From an uncultured Nitrososphaerales archaeon (GTDB lineage: Archaea; Thermoproteota; Nitrososphaeria; Nitrososphaerales; Nitrososphaeraceae): a stretch of 64,000 bases of DNA. Shown here one piece after another: positions 1-64,000 of the stretch. The notes under the pieces were generated by a model. It saw only the letters and a list, made by a program, of their open reading frames with translations. It searched no databases and had not been told where the DNA came from. Position 1 is the stretch's first letter. The number at the start of each line of letters is the position of its first letter. The stretch covers positions 20,720 to 84,719 of the forward strand of contig CAVPXM010000026.1 of assembly GCA_963709405.1 (NCBI GenBank), read 5' to 3'. The position numbers and the translations under genes are program-made.

Positions 1-87
1 CATACACTGGGCCATATAGCCCACATTATGTCATCAAACTTCAAATATCATTTGACTCAGTAGCAGATTAAATTAGTCCTTAAATGA

Positions 88-677
88 CATACAACAGAAT
101 TTGATCTCAAGGACTCTTCACCCTACGGTACGCCTTACGCAGATTGGATAAAGAAGTGGTGGCAGTGGAATGTCTCTGTACCCAAAGCAGAACATCCACA
201 AACTAATCCAAAAACGGTTTGTGCGACGAAAGTATCAGGGCAAGTATCTTTCATAGTTCAGAGCTATCAAGGTCCCCAACACTATTCATGTACAATTCCT
301 GCCAAGAACGCTATTATGGTTCCTATATCAACTGGATCATGCACTTCAATCGAAGCGCACTCCACGAAACTGGCTGACCTAGTCAATTGCGCATCAAATG
401 GTGACCAGCATCTCACATTCAAAGCGACACTCGATGGCGTACCGCTCAATAATCTTGAGAATAACTATGCCACAACCAATCTTTTTAATATGACGCTACC
501 AAATGATAATTTCGAAAATCTCAAAGGTGGCACGTACCCGACAGGGGCTGGCGGTTACTTTGTTTTTCTAAAACCTCTTCCAGCTGGTGAACACATCTTA
601 CAGCAAGGGTCCTCAATCCTACCGATCTCTCCTTTAACTACGACTATGATGCATCATATGATTTAAAGGTTCGATAA
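88..677 (+). pseudogene. Secreted-type hypothetical protein (PYG..WWQW family), 5'-incomplete and frameshifted near the 3' end
   Basis: The frame of ORF 316..666 is open from 88 (PYGTPYADWIKKWWQWNVSVP...GGYFVFLKPLPAGEH). A plausible C-terminus (FNYDYDASYDLKVR*) lies in another frame and ends at 677. No in-frame start codon upstream of 316. Confidence 0.55.
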
Positions 678-839
678 ATCTGTAATGTTGCAATCACTGC
701 AATCACAAACTGAGATTACCTGATTTCGAAATTATTATACTAAGACAGATCAGTGAGATCACAACGGCTATGTGACAATGGGTTAGCAATTTACATGGCC
801 TATTTAATTATTCATTTGGCATCTCTAACGATAGGAGGT

Positions 840-2159
840 TCAGCGTTTCCTGTTTTTGGTCTCATTTATCACTTCAGCAACATATTCTTTGATTTCTATA
901 TCTGTGAGGGAAGTGGCAATACCAGTATCTTTCGGAATCACTCTCTGAAACAGCTTTCACTTTTCTTAGAACCCTTTCAGTTACTGTATTAGTCATTTCT
1001 GCGCTAGCAATGTTTCCGATGAAATTAACTTCAGCTTCCACTGATTTCCGGATAGATGCTCGAAGTTTGGAATCCTGAGATACAGAAATAGCAGATGAAT
1101 ATATCCCGAAAAATACCAAGTATGAAGATAATCCCATGAATGAAACTGAAAGTAGTCCAAATGGAGGAAATGGGCCAGTTATTATTTCTTGAGGCCGATA
1201 CGAAATTAATAGTAAGAGTAGACCGATTCCAGAAATAACTAGGTAGCCCATTACCTTTGCATTTTGGATCTTACGCGCTACTAGCATAAAAGCTAGGCCA
1301 AACAGAATCCCACCTATAGGCGTGCTAACTTCAAGCATCAAAACATAAACAATACTGTAAAGCATTGGGTTTCCAGAACTATAATCAAACAACATACTTG
1401 TCACCAAGGGTTGGAATTGACTTAGAAAGTAGAGTAGTGGAACAAGCATGATTATCCAGAACTTTATTGTGCCTAGCCTTTTCCGATAGCTTTGTAATAA
1501 AAGGACAGTTCCTAACCAAAAAAGTACGAACGTAACGCCAGAGGAAATAGTGTACAAGTCAGCCAATGATGAGTAATGAGTGTGCATAATAACTCCCCCA
1601 TATGGGCTCGGTTGAATGACATCAGAGACGTAAGCTGAACTGATCTGATACATATACCATCCCAATAATCGCATTAATCGAAAGACTTAAGCTTGCAAAT
1701 AGATAAGCAAATGTGATCCTACTCTTGTTCAATCTCAGCCATGTTATGAATTTGTACGATAATAGGCCCATAACTGCTACGGCGGTTACAGAACTTATCA
1801 TGAATACCAATTCCAGATGAATAAGATAATATGAAAGCGTGAAGTTTATTTCAATCAGAATTATTACTAAAATAACAATAATAGCCAATTGCGTCAAGCA
1901 CCATTGCCTTATACATGATTCTTAGTATCGACTTTTCAAAAGGAACATTTCTTGTGTGAACAAAGTTCAAGATGATGAGCTGTGAAATGATACTTAATAC
2001 GCTTAATGCAGAAAATATCGGGATATCATCAGCAGAATTGTGGGGAGTTGAAAATCCTGACACATTCACAATAGACACTTCAAGAACTAGGCAAATAATT
2101 AGCGCTGATACTACTCCAAAAACAGTCCAATAGTTGGACATCATTTTTATAAATGTCAT
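840..2159 (-). pseudogene. Multi-pass membrane protein split over three to four frames
   Basis: Overlapping hydrophobic ORFs 1851..2243, 1622..1897 and 874..1674 read as one protein. The tail ...DTGIATSLTDIEIKEYVAEVINETKNRKR* is in a further frame and ends at 840. Confidence 0.65.
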
Positions 2160-2208
2160 CCTCGAGTAGGATTGCCAGTCAGAGTCATTTCGAAAGCTAA
2201 CATACTGA

Positions 2209-2270
2209 GGTAGATTGCAATCTTTTGAACGTTGCGCTCTCATAGCTTTGGAGTTAAGAAAAGTCGTCTC
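2209..2270 (+). repeat. About 60-bp repeat D, resembling an IS5 left end
   Basis: gtagattgcaatcttttgaacgttgcg...tttggagttaagaaaagtcgtctc is nearly identical to 8580-8640. It also resembles the minus-strand end of the IS5 remnant near 45715-45755. Confidence 0.7.
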
Positions 2271-2670
2271 TGAACAAAGTTCTACGAAAGAGCTCGGGCA
2301 GGAGAAGTAGATTACACGTTAATCTATATACAAACAATTGAGAGGCAGAAGTAGAACGACTAGTCAAGATTGGGCAACCTGCTATCCATGGAGATATAGA
2401 TGAAATGTCGGCCTTGTAACTACATTGTGGAACATGGTTTGATAATCTCTCTCGATGCGATACCTCTATCAGTAATTCAATGTATTATATAGCTCAAGTT
2501 AAATTCTATCTATAATGTCAGCGATAGTTGATCTTGTGACCTCTTTGAATATGTACCTTTCAATAATTGAAGATTAAGGTGCCTAAATAATCATGATTAC
2601 TCATCGCTAAATAATAATGAAAATAAGTTAAAGGATATTAACTAGTATCCTCATGAAGATATATCTAACC

Positions 2671-2908
2671 TTGCCGATTTTCTTAGATGTTCATTCTATC
2701 GGAACATCGACTGAGGAGGATCTCATTAAAGCGCAGAATGCACCAAGAGATGAACTAGGAGTGAAAGGTGGTGAATATTCTCTACAATCTAGAAGGCGGA
2801 ATGATTTATTGCTTGTTAGATGCACCAAGTAAAGAGGCAGTGGAAAAACATCACGGTAACATAGGTGTAAAATGCGACTGGATAATGGAAGTAAAAACTA
2901 CTCGATAA
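2671..2908 (+). CDS. DUF4242 (SCO4226-like nickel-binding) protein with one frameshift; absent from the ORF track
   Basis: Manual translation: MPIFLDVHSIG...DELGVK / VVNILYNLEGGMIYCLLDAPSKEAVEKHHGNIGVKCDWIMEVKTTR*. The +1 indel is at about 2767. Confidence 0.75.
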
Positions 2909-3049
2909 ACATAAATTATATAATGACTTTGAGCCAACACCTAATTTGTATATCTCAGTCAGGGCGCACACGCACTTAAGTTTCCAGTTACGGTGATCAA
3001 TTATACATAGAATGCAAAGCATATCTCAGGCATTCCCATAATTGTACCT

Positions 3050-3241
3050 AAATCAGACTATATCGAATATAACATCAGATCCAGAATGAAGTCGAAAAAA
3101 GTGTCTTATAATACGATATGCAGCGTATCACGATTATAAACATTCTTAGAAACTGAGGTATCATCTGTGTAGACTGACGGCCCTGTGATTAACAGATAAT
3201 GATGATAAAAATTTATGCGTATGTCTAACATAAGGCGCGCC
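3050..3241 (-). repeat. Repeat A, copy 1
   Basis: Reverse complement reads ggcgcgccttatgttagacatacgcataaatttttatcatc...gtcagtctacacagat...aatgtttataatcgtgatacgctgcatatcgtattataagacactttt. Confidence 0.85.
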
Positions 3242-3463
3242 AAATTATGCCAGTTATACTGCAAATGGTTAACACATCATAGATGATAAATATATAACAT
3301 ACAGGACATTTTCGAAATGGTAGCATAATTTGGTAAAAAGAGTACGAATAATTAGTCTTGGGGACATTTTTCGTTTACAAGACATTTTTGGTTTACATAC
3401 ATTAGCAATTGAGGCTATAATTCACACCCATCAGCCTTCCAAAGGCAATGCAAAGGAAGAGAG

Positions 3464-3669
3464 ATGGTAAAAAATGACATGCTTATCTCAATGGTCCAAG
3501 ATTGTTCAGGTAAAAATGTAAGAGGATATCGCAAACAGAGTTATATTATCACAATCCCTAAAACTATTTGTCGCCTTATCGGATTAAAAAAGGGTATCTA
3601 TTACTATGGGAGTTGAGCAAATACGAACAAGGCACGATTGTATTTAGAAAATTAGGAGATAACGCTTAG
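3464..3669 (+). pseudogene. AbrB/SpoVT-like DNA-binding protein, frameshifted
   Basis: SYIITIPKTICRLIGLKKG[D]LLLWELSK...IVFRKL fits the AbrB ITIPK...G...GD pattern once one base is restored at about 3596. Confidence 0.55.
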
Positions 3670-4649
3670 TGTCATCTAGATTCGACACAGAAGAAACAGC
3701 AAAGTACAGAAAAAGGAATTAGGGAAGGGAACGGCACCAGATTGGAGAACAACGAGCAGAATGGCAACAACAGACGATCTCTTTAAACAGATAGTTGCAG
3801 CAACCAAGGGCAGAGCAAACATTCACCGAACAGACAGCAACAACAACGATGTAAAGGTCTATCACACTGATCAAAATGCTAACAGAGTAAGGTAACAAAA
3901 GACAGGAGGTTGTACAAAGAACAATGCCGAATAAGCAAGACCTACCAACAACAAGACAACCAACCGACAAAGAAATCATAACAGGACAACAGCAAATCAT
4001 ACACCAACAACGCGATACAATCGACGATCTAAAAGCTCAACTAGAAAAGTCACAATAGCATAAAGCATTTCTAGAAGCGAGAAATAACGAATATACTTTA
4101 ATCTCCAACGCTGCCGCTCTAACCCCGGCATTACTTTCATTCAAGCAAAGAATGCATACCTTCAGCAGACAGAATGATATGATCAACAGAAACAGAGAGA
4201 TAGAGAACCAACAACGCAGGGTACAATTCGACGAACAAGATCGCCTAAGACGTGAAGCAGAAGAGAAAGCAATCTTAGATGAAAACCCTAACCAAGTCAA
4301 ATACTTCCAAACAGAGAAGGATAAGATACTACAGACCAAGGAATACATGTTAGCAAAAGCGACAGAGTTCTATGATCTTAAAAACGATGATATAGATAAG
4401 TACGCTACTCTGCCACACGGAGCAGATAACTCAGCAGTTAAACACTTGCTATAAACCTATGAACATGAAAAGGGTTTCTTGGTTTATCAATGTCGTTACT
4501 GTGAAGAAGAGTTTAGTAGCTTGGGTAGGTTTGAAGTACATTGCTACAGTGAGGATCAAGCAGGCCATAGATCTCGTCTGTTACAGAGCATAGAAAGCGA
4601 AGCAACGCAGAACATTGCCAAGATAAACGCAGAACTACAAAAGGTTTAA
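3669..4649 (+). pseudogene. Decayed coiled-coil protein with a C-terminal C2H2-type zinc finger
   Basis: Purine-rich, Gln/Glu/Arg-rich fragments including ORF 4152..4454, followed by YQCRYCEEEFSSLGRFEVHCYSEDQAGH...KV* ending at 4649. Multiple stops and frameshifts. Confidence 0.45.
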
Positions 4650-4677
4650 AAAGCGATGACTATTGTTGGCTTGAGAT

Positions 4678-5403
4678 ATGGCAACCTTTGTACTAGTTCA
4701 TGGATCGAGTCACGGCGGATGGTGCTGGAAAAGGGTAACTCCTTTACTGAGCAAAGATGGCCATGAAGTGTATACACCAACTCTTACTGGATTTGGCGAA
4801 AGAAGTCATCTGGTATCCAAAGATATTGGATTGGATACTCACATACTTGACATAATCCAAGTACTGGAGTATGAAGGTCTCAATAAAGTAATATTAGTCG
4901 GCCATAGTTATGGAGGATTAGTTATTGGAGGCGTAGCAGAGAAAGTTCCTGAGAGAATTAGACGCCTTGTTTATCTTGATGCATATATACCACAAGACAA
5001 CAAAAGTGCATTCGATATAGAATCCTATCTAGAAACCATTTCAAGATTTCAATTTCAGGATTTCAAGAAAAGAGCGCTAAAGGAGCAGGGAAGGGAATGG
5101 TTGATTGCATCATATAAACCAGAAGAATTCGGCGTGACAAATCCCGATGATATTAGCTGGATGAATTCCAGATTGTCTCCTACGCCTTGGCATACTCATG
5201 ACCAACCGTTAAGAATAACCAATCCAAAGTCCAAAATACTTCCTAAAAGTTACATTTGTTGTTCTGAATTTGGAAATGCTCATTTTAAGGCTCAAGAGTC
5301 ACCAGTAGATTGGGATTATCATGAATTAATGAAAGGACATGACATAATGATTACAGCTCCAAAGGAATTAGTACAACTCCTCGAAACTTTAGAAAATAAA
5401 TAG
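4678..5403 (+). CDS. Alpha/beta hydrolase (methylesterase/salicylate esterase-like)
   Basis: N-terminal FVLVHGSSHGGWCW, GHSYGG nucleophile motif, C-terminal GHD catalytic His. Confidence 0.9.
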   Translation: MATFVLVHGSSHGGWCWKRVTPLLSKDGHEVYTPTLTGFGERSHLVSKDIGLDTHILDIIQVLEYEGLNKVILVGHSYGGLVIGGVAEKVPERIRRLVYLDAYIPQDNKSAFDIESYLETISRFQFQDFKKRALKEQGREWLIASYKPEEFGVTNPDDISWMNSRLSPTPWHTHDQPLRITNPKSKILPKSYICCSEFGNAHFKAQESPVDWDYHELMKGHDIMITAPKELVQLLETLENK

Positions 5404-6193
5404 GTTGAATTCGATCTAGTCCACTACAGCGCTTGTGCTCGCCGAAGCTGTTGCGCACTGCTAGCTAGTTTTTCATTAGGTGGGCGAATCGCTATCGCCA
5501 TTACAATATATAGCTATAGTCTAATTCTGTACTGTACCTGAACTAAGTCAGCTTGTTCGCAACAGGTATAAAATTCCGTGTGTATTTCGTCCTTATATTT
5601 TCGTTCTTCCTCTTGTCCCCGCTTAATTGCAACTTTCTGTTCGTATGTCAATTCGTAAATTTCTTGCGTCATACCACAATGTATGTACGAACAGGCTTTT
5701 AAACCATCGATTATTGTTACAATTCTTGCATTTTGTTGTTACCAAACCGCATAATTATTAGTAGTTTATGACGCAAACATGTAACTTATACATAGTATAA
5801 GATGTAACTTATATTATACATAGTATAAGTAATTGTATATAGTTCTCAAAGTACAAGAAAGAAAATTAACTTATCCACAAAGTACCCGTTTGGTAATCTC
5901 TTGACATTTTTCACACGTTCCGATTTTTTAATTGTGGTAGTCATATCTATCTATCATGCATGTTGCAAACAGAGGGCTAAACTTGACAACGTTAGACTTG
6001 TCGCTATATCTGGTCTAGATATTGGTTTCTCAAAAACTGCTTTTACAAATCCAGTGACGCAATCCTATTTTGCAGTTGATAGCTCGACACTCTTACCAAC
6101 TATACAATTGGTTGCATCATCGCAATCTCTCCCTTTCGATTTTACTGCCGTTTTATGATTCGTTTGATTCGGTGTTTGTATCTGTGTCTGTTG

Positions 6194-6430
6194 TTATTGT
6201 TGTTGTTGTTGTTGTTGTGGGTGATCAAATTCTGGCCCGTTACATGCTGACTTTATGCCTACAACACACACGCCTACCTTTGGTACTTCTTCCTTTGCAA
6301 GTGTCTGATTTTGATTCTTCTGCTGATCTTTAGATTTAGCTTGAGCATGAGCAACTACTACAAGCAAGCTCAAACCAAGAACGGCAGCAACAGCAACCAC
6401 GTAAACAATTGACGATGACGATAGTTTCAC
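6194..6430 (-). CDS. Small secreted protein with a poly-Gln tail
   Basis: Hydrophobic signal peptide ending AHAQA, a Cys pair (GVCVVGIKSACNG) and a Q7 tail from a CAA repeat. Confidence 0.6.
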   Translation of the reverse strand: MKLSSSSIVYVVAVAAVLGLSLLVVVAHAQAKSKDQQKNQNQTLAKEEVPKVGVCVVGIKSACNGPEFDHPQQQQQQQ

Positions 6431-6509
6431 GATAATATCACTTAGTCTCTTGTTTTAAACTTGCCTTGGTAAAATCGTCTTGATCTATCGGAATATTGGA
6501 CATTAATAA

Positions 6510-6752
6510 TTAATTTGACACTTGATTAATAACTCTCCTTCTTTCCTCATCGTTAATATCTGCTAAAACACTTTGCAATGTCTCCAGTTGTGTATTAATC
6601 TCTTCTACATACCTCTGGTTAAATAAATCAGGCCTTACTTCTTTTTGCTTTTCTTCTATCTTCTTTTGCAACATTTGCTTAATTTCTTCAGAGGTTAACA
6701 ATTGCCGATTATCAGAGATATGATGATGATATGAAGTAATAACTACTGACAC
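6510..6752 (-). CDS. Small coiled-coil hypothetical protein, paralog of 25780..25980
   Basis: The pattern TSEEIKxxLxKxIxEK...LETxQSxLADIxDEExRR is shared with ORF 25780..25980. Confidence 0.65.
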   Translation of the reverse strand: MSVVITSYHHHISDNRQLLTSEEIKQMLQKKIEEKQKEVRPDLFNQRYVEEINTQLETLQSVLADINDEERRRVINQVSN

Positions 6753-7317
6753 ACCATTTACAGAGGGAGGGTTGTAATGTCTTGCTTGTATATATTGGGC
6801 GTCTGTTGGACTTGCGACATTACTAGCGCTTCCTTACCTCATTACTGGACGCTACTACAACGTTACCAGTGTGTCTTCGTGTTAAGATGGCACCTCAAAA
6901 AAACACATCCAACCCCAATTCTCCCATTTGTATTTTCTGCAAAGCATCGAAAATATACCTAATCCGTTAATCACTTTCAACTCTACGGTTTATCCTATAG
7001 TATACAAATATACTTTTCAAAAAGATAGATAATATCTATCATATTAGCGAAATTAAATCCGCATTAAGCTGTAGAGCACATCTATTCAAGTTTCTTATCG
7101 TTCAGTGTAAAGCGTTGCAGAAATATTCAACAGTCTATTCCTTCATATGAATATGCCAACTCTCTGAGTGGATCGTTTCGCATATGTTTCTGCAAACCAT
7201 GAGGGAATAGATTTCAGATAAAAACAAGTCGCCAAAAGCAACGAACTATTGACGAGAGAGGAGTACAGCATATTTTCCATTATTTATTTATCCCATAATC
7301 CTTTCCTACCATTGTGC

Positions 7318-7734
7318 CTAGTTACGATCCCTTAATTGAGATTCCCTTACCTCTTGCTGCCAATTATGAATCAAAGTAACTTCAACTGTTTTCACTTCAT
7401 GACTAACAGGGGATTTACTATTGTTTAGCACAAATGCATATGCATCGCTTATAGTAGGCTTAAAGACATCATTAATCTTTAGACCACTTCTGCTGTAATA
7501 CAAGTTAATTTCAGAACTTTCGTGATTTTCTTTCCATTTGGAAACATCTTTTCTGCTAACAATTAGAACTTGTATTTCGTCATCAGAATTCTTTACTTGT
7601 ACATCAAAACCAAGTCTATAACCAAACATGAGTACGAGATTTACACCGAAATACAATATTTCATAGCCATTAGAATTTCCAGGAGGTATGTTAAATTCAT
7701 TAATGTTTCTCATAATGTGAGGAAGTATTTTCAT
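7318..7734 (-). CDS. Hypothetical beta-rich protein
   Basis: 138-aa ATG-started ORF with no recognised motif. Confidence 0.5.
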   Translation of the reverse strand: MKILPHIMRNINEFNIPPGNSNGYEILYFGVNLVLMFGYRLGFDVQVKNSDDEIQVLIVSRKDVSKWKENHESSEINLYYSRSGLKINDVFKPTISDAYAFVLNNSKSPVSHEVKTVEVTLIHNWQQEVRESQLRDRN

Positions 7735-8002
7735 TAGTAGATAAGAGAACAGGTATGTTATTATCTTCTACTTTCATAATGAGTCTGGGAAATGATGTCA
7801 AAAGGAGTGTTTTTCTTCGTATTGGCTATCATTTTAATATCAATCATCATTTGGATTTTTAAACAAGTAATCTTTTTTCATTAATGTTATATTTCACATT
7901 TGACCTCTGACAGTCAATAGCCGCATTGTTATGTTAAAGTTAATAATATATTCTGTAGGATTATCTAAGATTATATTATCATTACAGTGATTACTAACCA
8001 TC

Positions 8003-8580
8003 ATGTTTACAAGTAGATGTAATTTTTTTTGTATTTATCGCTGCGAAACATTCAAAATTATGTCATTGCTATTTTTAGCAGTGACATTAGTTTGCTTATT
8101 GTCGATTAGGTCGAATACGTCTTACTCTACAACATCTGTATCAGCTATTTTTGGTGCATCCGCTTCGATAACTTCTAACAATAATTTCTTGACATATCAG
8201 GACAATACCTTAGGAATAAAAATAGATTATCCTACTGGATGGATACACGAATTACATCCTGGTGGTCTTGTTACCTTTCTCCCAAGTCTAGAAGGTAACA
8301 CAAATACATATCCTGCAGGTCTTGGCATAACAGTTGAACATTTAAAATCAAAAAACATGCCACTTAGTGAAATAACAAAAATACAGATTCAAAAACTTGA
8401 CACAGAACCATCCCGATTTTAAACTTCTAGAATCAACCGACTTTAGGTTAGCAGGCAATATGGCCTACAAGATAGTATTTACTGCAACAGACGGTATGAA
8501 GCATGAACGAAAGGCGATGCAGATTTGGACCGTAAAGGGAGATAATGCATATCTTATTACATACAAAGCAGAGCCTGCTG
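8003..8580 (+). pseudogene. PsbP/DcrB-like secreted protein, frameshifted and 3'-truncated
   Basis: FLTYQDNTLGIKIDYPTGW...AYKIVFT...QIWTVKGDNAYLITYKAEP is PsbP-like. Frameshift at about 8390. The coding similarity stops where repeat D begins. Confidence 0.75.
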
Positions 8581-8640
8581 GTAGATTCCAATCTTTTGAA
8601 CGTTGCGGTCACAGTTTTGGAGTTAAGAAAAGTCGTCTCG
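8580..8640 (+). repeat. Repeat D, copy 2
   Basis: Near-identical to 2209-2270. Confidence 0.7.
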
Positions 8641-8644
8641 TTTC

Positions 8645-8732
8645 GTATTCTAATTGCACTCTATTATTATATACAGTAATTATAACTTCAATTCTTCCTT
8701 ACATTAGAAAATAACCCGGGTATCCCGGGTGT
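8645..8732 (-). repeat. Repeat C (CCCGGG-ended MITE-like element), partial
   Basis: Reverse complement acacccgggatacccgggttattttc...gaagaatt matches 23815 onward and 37013 onward. Confidence 0.7.
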
Positions 8733-8734
8733 TA

Positions 8735-8830
8735 GATGATACTAGATCCAATTCTATGGATAAGATCTCCCCATTATACCCTATCCAACTTCAAATCACT
8801 AGGGACAATTGGGATGTAGAGAAGCGCGCC
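8735..8830 (-). repeat. Repeat B (GGCGCG-anchored, about 100 bp), copy 1
   Basis: Reverse complement ggcgcgcttctctacatcccaattgt...ctagtgatttgaagttggata...ttatccatagaattggatctagtatcatc matches 29611-29720. Confidence 0.8.
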
Positions 8831-9119
8831 TGCTCGTGTTCCTATCTATCAACTGAATTGATAGACCAATCTCAGCTCGATAACCTACTTCTTTTATGAT
8901 AATCCGACAATGCCATGTGTAACGCTCCCAAACCGTAATTAAACCGAGCCCATGTAAAACAAAATCCTTTTGCTCCTTGCAAACTACTTCCTGAAATAAA
9001 GAAGGCAGATTTGGATTTGATAGAGCATCATATCCAATACAAAGGTCCTGCTGCGCATAAATCAGAATTATTAAAATGCCCCGAATGGGTTATTCTATAA
9101 ATAGGTAACACTCCCGGAC

Positions 9120-9499
9120 TTAATTACTCATGAACAAAATTGTTGACTCTACAAATTGATACCTATAGATAGTAGCATATTAGTCGATGGGAATCTGAAT
9201 TGAAAGATCTGTGAATGCGAATGGCCGTACAGATTATACTACCAGTAGTTTAACTTTCAGCTATACGTCTAGAATGTAAAGTACATCTCAGGCTGGTAAC
9301 TAATTCCAATAATAGTTATCCAAATCGAAATCAGATCCAAAATAATTATATCGGAAATAACGTTATGAATACGATATGCGGCATGCCAGATTATAAATAT
9401 TATGTCAAATGGGACATTAGATGTATAGACTGACAATTCGATATACATGTACATTGAATAGATAAAACTTTCATTTGTATGTCAGTCATTGGCAAGCGC
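9120..9499 (-). repeat. Repeat A, copy 2 (long form)
   Basis: Reverse complement has the left arm tgactgacata...tgtatatcgaa, the core gtcagtctatacat...ttataatctggcatgccgcatatcg and the tail tcgactaatatgctactatctatag...gagtcaacaattttgttcatgag. Confidence 0.85.
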
Positions 9500-10310
9500 T
9501 TATGCCGTCACTCCGCTTCCATGTGCCGCAGCTTGCGCGCCATTTAAGAGCTCCCCGGCTACGTATGCCACTTGCTGTAAGCAACATGCTGCAAATGCGC
9601 CCAAGCCCAAGGCACCCATCAAGCCAGCGAGCGTCGCGTCCAGTGACGCAACCGGGAGCCAAGCCCGCAGTCCTAAAGTCTAGATTCCCCAAGCCCCCTT
9701 CAGTGACCGAATTACATCAAGGCCAGGTGAAATTCGTTGATGACAATACTAATACACAGTTGGTCCCCTTTCAATACAGAAGCTTAAGAAGGCATTAGAC
9801 GGAGGTAGTGCACTACCCCCAATGACCCAAACGCCAAGCGGAGGAGGCAGTTGTGGCATTGTCAAATACGAGGGACATAATTATGGGTGCCGCGCACGAA
9901 GACCAGGTTGACCAGAATGACGATAGTTTCGAGTATGGTGGCACATTTCTTATACCAAACAAAGACGATCAATTGACTATTGAATTTGGTGGGCTGCCAC
10001 ATAAACAGGGCTTGGACAGAAGTGGATACAAGGTTGCGTTTAACGAAGGTAAATCAGGAGTCTTTATGTGGAAACAGGAGGACACAACTTATGTACCGAT
10101 AAAAACAGCAATAGGAGGTAATACTAATTATCAAGCTAAGGCAGGCTCGAAAGTCAACGTAGTAATCCGTAAACAGGATATAGGGCCGTCTTCTGCCCCA
10201 ACTGGTGTAGAGAATCAATGCCTATGCCGACGGGCAAGCTAGTTGGACGTTGGAGGGACATGAATTCACGGCCACTTGGCTCAAAGCCGCCATATACCGG
10301 ACACCTTAAA
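9500..10310 (+). other. GC-richer fragment(s) of unknown, possibly viral or secreted proteins
   Basis: ORF 9489..9683 (Cys/Ala/Pro-rich) and ORF 9853..10242 lie in a segment visibly richer in GC than its flanks. The segment begins at the left end of repeat A copy 2. Confidence 0.4.
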
Positions 10311-10359
10311 GGCTCAAGAGCAGGATTCAGGAATGATGGACTGAACGGTTGTCATACTA

Positions 10360-10600
10360 AAAGCTCGCTGTCCCAAGGGAACAACGGGACCGAGTAGATT
10401 ACTGATAGAATCGACTGACATATTGAGTTTAGTTGCAACGGTTGTTATTATTGCTCCATTTGTAATACATCCTACTGCTTTATCCCCAGCACTAGTTAGC
10501 ATGCCGTCGGGATTAATCAAAGAATCACATGACTCAAGCAGGTATGATTGTGCTGAACCACAGAGAGTTGTCCAAGGCAGGCAATCTGAAACACTTGATT
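10360..10600 (-). pseudogene. Fragment of a Cys-containing secreted protein
   Basis: Core of ORF 10314..10622 (CLPWTTLC...SCDSLINPDG.LT..G..AVGCITNG). No signal peptide is retained. Confidence 0.4.
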
Positions 10601-11493
10601 TCAAATCTGAAAAAGAGAGCAAAACCTAACGTAAATCGTGAAGGAATTAGCCTTAAGCAACTATGTGTTCTGCTGCTACTCTTCCGTCGTCCAACTATCT
10701 ACAAATTTGACACAGAGACAGGATTCGATAATTTCTTATCTCAATTTAAGTTAACTAGACAACAACTTATCCAAAATTTATATACACCTCTGGAGATAGA
10801 AGCTACCGATACTTAGGAACAGACTTGGAGGTCCCTTCAAACGACATTGAGATTACTAGTGTTGATGTAATATATAGAAAAGATTCGACTGGAAAATATC
10901 ATCGTGTGATGCAACCTGAATTTTATTATTATTGTACAGTTAAAGGGCTAACTGAAAGAGAGATTATATATTCTGATATACGTCGACCATCTTCGTCTTT
11001 TAAAATTACAAAGAACCAAGCAAAGAAAGCATTTAGCATATTACGTAAAGAAAATCTCCTTAAACCAATTGCTAAGTATAATGATGAATCATATATGCAA
11101 TTTCAGACGAACGGTTTGACAAGTTTTTACAAGATTGCCTTGGAGTCTGAATTCATCTCTGATTTAATAATAGGAGTCTGGGATTCCATTAGGCCTCCTA
11201 GGCCTGAGGAGATACAATGGCTTGAATTTTTTATTGGCGAAGAAGGTACCGATCGAGTTAGAAATCGAGCCGATGAAAGAAAGAAAACCAAACATGGGAT
11301 GGCAATAGAAGAATTCCGCCAGTGGTTAAAATGGTGGAAAAGTGCCCTTAAGCAATCAGAGGATGATGCAAAGAAAATGGTTACTGATTCCATAAAGAAA
11401 CATAAATGGATTATAAAGGAATATCCATATTCAAATGAGCTCTTGATACACGTTTATCCAAACTTTTTGAAGGATACATTTCAGTTCAATTAA
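10600..11493 (+). pseudogene. Hypothetical soluble protein with internal stop and frameshift
   Basis: Adjacent same-strand ORFs 10529..10816 and 10825..11493, both charged and helical. No recognised family. Confidence 0.45.
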
Positions 11494-11834
11494 CATAAAA
11501 TAATCAATTACTCAACTAATTATTATTCCTATTAACTGAAGTTCATCACGTTGGATAGTCAGATGCATACAGATAGATTCATACAAAAGAGGACATATTG
11601 CGAGGGTAGGTGAGCAAGCTCCTCAGACATCATTAATTAATTTAATTAAATACATGCATAGAATTAATCCAATAAGTATCGTCATGAGTAATCGCTAGTG
11701 ATATCCTTCAGCTGGTGATATGGCATAATAAAATCTGTCAGTCAGTCAAGTCTAGTGGTTTCAATTTATGGATCAAAGCACATCAATCTTAGAAGATATC
11801 TAAAAAAGATGCATTACTAAATTAGCAGTGCTAA

Positions 11835-12320
11835 TTATACAAGAGAACTATTATTATTCTCCAAAACTGCTATCGTAGCCGTTTTTCTGTGTTCAAAGAT
11901 CCTTTGTAGCTGTTGGTTTGCATAACCTTCAAAAAGTTTTCCAAAAATACCATATGGTAATTCAAATTCAATTTCGTCTAGTACCTTTGTTTGCTTGCCG
12001 TCAATATCATAAAATACGTGTCTGTGTTTCCACTTCTTGAATGGACCTTCTAACATCTCATCTATATATTCATAAGTTTTGAAAGAGGTAATTTTTGAAT
12101 GCCATCTAGACCTTCTTTTGGCAATTATTCTGCCAGTAAGCCATATCTCTTGTCCTTCAGCAATGTTTTGGCTAGTGGTATCAATTACTTGGATATCTAC
12201 TTCCAAAGGGGTTATTATCTTTAAATGTTTGACTGCAGTATAAAAACTCCAGACCTTGTCAATATGACGGTTGACGATAAATGTATGAGTAAATACTCGC
12301 ATTATGTTAAAGAAGATCAA
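11835..12320 (-). CDS. SRPBCC (START/Bet v1-like) family protein
   Basis: W.F......L..ITP, W.SKIT, YIDEMLEGPFKKWKHRH.F, DEIEFELPYG, IFEHR. Confidence 0.85.
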   Translation of the reverse strand: MIFFNIMRVFTHTFIVNRHIDKVWSFYTAVKHLKIITPLEVDIQVIDTTSQNIAEGQEIWLTGRIIAKRRSRWHSKITSFKTYEYIDEMLEGPFKKWKHRHVFYDIDGKQTKVLDEIEFELPYGIFGKLFEGYANQQLQRIFEHRKTATIAVLENNNSSLV

Positions 12321-13334
12321 GTATATTACACTAATAGCAATATCGTTTTCAGATATCTTCGATTTACAATTTAGACAGATAAGGCTAGCGTAATGCTATA
12401 ATGATCTATGTGGACTAATTATGAATATCAATATCGTACCTTCGTATTTCAGTCATGTATCTGGATATTTTCGACCTTTTGTCACTGTTTAACGCCAGAT
12501 AAACCTCTGGCAAGAAGAGTCTAGTCGGCAATGATTTTAAATTCGTTCTATCTTTCAGTCTGAAAGGTTTAGATATATTGACAAATCTTTTAAAATTAAA
12601 GAAGCGCTTCTAATGTGTTGACATTCGTTATTTGCTTTCTTCTACATGAATGTATGACCAGGTACAGATTCTATTTAATGACCCTCAGCATTGAGTACTG
12701 GCATTGATTTGATTTGATTTGAATCAACATAGTGTGAACAAGCTAATTTGAGTTGACAAGTACTAAGCAAAACTTATCTTCTTGACTTGAATTATAGCAA
12801 TTGTGGATCCACCAAATTATATTATTATTATCTTGAATAAAGAGAATAACCGCTTAACATGAGATTCGATATTTGAGAACAACCCTTCATTGTGAGTAGA
12901 AAATATTAGTCATACACAAAACGCTGGCATCAGACCGAGGAGAATGCATATCCTTATTGGATATCCATAATAATCATTTACTTGTTACCCAATCGTATCT
13001 ACTCAATGCATAATAAGTATTCTCAAAGTAAATTATTAGAGTAAATTGATATTGTTAAGTACACTTAAGTGGATAAGAGAATGGAGGTAAACCGAAATAA
13101 ATAAGTTATTAGAATATCAAAATGCTTTAGACTTTAGACCCTATTCGTATTTACAGTTGGAAAGCCTAAGTTCCATACGTTCGAATTAGTTATATTCTTA
13201 GATAACCCACAAAAAGGATTGTAACGTGGTCTAAAATATGTCAAACCTATCAAATCATAAACATGCCATGCATAACGAGAAAGTATCAAACGCTAATGAA
13301 CGTAAGTCGAATGACCACCCATTTTCATATATAG

Positions 13335-13628
13335 GTGAATAACCAGATGAATAAGGTTGCTAAAATCATCGGATTTGTGACTGCGGTAGTGACGTTGGTC
13401 TTTGTAATACAAATACGTGAACTAAATGCAAAATCAGATCACGACTCAATCAATAAAATGGCGCAAGAAGCCAAATTATTGGTCAAGAGTTTTAAAAATG
13501 ACGATACTAAAATCGGTAGGTGTAGATCTTTATCAGAAAGCCCCAATTCAGAGAATGTAACTACATGTATCGAGAAGGCAGTAGGATCGGATGATAATGA
13601 TCTGGCATTATTGAATAAGATCAATTAA
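13335..13628 (+). CDS. Small secreted or membrane hypothetical protein
   Basis: N-terminal hydrophobic segment and two Cys residues. Confidence 0.5.
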   Translation: MNNQMNKVAKIIGFVTAVVTLVFVIQIRELNAKSDHDSINKMAQEAKLLVKSFKNDDTKIGRCRSLSESPNSENVTTCIEKAVGSDDNDLALLNKIN

Positions 13629-14104
13629 TTTAATTCCAAGCTCGTTATCTTCTCTTAGTACTGTATTTTATATTTTGAGGCAGCGATAACTATATCAAAA
13701 CCCATTATTCGCTTCCACTTACTATAAACCGAAGAATGCTAATTGGTTGATTGACTTGTGATCGGACTTCCCTCTTATCTCACAGATATTTAGATAATCC
13801 TTCAATTATATATGTATATGACAATATACATGAATGAAAAAACCGTTTGCATGTATTTTTTATAGTTAGAATATATAATTCAACTTACTTATTGGTCAAT
13901 TATTGGTACTTAGACGAAATTGTGATCCGCTTTGAATAGCGGATGGTTAGCGTTAGAGACAGCTGTATACCCAAACATTTTGTGATCGGGTACGGAGCTT
14001 AAGCCTGGGATAAAACCAGATCGCCTATGTTAACGGTATAAATGAACTTGTAACCTTAGGTTCACGACTTTCTAGATGTTGCGTTTAGATGAGTAGAACG
14101 ACTA

Positions 14105-15064
14105 TGTAGAAGCCATATTACACAGTCAAAGCTTTGTAAGAGTATAACACCAATAGTCTATTAAAATAATCGAGGTACGCTAGATTTGTGGATACTATGT
14201 TCCGCCTTTTGAAGCATGCAAGGATTCCCCTGTTTTCTAACAGGAAAAGCAATCACATGTTTACAATATGGCAACACGTAGTTCTAGTTGGAATCATACA
14301 GTATGAAGGTAAGAGTTATAGAATGTTTGTTTGTGGATTGGCTGTTCGAGGCGTAATACCTTAGGTTGTTTCTACGGCTGTCACGAATTTCACACTTGAC
14401 AACGTTACAGGAATTTACAGAAAGAATTAACGATGCATTTGCTTGAAAAGATAATTTCGTCATTCATTGTAATTAGCGGTACCAAGCATATCTTTGTAGA
14501 GATAGATTCGAGAGGATTGATATACACGTTTATCACAGTATCATTATACTGATCGAACAGGTTGAGAAGAGAAGAAAATATCCGATATTATCAATTGGAG
14601 CTGAGATATTAAAAAAGACCGTATGTTCGATTAAAATAAGACTCGGCTCCTACAAAACATGACAACATAGATTTCAAGCCAATCCTAACAAGAATATCTG
14701 AAATTGGTCCATTATCCGTAGTTACAGGTGACAAGGTATATGATGGTGAAGAAGATAATCATGACTTGAAATAGAGAAAGATTACATGGTTTCAGTGATA
14801 TTCCAGCTCGATATGATGATGACATACCGATATGGATAACATGTGGAAGATACTGAGGAAAACAAATTAGAAGATATTCTAAGGTGCTATACAATCAAAG
14901 GAACAAGAGGGATGAAACCATAGTTTCCGTATTAAAAGGCCGGTTGGAGAGCACTTGATGTCTAGATCAACTAGAACGCAAAACAGGGAATTGTCTTCCA
15001 GATGCATAACCTACAACATGCACAGACTGGCTAATCTCATAAAATTGATGTTTTCTATAAAACC
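14105..15064 (+). mobile_element. Degenerate, near full-length IS5-family element (transposase pseudogene)
   Basis: Fragments ARIPLFSNRKSNHMFTIWQHVVL, QYEGKSYRMF, LEKIISSFIVISGTKHIFVEIDSRG, VTGDKVYD, YNQRNK.ETIVSVLK and YNMHR. Many stops. Clear nucleotide similarity to 45330-45760 on the minus strand. Confidence 0.75.
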
Positions 15065-15123
15065 TTCAATTAATTTACAAGACTTTCCTGTTTTTTAAAC
15101 CTGGGACACTTAAGGGATATATC

Positions 15124-17785
15124 ATGGTATTGACCGCTCCAAAGTTATTGTCCAATTACAGATGTCCGAATTGTGGCTCTTTAACCTCAGTTGTTGCTAG
15201 TAGGATCTATAGCGGAGGGCTGATTTTTGTTTGTGGCAGATGCAGTATTTGTGGTGTTGTTAGATCGATAGACAATCAAGATGAAGCATATTTAGAATTC
15301 TTGGATATGTACGATAATGGACAAACCTCTAAACTACAGGATTTGGAATCATTAAGAGATCAAGAAAAATTTTTACGACCAACATCTGAAATAGACTCTT
15401 TACTATATTGCAATCACGCAAAGGAAAACGAATTGCTCAAGACAATACTCTACTCTAAGAAAGATTATATTGTTGACTTTCGAGTATTTCAAGAATCTAC
15501 ACCCGAAACAGGAGGTGAACTTGAGCTTCTCCCCCTTGATGAAGGAATACTTGAAGCTCTATCTGCAAAGAATATCAAGAAGCTTTACAAATTTCAAGAG
15601 GAGTCAATTAAACAAGTCTTAAGAGGAAAGGATGTTGTGATTGTTGCTCCAACTGCTTCAGGTAAGACAGAGGCCTTCTGTATCCCTATAATACAAAAAA
15701 TCTCTGAGGAAATCCCACACTTTTCTTCGTTAAGGTCCAAAAATATTAGAGGAAACGAAAAGGTGTTTGCAGTTTTTGTATATCCGACTAAGGCATTGGC
15801 ACGAGACCAGTTACCAAAAATAAGACAAATAGGCAGCAAATCTGGGAATAAATGTGAACATATTTGATGGAGACACTACGATGGTCGACAGAGATTCAAT
15901 AATCACCACCTCAGTTCCAGAAATCATTATTACAAATTTCGATGTAATACATTACCATTTACTTAACAGGACACGATTTTCACGTATAATTAAAACCGCG
16001 AGGTTTTTAGTTGTTGATGAGGCTCATGTCTATACTGGTGTATTTGGAGCAAATATCCATCATGTCATAAAAAGATTTCAAAGACTAACTAACTCATCAA
16101 GACACAGGGGAAAACTCCAAATAATTGCTGCTTCTGCCACTTTGTCAAATGCCAAAGAATTCTGCAAGCAATTATTCGATAGAGAAATGGACTTGATATA
16201 CGGTACAGGCAGGAAGGGTAGAATAAACTTCGTTATCATGTTTCCATCATTACACTCACAAAGATCGTTGATACTTGATTTGCTAAAGCAGACTACTACG
16301 AGAAAACATAAAACTATCGCCTTTAGTAAATCTCATTTGTCTTCAGAACTCTTGGCCTTTTATTCATCAAAACAAGGTATATCAATAAAAGTACATAGAG
16401 CGGGTTTACTAGCAACTGTGAGAAAGTCTGTGGAAGAATCATTTAAGAATGGTAAATTGATGGCGATCTCTGCGACCCCAACGTTAGAGCTTGGTATAGA
16501 TATTGGAGACGTTGATGTTGTCATCTCAGACATTGTACCTGTCAACAGACTGATTCAAAGGTTGGGAAGGGCCGCAAGAAGTGGTCAGGAGGGATATGCA
16601 TTTCTTGCTTTAGGTAACGATCCAATAAGCCAATATTACAAGCTACATCCTGATGATTATTTACAAGATCAAGAATTTGCATATACTGATCCGAGTAACC
16701 CATTTGTAGAAGAATATCAAGTTCTAGCGATGGCATGTGATAAGCCTATATCCATATCCGAATCACCTTCAATAATTACCATACTCGATCGGCTTATTTC
16801 AAAGGATCTAGTCAGATTATCAAATAGCGTGTTCGTACCTAATTTTAAAAAAGCTATGGAAGTCCTGAGAGAATTCAATATAAGAGGAATAGGGACCAGG
16901 GTAGGCATATTTTATAATGGAAAATTAATTGGTGAACGCCAGATGCCTCAAGCAATCGAAGAACTTCACGATAATGCAGTATATTTCTTGGCTGGAAGAA
17001 GGTATCATGTCCAAAAACTACATTTTAGGAATGGTAAGCAAAACAGTCGGATGCAAGAACAACAGGAACAACTACAACAACAGTCTGTGCCCTACGCTGA
17101 GCTGAAATCTATTCCCAATGACTACCCATACTATACAAGAGCAATAGTTAATGAATTTCCTACTATTTTGGAAATTCATGATCAAAAAATGAGTTACGGT
17201 CTAGAAGTCAAGTATTGTTCTTTAAGAATTCAAAAGAAAGTGATCGGCTATTCGAACGTAGAAGTTGGTAAAGAAGCATTACAAGGGACCAAAATAATGC
17301 TTGAAAATCCCATAGAATTTGAATTTATATCGAAAGGATTGGTTTTTAAGGCGCCTATTCCAGAATCCGTTGCAAAATCTGCACAAGATGAACAATATGT
17401 AGAAATGAGTGGTTATCATGCCTCAGAACACGTCATAATCGAAGGAAGCTCAATGATAACAGGAGGAGCGTCTCAGGATTTGGGTGGAATATCACTTGGC
17501 TCTACAGGTTCAATATTTATCTACGATGGGAGTGTAGGTGGAAATGGTGCCAGTAGGGTTTTATATGACAAATTTGATAAAGCGATTGCAAGAGCATTAA
17601 CGATATTATCTGATTGTCCGTGTATGAGTGAAAGTGGTTGTCCCAGATGTACTTACTCTTACAGATGCGGAAACAATAATGAATACTTGCACAAGGCGTC
17701 GGCTACAGAGATATTGAATAGAATTGTAAATGGCGAACAAACGCGAATAGGAGACACTACAATTATAGATAAGCCCTTGGTCTGA
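15124..17785 (+). CDS. DEAD/DEAH-box helicase with N-terminal Zn ribbon and C-terminal DUF1998 (Hrq1/SftH/MrfA-like); single frameshift at about 15835
   Basis: APTASGKT, YPTKALARDQ, DEAH, SAT, TPTLELGIDIG, QRLGRAAR and the C-terminal YDG..GG.G and CPC....GCPRC motifs. ORFs 15124..15867 and 15854..17785 join if one base is removed. Confidence 0.92.
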
Positions 17786-18233
17786 TCAAAGTCAAAATTA
17801 GGTACAATCGAAAAGAATTGTAGCTTTAATAATAATAATAATAAAGTTGAACATCAACCAACATGGAATATATGCGTATAAAACTTGGTTTGGCTTGAAC
17901 TTTTGGTTACATATTGAGAGTGCTTGACCGCTGGTTCAGCACCATCGGCCATTTTGGCAATTATTCCTTAGACGCCGGCTTCCAGATTGGATCTGAAATG
18001 TGACTACTGCAGGAGGACATGGCTACCAGAAGGTACTAAACTTCTGCCGACAAAATAATACTTGCAGAAGAAGCAATTAGTTATGAATAAGGTAAAGATA
18101 TCGTATGTGTTTTAACTAATTAATATAAAGTCCATATCATAATATTTTCGCATATTAAGAATATTTTGCACATATCTAAGCAGTAATATTTATCTTATAT
18201 GATATATCCTCTTAAGTAGGTGCTAGAAAATAT

Positions 18234-19100
18234 ATGACAGAAACAACTGCTAAACAGTACGCACACCCAGAAGTCTTAGTCGATATACCATGGGTAGAAA
18301 ATCACCTCAAAGATCCAAACATTCGGATCGTTGAAGTAGATTATGACCCTGTAGCAAACTATGAGTTAGGGCATATTCCTGGCTCTGTATTAGTGAACTG
18401 GAGGCACGACATAAATGATCCTATAAATAGGAACGTATTAAGCAAACAGGCTTATGAAGAGCTAATGCAAAGGATAGGGGTCAGTAACGATACAACTCTT
18501 GTATTGTACGGTGATTTTAATAATTGGTTTGCTGCATTTGCATTCTGGGTATTCAAGTATTACGGATATAAAGATGTAAGAATATTAAATGGCGGTAGAA
18601 AGAAATGGTTAGCAGAAGACAAACCTGTAACAAAAGAAATTCCCAACTATCCTAAAGGAAATTTTAGATTAGAACAACAATTAGAGCCTGACCAAAATAT
18701 AAGGACATTTCTTAATTACGTACGTAATACTCTAGGAACAAATACACTAATAGATGTCAGAAGTCCTAAGGAATTTACAGGAGAAATTACCGCACCTCCG
18801 GAATATCCTACAGAACATGCCCAGAGAGGAGGTCACATACCAAATGCTATCAATATTCCATGGGGGCAAGCTGTGAATGATGATGATGGAACATTCAAAT
18901 CGGTCGAAGAATTGAAAAAATTATACGAATCTAAAGATATAACTCCAGATAAGGAAGTCATAACTTACTGTAGAATAGGTGAAAGGTCTTCACATACTTG
19001 GTTTGTTCTTAAATATTTACTAGGATATCCAAACGTAAAGAACTATGATGGTTCATGGACAGAATGGGGAAATATGATAGATAATCCGATAGAGAAATAG
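18234..19100 (+). CDS. Tandem-domain rhodanese thiosulfate sulfurtransferase
   Basis: GHIPG, DVRSPKEF, RGGHIP, active-site CRIGERSS and C-terminal YDGSWTEW signature. Confidence 0.95.
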   Translation: MTETTAKQYAHPEVLVDIPWVENHLKDPNIRIVEVDYDPVANYELGHIPGSVLVNWRHDINDPINRNVLSKQAYEELMQRIGVSNDTTLVLYGDFNNWFAAFAFWVFKYYGYKDVRILNGGRKKWLAEDKPVTKEIPNYPKGNFRLEQQLEPDQNIRTFLNYVRNTLGTNTLIDVRSPKEFTGEITAPPEYPTEHAQRGGHIPNAINIPWGQAVNDDDGTFKSVEELKKLYESKDITPDKEVITYCRIGERSSHTWFVLKYLLGYPNVKNYDGSWTEWGNMIDNPIEK

Positions 19101-19556
19101 AAATAGGCATAAGAAGCAAAATCTAGAAAGGGTTGATCTGCATTCTTTATATCTTTGCATCATCAAATTGGTCGGTAATTGATCATATAAGTACACTTAT
19201 TGATAAAATAGTTTGGCATGAATATCCACTTGATAGATCGGTCGTTCCCATCAGAAGCAGCTAAATGATCTGCCACCCTTTTTATATACCGTATTAGTTT
19301 TAAGGTTTGCATTGAAAGTTAGCTGTCAGTTGTCAATGTGTTACGCCGCCAGACTGGATTGGGATGTCACTATAATTCACAAAATGACGTAATACGGCTT
19401 ATGTAAATCCATACATGATTTGTCTAAAACTCAATAAATCTAATACACGCTATGAATACCCCAGAATAGAGCCCAACAAGTCGAATTCTTGCTTTCGACT
19501 CATATCTCATTACATTGGGGAACCGAGAAAGAGATGAAAATTCCTAATGAGAATGC

Positions 19557-19902
19557 AGGTTTGTAAAGACTACTATATCTGATCTTGGTTATGCTGATTA
19601 CTCTGAATATTTTATAGGATATTCTGGCCCTACATACTGGCCTAAAAAAGGACTCTGAGAAAGCCGAAATATTCCGCTAAATTGAACGTTATTTAACTTT
19701 CCTAAATGTCCATCAATTAGAAAGGCAGGGCGCTGACATACAAACCAAGGTAGAGGAATTGGAAGAATTAAATCAGTCGCTAAGACAGCGTGATAAAGTG
19801 AAAGATGATGCCGTAGCACAATTATCTGATCAGCTTGTCTCTTTATCACCAAGGTTACAAGAGATTGAGAGAAAACTCATGATTGAAGTCAACACGCGGT
19901 AG
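19557..19902 (+). pseudogene. C-terminal remnant of a tyrosine recombinase/integrase
   Basis: RFVKTTISDLGYADYSEYFIGYSGPTYW.KK / DSEKAEIFR*IERYLTFLNVHQLERQGADIQTKVEELEELNQSLRQRDK: a box II-like region with the expected GH changed to GY, the putative catalytic Tyr and a coiled-coil tail. Contains a frameshift and a stop. Family assignment is from recall. Confidence 0.65.
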
Positions 19903-20690
19903 CAGGGTATGTTCTAATCTATAGAGATCGTTTTTCGTTGGTTTCGTGGCGAAAATTACCGTGGACGGCAAATCATTGACCTTCGTTATAGCCTTTCCAC
20001 CCACAGTCGTTCCCCGAGTGATGAACGTGTTAAATGAGCTGCTGTTTAGATATGGGGCGAATACCTTTGCTGGTCCAGTAAAAGGTTTACTCAGATCTCT
20101 GTTTTCCACTATGACGACAGGATCTTTAGTGGTTACATGAACGCTGATCCTTGACTTCAACAGTACCGGTCCATATCCAATTGGAGAACGAGTTTCATTT
20201 ATGAGATATGAAGAGTATCTTACATTCCTTAAGATAAGAATTCCCTCGACCGGGGATGAGTCGGTCATTCTATCATTGTCATGTACAGCAAGGGAGTTAC
20301 TAAGAGTATACGGATTAGGAGTAATCATGAAGGTAGCATTTGGTAACAAATTATTGGTTCCCATTAGAGTATTCAATATAGTTATGCTGCCCGTAGGCAC
20401 ATTAGGGCGAGGATTTTGAGATATCTGGGGTACATCTTGCATGTTGACCAAGTTCCCGGGTAGAAAAGGTATTGGGGCGATCGTACTTGAAACTGAAATC
20501 GCGTTTCTCGTATCCAAATGACCTCGGTTTGATTCATGAGTCAGGCTTTTCGAGCTAGTGTACAGCATATTCTTAGCATTTAAATACTCATCAGCAGTTT
20601 GCAGCTATTCCTTACCGCTAATCTTGAGCAGATGCTCCTCCATTATCATCAAAGTCAGAGCCATGACTAGTGCGAATATACTCTTGCTCA
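19903..20690 (-). pseudogene. Secreted beta-sandwich-type protein, truncated
   Basis: ORF 19855..20568 (NATFMITPNPYT...DND...GILILRNVRYSSYLINET.SP.GY). A hydrophobic signal-like stretch lies upstream in another frame. The 3' end runs into the integrase remnant. Confidence 0.45.
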
Positions 20691-20827
20691 CAGCCGTTAA
20701 TACATTTTCAGGTTATTTAGGTTAGCGTTTGAGATTAGGCCGTATAACTGTCACTAGAAGTGGGAATATCAACTGGACTTATTTTTAACTAGCGTAGCAA
20801 TTTTCTTATCTATAAGACGCTTTATTT

Positions 20828-20966
20828 GACACGCCTCGTGGTAGACACGCACATAAACTTTTGTCATCGTATTGAGGTGTCAGTCTATACATTTGATGTC
20901 TCATTTTAGAGAATGTTTATACTCTGGCATGCTGCATATCGTCTTAGAACAATTTTTTCTGATCAG
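20828..20966 (+). repeat. Repeat A, copy 3
   Basis: acgcctcgtggtagacacgcacataaacttttgtcatc...gtcagtctatacatttgatgtctcattttagagaatgtttatactctggcatgctgcatatcg. Confidence 0.85.
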
Positions 20967-21115
20967 AAGCTTGCAGTTGCGACAGGCAGGCTCAAGTGGT
21001 ACAGAGCATGGTCATAATACTACTAAAACCAGTGAGTATTATCCCCTAACTCTCCAATCATATTATTACCACCAACGATAATTAAAGGGAGAAGGGCCTC
21101 TTCGGTGTACAAAAA

Positions 21116-21190
21116 ATGACACCTGATAAAGTTGCAATCATAACTGGTGGCAGTTCTGGTATTGGAAGGGCAACTGCAGTATCAAACCGA
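21116..21190 (+). pseudogene. N-terminal stub of a short-chain dehydrogenase/reductase
   Basis: MTPDKVAIITGGSSGIGRATAV carries the TGxxxGIG Rossmann motif and is cut off by repeat A copy 4. Confidence 0.75.
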
Positions 21191-21391
21191 CAGTCTATAC
21201 ATCTGAAACATTACTTTAGAAAAACGTTTTTAATCTGATATGCTGCATCTCGTATTATAGAACACTCTTTCCGAAATATAATATCAGACTTTTCAAGATC
21301 TGATATAGTCCGATGTGTTAAAACTTAGTGGATATTAGCAGAATAAAATACATTGATTCATATTGACTAATTATTATTGTCCAATTTGTAG
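21190..21391 (+). repeat. Repeat A, copy 4 (core plus tail, no left arm)
   Basis: cagtctatacatctg...taatctgatatgctgcatctcgtattatag...tccgatgtgttaaaac...ggatattagcagaat, matching copies 5 and 10. Confidence 0.85.
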
Positions 21392-21512
21392 TTAATCCAC
21401 ATTTATACTGTACTATGGCCAAATTGATTGTAGAAATGATTTTCTGGAATAAATTAACTACTCGAGCAAAATAACACGGTAAGTGATATGATAAACCCAA
21501 CCTCTTCTATTC

Positions 21513-21767
21513 TTAATTTCCATTCTTCATATTCTTCTGCTGTAATCTATTGCGTCTGACGATTTCCTTGTCAATTTCTTGCTGTTTTATTTGCTCTCCT
21601 CTACGCCCTGGTGTTTTTCCTTCCTGCTGACTCACCTTTCTTCTTTCTTCAGACATCTCATCACCTTGAGAATAGCTGCCAGCGCCTGGCTGCTTTTTTT
21701 TCTTTTGCAGCTCCTGTGCATATCTTTCCCGGAAAGATTGCTCTTCCTCAGTATCATTATTAGACAT
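21513..21767 (-). CDS. Small, highly charged hypothetical protein
   Basis: 84-aa ATG ORF preceded by a TATA-like sequence; Lys/Glu/Gln/Arg-rich. Confidence 0.6.
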   Translation of the reverse strand: MSNNDTEEEQSFRERYAQELQKKKKQPGAGSYSQGDEMSEERRKVSQQEGKTPGRRGEQIKQQEIDKEIVRRNRLQQKNMKNGN

Positions 21768-22093
21768 ATGCTCTATTTGCTTTCTATATTATAGCTATAT
21801 TACTTTTTACTTTCTAAATTCAAAACATTAACAACTTGAGTCAACTTTGTCTTGGATTCCATCCAACCGATGACAACGCTTCTCTCTCCATATATTATTG
21901 TTATACCTTGCTTAATGAATTTTCTAAATCAATGGAACATTGACTTAGCTGTGATGGATAAGAAAGGAAAAATACTACGGAATTCCGCTGATACTAAACA
22001 ACAATAATAATAATAATACACTATCTGATCCTATTTATGAAGATATAACGAGGTTATTTCCAGAGCTTTCTGCTTAATGCAAAAAAGTCTATC

Positions 22094-22535
22094 CTACTGC
22101 GTCACCTCTATTTTTCCTACCATAGTAGGATGTAGTCTACAAAAGTAAGAAAACTCTCCTGTATTTGTAAACTTGTGGGAATAAGTTTTAGATGGCGCTA
22201 TTAGAGATGCTAACCCTGAATCAAATACTTGCCCTGCATTGGGAGTATTAGGTACACCTGACGTAACTGTATGGATATTATTATCATTATTAGTCCAAAC
22301 AACTGTACTGCCAATTTTTATCTTGATATCATTTGGCGAGAATGCTTTGTTCCCCAAGGTAGCTGCTCCTTTTACAATTACGATGTCTGTTGCATTACTA
22401 GTTGTAGTAGACGAAGCATGTTCTTGTTGCATTCCAGCCATCATTCCATGTTGCTCATTATTAGTGGTTGCACCAGTAATTGTTGCTGCAGTAGTTGAGG
22501 TTATCTTTCCATGTGGATCTGCTTTCTGGAGGAAT
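22094..22535 (-). CDS. Plastocyanin/cupredoxin blue-copper domain protein, probably 5'-truncated
   Basis: AFSP..I.I.IG.TV.WTN.D...HTVT and the type-1 Cu ligands YFCRLHPTMVG. No signal peptide is retained. Confidence 0.85.
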
Positions 22536-23012
22536 TCAGATAGATACATTAACCAACCTGAAAGAGGCCCAAGTTTTCACACCCCTGCATTTATGCAAGG
22601 ATATGACTCAGGCTTCAACTCGTGCTCTGTCCATCAATCCAATAATATGTCGTCCTCAAACTCACTCTCTCCAAGCACGGCGTCAGAATTCCCCGCAATG
22701 GCAAACCAGGGCGATCAAGCAAGCTTTGGAGTCGCAATAATTGTTGCAATACTAGTCATTATATCATGTGTAGTACTCGCAATAAGAAAACTAATCACAA
22801 GAGGTAAACACAGAGAGAGACAGCACTTTTCAGATTCAGTAAAGGAAAGCGTATTAAAGAAACAAAATCATAAGTGTGCACGGTGTAAGCATATCCTTAA
22901 CGTAGTTGACTGGGATCATAAGAATGGAGATAGATCAAATAATAGTGAATCAAATTGTCAGGCATTATGTCCGAATTGTCATGCCATAAAAACAAGGAGT
23001 AATAGAAAATAG
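22535..23012 (+). CDS. Membrane-anchored HNH endonuclease, 5'-truncated
   Basis: SDRYINQPERGPSFHT..FMQGYDSGFNSC domain, a Ser-rich linker, a TM helix (FGVAIIVAILVIISCVVLAI), then CARC...DH....RSNN...NCQALCPNCHAIKT. The first ~100 aa of the track ORF are antisense to the cupredoxin gene. Confidence 0.8.
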
Positions 23013-23814
23013 CCGTTATTGATTATATTCAGTATGTTCTATCTGGCTGCTGTGTTAAGATTATTTTTATGTAACATTGAGCAGTTCACAAATATGCGCG
23101 CAACTAATTATATCCTCAAAAACAAGTTAGAGCAATTGCTAAATTTGTAAGTAATATGTGATCATGATCTGTTCTTAATTATGGACATTAACGAGCCTGA
23201 GGATGTCATCATCCCTCTAAACAGTTCTTGTCTAATATAATGCAGCATATGGCGCGCCCCACCATTCTACTACTACTCAATCTCTGCTTTATCTTATCAT
23301 TAATGAGCCATATTCTAAAATCGCGCGACAGATAATTTATCGCAGGTCTTTGACCATTCCATCGTTGTATTATTTTAACTTCCTGCCCACGCTTCGAATT
23401 GATGGTATCAGGAACTCTTACAAGACAGGAGTTTATTGTAGGATTATGTTGAGAATCTCCTTTCTTATTCGTTAGAAACTCTTCTGCAAACTGCATAAAT
23501 TTAGATGTCAGATCTTTTCCATCTGACGTTACTGAGTAGAATCTAATGGAATTCGTGTAGCGTTACTACGTATAGGAGACTTTATCCGAAAAAGCTGATA
23601 ATCCTGTAGCAGCCTAAACAGTATGCATGACAGATCTATAAATAGGGACACATTACAATTTCCTGCTTACTATACAGTTATGCGTCATCTTCATTCGGAT
23701 ATTGGTCTCCAGTTGAGCTCTCTCGACAGTCCATGAACTTGATTTGTACGATCTTGTCTAGAGCTATTAGACGAGCTTCATCATGATGCATTGATTGTAA
23801 TTGGATAGGGATTT

Positions 23815-23905
23815 ACACCCGGGATACCCGGTTAATTTCAACTCTAGAGAAGAATTTAGTGATGTATATAGAAGATTATAAGACAAAAGTAAATTATAAT
23901 AGCTG
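23815..23905 (+). repeat. Repeat C, partial
   Basis: acacccgggatacccggttaatttcaactctagagaagaattt, shared with 37013 onward. Confidence 0.75.
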
Positions 23906-24102
23906 ATTTCTTGACTGCTGCATACGGGCCAGGGCTGAGTGCAATCAGACAGGAAATATTCACGCATCATTTAAAGCCTTTAAATCAGAAAGCAAATGTG
24001 CTTGTAAGCTCTGCTTGATTGATTGACTGATTGATTGATTAATTGAGTAATTTTGAACCGTGTTAATAATTTGCTTTTAAGGGTGGCCGTGAATTAGAGA
24101 CA

Positions 24103-24321
24103 ATGAATACTCTAAGCCTATTCGTGATCGTTTTACTGGCCTCGCTGGCAGCCATTGCGTTGGCTGTATTCGTTGCATCTAACCCCTTAAGTGTCATGGC
24201 AAAAGATAGCGGCACCTTCAGCGGTGACAGTAGCGACAGTAGCGACAGTAGCGACAGTAGCGACAGTAGCGGCGATACCAACAGCAATAGCAATGACAAT
24301 AGCGATCCCGTTGAATCCTGA
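24103..24321 (+). CDS. Small secreted acidic Ser/Asp-rich protein
   Basis: Signal peptide ending VMA, followed by (DSS)5. Confidence 0.55.
   Translation: MNTLSLFVIVLLASLAAIALAVFVASNPLSVMAKDSGTFSGDSSDSSDSSDSSDSSGDTNSNSNDNSDPVES
24226..24270 (+). repeat. Tandem repeat (GACAGTAGC)5
   Basis: Five exact 9-bp units. Confidence 0.95.
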
Positions 24322-24515
24322 TACTATTATAGAAATGTGGTATAGGCTCGTGCAGGATGACGATAATAACATCAAACCAGAACAAGAATACGAAGCTCTC
24401 TAGCGATATCTCCAGACTTTTTTGATTATATAGTCTTTACACCTTTACTTCGTGTCGAATACGCTCGCTTTGTTTCTAAACTATATTCTTGTGGTGATCA
24501 ACAACTGATGCTATC

Positions 24516-25046
24516 TCATGATAATATCGGTTCTTTTATTCTAATGCTTTCGATTAATTTCTCAAGATAGCCTAGACATTGTTCAAAATACGGAATTGCT
24601 TTCATATTGGTTTTTGTATAATTAGCTAATACTTCAAAAGCTTCCTGAGAAATTAAGGAATTTCCTAATGAATAATTTCTTAGTTGCCTTATAGTCCAAT
24701 ACCAGTTACCGTATTGATTTGCCTTATCTAAATCATTTAACAGATCAATACTCTTAGTTTCAGATGATAATGCGCTTTGGATTTTGTCTAATTCAATCCT
24801 GTCAGATGGGACCGTCAAGCCAAATTTATCGTTTATCTTAAATAGAAGAGAGTCAACCGTTCCAATCATTTGACAAAGAAATGAGTCCATCTCTATTTCT
24901 GCACTTGTTCGGACTTCGCTTGATGTAAGATCGTTATATCTCAATTCAATATCCTGTAAATTCTTTAAATGTTGTCGGCAGGCATAAAGCTTAAAGCTTA
25001 TTCGGTCAGTCTGGAATCTCGAAAAATCTTCAGTAGACAAAATCAC
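24516..25046 (-). CDS. Helical hypothetical protein, possibly HEPN-like
   Basis: 176-aa ORF with E.DSFL..M.G.VD.L...IN and a late LRNYSLG segment resembling a degenerate RxxxxH. Confidence 0.55.
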   Translation of the reverse strand: MILSTEDFSRFQTDRISFKLYACRQHLKNLQDIELRYNDLTSSEVRTSAEIEMDSFLCQMIGTVDSLLFKINDKFGLTVPSDRIELDKIQSALSSETKSIDLLNDLDKANQYGNWYWTIRQLRNYSLGNSLISQEAFEVLANYTKTNMKAIPYFEQCLGYLEKLIESIRIKEPILS

Positions 25047-25148
25047 TTATAGAGCTGACTTGTACTCAGCTGATATTTAGTTTTATTGCAGGATCATTTG
25101 TGGCTGAAAAATGATAATAATTTAGTTCTATGAATAAAAAAAGAGGCT

Positions 25149-25242
25149 ATCGTATAGGATGGACTGCGGCGTAACTGCTTCATTAAATGGAGAAATGAAT
25201 GAGCTCATTTCTTATTCTCTTTTTATATTATCTAAGGTATTT
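25149..25242 (-). repeat. About 95-bp duplicated promoter plus gene-start stub abutting repeat A; second copy at 33685-33778
   Basis: taggatggactgcggc...aactgcttcatta.atggagaaatgaat..gctcatttcttattctctttttata occurs in both places. The minus strand gives TATAAAAA then MSxFISPxNEAVxPQSIL. Confidence 0.8.
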
Positions 25243-25565
25243 GGCGCGGGCGGTCATGACTTATATACAAATAAAGCGTTATCTGATCAGTCTCGTTATA
25301 TATCAAATCTTTGGTCTATAGATCTCACGCTTCATTTCCAAGAATGCTTATAATCTGGCATGCCGCATATCATATTATTATAACGCTATTTCCGGGATAT
25401 TATGGCGGATGTGTTAAAAAATCCGATGTTGTCAGATGTGTTAAACGTACTGCATGTTAACGTAATTAGTATGTTGATTCGCATCGACCAATTGCTACTA
25501 TCTATAGATATCATCAATTGGGAGTCGACAGATATTAAGTTCATCACGAGTCTTGATAGATAGCC
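25243..25565 (+). repeat. Repeat A, copy 5 (long form)
   Basis: ggcgcggg...gtctatagatc...aatgcttataatctggcatgccgcatatc...tcgaccaattgctactatctatagatatcat...gagtcgacagat. Confidence 0.85.
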
Positions 25566-25779
25566 TTGTTGAGCTCAGACTGGTTTGTATAGCTAATTGG
25601 TTGATAATGGAAAAGATGAACAGGCACACGAAAGAAATGATCACGATTATCAATGATTTAAATCTGAAATGGCAAAGGTTGAGCATTTTAATAAAAATAT
25701 GGCATACACAAGAGTGCCTCTCCCTCTATAAGTGGTGTATTAGTAGTTATTTAATTGCCTAATTATTATTATCTAATAA

Positions 25780-25980
25780 TTGTTCACGTCTGAAGAGATC
25801 AAAGAAATTTTGAGAAAAAGAATTACAGAAAAGGAGAAGAAGGTAAATCCTCGCCGGTATAATCTAAGGCAAGTAGAAGATGCTCTGGCGGAACTAGAGA
25901 CGTACCAAAGTTTTTTAGCAGATATTACGGATGAAGAGGCTAGACGTGAAATGAATAAGAGTAGGATTAAAAGTTGTTAA
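25780..25980 (+). CDS. Small coiled-coil protein (paralog of 6510..6752) between repeat A copies 5 and 6
   Basis: Sequence similarity to 6510..6752 throughout. Confidence 0.65.
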   Translation: MFTSEEIKEILRKRITEKEKKVNPRRYNLRQVEDALAELETYQSFLADITDEEARREMNKSRIKSC

Positions 25981-26002
25981 TCACGCATAGGTGCCACACA
26001 AA

Positions 26003-26185
26003 GCGCGCGCCTCATGATAGAAAATACACATTTTATCATCTTAACCAAACGTGAGTCTATACATATGATCTCTCAATCCAGAAAACCTTTTTAAAGTGAT
26101 ATGTTTCATAATGTAAATAGAAGACGCTATTTCCGATATGGTTATACCTAACTTTACAAGAATCTCATGTCGTCTAAAATGTTAG
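26003..26185 (+). repeat. Repeat A, copy 6 (diverged)
   Basis: gcgcgcgcctcatgatagaaaatacacattttatcatc...gagtctatacatatgatctctca...gaagacgctatttccgata. Confidence 0.75.
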
Positions 26186-26509
26186 TCCGTTAACTATTCT
26201 AAAAGGATCCGTCTTAGTGGCAGTCGTGGCGGATCATCTGGTGACGACAATTGAGGATTCTATTTCCAAGCGGCTGAGATAACAATCACTTACCATCGGC
26301 AAGAGAGATTCAGTAACTAGTAGCAGAAATGATTAAGGAGATCTGGGATAGGATCAGCAATACGCTGCGAAAATGACTAATGAGAAACGATAGGTACTAT
26401 AGTGTCGCTTTGCCAATGTTAGCAAAAGCGACAAGATAGAGACCAGTGATGAAGTCGCAAATCCTATCATATTATCATTGAAACCAACCTATTCCATGAT
26501 TTTTCTTAC

Positions 26510-26734
26510 CTACTTACATTGGACATTCATACTAAACGATGTTGAACTTCCAGATCCGGTCTGGTTTTTTTCACAGTTTTCCGGTAGACCGCTAATTGCG
26601 TTGGCCATGTCATGGCCCTTCTTAATCATTTGGTCAATGTTGAGTTCTGCTTTTGCTGTATGGGTGTAGGCTGTCATAGTCATAGTTATCGAAATAACAA
26701 TGGCTATTACGACAATAACAGTGATAGTTACCAT
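26510..26734 (-). CDS. Small secreted protein with a Cys pair
   Basis: Signal peptide ending TAKA; LPENC...NVQCK. Confidence 0.55.
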   Translation of the reverse strand: MVTITVIVVIAIVISITMTMTAYTHTAKAELNIDQMIKKGHDMANAISGLPENCEKNQTGSGSSTSFSMNVQCK

Positions 26735-26841
26735 AGGAAACCTGACGCATTATACCATTTAATATTTGGGATTTATTTATTTCAGTGTCTGTTATAGAAG
26801 AATCTCACCTTCATTTTCATGTCTAGGTATTCCAATGTGTT

Positions 26842-26970
26842 AGTCTATACTTCTGAGGTCTCATAGTCGAAAAGGTTTTTAGCGCGGTATTTTTCACACC
26901 GTTAATAGAATATCCGATATAATTTGATTGATTTTCGACTACGAGAGCTTATGATTAGTCAACACATTGT
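26842..26970 (+). repeat. Repeat A, copy 7 (most diverged)
   Basis: agtctatacttctgaggtctcata...aaaggtttttag...gttaatagaatatccgatataat. Confidence 0.55.
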
Positions 26971-27080
26971 ACAAGTACGTATTTTCTATCTTTAGTTTTT
27001 TCCAGACTTATTGGTAGAAAATCACCACTCATTGCAGAATTAATATTATATTTGATCATGTAGTTCGGAGTAAAGTCCGG

Positions 27081-27265
27081 TTACCTAAGATTACGACATC
27101 TATCGAGCCAATCCCTAATAATATTGGATGCTTCATCAGCAGAACATTTTCTGACGTTAATAAGGTAAGGAGTTACGATACGCCTTACAACAAATTTCTT
27201 ATAATCAACTAAGGGAGTTTGCAATTGCTTCTCGATCCACCAGATCGTTGTTGAACCTGCAGTCC
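27081..27265 (-). pseudogene. priX: Fragment of a PriX-like primase non-catalytic domain
   Basis: WIEK.LQTPLVDYKKFVVRRIVTPYLINVRK...EA.NII.DWLDRC resembles the PriX/Primase-X domain. The 5' end is lost at a GCGCGCC site near 27270. Confidence 0.65.
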
Positions 27266-27759
27266 GAGAGCGCGCCGGTCTAGTGGACACCTAATTATAT
27301 TATTCTCATAACCTGTGGATAATAAGTTATTTCATCGATAGAAAAAAGTTTTCATGTAGAGAACAACTTATGTATCACATGAGACTAAATTAATTCCAAT
27401 GCCCATTGCATATGTAAAAAATTCTAATATACAATATGAGCAATTTTATGGAGAAGAGAAGAATAAAGCGGGAAATAACGAAAATCTTAGATCAAAGCAT
27501 GTTTTATTCATACATGGCATGGGGTCATCATCTGCTGCTTGGTGAGATATTCCTGAGGCGTTAACTAAAATAGTTACCTCTAAAAATGAGCACTTTCATA
27601 CGATAAATTTATATTTAATTGGTTTTGGTAAAAGTGACAAGCCACTTACAGGTGGATATATAGCTGCAGAAGTTGCTATAAGGAATAAAGAACGAATAGA
27701 AAATCTTGTCTTGATAGATTCCTCAGGAACGCTGAGGCAACCAACACCTCTGTTAAGAG

Positions 27760-28345
27760 TTATGTAAACATGTAGATGCTTTCTCCATGTAAACTGTTTA
27801 TACTAGTTTTGCCTCTATGTTTTTTATTATAATCACATGCCCAATCAGATACTGCTTTACCTATATCACGTTCATTTTGAAAGGTGGAATTGTTTATTGC
27901 TTGTCGTTGCATCCATAGCCATCTTACCTCTATCAGATTGAGCTCGGGTGATCTGGTGGGAAGAAATACAAGGTGTATCCTTGGATGATATTTGGATAAT
28001 ACTGCTTTCACCTTGTTTGATTTATGTATCGATACGTTATCAAGTATCAGAAATATCTGCTTGATACTATCGTCATACTTTTGGTCCATTCTTTTGATAA
28101 AATCTAAAAACTGTTTTCCGGTTTTCTTTTTGTAGCCATGCGTCCACATTTGATCATTGGTATAATCGTATATACCAAACACGTTTAGAATTCCCTTTGT
28201 CTTTTGAGCTTTGGATACCTTAGACTGTGTAGAGGACCAAGATGTACCGCCATATGTTTTTGCTACTATCGGTCCTTTCTCATCCTCGTAGAGCAGGACC
28301 GAGTCAGAAGACAGGTTACTGTATCTTAGTTCTTCAATTCTCTTT
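27760..28345 (-). CDS. IS630 transposase ORF B (DDE domain)
   Basis: [17 protein letters not shown] and [13 protein letters not shown] motifs. Probably reached by a -1 frameshift at the A7G run near 28342-28350. Confidence 0.85.
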
Positions 28346-28838
28346 TTTTCAAATGATATTCAGGATCTAGGCTGTATCCCAGAGTAATCTTTGACTGCCT
28401 ATATTTTATTCCGTGTTTTAGGAGGATATTTCTAACCTCGGTGTGGCTGATAGCATCTACAAGGCTCATCTCCTTGGAGACAAATCCTGCTAGTACTCTT
28501 AATGACCATGTGGAAAATGGTAATCCATAATCTTTTCTTGAATTTTTGGTTGCTATCTCCACAATCTTATTCTCCATATCGTCAGATATTTTGAGTGGTT
28601 TATGCTTGTGTATTTTTGATGCTATTCCATCTATACCTTTTTCATTGAAACGATGAATCCATTTTCTTATGTTGCTATCATGATGGTTAGTTGCCTTCCT
28701 TATTTCAGGAACTGTGTATCCATCATCCTTAAGAAGAATAATCTTTGCACGGTATCCAGATTCTCTATCCTCAAGTATGCTATCATGTAACCTATTCTTT
28801 TCATTATTTGTAAGCAATCTGAGGAATGTATCCCTCAT
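28326..28838 (-). CDS. IS630 transposase ORF A (HTH DNA-binding)
   Basis: RAKIILL...IRKWIHRFNEKGIDG...WSLRVLA...ISHTEVRNIL. Confidence 0.85.
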   Translation of the reverse strand: MRDTFLRLLTNNEKNRLHDSILEDRESGYRAKIILLKDDGYTVPEIRKATNHHDSNIRKWIHRFNEKGIDGIASKIHKHKPLKISDDMENKIVEIATKNSRKDYGLPFSTWSLRVLAGFVSKEMSLVDAISHTEVRNILLKHGIKYRQSKITLGYSLDPEYHLKKRELKN

Positions 28839-29610
28839 GCTGATAATTTAAAAGAGAGTAAGCTAAAGGTGTTATGGTATCTGAACGAGCACTGTTAGTT
28901 TACAGAAGAGCATTACATATTCTTTACATAACTGTTAAGCCAGTATCTCAATGTAGCAATGGACCCAGAGCCTAATAGAGACAAGGTGAAAGAGGTATTC
29001 AAGCAGATGTATGCAAATCCTCTATTATTGTCTGATATAGTGGTTGATGTCTTTATGACAACAATCAGGGAAGAAGGTGCTAAAAATGCTTTCAAAACTG
29101 CCTTTAATGACAGCACTACCCGACCGATCGGCTTCAAAAGGCTTGAGAAGCTTAAGCATATCCCTTGTTTATTGATTTGGGGAGATCAAGATAATGTAAT
29201 ACCTGAAAAAAATTCCAAAGATTTTAAGGACGCTCTGATTAATGCTAAGTATGAGATAGTCGAAAACGCTGGCCATGCCCCATTTGTAGAAAAGACCTCT
29301 ATAGTATATGAAAAACTACGTTCATTTCTAACTTGATAGATTTCAACCATAAGTTTGTCGCAGGTGGTCTTCTGATCTAGCTTTCCAGCATTGGTTAAAG
29401 CAAACTAAGCTTGAGCAATCAATTTAAGTGACGTTGCATTTTGTCAGAAAGCTCCTCCATTAGGGACCCAATTAGCATATCTCTCCGGACAATAATTTCT
29501 GTCGATTAATAGACATCATGCCATAAATGCTCACGTATATCTCAAACTACAAAATACTTGATCCTGCTACGAATTTGGTTCATCATTACTAAAAAAGCGA
29601 CTAAGGGATT

Positions 29611-29720
29611 GGGCGCGGTTCTCGACATCCAATTGTCTTGTAATTGTATCGCTAGTGATTTGAAGTTGGATAAGGATATAATTGGGGGGCGTTATCCATA
29701 GAATTGGATATAGTATCATC
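29611..29720 (+). repeat. Repeat B, copy 2
   Basis: Inverted copy of 8735-8830, beginning gggcgcgg. Confidence 0.8.
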
Positions 29721-29881
29721 AGAGGGCGAGTCTGAGATTAACCAGAAAATCAGGTTTGGTTAAGGCTCAAGCGATGATTAACAGATGTTCAGGAAGAATA
29801 GTCATATTACTATCATCATCTTTTGGAACTTTTACGTTACCTTTTACATAGTGTTTATTGTCATGGGTTCTGGTGCCACGT

Positions 29882-30718
29882 CTAGGATTTCAAGAAGGAC
29901 AACAGGTCGGCGTTGAGCTGATCCTGATGGGTTGCAGTGAGGCCGTGAGGTGCGCCAGGATAGTAGATTTCCTTCGCGCCCTTGATGAGCTTGGCCGATT
30001 TCTTAGCCGAATCCTTGACGGGAACGATTTGGTCGTCCTCACCATGCATGACCAAGGTTGGGACATCGAACTTCTTGAGGTCCTCGGTGAAATCAGTCTC
30101 AGAGAAGGCCTTGATGCTTTCGTAGGCGTTCTTGAGGCCAGCGTGCATGCTCCAGAGCCAGAACTGATCCAGGATTCCCTGGGAGACCTTGGCCCCCTGC
30201 CTATTAGCGCCGTAGAACGAGATGGCCAAGTCCTTGTAGAATTGCGAGCGATCCTTGGTTAGGCTCGAACGCAAGTCATCAAACACTTCCATCGGCAGGC
30301 CCTCCGGATTGGTGGCTGACTTCAGCATGATCGGCGGCACAGCCGCGATTAGGACAGCCTTGGCAACTCTCTTCATTCCATAGCGACCGATATAGCGGGC
30401 GACTTCGCCGCCGCCGGTAGAGTGTCCCACTAGCGTGGCTTCCTTGAGATCAAGCGCCTCGATCACGGCTGCAAGATCGTCGGCATAGCCGTCCATGTCA
30501 TTTCCCAAATAGGTCTGGCTCGACCTGCCATGGCCACGACGGTCGTGTGCAACCACGCGGAAGCCATTTTGGGCTAGGAAAAACATTTGGCCGTCCCAAG
30601 CGTCTGAGCTTAGGGGCCAGCCGTGCGAAAAGGTTACGACTGGACCTTTGCCCCAGTCCTTAAAGTAGATTTCTGTGCCGTCCTTGGTCGTGATCGTGCT
30701 TGAGTCTGATTTACTCAT
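29882..30718 (-). CDS. cpo: Non-heme chloroperoxidase/arylesterase-like alpha/beta hydrolase
   Basis: [46 protein letters not shown] and PHG motifs. GC content is clearly above the window background. Confidence 0.92.
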
Positions 30719-31034
30719 TGATAATCCAGTACAAATTAGAGTTTATAAGTATATAAAAGGAACAAAAGTACAGTTGCAATACATTTTAGGCCCAGAAAAG
30801 AAACTTGTAGATAGTTGAAATAACGCTCATGTTCTTTATCTTCTTGTATTTCTTTTCTTCCACTATCAGTATTAGTCCATCTATTAAAATTTTCACCGTT
30901 CCGTTTGTGTCTCAATCTGATGCAGGTGAGGCAAAGATTTTTTCTCGTTTCATCAATAAAGATCGGGGAAGGTTTTCTAGTATTATAAACAAGAGACCAA
31001 TCGTGAGCAGACTGTTCTTTCCATCCAGACGAGC

Positions 31035-31488
31035 TTTCGGGTTTTATGACAATATGTGCAAGCTGATCCCTGCTGTGCGAACAGCGCGTATTCAAGTCTT
31101 CATCGTACCTCATCACCGTTGGAGAGAAGGAGGCTATAAGGGATGGAAGCATATGAATCCATCACAAATCCGTTCAAACGAGTCCCAGAGTTTTGCTACT
31201 GGAACTTGGGGTGGAGAGTTTCATCCTGAATTTGGTCCTCGCGAGGGAGATGTAATCGTGCTCGAGCACTGGGCACAAAGCGGCTTTGCCAATACGGATC
31301 TTGATGCTCAACTCAAGCAGCGGGGGATCCAGAAAATAATCTTGGTCGTAATGATAGCGAACACCTGTATCGAAGCCACAGATCGTCTTGGCATGGAGCT
31401 TGGCTACCATGTTAGTCTCATTAAGGATGCAACTGCTGCGCTCAATCATGAAGGCATGCATGCAATAGTTTTTTTATCTACCGTATAG
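31035..31488 (+). pseudogene. Isochorismatase/cysteine hydrolase fragment, 5'-truncated
   Basis: GTWGGEFHP, HWAQSGFANTDLD.QL, ANTCIEAT and ELGYHV.LIKDATAA. The first ~70 aa of ORF 30829..31488 do not match the family. Confidence 0.75.
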
Positions 31489-31652
31489 AAGTTGAATCGA
31501 TGGTTTGAGGGGGCGCGATCCAAGGATTAGAATAGAATGACATATACAAGTTTACGTGTTGGTTTAGGCAGTGGCTATTGCTAAGGGCTTCATTTAGGAG
31601 TTGCAAAGTCATCAAACCTCAAAATAATTCTTGTCCTATAAACGCATTATTT

Positions 31653-31855
31653 GGCGCGCGCCCTAAGGCTGAGTTGCAAATGAAGTGTTCTCATTAGGTC
31701 TATTTCTCATCAAGGTCTATATATCAAATCAATTGAGTCTATACAGATAATGTCTCATATCTAAAAATGTTTATAATCTGATATGACGCATATCGTATTA
31801 GAAGACACTTTTTCTGATGGATTTATACTGGATTGATGAAGCATTCTATATGGTT
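31653..31855 (+). repeat. Repeat A, copy 8
   Basis: ggcgcgcgccc...gagtctatacagataatgtctcata...aatgtttataatctgatatgacgcatatcgtattagaagacactttttctgat. Confidence 0.9.
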
Positions 31856-31960
31856 CTGTTTGACTAGAATCAAGGGAAGCTTTCTAGTAATCTGATTCTA
31901 TCTAATTTTCATTTTTATCTCCCTTAAACACGGGATAACCCTCCGTTCACCTAAGTTATC

Positions 31961-32068
31961 CGTAAAGGTTGCGGTCACTTAATCTATTTCGACGAGAACC
32001 AACGTACTGAAAGCGGGAAATGGATTCCATTAAGTAACGACACAGGAGAGCCGCATCAATGTCAATAG
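31961..32068 (+). pseudogene. Zn-ribbon-like C-terminal fragment, copy 1
   Basis: RKGCGHLIYFDENQRTESGKWIPLSNDTGEPHQCQ*. Confidence 0.55.
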
Positions 32069-32141
32069 ACAGGAAAGGAGACTATGCTTTGTATACCCTT
32101 AAGCAAAACATATTAGTCGCATATTTTATGGGGTAATCTGT

Positions 32142-32441
32142 ATGAGCCAAAAAACCATGGCTATAATTTTAATATCTACAATGATCACTATCAGTATAGC
32201 CACAATAACTAATAATTGTATTAATATTGCTTTAGCACAGCCTGGTTCAACTCTACCGGCAGAATCTGGCCGGCCTTCACCACCAGCATATCCATCACAA
32301 TCAACAGGACATCTATCATATCCATCATCATCGCTAATACCACATGCTAAACAGGCGACAAAAGTAAATCCAACGCCTGCTGGAAATATTACTGCTAGTG
32401 GTCCTTCACACTTCACTTCTTCCCCTATTCACAGTAAGTGA
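32142..32441 (+). CDS. Small secreted Pro/Ser-rich protein
   Basis: Signal peptide ending ALA-Q, followed by a low-complexity mature part. Confidence 0.5.
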   Translation: MSQKTMAIILISTMITISIATITNNCINIALAQPGSTLPAESGRPSPPAYPSQSTGHLSYPSSSLIPHAKQATKVNPTPAGNITASGPSHFTSSPIHSK

Positions 32442-32469
32442 ATAGCAGGAACAAAGGCGACAGAGTGAG

Positions 32470-32604
32470 AGACGTTATTATAGCTGCCGTAAAGGCTGCG
32501 GCCAGTTAATTTATTTTGATGCAAATGACGAGAATGGACTTGCTGAAAGCGGCAAACGGATTCCATCGAGTAAAGACACGGGACAACCACATCAATGTCA
32601 ATAA
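32470..32604 (+). pseudogene. Zn-ribbon-like C-terminal fragment, copy 2
   Basis: RRYYSCRKGCGQLIYFDANDENGLAESGKRIPSSKDTGQPHQCQ*, paralogous to 31961-32068. Confidence 0.55.
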
Positions 32605-32675
32605 CAAGAAATAATACTGATCCTGAAGAACTTCGCAAGTTGGAAGGAGTGATATGAATGTGGACAAAGACATTG

Positions 32676-32849
32676 GGCGCTGATATCCAAACCAAAGTGG
32701 AAGAATTAGAGGAATTAAATCAATCACTAAGGCAGCGTGATAAAGTAAAGGATGATGCAATAGCACAATTATCAAATCAACTTGTATCTTTATCAGCTAG
32801 ATTACAAGAGCTTGAGAGAAAACAAAGCGTAAGCATACCAAGCCAGTAA
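32676..32849 (+). pseudogene. Second integrase C-terminal coiled-coil tail fragment
   Basis: GADIQTKVEELEELNQSLRQRDKVKDDAIAQLS is nearly identical in protein to 19729-19877, with mainly synonymous differences. Confidence 0.65.
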
Positions 32850-33196
32850 ATACTTGTTCAATTTTTAACTCTCAAGTTAATGACATCCAGGAACCTAGAA
32901 CTATTTTCTGTTACGCCATTTAGTACTATTGGCAGACAGAATGTCATAAGCTTGATGAGTAAATGTCCAAGTCTAAAAGTGCGCGCAGGCATAAGAATAC
33001 AACGACCATAATAAAATATACTGCCTAGATTCTCAAAATTGCCTATTATCTGTTCAAGCTCTTGGTAAATACAAAATAAGGTTTACGATGCCACAGTATA
33101 ACTATAGTGAGGTACTATCTACTCAGTCTTGAAACAGCATTAACTAATCTGAAAAATGGAGGCGGCAAGGTTCTCTTAGAGGAGATTGGACTCTAA

Positions 33197-33616
33197 ATGA
33201 ATTATATTATATTCGCAGCTATGGCAGCGATCTTGGTCTTTACCACACTGACATCCAACACTTTCGCACACGTATCAGATCAACAACGCTATAATGATGG
33301 ATATAATGCTGGCCAAAACTACGCGGCCTGCGATTATAACAATTGCTATCATAGTGATCATGGTTACGATACAGGCTGCCCAAATGATAAAGTACATACT
33401 AACGAATATTGTGATGGATACTCACTTGGTTATACTAGTAAATGGAATTCATTAGCAGGTGGAACATCGACACAGCAATCTCAATGCCAAGCGCAGGGTG
33501 GATCTAATGTACGTGTAGATGGCAGTCATAATAACATAATCATAACTCCTAGACAGACCCAAAAGCAGTCATCAAATAGTGAATCGAATTCTGAAAATGC
33601 TGACTACGGTAAGTGA
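33197..33616 (+). CDS. Secreted Cys/Gly/Tyr-rich protein
   Basis: Signal peptide ending TFA; repeated GY motifs (YNDGYNAG...HTNEYCDGY). Confidence 0.65.
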   Translation: MNYIIFAAMAAILVFTTLTSNTFAHVSDQQRYNDGYNAGQNYAACDYNNCYHSDHGYDTGCPNDKVHTNEYCDGYSLGYTSKWNSLAGGTSTQQSQCQAQGGSNVRVDGSHNNIIITPRQTQKQSSNSESNSENADYGK

Positions 33617-33684
33617 TCTGAGGAGGTGAATAGAAACAATTGAAAAAATTAGTAGTAACTAGCCTAGCATTAGCGATGATGATG

Positions 33685-33778
33685 ATCGTGTAGGATGGAC
33701 TGCGGCACAACTGCTTCATTATATGGAGAAATGAATAGGCTCATTTCTTATTCTCTTTTTATAGTATCTGCGGCATCT
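33685..33778 (-). repeat. Second copy of the promoter plus gene-start stub (see 25149-25242)
   Basis: Near-identical to 25149-25242 and again directly adjacent to the GGCGCG end of repeat A. Confidence 0.8.
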
Positions 33779-33980
33779 GGCGCGCCCCTGACTAACATAT
33801 GGATAAAGTATTATCTGTCTAATGCTATGTATATCGAACCAAGTCAGTCTATACAGATAGTGTCTCATTTTAGAGAATGTTTATAATCTGATATGCCGCA
33901 TATCGTAATAGAAGACACTTTTTCCGATAGAATTATTCTGGATCTGATGGAATATCCGATATTGCCCGATATATCTTAAA
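33779..33980 (+). repeat. Repeat A, copy 9
   Basis: ggcgcgcccctgactaacata...gtcagtctatacagatagtgtctcattttagagaatgtttataatctgatatgccgcatatcgtaatagaagacactttttccgat. Confidence 0.9.
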
Positions 33981-33982
33981 AT

Positions 33983-34282
33983 CTACCTATTCGCTAACTC
34001 TGCTAATGTATCGCCATGACACGGCAGAGGTGCACACCAACAACCTAGGACTTTGCCTTTTAACTCTGGAAGCTGGTTCATTAATTCGTTGTTTTCTGGG
34101 GATAGTAACCATGTCCTATGCTTGGCTATAACTTGTTCTCTAGTACCGTCTTTACCGACTACGAAGGGATTACCCCATCTTCCATCGCTGCCGCAAATAT
34201 CTCGACGTATAGCCAGCGAAGGCCGGCCAATATACACATCATAAGGCCATTTCTTGCAATGGACTACGAACTTGCTGGTCAT
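33983..34282 (-). CDS. DUF4326 domain protein (commonly virus-associated)
   Basis: VVHCKK..YDVYIGR...WGNPF...G.R..VI...ELKGKVLGCWCAPLPCHGDTL.ELAN. Confidence 0.85.
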   Translation of the reverse strand: MTSKFVVHCKKWPYDVYIGRPSLAIRRDICGSDGRWGNPFVVGKDGTREQVIAKHRTWLLSPENNELMNQLPELKGKVLGCWCAPLPCHGDTLAELANR

Positions 34283-34694
34283 TTCTCATTCGTTGCCTTA
34301 TCTTATAATTTATTCAGTCTCATATGCTTGTATACAGAATCAAGAATATGAATTAGAACAAAAGCAAAAACCATATAGTCATAGTACGAAAATTTAACAA
34401 ACGGCTAAGGGAGTTAGGCTTAGCGTACATGTGTACTCGGATAGTGTCGAGCATACACACCAGCAACTGCTAGAGCTGTACGCAGGTATTGAGACAGACT
34501 TACGCAGTCATGGAATTGCAATAGCTCCTATGTCAGCGGCAAACGGAGCAATGAGGGAATAGGCGATGGACCTGTTATTAACCAAATGTAATCAAGGAAT
34601 TAATAAGTGGAGTGCCGCACTTAGTTTAAGAAAAATATCCACCGTAAAGTAAAGCATAAATCTACTGGTGACCTGAAATCTCATTAACATATAC

Positions 34695-35279
34695 TTGTCT
34701 TCTGAGTTTGTAATTAAGAAAGGGCCGAAACAATGGGAGGCCAAAATATTCTCAGGAAAAGAGGAAATCGCTGAAATAAAGAAAGGAGAAGGCCTTAGTT
34801 TTAAACTCGTAAGACCCAAGGACAAGATCGAATGGGTGCTTGCTAATTTGGTGCATGGTGAGCACCGTCCTTTCTCTTTCTCAGTGCGCAAGGCTGGAAA
34901 AAAAAGCACCAGCCCGTATACTGACAGCAACGACTTGGGAGATGAAATATTTGTTGTCCGTGACCAGTTGTTCAAGCATAATGGCAAATTTTACATGCTC
35001 GCAAGTCATCCAGAGGATAAGTCTTGGAATGAATATGTTAATAGTTCAATCAGGTACATCTGTAGGCTAGATGACTTTCCTTACTCAGAGCTTTCAGAAG
35101 TCGACTACCATCATTACACTTTACGGGACAAGATAAAGAGATTTCGCGGTAAAGCCGTTGGTGAAGCTTCAGGTTTGGGAATAGAAGAGCGAGGTCACCG
35201 TGTAAGGCTAGATAGCGAATTAGAGGACGTAGGGTTATTCATCGCTGCAATTTCATATTTGCTTTATGCCTCGGGCTGA
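34695..35279 (+). CDS. Hypothetical protein, probably co-transcribed with the downstream oxidoreductase
   Basis: 194-aa ORF ending 77 bp upstream of 35357 on the same strand. Confidence 0.65.
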   Translation: MSSEFVIKKGPKQWEAKIFSGKEEIAEIKKGEGLSFKLVRPKDKIEWVLANLVHGEHRPFSFSVRKAGKKSTSPYTDSNDLGDEIFVVRDQLFKHNGKFYMLASHPEDKSWNEYVNSSIRYICRLDDFPYSELSEVDYHHYTLRDKIKRFRGKAVGEASGLGIEERGHRVRLDSELEDVGLFIAAISYLLYASG

Positions 35280-35356
35280 TAAATAGAAGTAGTTTCACGA
35301 GATATTTTTCGGCATGATGTAACTTTAATAAATCAGGCGGTCCACATTCATTTTAA

Positions 35357-36846
35357 ATGGTTGACCCAAACCGCGTTGGTGGATTTCCTTTTCGTAAAGC
35401 AGACGCAGAACAACGGAAGATCGATTTTTCAGAGGTTCAACAACCCTACTCTGAGGAAGAGGTTATGCAAGAAGCCGAGCGTTGTCTTTTATGTGGAACT
35501 CCTGTTTGTATAGATGCTTGCCCAGTTCTTTTGGATGTTCGAGGTATGAACGAGGCTGCGGCCAGAGGAGACTTCAAAACATCCTATGAGCGGATCAGAG
35601 AAACAAACCCCTTGCTGGGTGTGACTGCCAGATGCTGTCCTCAGCTGCAAGGATTATGTGAAGATGCTTGCGTTTTGAAGTGGTCAGGACAGCCAATCGG
35701 GATCGGTCTCATTCAAAGATATATTGCAGACTGGGAAAGAAAAAATCGACAACCACCTGTATCCATCGAACAAGATACGGGAAAAAAGGTGGCAGTTGTC
35801 GGCGCTGGGCCCGCTGGCCTTGCAGGTTCTGCTCTTCTCAGAAGATATGGTCATCAGGTAACAATATACGAAGCATCTATTATGCCAGGCGGGACCGCAT
35901 GGTATGGGGTTCCAGATTATCATCTGCCTAAAGAAGTTTTAATTGATGAAATCGAAAAAATTAAAGCGATGGGGGTCAACATAAGAACCAACACTACTGT
36001 AGGAAAAGATGTAACACTCTCTCAACTTCTAGAGGAAAATGATGCAGTCCTAATTACTACAGGCTCGAAAGACACTGCGAACCTAGAGATCCCCGGAGTT
36101 AATCTTAAAGGAGTTCTGAGCGGATACCAGTTTCTTGAAAGTGTTTTCTTGGAAGGACTGGAAAGTTACTTGAGTAATCCAAAGTATAGTCTGGGTAACG
36201 ATATTATTGTAATAGGCGGTGGAGACACATCTCTTGATTGCGCGAGGACTGCGTTAAGGCTTACAAAAGGGAAAGGCAACGTTACCGTATTATGCTTGCA
36301 GCCTGAAACCGGATTACATGTTGACCCAATAATGCTTGAAGAAGCAAAGGAAGAGGGAGTGAAGTTCAGGTTCCTTGGGCAGGCAAAGTCTTTTGAAGGT
36401 GACAGTAACGGACATGTCGTAGCGACAATAATTGACAGTGTACACATGAGTGCTCCTGATCAGTCAGGAAAGAGGCATCCAGAGGTTATACCAAATAAAG
36501 AATTCAAGATGCCAAGTTCTACAGGTACTTATAGCTATTGGTAGAGGTCCAAATTCCTTTCTCCAAAAGAAGGCCGGAATCAAGACTCGGCAAGCGTAAT
36601 TCGATTGCAATTGCTGATGACTACAGAACATCTATGAATGGGGTCTTTGCTGCAGGAGACGTAACTAGTGGCGAAACTCTAATTGTAAAGGCAATGGAAA
36701 AGGGACGTGAGGGCGCTCAAAGAGTTCACGAATATCTAATGGATTTGGAAGCCGACCACATGTCGTTTTACGAAAAATATTACACAAAAATCTCATATGA
36801 TAGGATGTTGGAAGGCAAAAATGATGTTAGCTCACCTCCTGATTAA
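35357..36846 (+). CDS. gltD: GltD/SudA/PreT-like FAD- and Fe-S-dependent NAD(P)H oxidoreductase; frameshifts near 36520-36590
   Basis: EAERCLLCGTPVCIDACP and CCPQ...CEDAC Fe-S motifs, GAGPAGL, IGGGDTSLDCARTA and the C-terminal GVFAAGD in ORF 36538..36846. No gltB partner in the window. Confidence 0.85.
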
Positions 36847-37012
36847 AGAATCAAAGTGTATTTCTGTTCTTCTTGCAGTACACGGTCCACTAGGCATAGG
36901 CGTCACAAGTGAATCAGTTGTCCTAACGGACTTGGTGTAATAAGCAATGTTAGAACACCTAATAAGATGCTAAATACAATATTGCATTTCCTATGATTAA
37001 GGGTCATGCTAT

Positions 37013-37120
37013 GGATACCCGGGTTATTTTCAACTCTAGAGAAGAATTTGAGGAATATGTAGGACGATATATTAACCGAAAGTTATAATAGAATCCAAAA
37101 CTATCCCGGGTATCCCGGAT
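37013..37120 (+). mobile_element. Repeat C, complete copy: about 105-bp MITE-like element
   Basis: Terminal inverted repeats ggatacccggg (37013-37023) and cccgggtatcc (37105-37115). The internal sequence is shared with 23815 onward and 8645-8732. Confidence 0.65.
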
Positions 37121-37157
37121 GCAATATTAGGACGATATCTGTATAATCAACTGCTGC

Positions 37158-37460
37158 TAGCCCTGACTTACTAATGAAGTGTTATCTTTACATCGCACCA
37201 AGTCAGTCTATACAGATAATTCTTGATTTCAGAGAACGTTTATAATCTGGCATGCTGCACATCTGCATTAAAAAAACAATTTTTCCCGAGTTAACTGTAT
37301 GAATTTTCCACAAAATCTGAAATAATCCGACGTGTTAAAACATGCTGGATATTAACAGAATTGATTAGGCGGTTCATATCGACTAATTGCTACTATCTAT
37401 AGATATCATTAATTTGCAGAGTCGACAGATTTTGTTTATGAGTTCATCAAGTCCTGATAG
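37158..37460 (+). repeat. Repeat A, copy 10 (long form)
   Basis: ccctgact...gtcagtctatacagataat...gtttataatctggcatgctgcac...tcgactaattgctactatctatagatatcatt...gagtcgacagat. Confidence 0.85.
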
Positions 37461-37899
37461 TTTTACCTATCAATAGGATCAGACTAGTAAGTTTGGAGAA
37501 TTTTAGTAAGTCTGATTTATGTGCCTCAAGGAGCTTTGCTTGATGTGATGCCCTACCGATTTCAAATGTACATTTTTTATGTCAAGATGTACTTTATAGT
37601 AATAGTATCCTTGATTTTTGACGATTATCAGATAACACGGACTTTGCTCGAGAGTGTGTTCCGAAAGTGGGGCATATGGAGTATTCGGATCCTCATAAAA
37701 GAAGTTATCTATAGGATCTGGATTTGCTGTGTGCTGCTTCTATATGTATAGCGGAAAGGTTATTTAACTGGGGACACAAGCATGCGCGCCCTTCAACATC
37801 CCCGTCAGGTTTCCGTTAATATCACTAATGATTTGATCATGGTCTTCGCTTTGTCCTTATGTAAGATGTCAGGCCGTCATAGACGTCATGGTATCCATA

Positions 37900-39717
37900 G
37901 TGGTATAAAAAAAACAAACATGTAGTAATCAGATCAGTAGTTTCAACAATTCTTGCGGTCACATTGATCTTGACTATAATTGTCTCTGGTGGACAAGTTT
38001 CAGCAGACATTAACAAAGTCTCCATTTGCTTTTCCACTTCCAATAAGGTCGCCAGACTTCCAAAATATTAAATTTACTGATGGAGTAGCAAGCGGCGATG
38101 TTTCACAAAATAGTGTTGTTTTGTGGACACGTGTAAACCAACAGGGACGGTTAACACTTGATGTTTCCACTCTCCCAGACTTTAAGATACCAGATTTTAA
38201 GAAGAGTAATATTCCAGCATTAAAAGAAAATGACTTTACTGCCAAAGTTACGGTAACTGGTCTAAAACCAAACCAACAATATTTCTACCGATGGAGCGCC
38301 GGTAGAATCGTAAGCGAATTAGGAACGTTCAAGACCGCTCCTACGACTGCAGTCGCTACCAATATACGTTTCTCATGGAGCGGGGACACTGATGTAAGCA
38401 CGATTGATGGAAAGCGTGTCTTTGGGAACTGGAAGAGCCTTTTATCGGCGCTATTTGAAAGACCAGATTTTTTTGTTTATTTGGGTGATGTCATATACTC
38501 TGATTCTAGAGCTGGAGGTGATCCAAGGGTTCCTGCTGCCTCAAACACTTGATGAATTTAGACAGATTTACAAAGATTCACGAGACATTTTTGCCTTACG
38601 CACTTTACTACAGAGAGTACCAACATATCCATTATGGGATGATCATGAAGTTAGAAGCGATTGGGCCGGACAGACAGTTGATCGTTTCTTTTATAATATA
38701 GGTAATAAAGCATTCCAGGAATACATGCCAATTGGCAAAGTGCAGACTGCCAATACCGATGCACAATGTGCAGGACCGCCACAGTACAGAGTATTTCATT
38801 GGGGTAAAGCTCCTGACGTCATAATCATTGATACTCGCTCCTGTCGTAGTGATAATGCTCAAAATATATGCAAGGGGGATATAGCTCCAACCTTGCCAGC
38901 ATTTGTGAGAAACCAATTCCCGGCATTCTTTCCACCACAATTACCTCCAGGATGCATAAATGCGGTAAATGATCCAACACGTACAATGCTTGGAAACACA
39001 CAAAAGGCCATGTTTAAAGATGCTCTTGCACACTCCACTGCTAAATATAAGTTTGTTATAAGCTCTGTATCAATGCAACAGGCATATATTTTTCCTTATG
39101 ATAGATGGGAGGGATATTCTGCAGAGCGCAATGAGATCTTGAACTTTATTCGAGATAACCACATTCAAAACGTAATCTTTCTTACCACTGACGAACACTT
39201 GAACATGATGAATGATGTATTTATAGATCGCTTTACTAATCCTACACCAATAGCCTACGAGTTTATAACCGGCCCGATAGCTGCATTGACTGACGAAAAT
39301 AATATTTTGAAAATCTTTCCTGTTCAAGGTCCTCAGGCAGTGAAGGCAAAACAGGATATTCTAAACTTGGTTGTAGGCGTTGACTGTAGCAATCTGAATG
39401 CATTCTCTTATGGCTCAGTTGATATAAATTCAAAGACTGGGGTAGCTAATGTCACCCTCAAGGATGAGAGCGGAAGGACTATCAGGGATGAGACAAATCA
39501 AAATATTGCATGTACAAAGACATTCGGGACAGAATCATCCACTAGTTCATCTCCAACTTCTACAACACAAAATCTTGATACTCCAAAGAGTACCACAAAT
39601 TCTATAGAGGGATTGTTACAACAACAGCAGAAAAATCGTACTGAAGGAATGTTCCTTCAGCAAGAAGAGGCAAGACAAATGGATAGAAATTTCCCAGGCC
39701 AGGAAGAAGGCAACTGA
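37900..39717 (+). CDS. phoD: PhoD-family alkaline phosphatase, frameshifted
   Basis: GVASGD.....VVLWTR, LGDVIYSD, WDDHEV, DTR, TMLG.TQ, DRWEGY..ER and FLTTDEH across ORFs 37980..38552 and 38404..39717. A signal-like segment lies upstream in another frame, so the start is approximate. Confidence 0.88.
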
Positions 39718-39926
39718 AAGACTTTAGGTATTTAGATTGGACTACATTGACACTTCTCGCGCGCATTTCGCGCGCGACTAGGTTTGGCTGCTGGAATGAA
39801 TTAGCACGGTTCTAGAATCTCTAGCATAGTATTTTTGCATGACCTCTTAGTTATAGGTGTCATATTTACGGATTGGAAGATGTCATCGTGTATTAAAAGT
39901 CATACTTAATAGATGCGCTATCGGGG

Positions 39927-39960
39927 GGCGCGCGCCTCTCGATAGACATGTACATGAACT
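39927..39960 (+). repeat. Isolated left end of repeat A
   Basis: ggcgcgcgcctctcgatagacatgtacatgaact resembles the left arms of copies 1, 3 and 6. No clear core follows. Confidence 0.5.
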
Positions 39961-40690
39961 AAACCTTGAGATAGCCAGAAATTAGAAAGCTATATGTACA
40001 ACAGATAATTCCTCAGTGCCACTTCCTCCAGGAAATGTTTTGTTAGAGGAGGCTTTCAAAGATGCATGGCAAATAATAATCATCATATCAAAGCACGGCA
40101 TCTCATGTAAGGATAAAATATTTCAAGTTTGCATCTGATGAGGAACACAGCATTATGTCATTTGCAGGTAAAAGTTGACAAGATAGAATATCGCCAAGGG
40201 ACTTTGAAACATGGCGCGATATCCCAGATAAATACGTAACACTGGTATCTGTTTGAGTGTCATCGAAATTGCCAGCCGGGATCAAAGATAACTAGATACT
40301 TAATAGTGCGATATGCTCATTTGTCATATGGCATTCATCTGCCAATTAGTATCGGTTAGCGTTTAAGGTATTTAGTCGCATTTGGAAAATTTTTGTATTT
40401 TAAGCCACAATACATGTATAGTTTCTTAGAATCTATTTCTTTTACCATATTACACATCAAGTTGATATTGGGTCATAACCATGCATAAACGTACATGCTT
40501 TATTCCTATCCTTACCCAGAAGTGATTGTCTATAAACCCAGCGTATTGACAAATTCCATGCACAATTTCTATATGTTTACCCTTCCTTAATCATACCGTT
40601 CCCAAAAATTGCTCTATTAATAATTAATAATAGATTTATTATTAAAAAACAAACATACCTATTTAAATAAGCTAATAAGAATAATAACTG

Positions 40691-41074
40691 TTGCCGATTG
40701 TCAGCGTGTCGCTGAGTAGAGATCTTCTTAATGATCTGGGCATATTGCAAAAAAGACTTGGTTTTACAGGTAGATCAGAAATAATCAGGGCGAGCGTTCG
40801 CACTATGCTGTCTGAAGAGAAGGAAAGGGAAGATTTAATCGGCCAGATTCACGCTCTCTTCTTGGTAACTCACGATGAGAAATCCGACGATGAAATTAAC
40901 GAAATGAGACATACTTATGACAAGTTGATAACTACGCACTTGCATAATAAAATAGACCGAGATAAATGTCTCGAGATATTTGTTCTAAAGGGTGACGCCA
41001 GTCAGATAAGAGACATGACAAGGATGTTTCAATCTAACAAGAAAATGGATAATGTTAAATTAATCACAATGTGA
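40691..41074 (+). CDS. nikR: NikR-like ribbon-helix-helix metal-responsive regulator
   Basis: IVSVSL...GFTGRSEIIRA RHH domain and THLHNKID..KCLEIFVLKG metal-binding domain. Confidence 0.85.
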   Translation: MPIVSVSLSRDLLNDLGILQKRLGFTGRSEIIRASVRTMLSEEKEREDLIGQIHALFLVTHDEKSDDEINEMRHTYDKLITTHLHNKIDRDKCLEIFVLKGDASQIRDMTRMFQSNKKMDNVKLITM

Positions 41075-41707
41075 TATGGAAATGCGTTATATTGAGGGCA
41101 GTTTTTTGCGTGCGTGAATCTAATGGCATCAAACAACATATTTGAAATCATACCAGATCCCAATTCTTCACGAATTCCATTCGAATAGCTATTCCCTGGT
41201 AAATTATGATCTGACGTATCTGAAATAAAAAATGGAATCATGAGTGAGGAGTGCTACTATCTCAGCTACTTTATTTTCACATTTTCATTTTTCTAATCAG
41301 GGAATTTATAATTCACCTATTATTAGAATGAAAACATTCAAAAATTACTAATCAATGGTAAAATTGAACGTGTAAGCATTACTTTTCACTGGGGTGTTTG
41401 TAATAATTATTAATATTTATCACTATGGATTTTAGACACTTTGAAGTGTGATGGATCATGAACTGTATTGTTCTCAGATTTAATTGCATCCCTTATTGCA
41501 ACTCATGATGGTGTTGAGGATTCAGGTATGGTTGATGTATGTGACATTGGTCAAGATCTTTTTCGCACACTCAGGTGGCCCTTCCATATCGTTAGTATTA
41601 TTAAATTCTTTATACACGACCACATTAATATTATTAACAAAAGTATATAAAGTTATTAGTTTCTATATCATATTACGCAGAAGCTTAGTAATCTGTTAAT
41701 TGGATTA

Positions 41708-42622
41708 TTGCTCGTTATTATAATAACGTCAATCTCAGAGAGTGTTTTTTCAACTGCTAGCACCAGTGCTATTACTACAAGCTCCTTTAAAACTAACGCA
41801 TCTAAACTGAAGGTTATAGCATCTTTTTTTCCAATCTATGAATTTGTAAAGAAAGTTGGCGGCAATAAAGTAGATGCGTCAGTATTAGTTCCTGTCGGGG
41901 CTGAGCCTCACGATTTTGATCCTACTATTCAACAAATTCAGAATATTGAATCGGCTGCCGTATTGGTATACAATGGAGCCGGGATGGAAGGAACATGGAT
42001 AAACAAAGTTAATCCAAAGTTTGCAATTGATTCCAGTAAAGGTTTAAACTTACTTTCTAGTAATGATCCCAAGATTCATTCATCAACAGACCCTCATATT
42101 TGGCTAGATCCAATCCTTGCAATCCATCAGGTTGAGAATATACGCGATGGCTTGATGAAGGTTGATCCTACTAACTCCGTGTATTATAAGAATAATGCTC
42201 AGAGCTTTATTGGACAACTAATGTCATTAGACAACGCTATAAGAGGAAACATTTCTAGTTCCAATTGTGCAAAAAGAGAATTCGTTGCTTTCCACAATGC
42301 TTTTGGCTACTTCGCAAAAGAGTACGGTTTGAAACAACACGGTATTCACCAAGGTTTAACACCTGAAGGAGAAATACTCCCACAACGGTTGGTAGATGTA
42401 GTACAACTTGCAAAGAAGATTGGCATAAATGTAATTTATTCTGAAGATTTGATCGATCCTCGCTCAGCTCAAACTATAGCAGATGAGGTTCCGAATGGAA
42501 AGGTGTTGGTTTTAAGTCCAATCGAAGGGATAAAACCACATGAACAACAAGAGGGAATAGGCTACATTGATAAGATGTATCAAGACCTGTCAGATTTAAA
42601 GGAAGGTCTGCAATGCAAATAG
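41708..42622 (+). CDS. znuA: Zn/Mn ABC transporter substrate-binding protein
   Basis: GAEPHDFDP, YNGAGMEG, DPHIWLDP and FHNAFGYFAKEYGL. Confidence 0.92.
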   Translation: MLVIIITSISESVFSTASTSAITTSSFKTNASKLKVIASFFPIYEFVKKVGGNKVDASVLVPVGAEPHDFDPTIQQIQNIESAAVLVYNGAGMEGTWINKVNPKFAIDSSKGLNLLSSNDPKIHSSTDPHIWLDPILAIHQVENIRDGLMKVDPTNSVYYKNNAQSFIGQLMSLDNAIRGNISSSNCAKREFVAFHNAFGYFAKEYGLKQHGIHQGLTPEGEILPQRLVDVVQLAKKIGINVIYSEDLIDPRSAQTIADEVPNGKVLVLSPIEGIKPHEQQEGIGYIDKMYQDLSDLKEGLQCK

Positions 42623-42969
42623 TAGTAGAATCACTCGAGACTAAACGCCATGACTATAATAATCTCTTATCGTCTCATTCTTTATCTTCGGATGACATCT
42701 TATTTATTGTACACGATGACCTTTTAGTAATCACTGATATTATTGATAATGTAAAAAACATATACCTTGGATGCACTCCTGCGTTCCAAGTAAACTATAA
42801 CAGAGAAGTTGCAATGCTTTGCCTGCAGGTTAGAAAAGCTGGGGAAGTCCTTCAAGAGATAGGTGGATTACCACGGATGAATTCAAAGCCAATTATACAT
42901 GTACACGTGCCTTGTGCTTGCCAGAACATAGATTTCAATGATAATGATTGGAAAACCTATGTTCATTAA
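42613..42969 (+). other. Hypothetical ORF in the position of the ABC ATPase; possibly a degenerate remnant
   Basis: Start overlaps the znuA stop. No Walker A, Walker B or LSGGQ motif. ILFIVHDD weakly resembles an ABC H-loop. Confidence 0.3.
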
Positions 42970-43004
42970 ATCATTAGTTCATATGATGTTCAGGAACTGT
43001 CAAT

Positions 43005-43859
43005 ATGATATTTGAGATTCTTCAATTTGGTTTTATGCAACGTGCATTAATTTCTGGAATTGCAATCGCTATAAATTGCTCTGTAATTGGACTTTTCCTT
43101 GTTTTGAGACGACAATCGTTATTCGGCGATGCTCTTTCACATGTAGCTTTTGGCGGAATAGCTGTCGGTCTATTTACAAATATATATCCGATATGGACAG
43201 CTTTTATAGTATCTATTCTAGCATCTTTGGGAATTACTAAACTAAGACAGTCCGCAAAAATTTCTGCAGATTCTGCTGTTGCAGTCCTGTTGTCATCTGG
43301 TCTCGCAATAGGTGTAGTATTGATAGGATTGGCTGGCGGTTTTTCACTTGACTTATATAGCTTTTTATTCGGAAGTATCTTGTTAATCAGCTCGCAAGAT
43401 CAAGCGATGATTTTGATTATAACTGCAATAATACTTGCGATAATGTATAAGATTTATAGAAAGCTTATGTATGTTGCTTTTGATGAAGAGCAGGCAAATG
43501 TTAGCGGCATAGACGTAGCGAAACTGAATTATCTTTTCATCATACTTGCTACCATTACCGTAATTACCTCATTGCGCTTAGTAGGAGTTTTGCTTATCTC
43601 TTCACTGATTGTGATTCCAAATATTACTGCGATGGTATTCGGAAAGGGATTCAAGAAAACAGCATTGATATCCATTATTATCGCAGTTTTGTCTGTTATC
43701 GGAGGAATAGTTACATCATACATCCTGAATTTAGCTCCTGGAGGAACAATCGTGATTATCTCTGTCGCTGGTTATCTTATGACCATTATTGCAAAATATA
43801 CATTTTATCGCGTTAAGAGAAAATATATGAAAATAAGATTAGAAACTACCAGTAGCTAG
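43005..43859 (+). CDS. znuB: Zn/Mn ABC transporter permease
   Basis: GDALSHVAFGG, FLFGSIL, FDEEQA and VGVLLISSLIVIP (ABC-3 family). Confidence 0.92.
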   Translation: MIFEILQFGFMQRALISGIAIAINCSVIGLFLVLRRQSLFGDALSHVAFGGIAVGLFTNIYPIWTAFIVSILASLGITKLRQSAKISADSAVAVLLSSGLAIGVVLIGLAGGFSLDLYSFLFGSILLISSQDQAMILIITAIILAIMYKIYRKLMYVAFDEEQANVSGIDVAKLNYLFIILATITVITSLRLVGVLLISSLIVIPNITAMVFGKGFKKTALISIIIAVLSVIGGIVTSYILNLAPGGTIVIISVAGYLMTIIAKYTFYRVKRKYMKIRLETTSS

Positions 43860-44619
43860 ATCTTATCAATGGCTAAAGCCATAAATTGCTCTCTGCATGT
43901 TGTCATACGATTTGGTTATCATTCGCATTATAACTATTGCTAATTCCATGCGGATTAGTCAATACTGAACAGAGTAACATAAATAAGGATGCTTTGTAAG
44001 AGGACAAATTACTCATTAGTGTACATAACTAGCGGTTAATACTTGCCCAATTTCTATACTAAGCGTTGTCATATACTTATATTATCTATTATTTTTAATT
44101 CTTTTGCGGCTGATGTTAGGTGGTTATTAGTTATAAGCGATTTTGTAAACAGGAAATAAAATTACAATAGGTCAATTTCATCCGATACGTCCCATCAGTT
44201 TGTTCTTTACTTATGGTAAGCGATTATTACAATATAGTCTCCAAGGACTAGGCTAGTGAATGAAATGAGATATTCTTGATATCCTGATAACTTCAAAAAA
44301 AGTTGAACTTATAGAAATTAGAAGCTAATGATCAACTTATTATTATTAATATCAAAGAAAGATGCTTGAGTAGCTTCAATCTTATCCAAGATATCTTAAT
44401 CTGCCTTGTAGGATGCATTTAAAATAATATAATTCGGAGATCCTTCTGTTGCGAATTTTTCATTACTCGTTAAGCTTTCAGCACAAAGACTTGACTGAAC
44501 GCGGATTTCAAGTTTGGAGCGCGGAGTAACCACGAGGCTGTCTAATCAATGTTTTTACCGACAATAAATTCATGCAGCGGTTATACCCTAGTTCCAGCGA
44601 ATATATATCTTTATTATTG

Positions 44620-45235
44620 GTAATAGTATTTTAGAACCCTAGTATTTCTTCCCATCCAAAGACCAGCCTCGATCATTAGAACAAAATCGGTGAATATCAT
44701 GGCAGGTATAACTGAAGGTGTTTGATGAATATATGCGATAAAAAAATTAGATGGAATAACTGTAATTTTATCATTTTGGAATTGCTCTAAAGTTGAAAAA
44801 ATTCCCTGACGGATTGGTAAAGAGACTATCGATTATGATGCGAGTAACTACGCTACAAGGTATAAAAGTTATATGATCATCCCTCCCTTTCAATAAATAG
44901 AAGGCCTTATAATACCGCTATTGGCTAACTTCCAAATACGAAGGTTTTTTAGAATACACATATGAAGAAAATGATGCGGCAGCGACCGTTACAGTATAAG
45001 GGATGATGTACAGAAATGAAATGCCGGCAACAAAGAATGAATTATATACAAGAATAGAAGCAGGGGCTACATAGTAAACTGAAAAAACAATAGTATTCCG
45101 TACATTTACCTTTGGGCTCCGATTGGCATACTTAATTCTAAGTATACTCACTACTAGGAGAATGGCAAATGTAAATATCAATATGGAGAGGGATTCATTA
45201 ATTTGACTAGACAATACACATACAAGTAGATTCAT
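44620..45235 (-). pseudogene. Decayed membrane protein
   Basis: Hydrophobic ORF 44918..45235 continues downstream in broken frames. Confidence 0.35.
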
Positions 45236-45329
45236 TTATTTTATATTGGGAATGCTTCGCATATTTTCTTCTCGTTCCTGTTCGTTCAGTATAATAATAC
45301 TGTGAAGCACGAGTTATCTTTCTTGAATC

Positions 45330-45760
45330 CTGTCAAGTCTAACTATTCCGACAAAGATACGCTTGATACCGCTAGTTACAATAAATGACGAAATTATCTT
45401 TTTCGAGCAGTGAATAGGTAATTCTGTCCGTAAACTTCTGCAATGCTGTAAAGTGGGGAATATGTGATAATCGTAAAAATAATTTTAGGTGATGCGCTTC
45501 AACTAATTAGCCATTCGATAAACATCCTATAACTCTTTCTTACCTTCATACTGTCTTATTGTGAGCAAGACTAAATGCTGCCACATCACGAAGACATGGT
45601 TGCTCTTCCTGCGAAGAAACAACGATATCCTTGAATTTCTTAAAACACGATACAAAGTATTTGCCAGCCAGCCTAACATATCTTGATCCTTTCAACATTC
45701 ATATTGGATTATACTCCTACAAAGCTATTACGGTATTCAAAAGATTGTTTCTACAGATGC
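45330..45760 (-). mobile_element. 5' remnant of an IS5-family element
   Basis: Reverse complement encodes RRKSNHVFVMWQHLVLLTIRQYEGK...SHIPHFTALQKFTDRI...IISSFIVTSGIKRIFVGI, homologous to 14170-14520. Confidence 0.75.
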
Positions 45761-46054
45761 TTTGTTGCACGAATCCGATATTAGTCAACTAACTTTGAAA
45801 CATTCAGCTAAAAAGGAGTAATCCGCATTTGGCCTATTCCTGAGAAGTACTAAAAGCATTGCAAGATGACGATCTTTCTGAATTATGCAACAAAGCATCT
45901 ACAGAGCCTATTCCAATATAGTTTGCATATGAACGTATTGAACTCAGTACAATTTTGTAAAACGAGTACATATTTATTCGGAAGCTGATGGGATTGATAG
46001 ATACGAGCTCCATCGATAAAATGATCTGTACGTGGCATCTGAAAAATAAGATTG

Positions 46055-46585
46055 CTATAAATGTAAATATTTTAATGCTATTGCAGCTGGGATGTGGAGT
46101 ACCATTTTGTCATTTGTCTTATCATAAATTCCCCACACCGATCCCAAATCTACTTTACTATAATTTAAATTAATTCCATCTGTGACCGTCACATTTTTCG
46201 CCAACATTAACGGTATATCTACCCTTGTTCTTGATGCATCTATTTTTGAAGGATCAACGCGAATTTTTATGTCATGAGCAGTTATTTTATATCCCAGGAG
46301 ACTATATTTCAAATTAGTAATATTATAGGTCGACGATTTGTATCCACTTAGTATACTATCTTTCAGGGTGCTGTTTGGAAAAATTTGTTTGCCGTCAAGA
46401 GTGGCGGAATAACCTAACTGATTATTCAGATCCTTCAGGCCATTACCAAAAAGATTTAGTAGACTGCCACCTACGGAGGTTTCATTGGACTTCTGTGCGT
46501 AGACATTGGTCAAATCAGACCGATAGAATGAAATAGAAATAATTGATATCAACAATAGCGATAGTAAAATTAGCAGTATTTTCAT
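46055..46585 (-). CDS. Secreted hypothetical protein
   Basis: Signal peptide ending VYA-Q; 176 aa, beta-rich. Confidence 0.7.
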   Translation of the reverse strand: MKILLILLSLLLISIISISFYRSDLTNVYAQKSNETSVGGSLLNLFGNGLKDLNNQLGYSATLDGKQIFPNSTLKDSILSGYKSSTYNITNLKYSLLGYKITAHDIKIRVDPSKIDASRTRVDIPLMLAKNVTVTDGINLNYSKVDLGSVWGIYDKTNDKMVLHIPAAIALKYLHL

Positions 46586-48048
46586 CCTTTGACTCTATTA
46601 TTTTTAATGTCATATATAATTTGCTTTTAAACATGAGCCATCCATCCGCACATATAGCAATTTCAATCTCTGGTATATTTTTTTACTAGAACGATTTAGC
46701 TCAAAAAGCCTCATGTTAATCCTAGACAGACTATAGGGCTAATTTTCATTGGATAAGTATATTTTTTGGATAGTTGCACAAAAATTCAAAATTCAAACTC
46801 TGAGGTAATCTACTTCCAATTATGCCTAGGATCATTTTAGAATACAAGATTTTTCTTCTTGACTACAAAGGAGGTAGATCTAAGTCTCATGCTATTAGAA
46901 GATTTGTTCACTATTCTATGACATATTAGTTTCGCTGTCTTTCTGGCAGACTGCTCACGATCCTTGTATTAATCCTAAATATCTAAACACGTCAATTTTA
47001 TTATTCAGACTTGTTTCAATTCCTAGGTTCACAATTGAAGATCCGGTAGTAAAGAATCTCTCCACAACGTCTCCCACCACAAATTTTGTCATGCTTCGAG
47101 CTTTTGACATCACCCCGAACTAGTTTCTTAATGTGGGTTTGATTGATTCAACCTTTGCGGCAATTTCGATATCATTCACGGTAATCTTTTATGCCCAATC
47201 CGAATCCTCTTCTATCAATCCATCTCTGCGGAGTTTTCCTAAGATTAGGAAGAACGTTCCACCTGATACTCCACAATCGTCATTAAGCTGCTGTACCTAT
47301 CCTATGTCTAATCTTGGTCACATCCCAACTGGGTTCTTCCGTAAGCAATGATAAATATTACATACCTTGAGAATCCTTTTGGAATGACTTTTTTTGCGTC
47401 ATCAACTAGATAACTCAATACCCCATAAGATATGACTAGTAATATCACTAATGATGAATATAGATTTCTTTTTGTGGTTCTGTAAATTCTGCATCGGATC
47501 TAATCTACTGTAAATTTTAGTCAAATAATCACCATAAAGTATAAATGTTTCCTGAAAAATGGAGATTAAGTCGTTTTAACTTAATTTTAGCATGGGGTAT
47601 TCTAAAAAATCCATTTATTTCTCACATGATACTCGTCATTACATTCGCTTGTATATTTAAACCAGCTAGATTTTTCACATAAGGTCCGAAAGTTACCACA
47701 TTTTAAGAACCCTGTTATCAGAACTTCAAGAATAATCTTCTCCAGCAAACGCTTCATGATATCTAATGTTTTCTCTACTGGATAAGATTAGTTGAATCTT
47801 TTTAGACATTCAAGCTTGTCGGGATATATTAAATGATTTCAAACGAAGCTAAACGATCATTATGATGATTAGATCTAGCATGAGGCAGTGTACTGAGTAA
47901 AAATCGCTTTTATAAGAGGATTATTTAGCTTCTTTACCGGGACTTGACTGAGAAATGCTTTATGATAGTCAAATTATATATATGCACAAACTTGCGCAGA
48001 CGTTGTTGAACCTGAGAATATAAAAAAGCATTTACTACTTGTTGTGTC

Positions 48049-48270
48049 TTATCGGCCACTATTACTGCCACTATGGGGGAATTCTTTATCGTAGCAAATG
48101 TTAGCATCGTCAAATGTAAATTTTGCATTCTTATTAATCTCTCTTATTACACAATTGAAATATCTAGTCAGTGCAAATGCAGGATAGCTGAAGCTAGATG
48201 CCATTACAAGAGACGTAACTAATAATGCACCTATAGTAAGTAGTTTTATTTTATTGTATGTTAAAGGCAT
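48049..48270 (-). CDS. Small secreted protein with a Cys pair
   Basis: Probable start MPLTY at 48270; signal peptide ending PAFA; YFNCV...NICYDKEF. Confidence 0.55.
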   Translation of the reverse strand: MPLTYNKIKLLTIGALLVTSLVMASSFSYPAFALTRYFNCVIREINKNAKFTFDDANICYDKEFPHSGSNSGR

Positions 48271-48511
48271 AATATATACACTAAAACAACTTCCAAGAAA
48301 TATCATATATGAAATATGGATCTAAATGTAGTATTATAATTACTTGGTTTATGTCGGGTTAGAGACTATACAAATATGACCGGTATGAATATTATTATAT
48401 TCTCATCGATCATATTGTCTTGATATATGTTATGAAAATTATTACATCTTTTTCTTATAAAATCTATTCAAATTAACTTTAAATACTATTTGACTAAGTG
48501 GGTTTAGTGCA

Positions 48512-48980
48512 ATGAGTTATTTTAGTGCCACACATGCCTACATATCGGGCCAATCGATAACGTTTGTTATTGTATCAGCGTTAATATCGTCACTATTAAT
48601 TATGACTGTGGGTACGAACACATTTGCAGTGATGCCATATTTTACCGACTTTATGGCGAATGCGAAAAGCGCTACAACAGGCAGTTCAAGTACCTCACGG
48701 AGGAGCAGTACCTTTAATTACATTAGATTCAGGAAATGGGGAGTTGGACCATCAAGTTAACCAATTTTTTCAATGCATCAAAAAAACCGGTCATACTGGA
48801 GGAACACATGGAGAGCCAAGTAGAGGAGAGATAGATACTTGTTATGAAACAGTTTTCGTTAGTGGTGACTCTTCCAGTTCAAGTTTTGGGACCGAGCATA
48901 GTCACAGCCATAGTCACAGCCAGGGTCACAGCACTAGCAACGGTGATAGCCAAAGCTCTAAGGATGTGTTCGTTTCATAA
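48512..48980 (+). CDS. Secreted protein with a His-Ser repeat tail, frameshifted
   Basis: The signal peptide in 48512..48760 joins ORF 48660..48980 (FFQCIKK...IDTCYETVF...HSHSHSHSQGHS). Confidence 0.5.
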
Positions 48981-49680
48981 TTTTTTATTCAAGCTCTCAT
49001 AATTTTGTGATTTTCGATCCTTTCGAGTTCTTACTCGTGCTCAATTACTTCTGCTTTAAATAAGAAAATCTACTTGAAACTCATTAGTTCTTAAAACATC
49101 GGCTGAGGGCGACATAAGTTCAGATATTATAATTTTACTTATATTATTCGATTACTAGCTTTTGCTCTAAATGTGTATTGTTATATTTCAGTAACACATT
49201 TTAGGTGATCCTTCTGTTATACTTAAAGAACATAGCAGAGGTACGTATAGCAAAATAATTTGCAGATATTACTAGTATCAAAACTTTTAGTGTTATAGGA
49301 GGAAGCTACATGTACAACGAAGATATATTTACTCATCAATGAGTTATTTCTGTTAGTGCGAATAGCAGAAAATGATGCGAAATTAAGTAGTGAATGATAG
49401 ATTAAAGGTAGGATTATCAGCTAATAACGGGATTTGTAGTGAAGGATTCATGTGTTTCGAATCAAATAATATCTTATAGTAAGGTGACTACTCTAGTATA
49501 CATTTTTACAATCTCAAGTTTCTTATCTACCTGGTCTAATGACTTGATTTTAAGATTACTAAAACTACCGAAACTAGACATTAATCTCATTACATCCAAA
49601 TATTGATCAATTCCGTAGCATAAAGGATTAAAAAATGTCCTTTTACGCAATCAATACCATTAAAGACCCATCATCAATGA

Positions 49681-50666
49681 CTAAAATGCAGTAGGAGATT
49701 TTATTTCCCTGACACTCAGATTCTTAAAATTCCATATTATATTATCTGTTCTAAATGTCACAAAGTCTCCAGGATTTGTAATCACATAGTCTTTCGGTTT
49801 GCCCAACCAGCACCAAAGAAGGTAATGTCATCGGTATTTGCATACCATCCGCCGTTGTCGACAAAGCTAGCTACTTTTCTCCATTGATTGTTATTTTTAT
49901 CATCTAGATATGATTCCATTTTTACCGCAGTATCATTATCGATATTGTAAATGACCACTTTCCATCCAATCCACCTGCCTATTAGCGGCTTTGTTACATG
50001 ATTAAGGGCTCTTTCATCAGTATATCCACCGGTGAACCAGATGCTCTTTTTCCATCCCACACTTCCATCGGTGTGGATGCCCCCAATTAACGCTGTGCCC
50101 TCACAGGGTGTTTCACTATTGTGCCTCCCACTTCTCGCGTACCATGCAATGTCGTTCAGAGTTTGACTATAATCTTGATTTGCTGAATTATTTTTATTAT
50201 TGTCACCATTATTCTTCGATACGTTCACAGATATTACTTTAGCATATCCAGTAATCTCTACATTCTTCCACGGTTGCATTCCTGTCGGAGTCTCAACATT
50301 CATTCTGACCTTGGGATTTGTAATCTGCCAAGAACCATCTTTCTCCTTATTGATTGGTGCATCAAATGTGAAAGCAAGCAATGTATCATTCTTAGGATTG
50401 GTCATGTTAACATACCATTCTCTGCCGAGTTGTTTAGTGGGATAAATTTCTCTTACACCAAATTTATCCACCATTGTAGCTTCGCTAGCGGTATTGTTTG
50501 ATGAGTGCAGGGAAGGTGATGACAGTTTTCCGTCTGCTAAGGCAAATAGTACATTCGACGACGGAAATGATAATAAATGTGATGGCCGATCGAGATATAG
50601 TAGAACTGAGACCGTAATTAATGACGTAATAATAGAAATCATGACAATAGTAATTGTGATGTGCAT
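49681..50666 (-). CDS. Secreted beta-sandwich (carbohydrate-binding-like) protein; 3' frameshift
   Basis: Signal anchor, DKFGVREIYPTK..GREWY, KNVEITGY, GRWIGWKVVIYN and DNGGW. The tail FRTDNIIWNFKNLSVREIKSPTAF* is in another frame and ends at 49681. Confidence 0.7.
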
Positions 50667-51511
50667 AAATCATCTTTCCTCTTTGATTCTACCTAATATA
50701 AAAATTCTTGATAACTAAAAGTTCGTTTCAGTTCTGATTCTAGATTTTTGCCTCCATAGATAAGCGTATCGACGTTTATTACCTTTTAGTATCTCAATTT
50801 TGCCTTAATTCATAATCAATGTAAAAGTTGTCACTTACTGACGTGGAAATATGATAAGTCCAGATAATCAGACGAGCAGGAATCCTAGTGGCAGTACTGA
50901 TCTTAAATGTTATCTCAAAGCGTTAATAATATGGAGTCCATCCAATAAGGAGTAATAGACACTCGTTCGTAACCAGGTATGCATAATGATTTAATGATGT
51001 TGGCTGTGACACTGCAAATATGAATATTGATTTCATAAGAGCAAAAGTAAATATGTACTAAGGAGTATGATATGACTAATACCTTTGCTGTCTTGCAATT
51101 CATGAGTTCTGCAAGTAAATTCGATAATATCTTTAGCACATTGTCAGTACAGACAATACCTGACCTGACAGTAGTAGCTGAGTATACTGTGCTACGATTT
51201 AAACGAAACTGGACGATAAGGCAAATTCATTCTCGTAAACAAGAATCGCCTTTATGTAAAAAATGGATAGGATCATAATTATTTCGATAGGCAATAACCA
51301 TTGGTTGTTACTGGGTGGCGTTAAAAACTGAGTCCGTTATTCTATTAGTCCGCCAAAAGGTATTTGACAAAGTTAAACACAGCAAAGGCCATATTTTTGG
51401 ACTGCATCGCTAATGATTTCACTCCCGAATAGGCCTTTGTCTCAATGCTTTATGCTAGCTAAACAACAGTAAATAAATAACGTCAATGTAATTATCAATT
51501 CATTAGAATAA

Positions 51512-51805
51512 ATGCCCACAAAAATTTTTGTAAATCTACCAGTAAAAGATCTCAATAAAACAATAGATTTCTTTACCAAACTTGGTTTCGAGTTTAACAC
51601 TCAATTATCGATGATAGTGCAACCTGTATGATTATTGGTGAGTATTTTTAATGCTTTTGATTGAAAAACTTTTATAACACTTTTACTAACAAAGAAATTT
51701 GTGATACTACTAAAAATACAGAAGTAATAGTAGCATTATCCGCCGAAAGCAGAGAAAAAGTAGATCAGATGATAAACAAGGCTATAGAATTTGGAGCAGC
51801 GAACT
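51512..51805 (+). pseudogene. VOC/glyoxalase family pseudogene; absent from the ORF track
   Basis: MPTKIFVNLPVKDLNKTIDFFTKLGFEFN...DDSATCMII...TEVIVALSAESREKVDQMINKA, with frameshifts and the 3' end missing. Confidence 0.75.
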
Positions 51806-51829
51806 GAGAGAGGCACAAGATCACCGAAT

Positions 51830-52045
51830 AAGGTTTCAGTAAAAATACTGTATCAACAAAAGAATGACAGCTGGAATAACGGTAACGGCGAAAAATTTGC
51901 TGGATTATATACAGATGATAGTGACTATGTAGGTTTTGATGGCACTTATCTTAACCGACCCAAGGAAATAGCGTCGTTTCATCATATGCTTTTTGATAGA
52001 TTTTTAAAAGCTAGCCGTCTTGTTGGTATGATCAAAGTATTCGCA
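51830..52045 (+). pseudogene. SgcJ/EcaC (NTF2-like, DUF4440) fragment
   Basis: DSWNNGNGEKFAGLYTDDSDYVGFDGTYL....EIASFH..LFDRFLK.SRLVG. Confidence 0.65.
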
Positions 52046-52783
52046 TTGAAAACCTTCAAATTCGTATTCTATCCTTTTAATTCAACGTTTGTTTCGATTT
52101 CTTTCTGCCTCATGTACCTGTGGTTAGGATCAGATTAAACACGATGTATTTCTTCATCCTTATTATTACCATATTTCGATATCATAATTATTGTAAGATA
52201 TAATGCCTATCAGCGGGGTGACAGACAGGATATAAATCCGACTTGGACTGCTGTCGACTTTTACTTGGTAACCGATAAGTCTGCGGCAATCATAGCATTG
52301 CAACGTGATTGTGCATGACCTATGAAATGCCTTGCAATCAGCAAAAACTGTAGGCTGAGATTCACTTGAAGCACGTCCACATTCATAACAGTGATTATCA
52401 TTTTTCATATCTATTGTTATTATTATGGGAATGTTATGCTATAGGGCTATTCAGGATATTAAGATAAATTCTTTTGAGGTGAATCGATAGATGGTTTATA
52501 CAACGATGACGAACTTGTTTTATACTATTTATTAGCTGTTTAGGTCGTTTTATATAGAAACGCCTAATGTTTTCTATATACATTGTGAATAGTATTATAA
52601 AATGTATCATCATCAAAATGGTTTCAATTCTAGCATGGTCTCATTGCTATGGATATTGATGGCAAATAATCTAGTGCCAGGTTTTTTATCCACGATCGGA
52701 TACGTCAAGCTTGTAAAAATAATTTGCTAAGAATTGAAGACCTAGAAATAGTATTAAATAGTAATTCTCTCACATAGGAAGTA

Positions 52784-53659
52784 ATGACAAAAAAAAGCGT
52801 TACGGTTTGGCTTATCCTTTCGTACATCTTCGTTGCAACTATCCTCCTGTCTACGAACTTTGTGAGTTATAAAATAATGCCTTCTGCTTTTGCACAGAGC
52901 AATGCTGCCGCAATAGCTGCGTTATCTCTTAATGATAACGATACAAATGCTAATCAGGGTTTGGAAACAAAAAAAATGGTCAATTATTTTGATAGCTCTT
53001 CTGGATATTTAGTATACCCTAATACGTCTAACTTTGTTAACAAGAAAAGTCCTGCAATAATAATGATCCACGAAAATCGTGGGTTAAATGGCTATATCAA
53101 AGACATGGCAAACACGTTAGCAAGGCAAGGATACGTTGTGCTGGCTGTAGATTTATTTAAAGGTCAAATTGCTACAACCAATGATCAAGCTAGACTTCTA
53201 TCTACCTCTGTACGAAATAATCCCACGGAGGCTATTGCCAATTTACAGTCTGCTGTAAGATACGTGAGCTCTCTTCCATTTGTTGATCCTTCTAAAATTG
53301 CTTCAATAGGTTGGTGCTTTGGAGGAGGGCAATCGTTACAGTTGGCATTGAATAGTCAAAATCATCCCCTAGTCGCTACTATTCTGTATTATGGTACACC
53401 ATTAGTCACGGACAGCCGGCAACTTTCAAAAATTAAGTGGCCGGTATTGGGAATATTTGGAGACAGAGATCAAGCAAATCCACTACCATTGATAAATAAA
53501 TTTAAAGCGGCGTTGAATGCGGATAAAATAAGCAATGAGATTCTTATTTACAAGGGACTAGGTCATGCCTTCGCTAATCCTTCTAACCAGAATTTTGCCC
53601 CTAAGGAGACTGCAGACGCTTGGCAAAAAACATTGACATTCTTAAAGAAATATCTTTGA
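52784..53659 (+). CDS. Secreted dienelactone hydrolase family protein
   Basis: IHENRGLN, GYVVLAVDL, nucleophile GWCFGG and GHAFANP, with an N-terminal signal peptide. Confidence 0.9.
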   Translation: MTKKSVTVWLILSYIFVATILLSTNFVSYKIMPSAFAQSNAAAIAALSLNDNDTNANQGLETKKMVNYFDSSSGYLVYPNTSNFVNKKSPAIIMIHENRGLNGYIKDMANTLARQGYVVLAVDLFKGQIATTNDQARLLSTSVRNNPTEAIANLQSAVRYVSSLPFVDPSKIASIGWCFGGGQSLQLALNSQNHPLVATILYYGTPLVTDSRQLSKIKWPVLGIFGDRDQANPLPLINKFKAALNADKISNEILIYKGLGHAFANPSNQNFAPKETADAWQKTLTFLKKYL

Positions 53660-53962
53660 GATATGCTATATGATTCTGATTTATATATGTTCTTTATCTA
53701 GTAGAGATGGATTTTTTCAAAGCATAATGGTATCCATGTCCGAATACCTCACAAGTTGATCGTTACGACGACATCTCAATGACTATGGGTAAGGATAGTC
53801 TTTGAATTCTGGGAAATTCAAAAGTGAAAAAGATCCAAATAAATAAAATTAGAAAGCTTGTAGGGTCTGACTAGAATTTGAATTATCACTGTTGTGGCAA
53901 AAAGGATAAAGTGTATTTGTGTATTAAATAGGACCGCGAGAAGCTATTCAGGGATTAGATTG

Positions 53963-54580
53963 TCATTGAATATTCTGGACCTCTCTGACACTGAAATTTT
54001 TTATGTCTACGTCCTTTGCATTGTCCCATCCAAATACCGCGATAGGCCTTCCCCAAGTCATAATTTGGTCGGGTGAACCCATGTAGTATTGACTCGGTAC
54101 CCCATCCACCGTTGTCGATTTTCTCATCGAACTTTTTCCATGAGGTGACATCAGCATTTTCATTAATCCAGTTTTCCATTTTTACGAATGTAGTGCCATT
54201 TTTTAATTGAGGCAGATTATACATCACAAACTTGAATCCAGCCCATTTGTCTATCGCCGTTGTTTGACAATTGTGCGTTGTATGCCGACCCTTCACATCC
54301 ATTATCATAGGTCTAATAATCTCCTCCCCTTGCATAGCATGGGAATTCATCAGGTTCGTCTTTCTTCTCACTCTTGCCATTAATGAATTTAAGATAGCCT
54401 GTCATTTCTACATTCTTCCTATCCTTTGGAGATTGCATATATACTTTGGAGATAAATCCGTCTGGTTAAACGTTCCAATTTTACTTTCATTATAGCCTTA
54501 GGACGTCAATACGTCTAGCCGTACTTGTGGTGATCTTTCTTTCCACGACCCGTCTCCATTATTAATTGGAATAGAATAGG
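53963..54580 (-). pseudogene. Decayed paralog of 49681..50666
   Basis: Fragments KNVEMTGY, KWAGFKFVMYN, VKMENW, DNGGWG and TWGRPIAVFGWDN...KNFSVREV in several frames. Confidence 0.6.
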
Positions 54581-54636
54581 ACTTGGGTAGCTTCATTAGC
54601 TAATTTAATATATTTCTGGATCCTCTAAGAAATAGG

Positions 54637-55164
54637 ATGAATCCAAATGCTGATGAAAGAAATATGGAAGGAATCATGATCGTAAAGGTAATCGCAGCTC
54701 TGACGGTCATATCTCTTATCTCATTACAGCTGTTGTCGTACCCATTGAAAATTGATGGCAGCACTTCTATCAACAACGTTGTATATGCGGTCGGTGAAGG
54801 TAAGCCAATATCTATAAAATTGAATTATGCGCATTTCGCGCCACTGACCAATAACAGCAAATCACACCAAGTTAAGGTCATAGTACTCTATACCGTTATG
54901 CCGTCATCCACTACTATAAACATGGCACAGAATGCAATGATGAAAGTCTATGCACTTAATGGAACATTGTTGAAGACGACTTCATTCCCTGGGGGCCTAA
55001 AGGTTAATGCTACTGGTGGCAAAGCACAGCTTGCAACTACTCTGACTGATAGCAGAATAAAGAATATTATTGCATCGGTGATGTTCACTGACTCATCAAA
55101 AAGTGCAAATTTCTCTAATCCTCTGAATGTGAAACTTAACCTTGGACAAACAATTCAGCCCTAA
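54637..55164 (+). CDS. Secreted hypothetical protein
   Basis: Hydrophobic N-terminus; HFAPLT....HQVKV...MKVYALNGTLLKTTSFP.G. Confidence 0.7.
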   Translation: MNPNADERNMEGIMIVKVIAALTVISLISLQLLSYPLKIDGSTSINNVVYAVGEGKPISIKLNYAHFAPLTNNSKSHQVKVIVLYTVMPSSTTINMAQNAMMKVYALNGTLLKTTSFPGGLKVNATGGKAQLATTLTDSRIKNIIASVMFTDSSKSANFSNPLNVKLNLGQTIQP

Positions 55165-55820
55165 ACTGAATTGTAAACTAGAATAGTAGATGCTGGTCGA
55201 GTGCTTGAACTTGATCGTCGATAGAAATGTCTATTTAAAATCAAGAATAGTACGATCCTTGTTATGGATATGAAAAAGTCAGCATTGGCAGTATTGTGAG
55301 TAAAAGCTGTATGGCTACGTAAGATATTTGAAAATGTAAATGTTTAACCAGATTATGAAGTCGTTTTTTTGATTGGAATAGGTTCTGGGGGCCAAAAATG
55401 CCTTCACATATGCCAGATATCATTCAGGTGGAATATGGCTGCCATTGGTACTTTTTTATTTTCAGCTTTTTACAAGGATTCTAATAACATATCATGTATC
55501 TTTTTTTACATCACTTATTGAGTAACTATATATCTTATTTTGAAGAGTTATAGCGAGTAATCTAATTAAACAACTCTATATGTCAGTATCCAATGAAATG
55601 CGATGAAATAATTGTCTATCATATTTATTATATTCTATTTGTGGCGATACATGGGTGAATGCGAATCGTATGACGAGGTCAGCTATTCTGAAGCAGTATG
55701 AAGAATAATATGGCGATTAGTGAATCAATACACAAGAATAAACAAATAACCGCAAGGCTTCTTTATATTCAAGTCTATTTACGAAAATGTTGGAAAATAG
55801 ATTGAAAACTAATCATAGAA

Positions 55821-56765
55821 ATGAATAATCAATCTAAACTAAAACGGTCGCTAACAAGAGGAGCAAGACTTAGAATTATGCTTTTTCTTAACTCCATGTA
55901 TCTAGCAGCTGCCTCCATTACCGTTCTAGTCACCGGAAGTTTAGCATTGTTTTCTGAAGCTGGACATGTGCTAGCTGACGTAGGAGGAGTTGCTCTTGCT
56001 ATCTATGCAATCAGCTTCACTCAAAAAGTTGCTACTCCACAGAGGACATATGGTTTTTACAGGATGGAAATACTCGCATCACTCGTAAATAGTGTTGTCT
56101 TGGCTTTACTTTCAATCTATATTCTGTATGAAGGCTTTAGGCGTATCTTTGAACCACCTGAAATTCAAGGACTGCCTCTAATAATAGTTGCCTCAATAGG
56201 AGTTGTAGTAAATTTCATTGGAATGCGATTATTGTCAACTTCCGATGGACACTCACACGTCCACACCTCCCATTCTCATGGTAACGATCGAGGAGAGGTG
56301 GAAGAAATACAAAACTTGAATGTAAAGGCGGTTTATTTAGAGAGTTTTAGTGATACTTTAGGTTCGGCGGGCGTCCTAGTTGCTGGCATAATAATGCTAA
56401 CTACAAAGTTTTACCTGGCAGATCCACTAATAAGCATTGGACTGGCCTTATTCATGATTCCAAGAGCGTGGTCCATAATCAGAAACGCTGTTGATATACT
56501 TATGGAAGGCGTTCCGGCGAATCTGTCGCATGAGGAGGTGAAAAAGGCCGTACTACAAATAAAGGGCGTAACAGGCGTGTTTGAGCTACATATATGGACT
56601 ATCACTTCTGGTATGAACGCATTGTCTGCTCATGTTGTCGTGATAGATCCTACTAAATCACAACTAATTCTGCAAGAGATAAATTCAGTACTGGAAAAGA
56701 CATTTAAGATAACCCATGCAACAATTCAAATAGAGAGATATCATGAGGACTCGGCAGCATATTAA
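55821..56765 (+). CDS. czcD: Cation diffusion facilitator (Zn/Co/Cd efflux)
   Basis: SLALFSEAGHVLAD, TYGFYRMEIL, a His-rich loop, ELHIWTITS and HATIQIE. Confidence 0.92.
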   Translation: MNNQSKLKRSLTRGARLRIMLFLNSMYLAAASITVLVTGSLALFSEAGHVLADVGGVALAIYAISFTQKVATPQRTYGFYRMEILASLVNSVVLALLSIYILYEGFRRIFEPPEIQGLPLIIVASIGVVVNFIGMRLLSTSDGHSHVHTSHSHGNDRGEVEEIQNLNVKAVYLESFSDTLGSAGVLVAGIIMLTTKFYLADPLISIGLALFMIPRAWSIIRNAVDILMEGVPANLSHEEVKKAVLQIKGVTGVFELHIWTITSGMNALSAHVVVIDPTKSQLILQEINSVLEKTFKITHATIQIERYHEDSAAY

Positions 56766-57691
56766 AAATATGACGATTTTGATGGTAGAATGATATAGCG
56801 AAATATTCGATAAGGTTTTTATACCCATAATAAGAAGTTAATATAGAGATTCATAGGAGTCTCTTTTCTGAAGGTTGGACGCTCCAACAAATGGAGTTTG
56901 GTAGCTACCAACACTTAACCTTCGGAATATTTATTCTTACTTGGTTCCTTTTTAAGCAATGCTCAAAATTTATCTGAAAAATAATATGTAGACTGGCTCA
57001 TCGTTCTGATGATGCACGACGGTACCGTCAAATCGTTGTGGATTTATTGGAGGCAGAATTTAAAAGAATAGCAGTCGTGCTTTCGAAAAATGCCCCAGAC
57101 TCGTAACGTGGCCAGATCTCAAATTATCGGTAATGGATACGATGACTATTACTGACCTGGCCTCTAATGTATTTAATTCTCGCATTGACCGTGCGATGCA
57201 GCCTTAGATGGACATAGTAGACCGAATAAAATTAAACAATCGCAAAATGATACAACTAGTAAAAGATGAGATTCATTCTGACATCCTCTTTGTTCATCTC
57301 AGTTTATAATGCGTGAGCATGGTTAACAGCAATTCGGGGATCACCATTCATATCGACATACTAGATGTTAAGTAATGGTACAATATCCATAGCAATGTTC
57401 GGCTTTCTTAGCAATTCTAAAAATTCCTATTTAATTCAAAAAAAATCAGTATTATGTTAGATTAGAGTACAAGATAGAAGGATAAAAGATGTAATTGAAA
57501 CTGATGTTAAGCAATTCACTTTTTAAGATGACTCGATACTTTACTTAGACAATTGGGTATTTAATCTCAATTGGTCTAATGATATAGCTCTAGTATGAGA
57601 TTTAGCCAGAGTATTTTCAAGGCATTTGAGTTCATGATCCAATTTGCGATTATTCGGTTGGACATTGCTTTCCAAATAAAATCGAGGGGAT

Positions 57692-58717
57692 TTAATTTAC
57701 AGTTAAAAGAACCAAGTCAAACCAATTGTTTTTGTCGACAAAATTTCTTTGTACCTTGAAACCGCTATTCTCTACTAGTTCCTTTATCTGCTTTATCGAA
57801 TATTTATATGAATTTTCGGTATAGATTGTTTCGCCTTTCCTAAAAGTCACCGTTTTTCCAATACTGTTAATTTTTATTTTTTGATTTGTTCTCGAAATAA
57901 GATGCATCTCTATCCTTCTATTCTTAACATTATAAAATGCAGAATGAGCGAAAGTACCCAGATCGAATTCTCCTCCTAAATCTCTATTTATTCTACATAA
58001 AATATTTAGATTAAATTTCGCGGTAATCCCATTCTTATCGTTATAGGCGGCTTCTAATATTTTCGAGTCTTTATGAAGATCAAAGCCAATCAAGAAACCA
58101 TCATTGTTACTATTCTCTAGTCTGGATCGTATCTGTTTTAGAAATACCAATGCATCAGTGGGTTCAAAATTACCAATGCTTGAGCCAAGAAAAAGAATCA
58201 GTTTGTTCAAAGGCGCAATTCTGCACTCTTCCTTAATAGAGATAATATCTTCAACCATACTGATGCCTTGGATATAATCTGAATGAATTGCTAACATGTC
58301 TACACTAGGAAATTCACTTGGAAGCTTTTTGATTGTTTCCTCTAGAATTGTATCTGAGAGATCTACTGGAAAGTAATATAATCGCTTGTTTTGTTGCATA
58401 TTCACAAATTGCTGAAGAAGAGTCCGAGTTTTCGTAGAGCTTCCACTTCCGAGTTCTACCAACGCAATTTGTTCAAAATCTTTATACAAATTCGCAATCT
58501 CACATGAATACTTATCTAATATCTCAAGCTCAACTCTCGTCAGGTAGTATTCTGGTTGCAAACATATTTGTTCGAAAAGTTGTGAACCTACCTTATCGTA
58601 AAGATATTTGGGGTTAATTTTCTTTACATTACCCTCAATTAGCGTCCCTAGATTATCTTCAATATGAGATGCAAATTCATCCGTCAGTTCTACCTGTGGG
58701 GATGAGGTGAATATCAA
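57692..58717 (-). CDS. egtD: L-histidine N-alpha-methyltransferase (EgtD)
   Basis: PKYLYDKVGSQLFEQIC..PEYYLTR.E, VELGSGSSTKT, FLGSSIGNF, AAYND..GITAKFNLN, RIEMHL and TENSYKY. Confidence 0.9.
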   Translation of the reverse strand: MIFTSSPQVELTDEFASHIEDNLGTLIEGNVKKINPKYLYDKVGSQLFEQICLQPEYYLTRVELEILDKYSCEIANLYKDFEQIALVELGSGSSTKTRTLLQQFVNMQQNKRLYYFPVDLSDTILEETIKKLPSEFPSVDMLAIHSDYIQGISMVEDIISIKEECRIAPLNKLILFLGSSIGNFEPTDALVFLKQIRSRLENSNNDGFLIGFDLHKDSKILEAAYNDKNGITAKFNLNILCRINRDLGGEFDLGTFAHSAFYNVKNRRIEMHLISRTNQKIKINSIGKTVTFRKGETIYTENSYKYSIKQIKELVENSGFKVQRNFVDKNNWFDLVLLTVN

Positions 58718-59499
58718 CTCTATTTGGTGATGACACCTTGACTATTATAATAAAATAACGATTGTCTAGACGATTATTAATACTTCTTATTTTTATATAT
58801 ATGCATCAAAGTAATGACAACGACCAGCGGACTGATTGCTTCAGAGGCGTATACTAATTTCATAAACTCACTTGAGAGTCCAAAAAGCCGCGATCGGAAA
58901 TAGTAGCCAATTAATAAAAGACCTATTAGAGATTCGACTAATTTTAATGCTATTAACAACGAAAGTAAAGATGTTCTTCGCGAAGATGTCAGATCCAATT
59001 GGAAATAGTGCTCCAAACATACAAATTACAAAGAATATTCAAGAAAACAAATAATTATATTTTGCCAATTATTGATCCTAGTCTTTTTATTTTAGAAAAA
59101 GATTATGGGATTAAAAATCCATTTGATGATATTTCTAACATTAAACGATAATACAATAGAAGGTTAGCGAGTTATCATGGGTTTAGACGGACGAATGAAA
59201 ACGGCAAACAAAGAGCGAAACCAAATCTGTGTGGTACATTACTCATATTACTAGCGCATTTATGTAAGCTATAATGATAAGCATATGACCTTCACTACTT
59301 TGGGTGGCAGACTTTGGGGTTCATGACAGTATATGCCAGATAAATTGACTGAAAGAATTAATAATTAAATTTATAATGAATAATTTTCTATATATATTTA
59401 TCATAATCTGTCAGTGAAAAAGCCTAGACCTAGTTTTATATTTTTTTTATTTTAAACCTGTATTTTTAAAACTAATAGATGAAACGAGACTCTGGAAAA

Positions 59500-59525
59500 C
59501 TTGCAGTTACTGCAGTAACTGCAAG
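59500..59525. promoter_or_regulatory. Perfect 26-bp palindrome upstream of the C2H2 zinc-finger gene
   Basis: cttgcagttactg|cagtaactgcaag. The palindrome is directly seen; a regulatory role is inferred. Confidence 0.5.
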
Positions 59526-59579
59526 AGTGACTGTATTCAATATAACGGAAAAAAAGAACAATCTTAGAGGTGAGTACCT

Positions 59580-60623
59580 TTGAAGAAGAAGAAAGGGTGG
59601 CACTGTCCTTATTGTTCACAAATTTGCCCAAGACATTGGAATATGAAGGTACATATTCAAAGAAAACATCCAGGAATAGGGGAACCAGTTGAAGCTCCCT
59701 ACAACTCAGGCTTTATTCAAAACATGGACTCTCTAGAGAATAAGAGCGATTATTTTAAACACAACATGGTTTTTCCTTTCGATGGACAAACAAAAAGACA
59801 AGAATCTGATAGAAGAGATCGGCTTTCCGGAAATAGGCATTTTCTGGCTGAAGAAAGTAAATGCCTTCGAGATATATTAGAAATAAAAAATTTCGTAAAC
59901 AGAGTACAAGATAACAGACAAAGAATAAGCGCAAACGATATGTTCTTTATCGCCTCAGCCCTTTCTGCATCAGTTCAATCGAAAAATTTCACTCCATCTC
60001 AAAGCGTTCCACATAACAAGAATAAACCTCTGGGATTTTGCATCAATGTTTGTGACAAATGCTTACACGGTATACTCATGCCTATACTGCCAGAGGATTT
60101 TCTTAGAATGAAATTTTCCGTCAAAGTTGATCATACCACGTGTTCTGAAGAGCACATTAGCAGGATTAATTATCTAATCGAAAATCAGAAAATAGAAGAT
60201 ATTCCAACTGAGGTTAAAAAAATTCATGACAGGCTACTTTACCTTCTAACTGAAACTGTCTATTCGTGGGCTGGCAAAAATGAGATAGGGTTGTATGCTA
60301 TAGAAGCATCTTCAAATATATTCAGTCGAGAATTTAGAGATAATAACGCGAGTATTACGCAAATTTTGGATATATTAGCATCTCCTTGGATCGAAGGAAA
60401 CGCGGTAGACCTTGGTCATGTAAAAAACGGTCATTGGGCATTTAAACTGATTAAACAAAACTATAAAATGGCAATAATTAACAAGGATGAACTGAGAGAA
60501 TTTCTCAATACTAGTAATTCCACTCTTAGGGCCTTTAAGGCTCAGATACAAGAAGATGATAGTGTTGTTACACGGTACTTTCATGTGATATGTATGCCAA
60601 CAAACTTAGCAAACGGCGACTGA
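59580..60623 (+). CDS. Hypothetical protein with an N-terminal C2H2 zinc finger
   Basis: WHCPYCSQICPRHWNMKVHIQRKH, plus an internal CDKC...H..C. Confidence 0.75.
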   Translation: MKKKKGWHCPYCSQICPRHWNMKVHIQRKHPGIGEPVEAPYNSGFIQNMDSLENKSDYFKHNMVFPFDGQTKRQESDRRDRLSGNRHFLAEESKCLRDILEIKNFVNRVQDNRQRISANDMFFIASALSASVQSKNFTPSQSVPHNKNKPLGFCINVCDKCLHGILMPILPEDFLRMKFSVKVDHTTCSEEHISRINYLIENQKIEDIPTEVKKIHDRLLYLLTETVYSWAGKNEIGLYAIEASSNIFSREFRDNNASITQILDILASPWIEGNAVDLGHVKNGHWAFKLIKQNYKMAIINKDELREFLNTSNSTLRAFKAQIQEDDSVVTRYFHVICMPTNLANGD

Positions 60624-60758
60624 CGGAATGGCTCGACCTCGACCTGGCTCACAGAATCAAGGATGTAATGAAGGAAAGATAGACTGTTACTAGATGATAA
60701 CAAAGGGAGTGTACCCCTCCAAACTGGGCAGCTTGTCAAGAGATAGTCTACTACCCAT

Positions 60759-61602
60759 CTAATTATTACCTCCATTTATCATAGCATAAAACTCCTTCGG
60801 TGTCATGTACTTTAATGATGAATGCGGCCTGTTCCAGTTGTAGTCATGGAAGAACTTGTGGATAATGAGGTTGGCTTCTTGGAATGTCTGAAAGTCGTGC
60901 TGCCAAATACAGTCTTCCTTGATGGACTTGTGGAATGCCTCGATATACGCGTTCTGCTCAGGTCTATTCTTTCCAGTAACTTCATGCCTTATTTCGTACA
61001 CCTTCAATGTACTGACAAACCTATAAGACGTGTACTGCGAACCACCATCACTCCTTGTTGTCAGACCAAGTAGAGGAGGAATGACACCATCTGGAAACCT
61101 TTCCAGTACTGCCATTTCCAATGTCCTTATAGCTTCATCTGTACCACACTGGGTACTGAATGTGTATGCCAGCCATTCTCTTGTATAACAGTCCAAGATG
61201 CTAAACAGATAGCACCACCCATCATGGCCACACCAGATATAGGTTATATCCTGTTGCCAAAGCTGGTCTGGTCTTTCCGGTATAGTAAGGATCCTCTTTA
61301 TGATAACATGCCTTCTGACACTTCTTTTCCTGACAAGATTAGCAAGCTTCATGATACGGTACACCTTCTTTCTGTTTGCTGTTATCCCACTTCTATGAAG
61401 CATGGCTGTTATTCTCCTGACTCCATAGGATGGATATTCCAGTGCCACTTTTTCTATGGCTTCAAGTACCTGCTGCTTCTGTTGAATCACTGCGGCGATT
61501 TCTGTTGCTAATAACTGCTGATGGTTGTTTGGGTTTGTAGTAATAGGAACTTCTGGAATATCCTGACAGAACAGACGCTTTCAGTACGTTACTCTCTTTC
61601 AT
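60759..61602 (-). CDS. IS3 OrfB (DDE integrase-core transposase); extra frameshift near 61480
   Basis: YGVRRI, WQQDITYI, ILDCYTRE, RSDGGSQY, QNAYIEAFHKSIKED and YN..RPHSSL.Y.TP. Confidence 0.88.
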
Positions 61603-61628
61603 CAACAACTCCTGAAAAGCAGCTTTTC

Positions 61629-61913
61629 TCATAGCCTTTTCCGCCCCTTTTTTAAAAGCTCATTTGCCAGTGCTAGGTCAGCTACCATTTCCTTGAGTCT
61701 CTTATTTTCCTGTTCCAGCTGCTTTTCTCTATCCGATGCATCTGCACCAGATAAACCTCTTGTACCTGCTTGAACGAAACTTGCTTTCCAGCTGTAGACC
61801 AGGGTTGGTCGAACGTTGTACCTCCTGCATATTTCAGCTGTCGGCGTACTTGTGGTCAATATTTCCAGCACTATGTTGGCCTTCTCTTCTCCACTCCATC
61901 TTCTACCTGGCAT
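61629..61913 (-). CDS. IS3 OrfA (HTH plus leucine zipper)
   Basis: RRWSGEEKANIV...EICRRYNV...YSWK...LEQENKRLKEMVADLAL.NELLKK, ending in an A6G slippery site. Confidence 0.9.
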   Translation of the reverse strand: MPGRRWSGEEKANIVLEILTTSTPTAEICRRYNVRPTLVYSWKASFVQAGTRGLSGADASDREKQLEQENKRLKEMVADLALANELLKKGRKRL

Positions 61914-63358
61914 ATTCTGTACCCTCCAAAGTGTATCTTAAAACTGGCCTAAAGCTGTCCAGCTGGTACAGGGTACAGATCACAAATTTATCTTTATTCT
62001 TGCAGTCTTACTAGTCCTTCCTACAACGCACTCAGTAACCTCAGAATATGAAGCAGGTCATAAAGCTGGTTAGAACGCCGGAAATATCAAACGTCAGAGC
62101 TGTCACAGCAGAGAATACTGTAAAGGATGGACTGACTCTGCGTGTGATTCTAACTGGTGTGGTGGGGGCTATACTTCAATGGTCCAAAACTTGAGCCTCA
62201 GTAATCTAAGGGAAATGGTAATGGATGTATTGCCATCAGAGTAGTTATACAGAGGTGATTAGGAATATGATGAATATCTACAATTTGAAATATAGAGAAA
62301 GAAAATAGCAACAAACTGACAAGGGGTACTACGTAAGCAATAATGCAGTCGAAATAATGAGGTGTGATAAGGAAGCGATAGACAGGCCGACTTTGGACGA
62401 TAAGGATAAATCAACAATAGCCTTATCGAATATTTAATTTCTTGGCGAAGAACAGACATACAAAAGAAAAAATCTCAGTAGAAATCAATGAATCGAACTA
62501 CGAGGTATGAATTTATGGAGTTCGATTCACTATAGTTCGTTTTCATTTATGGTCCCTAAACTCTTCTCTTGCCTAATAGTATCATGATCGTTGGTAGGTG
62601 GTAAATCTTGCATGGAATTCCTAATTTGTTTTTATTCATCACTCCTACCTAAGATAAATATCTAATCATAATTTCATATTACTCTCTTATGGTAACATTA
62701 CTATTCTGAATTTGAAAAGGACTACAAGAGAACGAATGAGGCAATGTATGTTTCATCCAGCATTTCTCCTTTTCAGCAAAAATCAATGAAGAAAAATAAT
62801 ACCCGTGTATGGTGATCAAACTATTTTCAAGATGTTACATAGCGCAAGGGTGAGATTGTCACATAATGAAAATGATGAGCTCGGACGTGCATATTTTCTC
62901 AGTTTTGTTTCTAAATGAACGTATATTTATCCCTCAGTAGATTACTATTAAAATATATTGTTTTATGTCAAGAATGGAGTGGTGGAAAGTGAAGAACCAA
63001 AAGTCTAATACTTGTGGGTAGAGATAGAGGGTATAACTATAAACAAATATTATCAGTTGTAAATGATAATCTAAAAAAGTATAATAACAGTTTGTCGGAA
63101 AAAGGTTCACTTCATATTCTACAAGCAACAAAGGAAGAAGCCAGAGGATGGTTACGAAATCTTTCAGCGGGTAAAGATGCATACATAGATGAATATAGAC
63201 AAAGAATAATGGATTTAAACGAGTAACGGAGAGATTTATGGGAAGTTGTTAGAAAATACATAGCATTAATCTGCATTTATAATAATCAAAAGAGAAATGA
63301 ATTTGTCAATGGTTTAGAGAAAGATGAGAATTTCACGGCAATCACAAAAGTTGGCGAA

Positions 63359-63577
63359 TCATATTAAGGTTTCTAGACGTATTAGGAAATTCTTGAGCAA
63401 AGAAGAAAGATTCTGAGAACCTGGATAAGTATTATTCGTCTGGGAATAAGCAAGCTGACTAAAGGAAGGAAGATTTGAAAGTAGAAGAAGAACAATCGTC
63501 GCCACAACTGCTATTGCTGGAAAAGTGATAGAAGCCCTCCAGAATTCCATTCGTGATACCTGTCCTTTGTCATGCAT
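63359..63577 (-). CDS. Short secreted protein or 3'-truncated gene
   Basis: Signal-peptide-like segment ending AYS-Q. Confidence 0.35.
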   Translation of the reverse strand: MHDKGQVSRMEFWRASITFPAIAVVATIVLLLLSNLPSFSQLAYSQTNNTYPGSQNLSSLLKNFLIRLETLI

Positions 63578-64000
63578 ATGAAAAAGTTCCGTAACGCTCT
63601 TATTTAAAGGTCTATTTCTTTTCTTTCCTCCAATACAAGATAACCGACTTTAACTTTATTCCTTTCAAAGACCTATAAAATGAGTTAGCAGTCAAGAAGT
63701 CACACAACAATAGTCGAAGCTATCTGAAATCTTGAGAAACAAGCCTTTTTTGGGATTTCTAGGATGTTAAGAGCGGTTCGAAGTTGTTGCATCATTCCCC
63801 ATGCTCTTATATCACATTCACAATTTTATGTAATTTACTACACAAAAAAACGGAGCAGAATGAAAGTGTTGGGTATGTTGATTGGCAATTCACGTTATGC
63901 TCTTGATTTAGATTTCCTCATCTATTCATTTCTTTATCATTCATATCAAATTGACTTGTTGTCACTTTGTGACTTGACTACCACCAAAAGACGTTAGTGG

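Follow-up and report, generated by a model that had tools for sequence, protein, structure and literature searches.

A dispersed non-coding repeat of a Nitrososphaeraceae archaeon shows an oriented association with a primase/PriX replication gene and not with integrases

Our results demonstrate that a non-coding repeat of 250 to 300 bp, present in about 70 copies per genome at 60 to 90% identity, is strongly associated, in a defined orientation, with a replication gene and not with integrases. Copies of the repeat form an array in the window, by which we mean the whole stretch of 64,000 nucleotides analyzed here, and this array looks like accumulated wreckage of mobile elements rather than a set of integron-like cassettes. 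We see about an even chance that the repeat is a region of integrating elements that proteins bind as double-stranded DNA, serving for control or as an origin, and that its copies are debris stranded in a variable zone.

The window contains ten good copies, eight of which are co-oriented between 20.8 and 37.5 kb. An earlier, sequence-only reading had reported eight plus-strand copies, two minus-strand copies and a lone left end, and nhmmer found them all, the eight with E values from 2e-68 to 3e-34 and the left end as a weak match. The copies and the genes, stubs and remnants around them are as follows.

3034-3274, minus: repeat copy (HMM 53-291; nhmmer E 7.8e-50)
8951-9079, plus: remnant of the "cl3" C terminus (G000:C26:29670-29798, E 1.2e-9), convergent with the copy at 9051-9499
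9051-9499, minus: repeat copy (HMM 85-457; nhmmer E 1.7e-48)
19557-19869, plus: tyrosine integrase remnant from the C terminus (tblastn; matches residues 278-389 of the 398-aa protein of a relative)
20799-20962, plus: copy 1 (HMM 55-230), right side cut
21116-21179, plus: SDR-like N-terminal stub in place of the left arm of copy 2 (alignment; reads MTPDKVAIITGGSSGIGRA)
21180-21410, plus: copy 2 (HMM 137-360), without left arm
23186-23261, plus: left-arm-only fragment (HMM 25-94; nhmmer E 3.2e-4)
23260-23526, minus: middle fragment of a primase/PriX gene (residues ~159-259; 74 to 78% identity to relatives' intact genes; tblastn)
25162-25569, plus: copy 3 (HMM 6-410), long-tailed, the tail containing the TATCTATAGATA palindrome
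25949-26193, plus: copy 4 (HMM 36-290)
26745-27101, plus: copy 5 (HMM 38-457), its tail being the 3' end of a primase/PriX gene on the other strand
26957-27299, minus: C-terminal (PriX) part of a decayed primase gene (residues ~237-366; tblastn; stops counted at G000:C26:47749-48051)
27760-28838, minus: IS630-type transposase in two ORFs (Pfam DDE_3, HTH_32), inserted in the array
31586-31874, plus: copy 6 (HMM 20-288)
32675-32823, no strand assigned: 149-nt stretch with 85% DNA identity to the last part of the integrase remnant (19728-19876)
33697-34029, plus: copy 7 (HMM 5-325)
37124-37526, plus: copy 8 (HMM 51-457)
37530-37718, minus: remnant of the "cl3" gene C terminus (G000:C26:58249-58437, E 1.7e-17), convergent with copy 8
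39879-39960, plus: left arm alone (HMM 43-115; nhmmer E 0.0011)

The copies have the left arm that had been described for them, but in the alignment it is copy 2 that lacks the arm and not, as had been stated, copy 4. Likewise, the view that no reading frame is conserved holds for the core but fails beyond HMM position ~311, where copies of the copy 5 type consist of the last ~49 codons of the opposite-strand primase/PriX gene. Copy 8 and the minus-strand copy at 9051-9499 each adjoin the 3' end of "cl3," a second replication-type gene; the tail of copy 8 is common to copy 3, and copies 7 and 3 have ~100 nt in common further left of the repeat. The motif ahead of copy 2 is what we take to be the N terminus of a short-chain dehydrogenase (SDR), and full SDR genes come after the repeat at other loci. 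The spacers further contain the IS630-type transposase, which has no relation to the repeat family, pieces of hydrolase and isochorismatase genes, and a broken GltD-like gene; many of the spacer "genes" are pseudogenes or IS. The integrase remnant noted ahead of the array is genuine, though small, and has one in-frame stop, and no PF00589 (Pfam) match was obtained inside the window at E <= 0.01. The second remnant claimed within the array is visible as DNA identity, but tblastn does not detect it.

In the genome of this soil archaeon (G000, 4.83 Mb), the HMM gave 101 matches, 67 of them with the core. The repeat was found in all six congeneric genomes searched and in none of 24 genomes from other genera, and a strict core pattern, scanned against a 185,579-species collection, matched only seven stretches, in three uncultured Nitrososphaeraceae MAGs. 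No RNA contigs fell on repeat copies, at a coverage far too thin to count.

The left arm carries a conserved word, GGCGCGCC, present in 28 of 46 copies versus 53 of 2,000 random 400-nt genome windows, and TTTCCGATAT, with at most one mismatch, is present in 45 of 66 copies versus 69 of 2,000 such windows. The repeat also carries a TATA-like box with an A-rich stretch ahead of it, a palindrome ATGC-N-GCAT of 9 to 21 bp (in some copies in a longer form, TCTGATATGC-T-GCATATCGTA), and (T)CCGATAT and GTCTAT words several times over. Nearly all copies contain the segment that begins at the TATA box and runs to CCGATAT, which is also the best conserved between species, and the majority of matches in relatives start at query position 155 to 189. 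RNAalifold returned an empty consensus fold for both strands (five segments, 30 to 45 distinct copies), and DNA folds of single copies were not significant (z from -1.8 to +1.4). Because there is no fold on either strand, the conserved words are better read as binding sites in duplex DNA. The missing pairs also bear on the suggestion that the repeat is a gene for a small protein or for a structured non-coding RNA, and no Rfam family matched it at gathering thresholds. Although the repeat may have its own promoter, and a 34-codon frame can be read in the consensus from a conserved ATG, copies 2, 3 and 6 have stops and indels that interrupt this frame and copy 8 has it shifted, and the ATG lies too near the TATA-like box to be included in the transcript; we regard this suggestion as hardly credible and close to refuted.

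Alternatively, the repeat might be a portable promoter-operator module of archaeal type, spread and kept for regulating its neighbors, in which the A-rich stretch, the TATA box and the palindromic operator would drive either the right-hand gene or a short transcript, antisense or leader. TTTATAAT, with at most one mismatch, occurs in 60 of 66 copies, with AGAAAA before it and the palindrome after it at operator distance, and the near-universal segment described above would fit such a module; an SDR gene comes next on the same strand in 5 of 67 cases, and one locus pair has a RelA/SpoT-like gene. However, TTTATAAT-like words occur in 976 of 2,000 random 400-nt windows of this AT-rich genome, a T5 run lies ~15 nt past the expected start, 22 of 67 copies face the 3' end of a dead gene, and the nearest downstream ORFs adjoining the copies are in the same orientation in 34 cases and opposite in 23, with none in 10. 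We consider such a module distinctly unlikely.

The repeat has no fixed ends, the starts and ends of HMM matches being spread without a pile-up, and a target-site duplication was seen in none of 27 copies inspected at both ends. Terminal inverted repeats are absent, in agreement with the earlier reading, though internal palindromes are present. The lack of defined ends and target duplications gives no support to the proposal that the repeat is a non-autonomous element served by an integrase, and it also tells against a non-autonomous, MITE-like transposable element favoring the 3' flank of replication genes. The copy number and identity range, the occurrence in every congener, the many copies without a recognizable element gene nearby and a 12-bp palindromic word, TATCTATAGA(TA), near both ends of one subfamily would suit such an element, but no near-identical pair has a similarity that covers the repeat alone and breaks off sharply at either side, and no transposase family adjoins the repeat. 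We therefore consider a MITE-like element very unlikely.

The control-region interpretation draws on the position of the repeat relative to a primase gene. Relatives share a conserved block consisting of a tyrosine integrase (PF00589 and phrog_1 matches), a reverse ORF and a small one, a gene for a protein of ~800 aa that belongs to no known family and, last, a gene for a primase-like protein of ~350 aa. This last protein carries PriX as its C-terminal domain (Pfam, 42.6 to 44.8 bits; NCBIfam, 69.7 bits with a cut-off of 50; PDB 4wyh/5of3), and its N-terminal part, going by motifs and an Atlas lead, may be catalytic. Behind the five intact primase genes in relatives, the core lies at the same post-stop junction in three (L025, L027, L029) and is lacking in two (L026, L028); where present, the repeat starts ~20 to 40 nt past the primase stop codon, on the opposite strand. 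All 14 matches at the relatives' loci are opposite in strand to the primase gene, as are all 15 metagenome matches with core sequence. A repeat match was found at 21 of 56 metagenome loci with the primase gene, and at 11 loci with a close homologue the coding tail alone was matched (L070, L074, L083, L084, L087, L088, L090, L091, L101, L102, L104). The core is missing behind many intact primase genes and therefore is no obligate part of the element.

In G000, 42 primase fragments lie no more than 6 kb from a core, 41 of them opposite to it in strand, and every repeat-linked primase copy is broken. Of the 67 cores, 15 are followed within 1 kb on their right side by a primase remnant and 7 by a remnant of "cl3," an element-type gene with a homologous repeat copy behind it in the same arrangement, and all 22 are convergent. 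No remnant of any tested gene was found on the right of 38 of 67 cores or on the left of 52. The ~800-aa gene has 4 to 5 loci, versus 31 to 33 for the primase and 26 to 29 for the integrase, so that decay of whole elements alone fails to explain the numbers.

The array had been proposed to be a cassette-type recombination system, and this idea stands as regards the mobile-element link, co-orientation, variable spacers and reassortment of flanks but not as regards cassettes served by an integrase. Neighboring cores less than 5 kb apart share their orientation in 18 cases and are opposite in 3 (p 0.0015). Relatives differ in what lies between the copies: synteny with three of them stops just past a rhodanese gene, at window position ~19103, beyond which each has different content, with its own repeat copies. 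Integrase genes and fragments are plentiful in the genome (28 PF00589 matches; 45 tblastn loci). Only 3 of the 45 loci are found 1.5 kb or less from a core, and none of six intact or near-intact integrase genes has a half-repeat upstream.

As in integron arrays and attC clusters lacking an integron integrase, the repeats are co-oriented with unrelated small genes between them, and the content varies between relatives. Unlike these, the array has no attC-type hairpin and no adjoining IntI-type integrase or attI; its genes lie in both orientations, and the repeat is two to four times the length of attC and conserved in sequence rather than in structure. We rejected an integron-like reading on the absence of a fold and of fixed ends, the sparse integrase linkage, the mixed gene orientation and the spread of breakpoints.

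A reading near that earlier idea is that the conserved palindromic core would serve site-specific recombination or integration, such that elements, or integrase-less cassettes mobilized in trans, would enter the copy borne by the preceding insertion, and successive entry would give co-oriented hybrid sites with unrelated cargo between them. Besides the local co-orientation, the variable content and the wealth of integrases, this is consistent with the reassortment of left and right flanks around the core: a single hydrolase-side module recurs with right sides of the SDR, primase or "cl3" type, and half-units are separate blocks overlapping by ~30 nt around ATGC-N-GCAT (C44 9910 versus 15243 spans -128 to +27; C30 versus C44 13362 spans -1 to +284). 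Related sequence switches to unrelated at or beside the palindrome in 3 to 5 of 11 closely related pairs, as expected from a specific site too, but in 5 of the 11 pairs inspected the breakpoints lie 30 to 45 nt to the right, after CCGATAT, and mosaic breakpoints as a whole are spread over HMM 87 to 280 with no single crossover (166 significant pairs of 526). The palindrome has a center of 1 nt, whereas known tyrosine-recombinase cores have a spacer of 6 to 8 bp. The scarcity of integrase loci beside cores, the intact integrases without an adjoining half-site and the pseudogenes and IS among the spacer "genes" also argue against a recombination site, as does the primase-core junction, which is identical in unrelated loci and therefore inherited, not re-created. 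On balance, we regard such a site as rather unlikely.

Other known systems resemble the array in part. The BIMEs of enterobacteria and the neisserial intergenic mosaic elements are likewise dispersed non-coding modules in varied combinations that cluster in variable regions and can promote exchange of flanking genes. They are short palindromic units (REP, dRS3) that fold, whereas the repeat here is long, unfolded and tied to a mobile-element replication gene. Krupovic et al. 2019 (PMC6563490) describe archaeal arrays of elements re-using one integration site. These have in common with our array tyrosine-integrase elements, primase-type replication genes, the same phylum, tandem co-oriented build-up at one place and decay to cryptic remnants; unlike them, our array yielded neither attachment-site repeats nor a tRNA target, and its repeated unit is a long internal non-coding region rather than an att of 29 to 69 bp. 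In plasmid pRN1, a region that replication requires is reported to lie in the 166 bp after the primase-type replicase gene, with a 100-nt stem-loop as the origin (PMC4234260). The repeat is similarly a short non-coding region right behind a primase-type replicase gene of an archaeal mobile element, but no fold is predicted for it, and the pRN1 replicase is a prim-pol/helicase fusion whereas the primase-like domain here is fused to PriX. PolpTN2, borne on plasmid pTN2, is also a single-chain primase with a catalytic-type and a helix-bundle accessory domain, reported to join a PriS-like to a PriL-like domain (PMC3973330); the C-terminal domain here is PriX instead.

Our preferred explanation is that the repeat would act as duplex DNA bound by proteins and would be the replication and copy-control region of an element: the origin, a regulated promoter pointing toward the replicase gene's 3' end, or both. 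Co-orientation would be inherited, because the elements already bear several co-oriented copies behind the replicase gene and would insert in one direction per zone. Since attachment sites and element boundaries were sought and none was definable, serial insertion is something we infer. The mobile elements carrying the repeat are a genus-specific group, and its chromosomal copies may be the residue of many insertions into variable zones, where the coding parts of the elements would decay or be deleted and the flanks would be reshuffled by homologous exchange among similar cores.

The repeat, a non-coding module of 250 to 300 bp, is best read as an interspersed, mosaic remnant of mobile elements, and its array is tied to a replication gene, not to an integrase. 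A de novo repeat search of the window placed seven of the eight plus-strand copies (20.8 to 37.5 kb) in one family, with 60 to 83% identity across an 80-nt core, beside four subfamilies of longer common arms, and a MAFFT alignment of all eight revealed the common words GGCGCGC, AGTCTATAC, AATGTTTATAATCTG, and GCATATCG. A profile HMM, built first from the window copies and then rebuilt with genome-wide matches, detected ten solid copies in the window, eight on the plus and two on the minus strand (E values of 2e-68 to 3e-34). The array of eight plus-strand and two minus-strand copies described in the sequence-only reading was thus recovered, along with two fragments.

Left-arm fragments matched by the HMM (window coordinates)
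23186-23261, left-arm fragment
39879-39960, left-arm fragment

In the genome under study (G000; 4.83 Mb in 100 contigs, 37% G+C), the first HMM gave 78 matches and the second 101, with the core present in 67. The matches cluster on contigs C26, which carries the window (n = 13), C6 (n = 11), C44 (n = 8), and C79 (n = 8); the cores are confined to 44 of 293 20-kb bins, and five bins hold at least three. Core neighbours no more than 5 kb apart have the same orientation in 18 of 21 cases (P = 0.0015), so the co-orientation noted from the sequence holds locally. A scan of further Nitrososphaeraceae, proposed with the sequence-only reading, gave 11 to 23 scored matches per genome in six of six other genomes of the genus, but none in 24 genomes from other genera of the family and order; among the genomes compared, the repeat was confined to the genus. 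The genus comprises soil ammonia-oxidising archaea with large genomes (3.4 to 4.9 Mb in the more complete assemblies searched). With one genome per species across 185,579 species, the strict core pattern appeared in only three uncultured Nitrososphaeraceae MAGs. Neither the core pattern nor a relative of the primase gene described below occurred in the viral contig collection, and terminal overlaps were absent from all 56 metagenome contigs. Multi-kb segments shared among G000 contigs C54, C17, and C60, between C36 and C59, and between C45 and C32 are 94 to 99% identical and run from near a repeat copy to a contig end; a 664-nt stretch just left of the repeat is present in C54 and missing from C17. 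These segments may be recent duplications or co-assembled strains.

The sequence-only reading had proposed that the resident integrase family serves the copies as a cassette-type recombination system. No PF00589 match was found in the window at E ≤ 0.01, and the only integrase there is a 110-residue C-terminal remnant (19557-19869). Genome-wide, there are 28 PF00589 matches and 45 tblastn loci, and only three of these loci have a core at a distance of 1.5 kb or less. When the regions preceding six intact or near-intact integrase genes were searched by unfiltered nhmmer, no half-repeat appeared. Between the window copies lie pseudogenes, an IS, and genes of either orientation, and the starts and ends of the 101 HMM matches are spread, with no terminal inverted repeats or fixed ends. 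Together, the few integrase loci near cores, the genes running both ways, and the spread ends speak against the integrase-served system. The statement that the repeat does not look like attC held up: RNAalifold gave a consensus fold of zero pairs on both strands in five segments (30 to 45 distinct copies, G000 alone), and when three cores and two tails were folded as DNA (z of -1.81 to +1.40), no attC-like hairpin appeared. An integron/attC cassette array was rejected for lack of the hairpin, of an adjacent integron-type integrase with attI, and of one-way cassette ORFs. Neither the window nor the loci of six relatives contained a tRNA, and tRNA-derived stretches in the array and the repeat consensus did not exceed 13 nt; Aragorn listed only 28 tRNAs in G000, so intron-bearing genes may have been missed.

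That the repeat is a MITE-like element, which its dispersal in many non-coding copies might bring to mind, is very unlikely. The absence of terminal inverted repeats noted from the sequence was confirmed, with no common termini in 27 copies inspected at both ends, and this result, with the spread match ends, counts against the non-autonomous element offered as the other option. No target duplication was seen in these copies. The terminal inverted repeats and fixed ends of a MITE or non-autonomous transposon were not found. A portable promoter finds some encouragement in a same-strand short-chain dehydrogenase (SDR) gene beside five of the 67 G000 cores, and is quite improbable when the first ORF of 100 aa or more to follow the repeat is on the same strand for 34 cores, on the opposite strand for 23, and lacking for 10. 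That the repeat is an RNA or peptide gene we regard as scarcely credible. Rfam gave no matches in the 64 kb, and a known RNA family or structured RNA was rejected on this result and the lack of consensus pairs. A small ORF from a conserved ATG and a C/D-box-like reading of ATGATGT...CTGA were dropped on visual reading of the alignments (stops, indels, spacing too short). RNA contigs from public run X20 cover only the IS630 gene, a hydrolase piece, and 34237-34414, and are uninformative on transcription of the repeat.

The gene to which the repeat is linked emerged when stop-to-stop frames up to 2 kb from each copy were clustered. The largest group comprises 25 fragments at 15 loci; every one lies right of the repeat on the opposite strand, and together they derive from a protein of ~350 aa whose C-terminal 95 residues are a PriX domain. 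This domain scored 42.6 to 44.8 bits against PF18689 (cut-off 25) in five of five members and 69.7 bits against NCBIfam NF033412 (cut-off 50), and matched PDB entries 4wyh, 5of3, and 5ofn (E values of 4e-10 to 7e-10). The N-terminal part had no match in Pfam, PHROG, or NCBIfam; its invariant columns are D94-L-D96, G132-N-G-Y-H136, and R194-x-P-G-T-I-N-S-K202, which would correspond to the primase catalytic motifs (DxD, sGxGxH, R..PG..N.K). In the protein Atlas, the closest named clusters (0.92) are primase families, which is no more than a lead. All G000 copies of this repeat-linked subfamily are broken. Two intact primase/PriX paralogues lie elsewhere in G000 (C38, 46827-47891, minus strand, and 95328-96482, plus strand), with 45 to 52% identity to the repeat-linked subfamily and no accompanying repeat.

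A primase remnant lies within 1 kb on the right of 15 of the 67 cores, and a remnant of a second replication-type gene, "cl3", on the right of seven; the cl3 fragment is the C terminus of a 398-aa protein of no known family, convergent with the repeat. For 38 of the 67 cores none of the tested neighbour genes was found. All 22 primase and cl3 remnants within 1 kb of a core are convergent with the repeat, so the link runs to the replication gene, in place of the supposed resident integrase. The same orientation was seen in 41 of 42 primase fragments within 6 kb of a G000 core, in 14 of 14 repeat matches at six relatives' loci, and in all 15 core-containing matches among 56 metagenome loci encoding the primase gene; such matches adjoin the gene in metagenome loci L071, L073, L081/L082, L107, and L111/L112.

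Intact elements in relatives place the repeat precisely. Their conserved block consists of a tyrosine integrase (PF00589, phrog_1), a reverse ORF, a small ORF, a protein of 790 to 850 aa that matched no known family, and the primase/PriX gene last. The repeat lies directly behind three of the five intact primase genes (L025, L027, and L029), reversed and starting ~20 to 40 nt past the stop codon at the same junction each time; unrelated sequence follows the gene in L026 and L028. The sequence-only reading had seen no conserved reading frame, which stands for the core only; HMM positions above ~311 are the last ~49 codons of the primase/PriX gene. Downstream of an intact or near-intact gene, L025, L026, L082, and L084 each have a series of two to four copies in one orientation, separated by unrelated ORFs. 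The ~800-aa gene, which immediately precedes the primase gene, contains near its 3' end clustered 9-nt units (A/T)GTGTCGCA (L025, 8738-8982; L027, 10207-10306) that could be a coding low-complexity linker or iterons.

At the outer ends of these elements, direct-repeat searches for att pairs returned only 12- to 15-nt matches of chance size. No empty site was found for the L027 element, whose left flank leads to unrelated sequence in relative G002 and to a contig end in G006, or for the L025 element, whose left flank leads to a different element stub in G001; no second copy of the L025 left junction was found. The left flank of L025 (3891-3921) is shared with L134 (G001, contig C146) up to 30 nt into the integrase ORF, beyond which L134 carries a stub of a different primase-helicase-like gene. 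The L025 integrase may have an attachment site that overlaps its own start codon.

From left to right in the G000 copies, the core carries GGCGCGCC (28 of 46 copies, at most one mismatch); two or three GTCTAT words, with GTCTATAC in 39 of 59; an A-rich stretch with TTTATAAT, present in 60 of 66 yet frequent by chance in G000; the palindrome ATGC-N-GCAT (44 of 67), in some copies extended to TCTGATATGC-T-GCATATCGTA; and TTTCCGATAT in 45 of 66 copies versus 3.5% of random windows, with a second ATCCGAT also present. One subfamily has a ~50-bp imperfect palindrome around TATCTATAGATA, the single-strand fold of which is not significant in copies 3 and 8.

Imperfect palindrome of ~50 bp, TCGAC-CAATTG-...-TATCTATAGATA-...-CAATTG-...-GTCGAC (window coordinates)
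25478-25545, tail of copy 3
37373-37440, tail of copy 8

Because conserved words are separated by free positions and a strand fold is absent, the sequence points to putative sites for proteins on duplex DNA.

High-identity blocks between copy pairs end inside the repeat, and 166 of 526 pairs gave a mosaic signal that beat all 150 site-shuffled controls (maximum chi-square). Breakpoints are scattered over HMM positions 87 to 280, and the signal at 230 to 270 is partly just the end of the conserved core. In 11 closely related pairs compared base by base, the switch falls at or beside ATGC-N-GCAT in three to five and after CCGATAT in five. This pattern fits homologous exchange among similar copies. 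The public-run evidence consists of short assembled contigs only; pieces from other samples match parts of the array at ≥99% (e.g., X3 record 11, spanning 25514-27780), and many "joints" that link corresponding sites in two copies (20906>31760, 21360>37384, 25544>37448, and others), with sides of only 21 to 37 nt at 90% likeness, are mostly expected from paralogous copies and speak neither for nor against deletion or excision variants. A specific recombination or docking site at the core would suit the switches near the palindrome, less so the scattered breakpoints, and we think it rather unlikely. That the palindromic core is a dedicated site at which primase-type elements and integrase-less cassettes are inserted or exchanged in trans is likewise doubtful; it would explain why the exchange of left and right flanks centres precisely on a zone of ~30 nt, and would make the co-oriented arrays an archaeal equivalent, defined by sequence, of integron cassette arrays.

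The array region is a variable zone rich in both decayed and mobile DNA. Synteny with three relatives (helicase gene, rhodanese gene) stops at approximately position 19103; from 19.1 to 64 kb there is no protein-level match in the adjoining 20 to 60 kb from each of them, and each has its own repeat copies beyond the synteny end. Content between copies thus differs among relatives, as the cassette proposal had looked for among strains.

Spacer content of the array (window coordinates)
22094-22549, minus strand, cupredoxin gene, overlapping the 257-aa ORF
22239-23012, plus strand, 257-aa HNH-like ORF, last ~60 residues matching HNH endonucleases (PHROGs, E value of 1.6e-6)
27760-28838, minus strand, IS630-type transposase in two ORFs (DDE_3; HTH_32/29/28/23)
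35357-36846, plus strand, GltD-like gene, broken near 36540
Also present: primase and cl3 remnants, hydrolase and isochorismatase pieces, a DUF4326 gene, and a broken PhoD-like gene

Most of the 257-aa ORF is probably unreal, because the cupredoxin gene overlaps it on the other strand. In three soil metagenome runs, depth over the IS630 gene exceeds that of its neighbours 8- to 20-fold, and the gene is the main array part under RNA contigs; it is therefore probably an active multi-copy IS. Contigs from runs X3, X6, and X8 lack one letter at 36524 in the GltD-like gene, so its frameshift may be strain-specific or an assembly error.

For the repeat as a whole, we put at about even the chances that it is a non-coding control region of integrating elements, situated behind the replicase gene, and that the array is insertion debris. 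The repeat would most likely act as origin and/or regulated promoter of the element; many insertions into the variable zone would leave debris, which later exchange between cores would reshuffle. Plasmid pRN1 (PMC4234260) offers a precedent, with an essential region that closely follows the primase-type replicase gene. The repeat likewise lies directly downstream of a replicase gene but, unlike the pRN1 arrangement, has no predicted long stem-loop. Arrays of same-site insertions in archaea are described in PMC6563490; direct att repeats, often with a tRNA gene as target, would bound each unit of such an array, and no att pair was seen around the intact elements and no tRNA in the window. Several points weaken the control-region reading: many intact genes lack the core behind them, over half of the copies are without a recognised neighbour, other element genes are rare in G000, and no stem-loop was predicted and no att sites were found.

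As it stands, the repeat is no new recombination system. The element family, which combines an integrase with primase/PriX in uncultured soil archaea, is apparently undescribed: literature searches and main-text passages of PMC6563490 gave no published report on the repeat or the element gene order in Nitrososphaera-type archaea, although the supplementary tables of that paper may list related elements. With about 70 copies in a genome, this element-derived repeat marks zones where foreign DNA builds up and is reshuffled, making it a practical marker both for variable islands and for this element family of integrase and primase-like/PriX genes. If the repeat is the element's origin or control region, it would provide a basis for building a vector for these archaea, which are without a genetic system, and if the core is a recombination site, it would represent a new kind of archaeal gene-cassette system.
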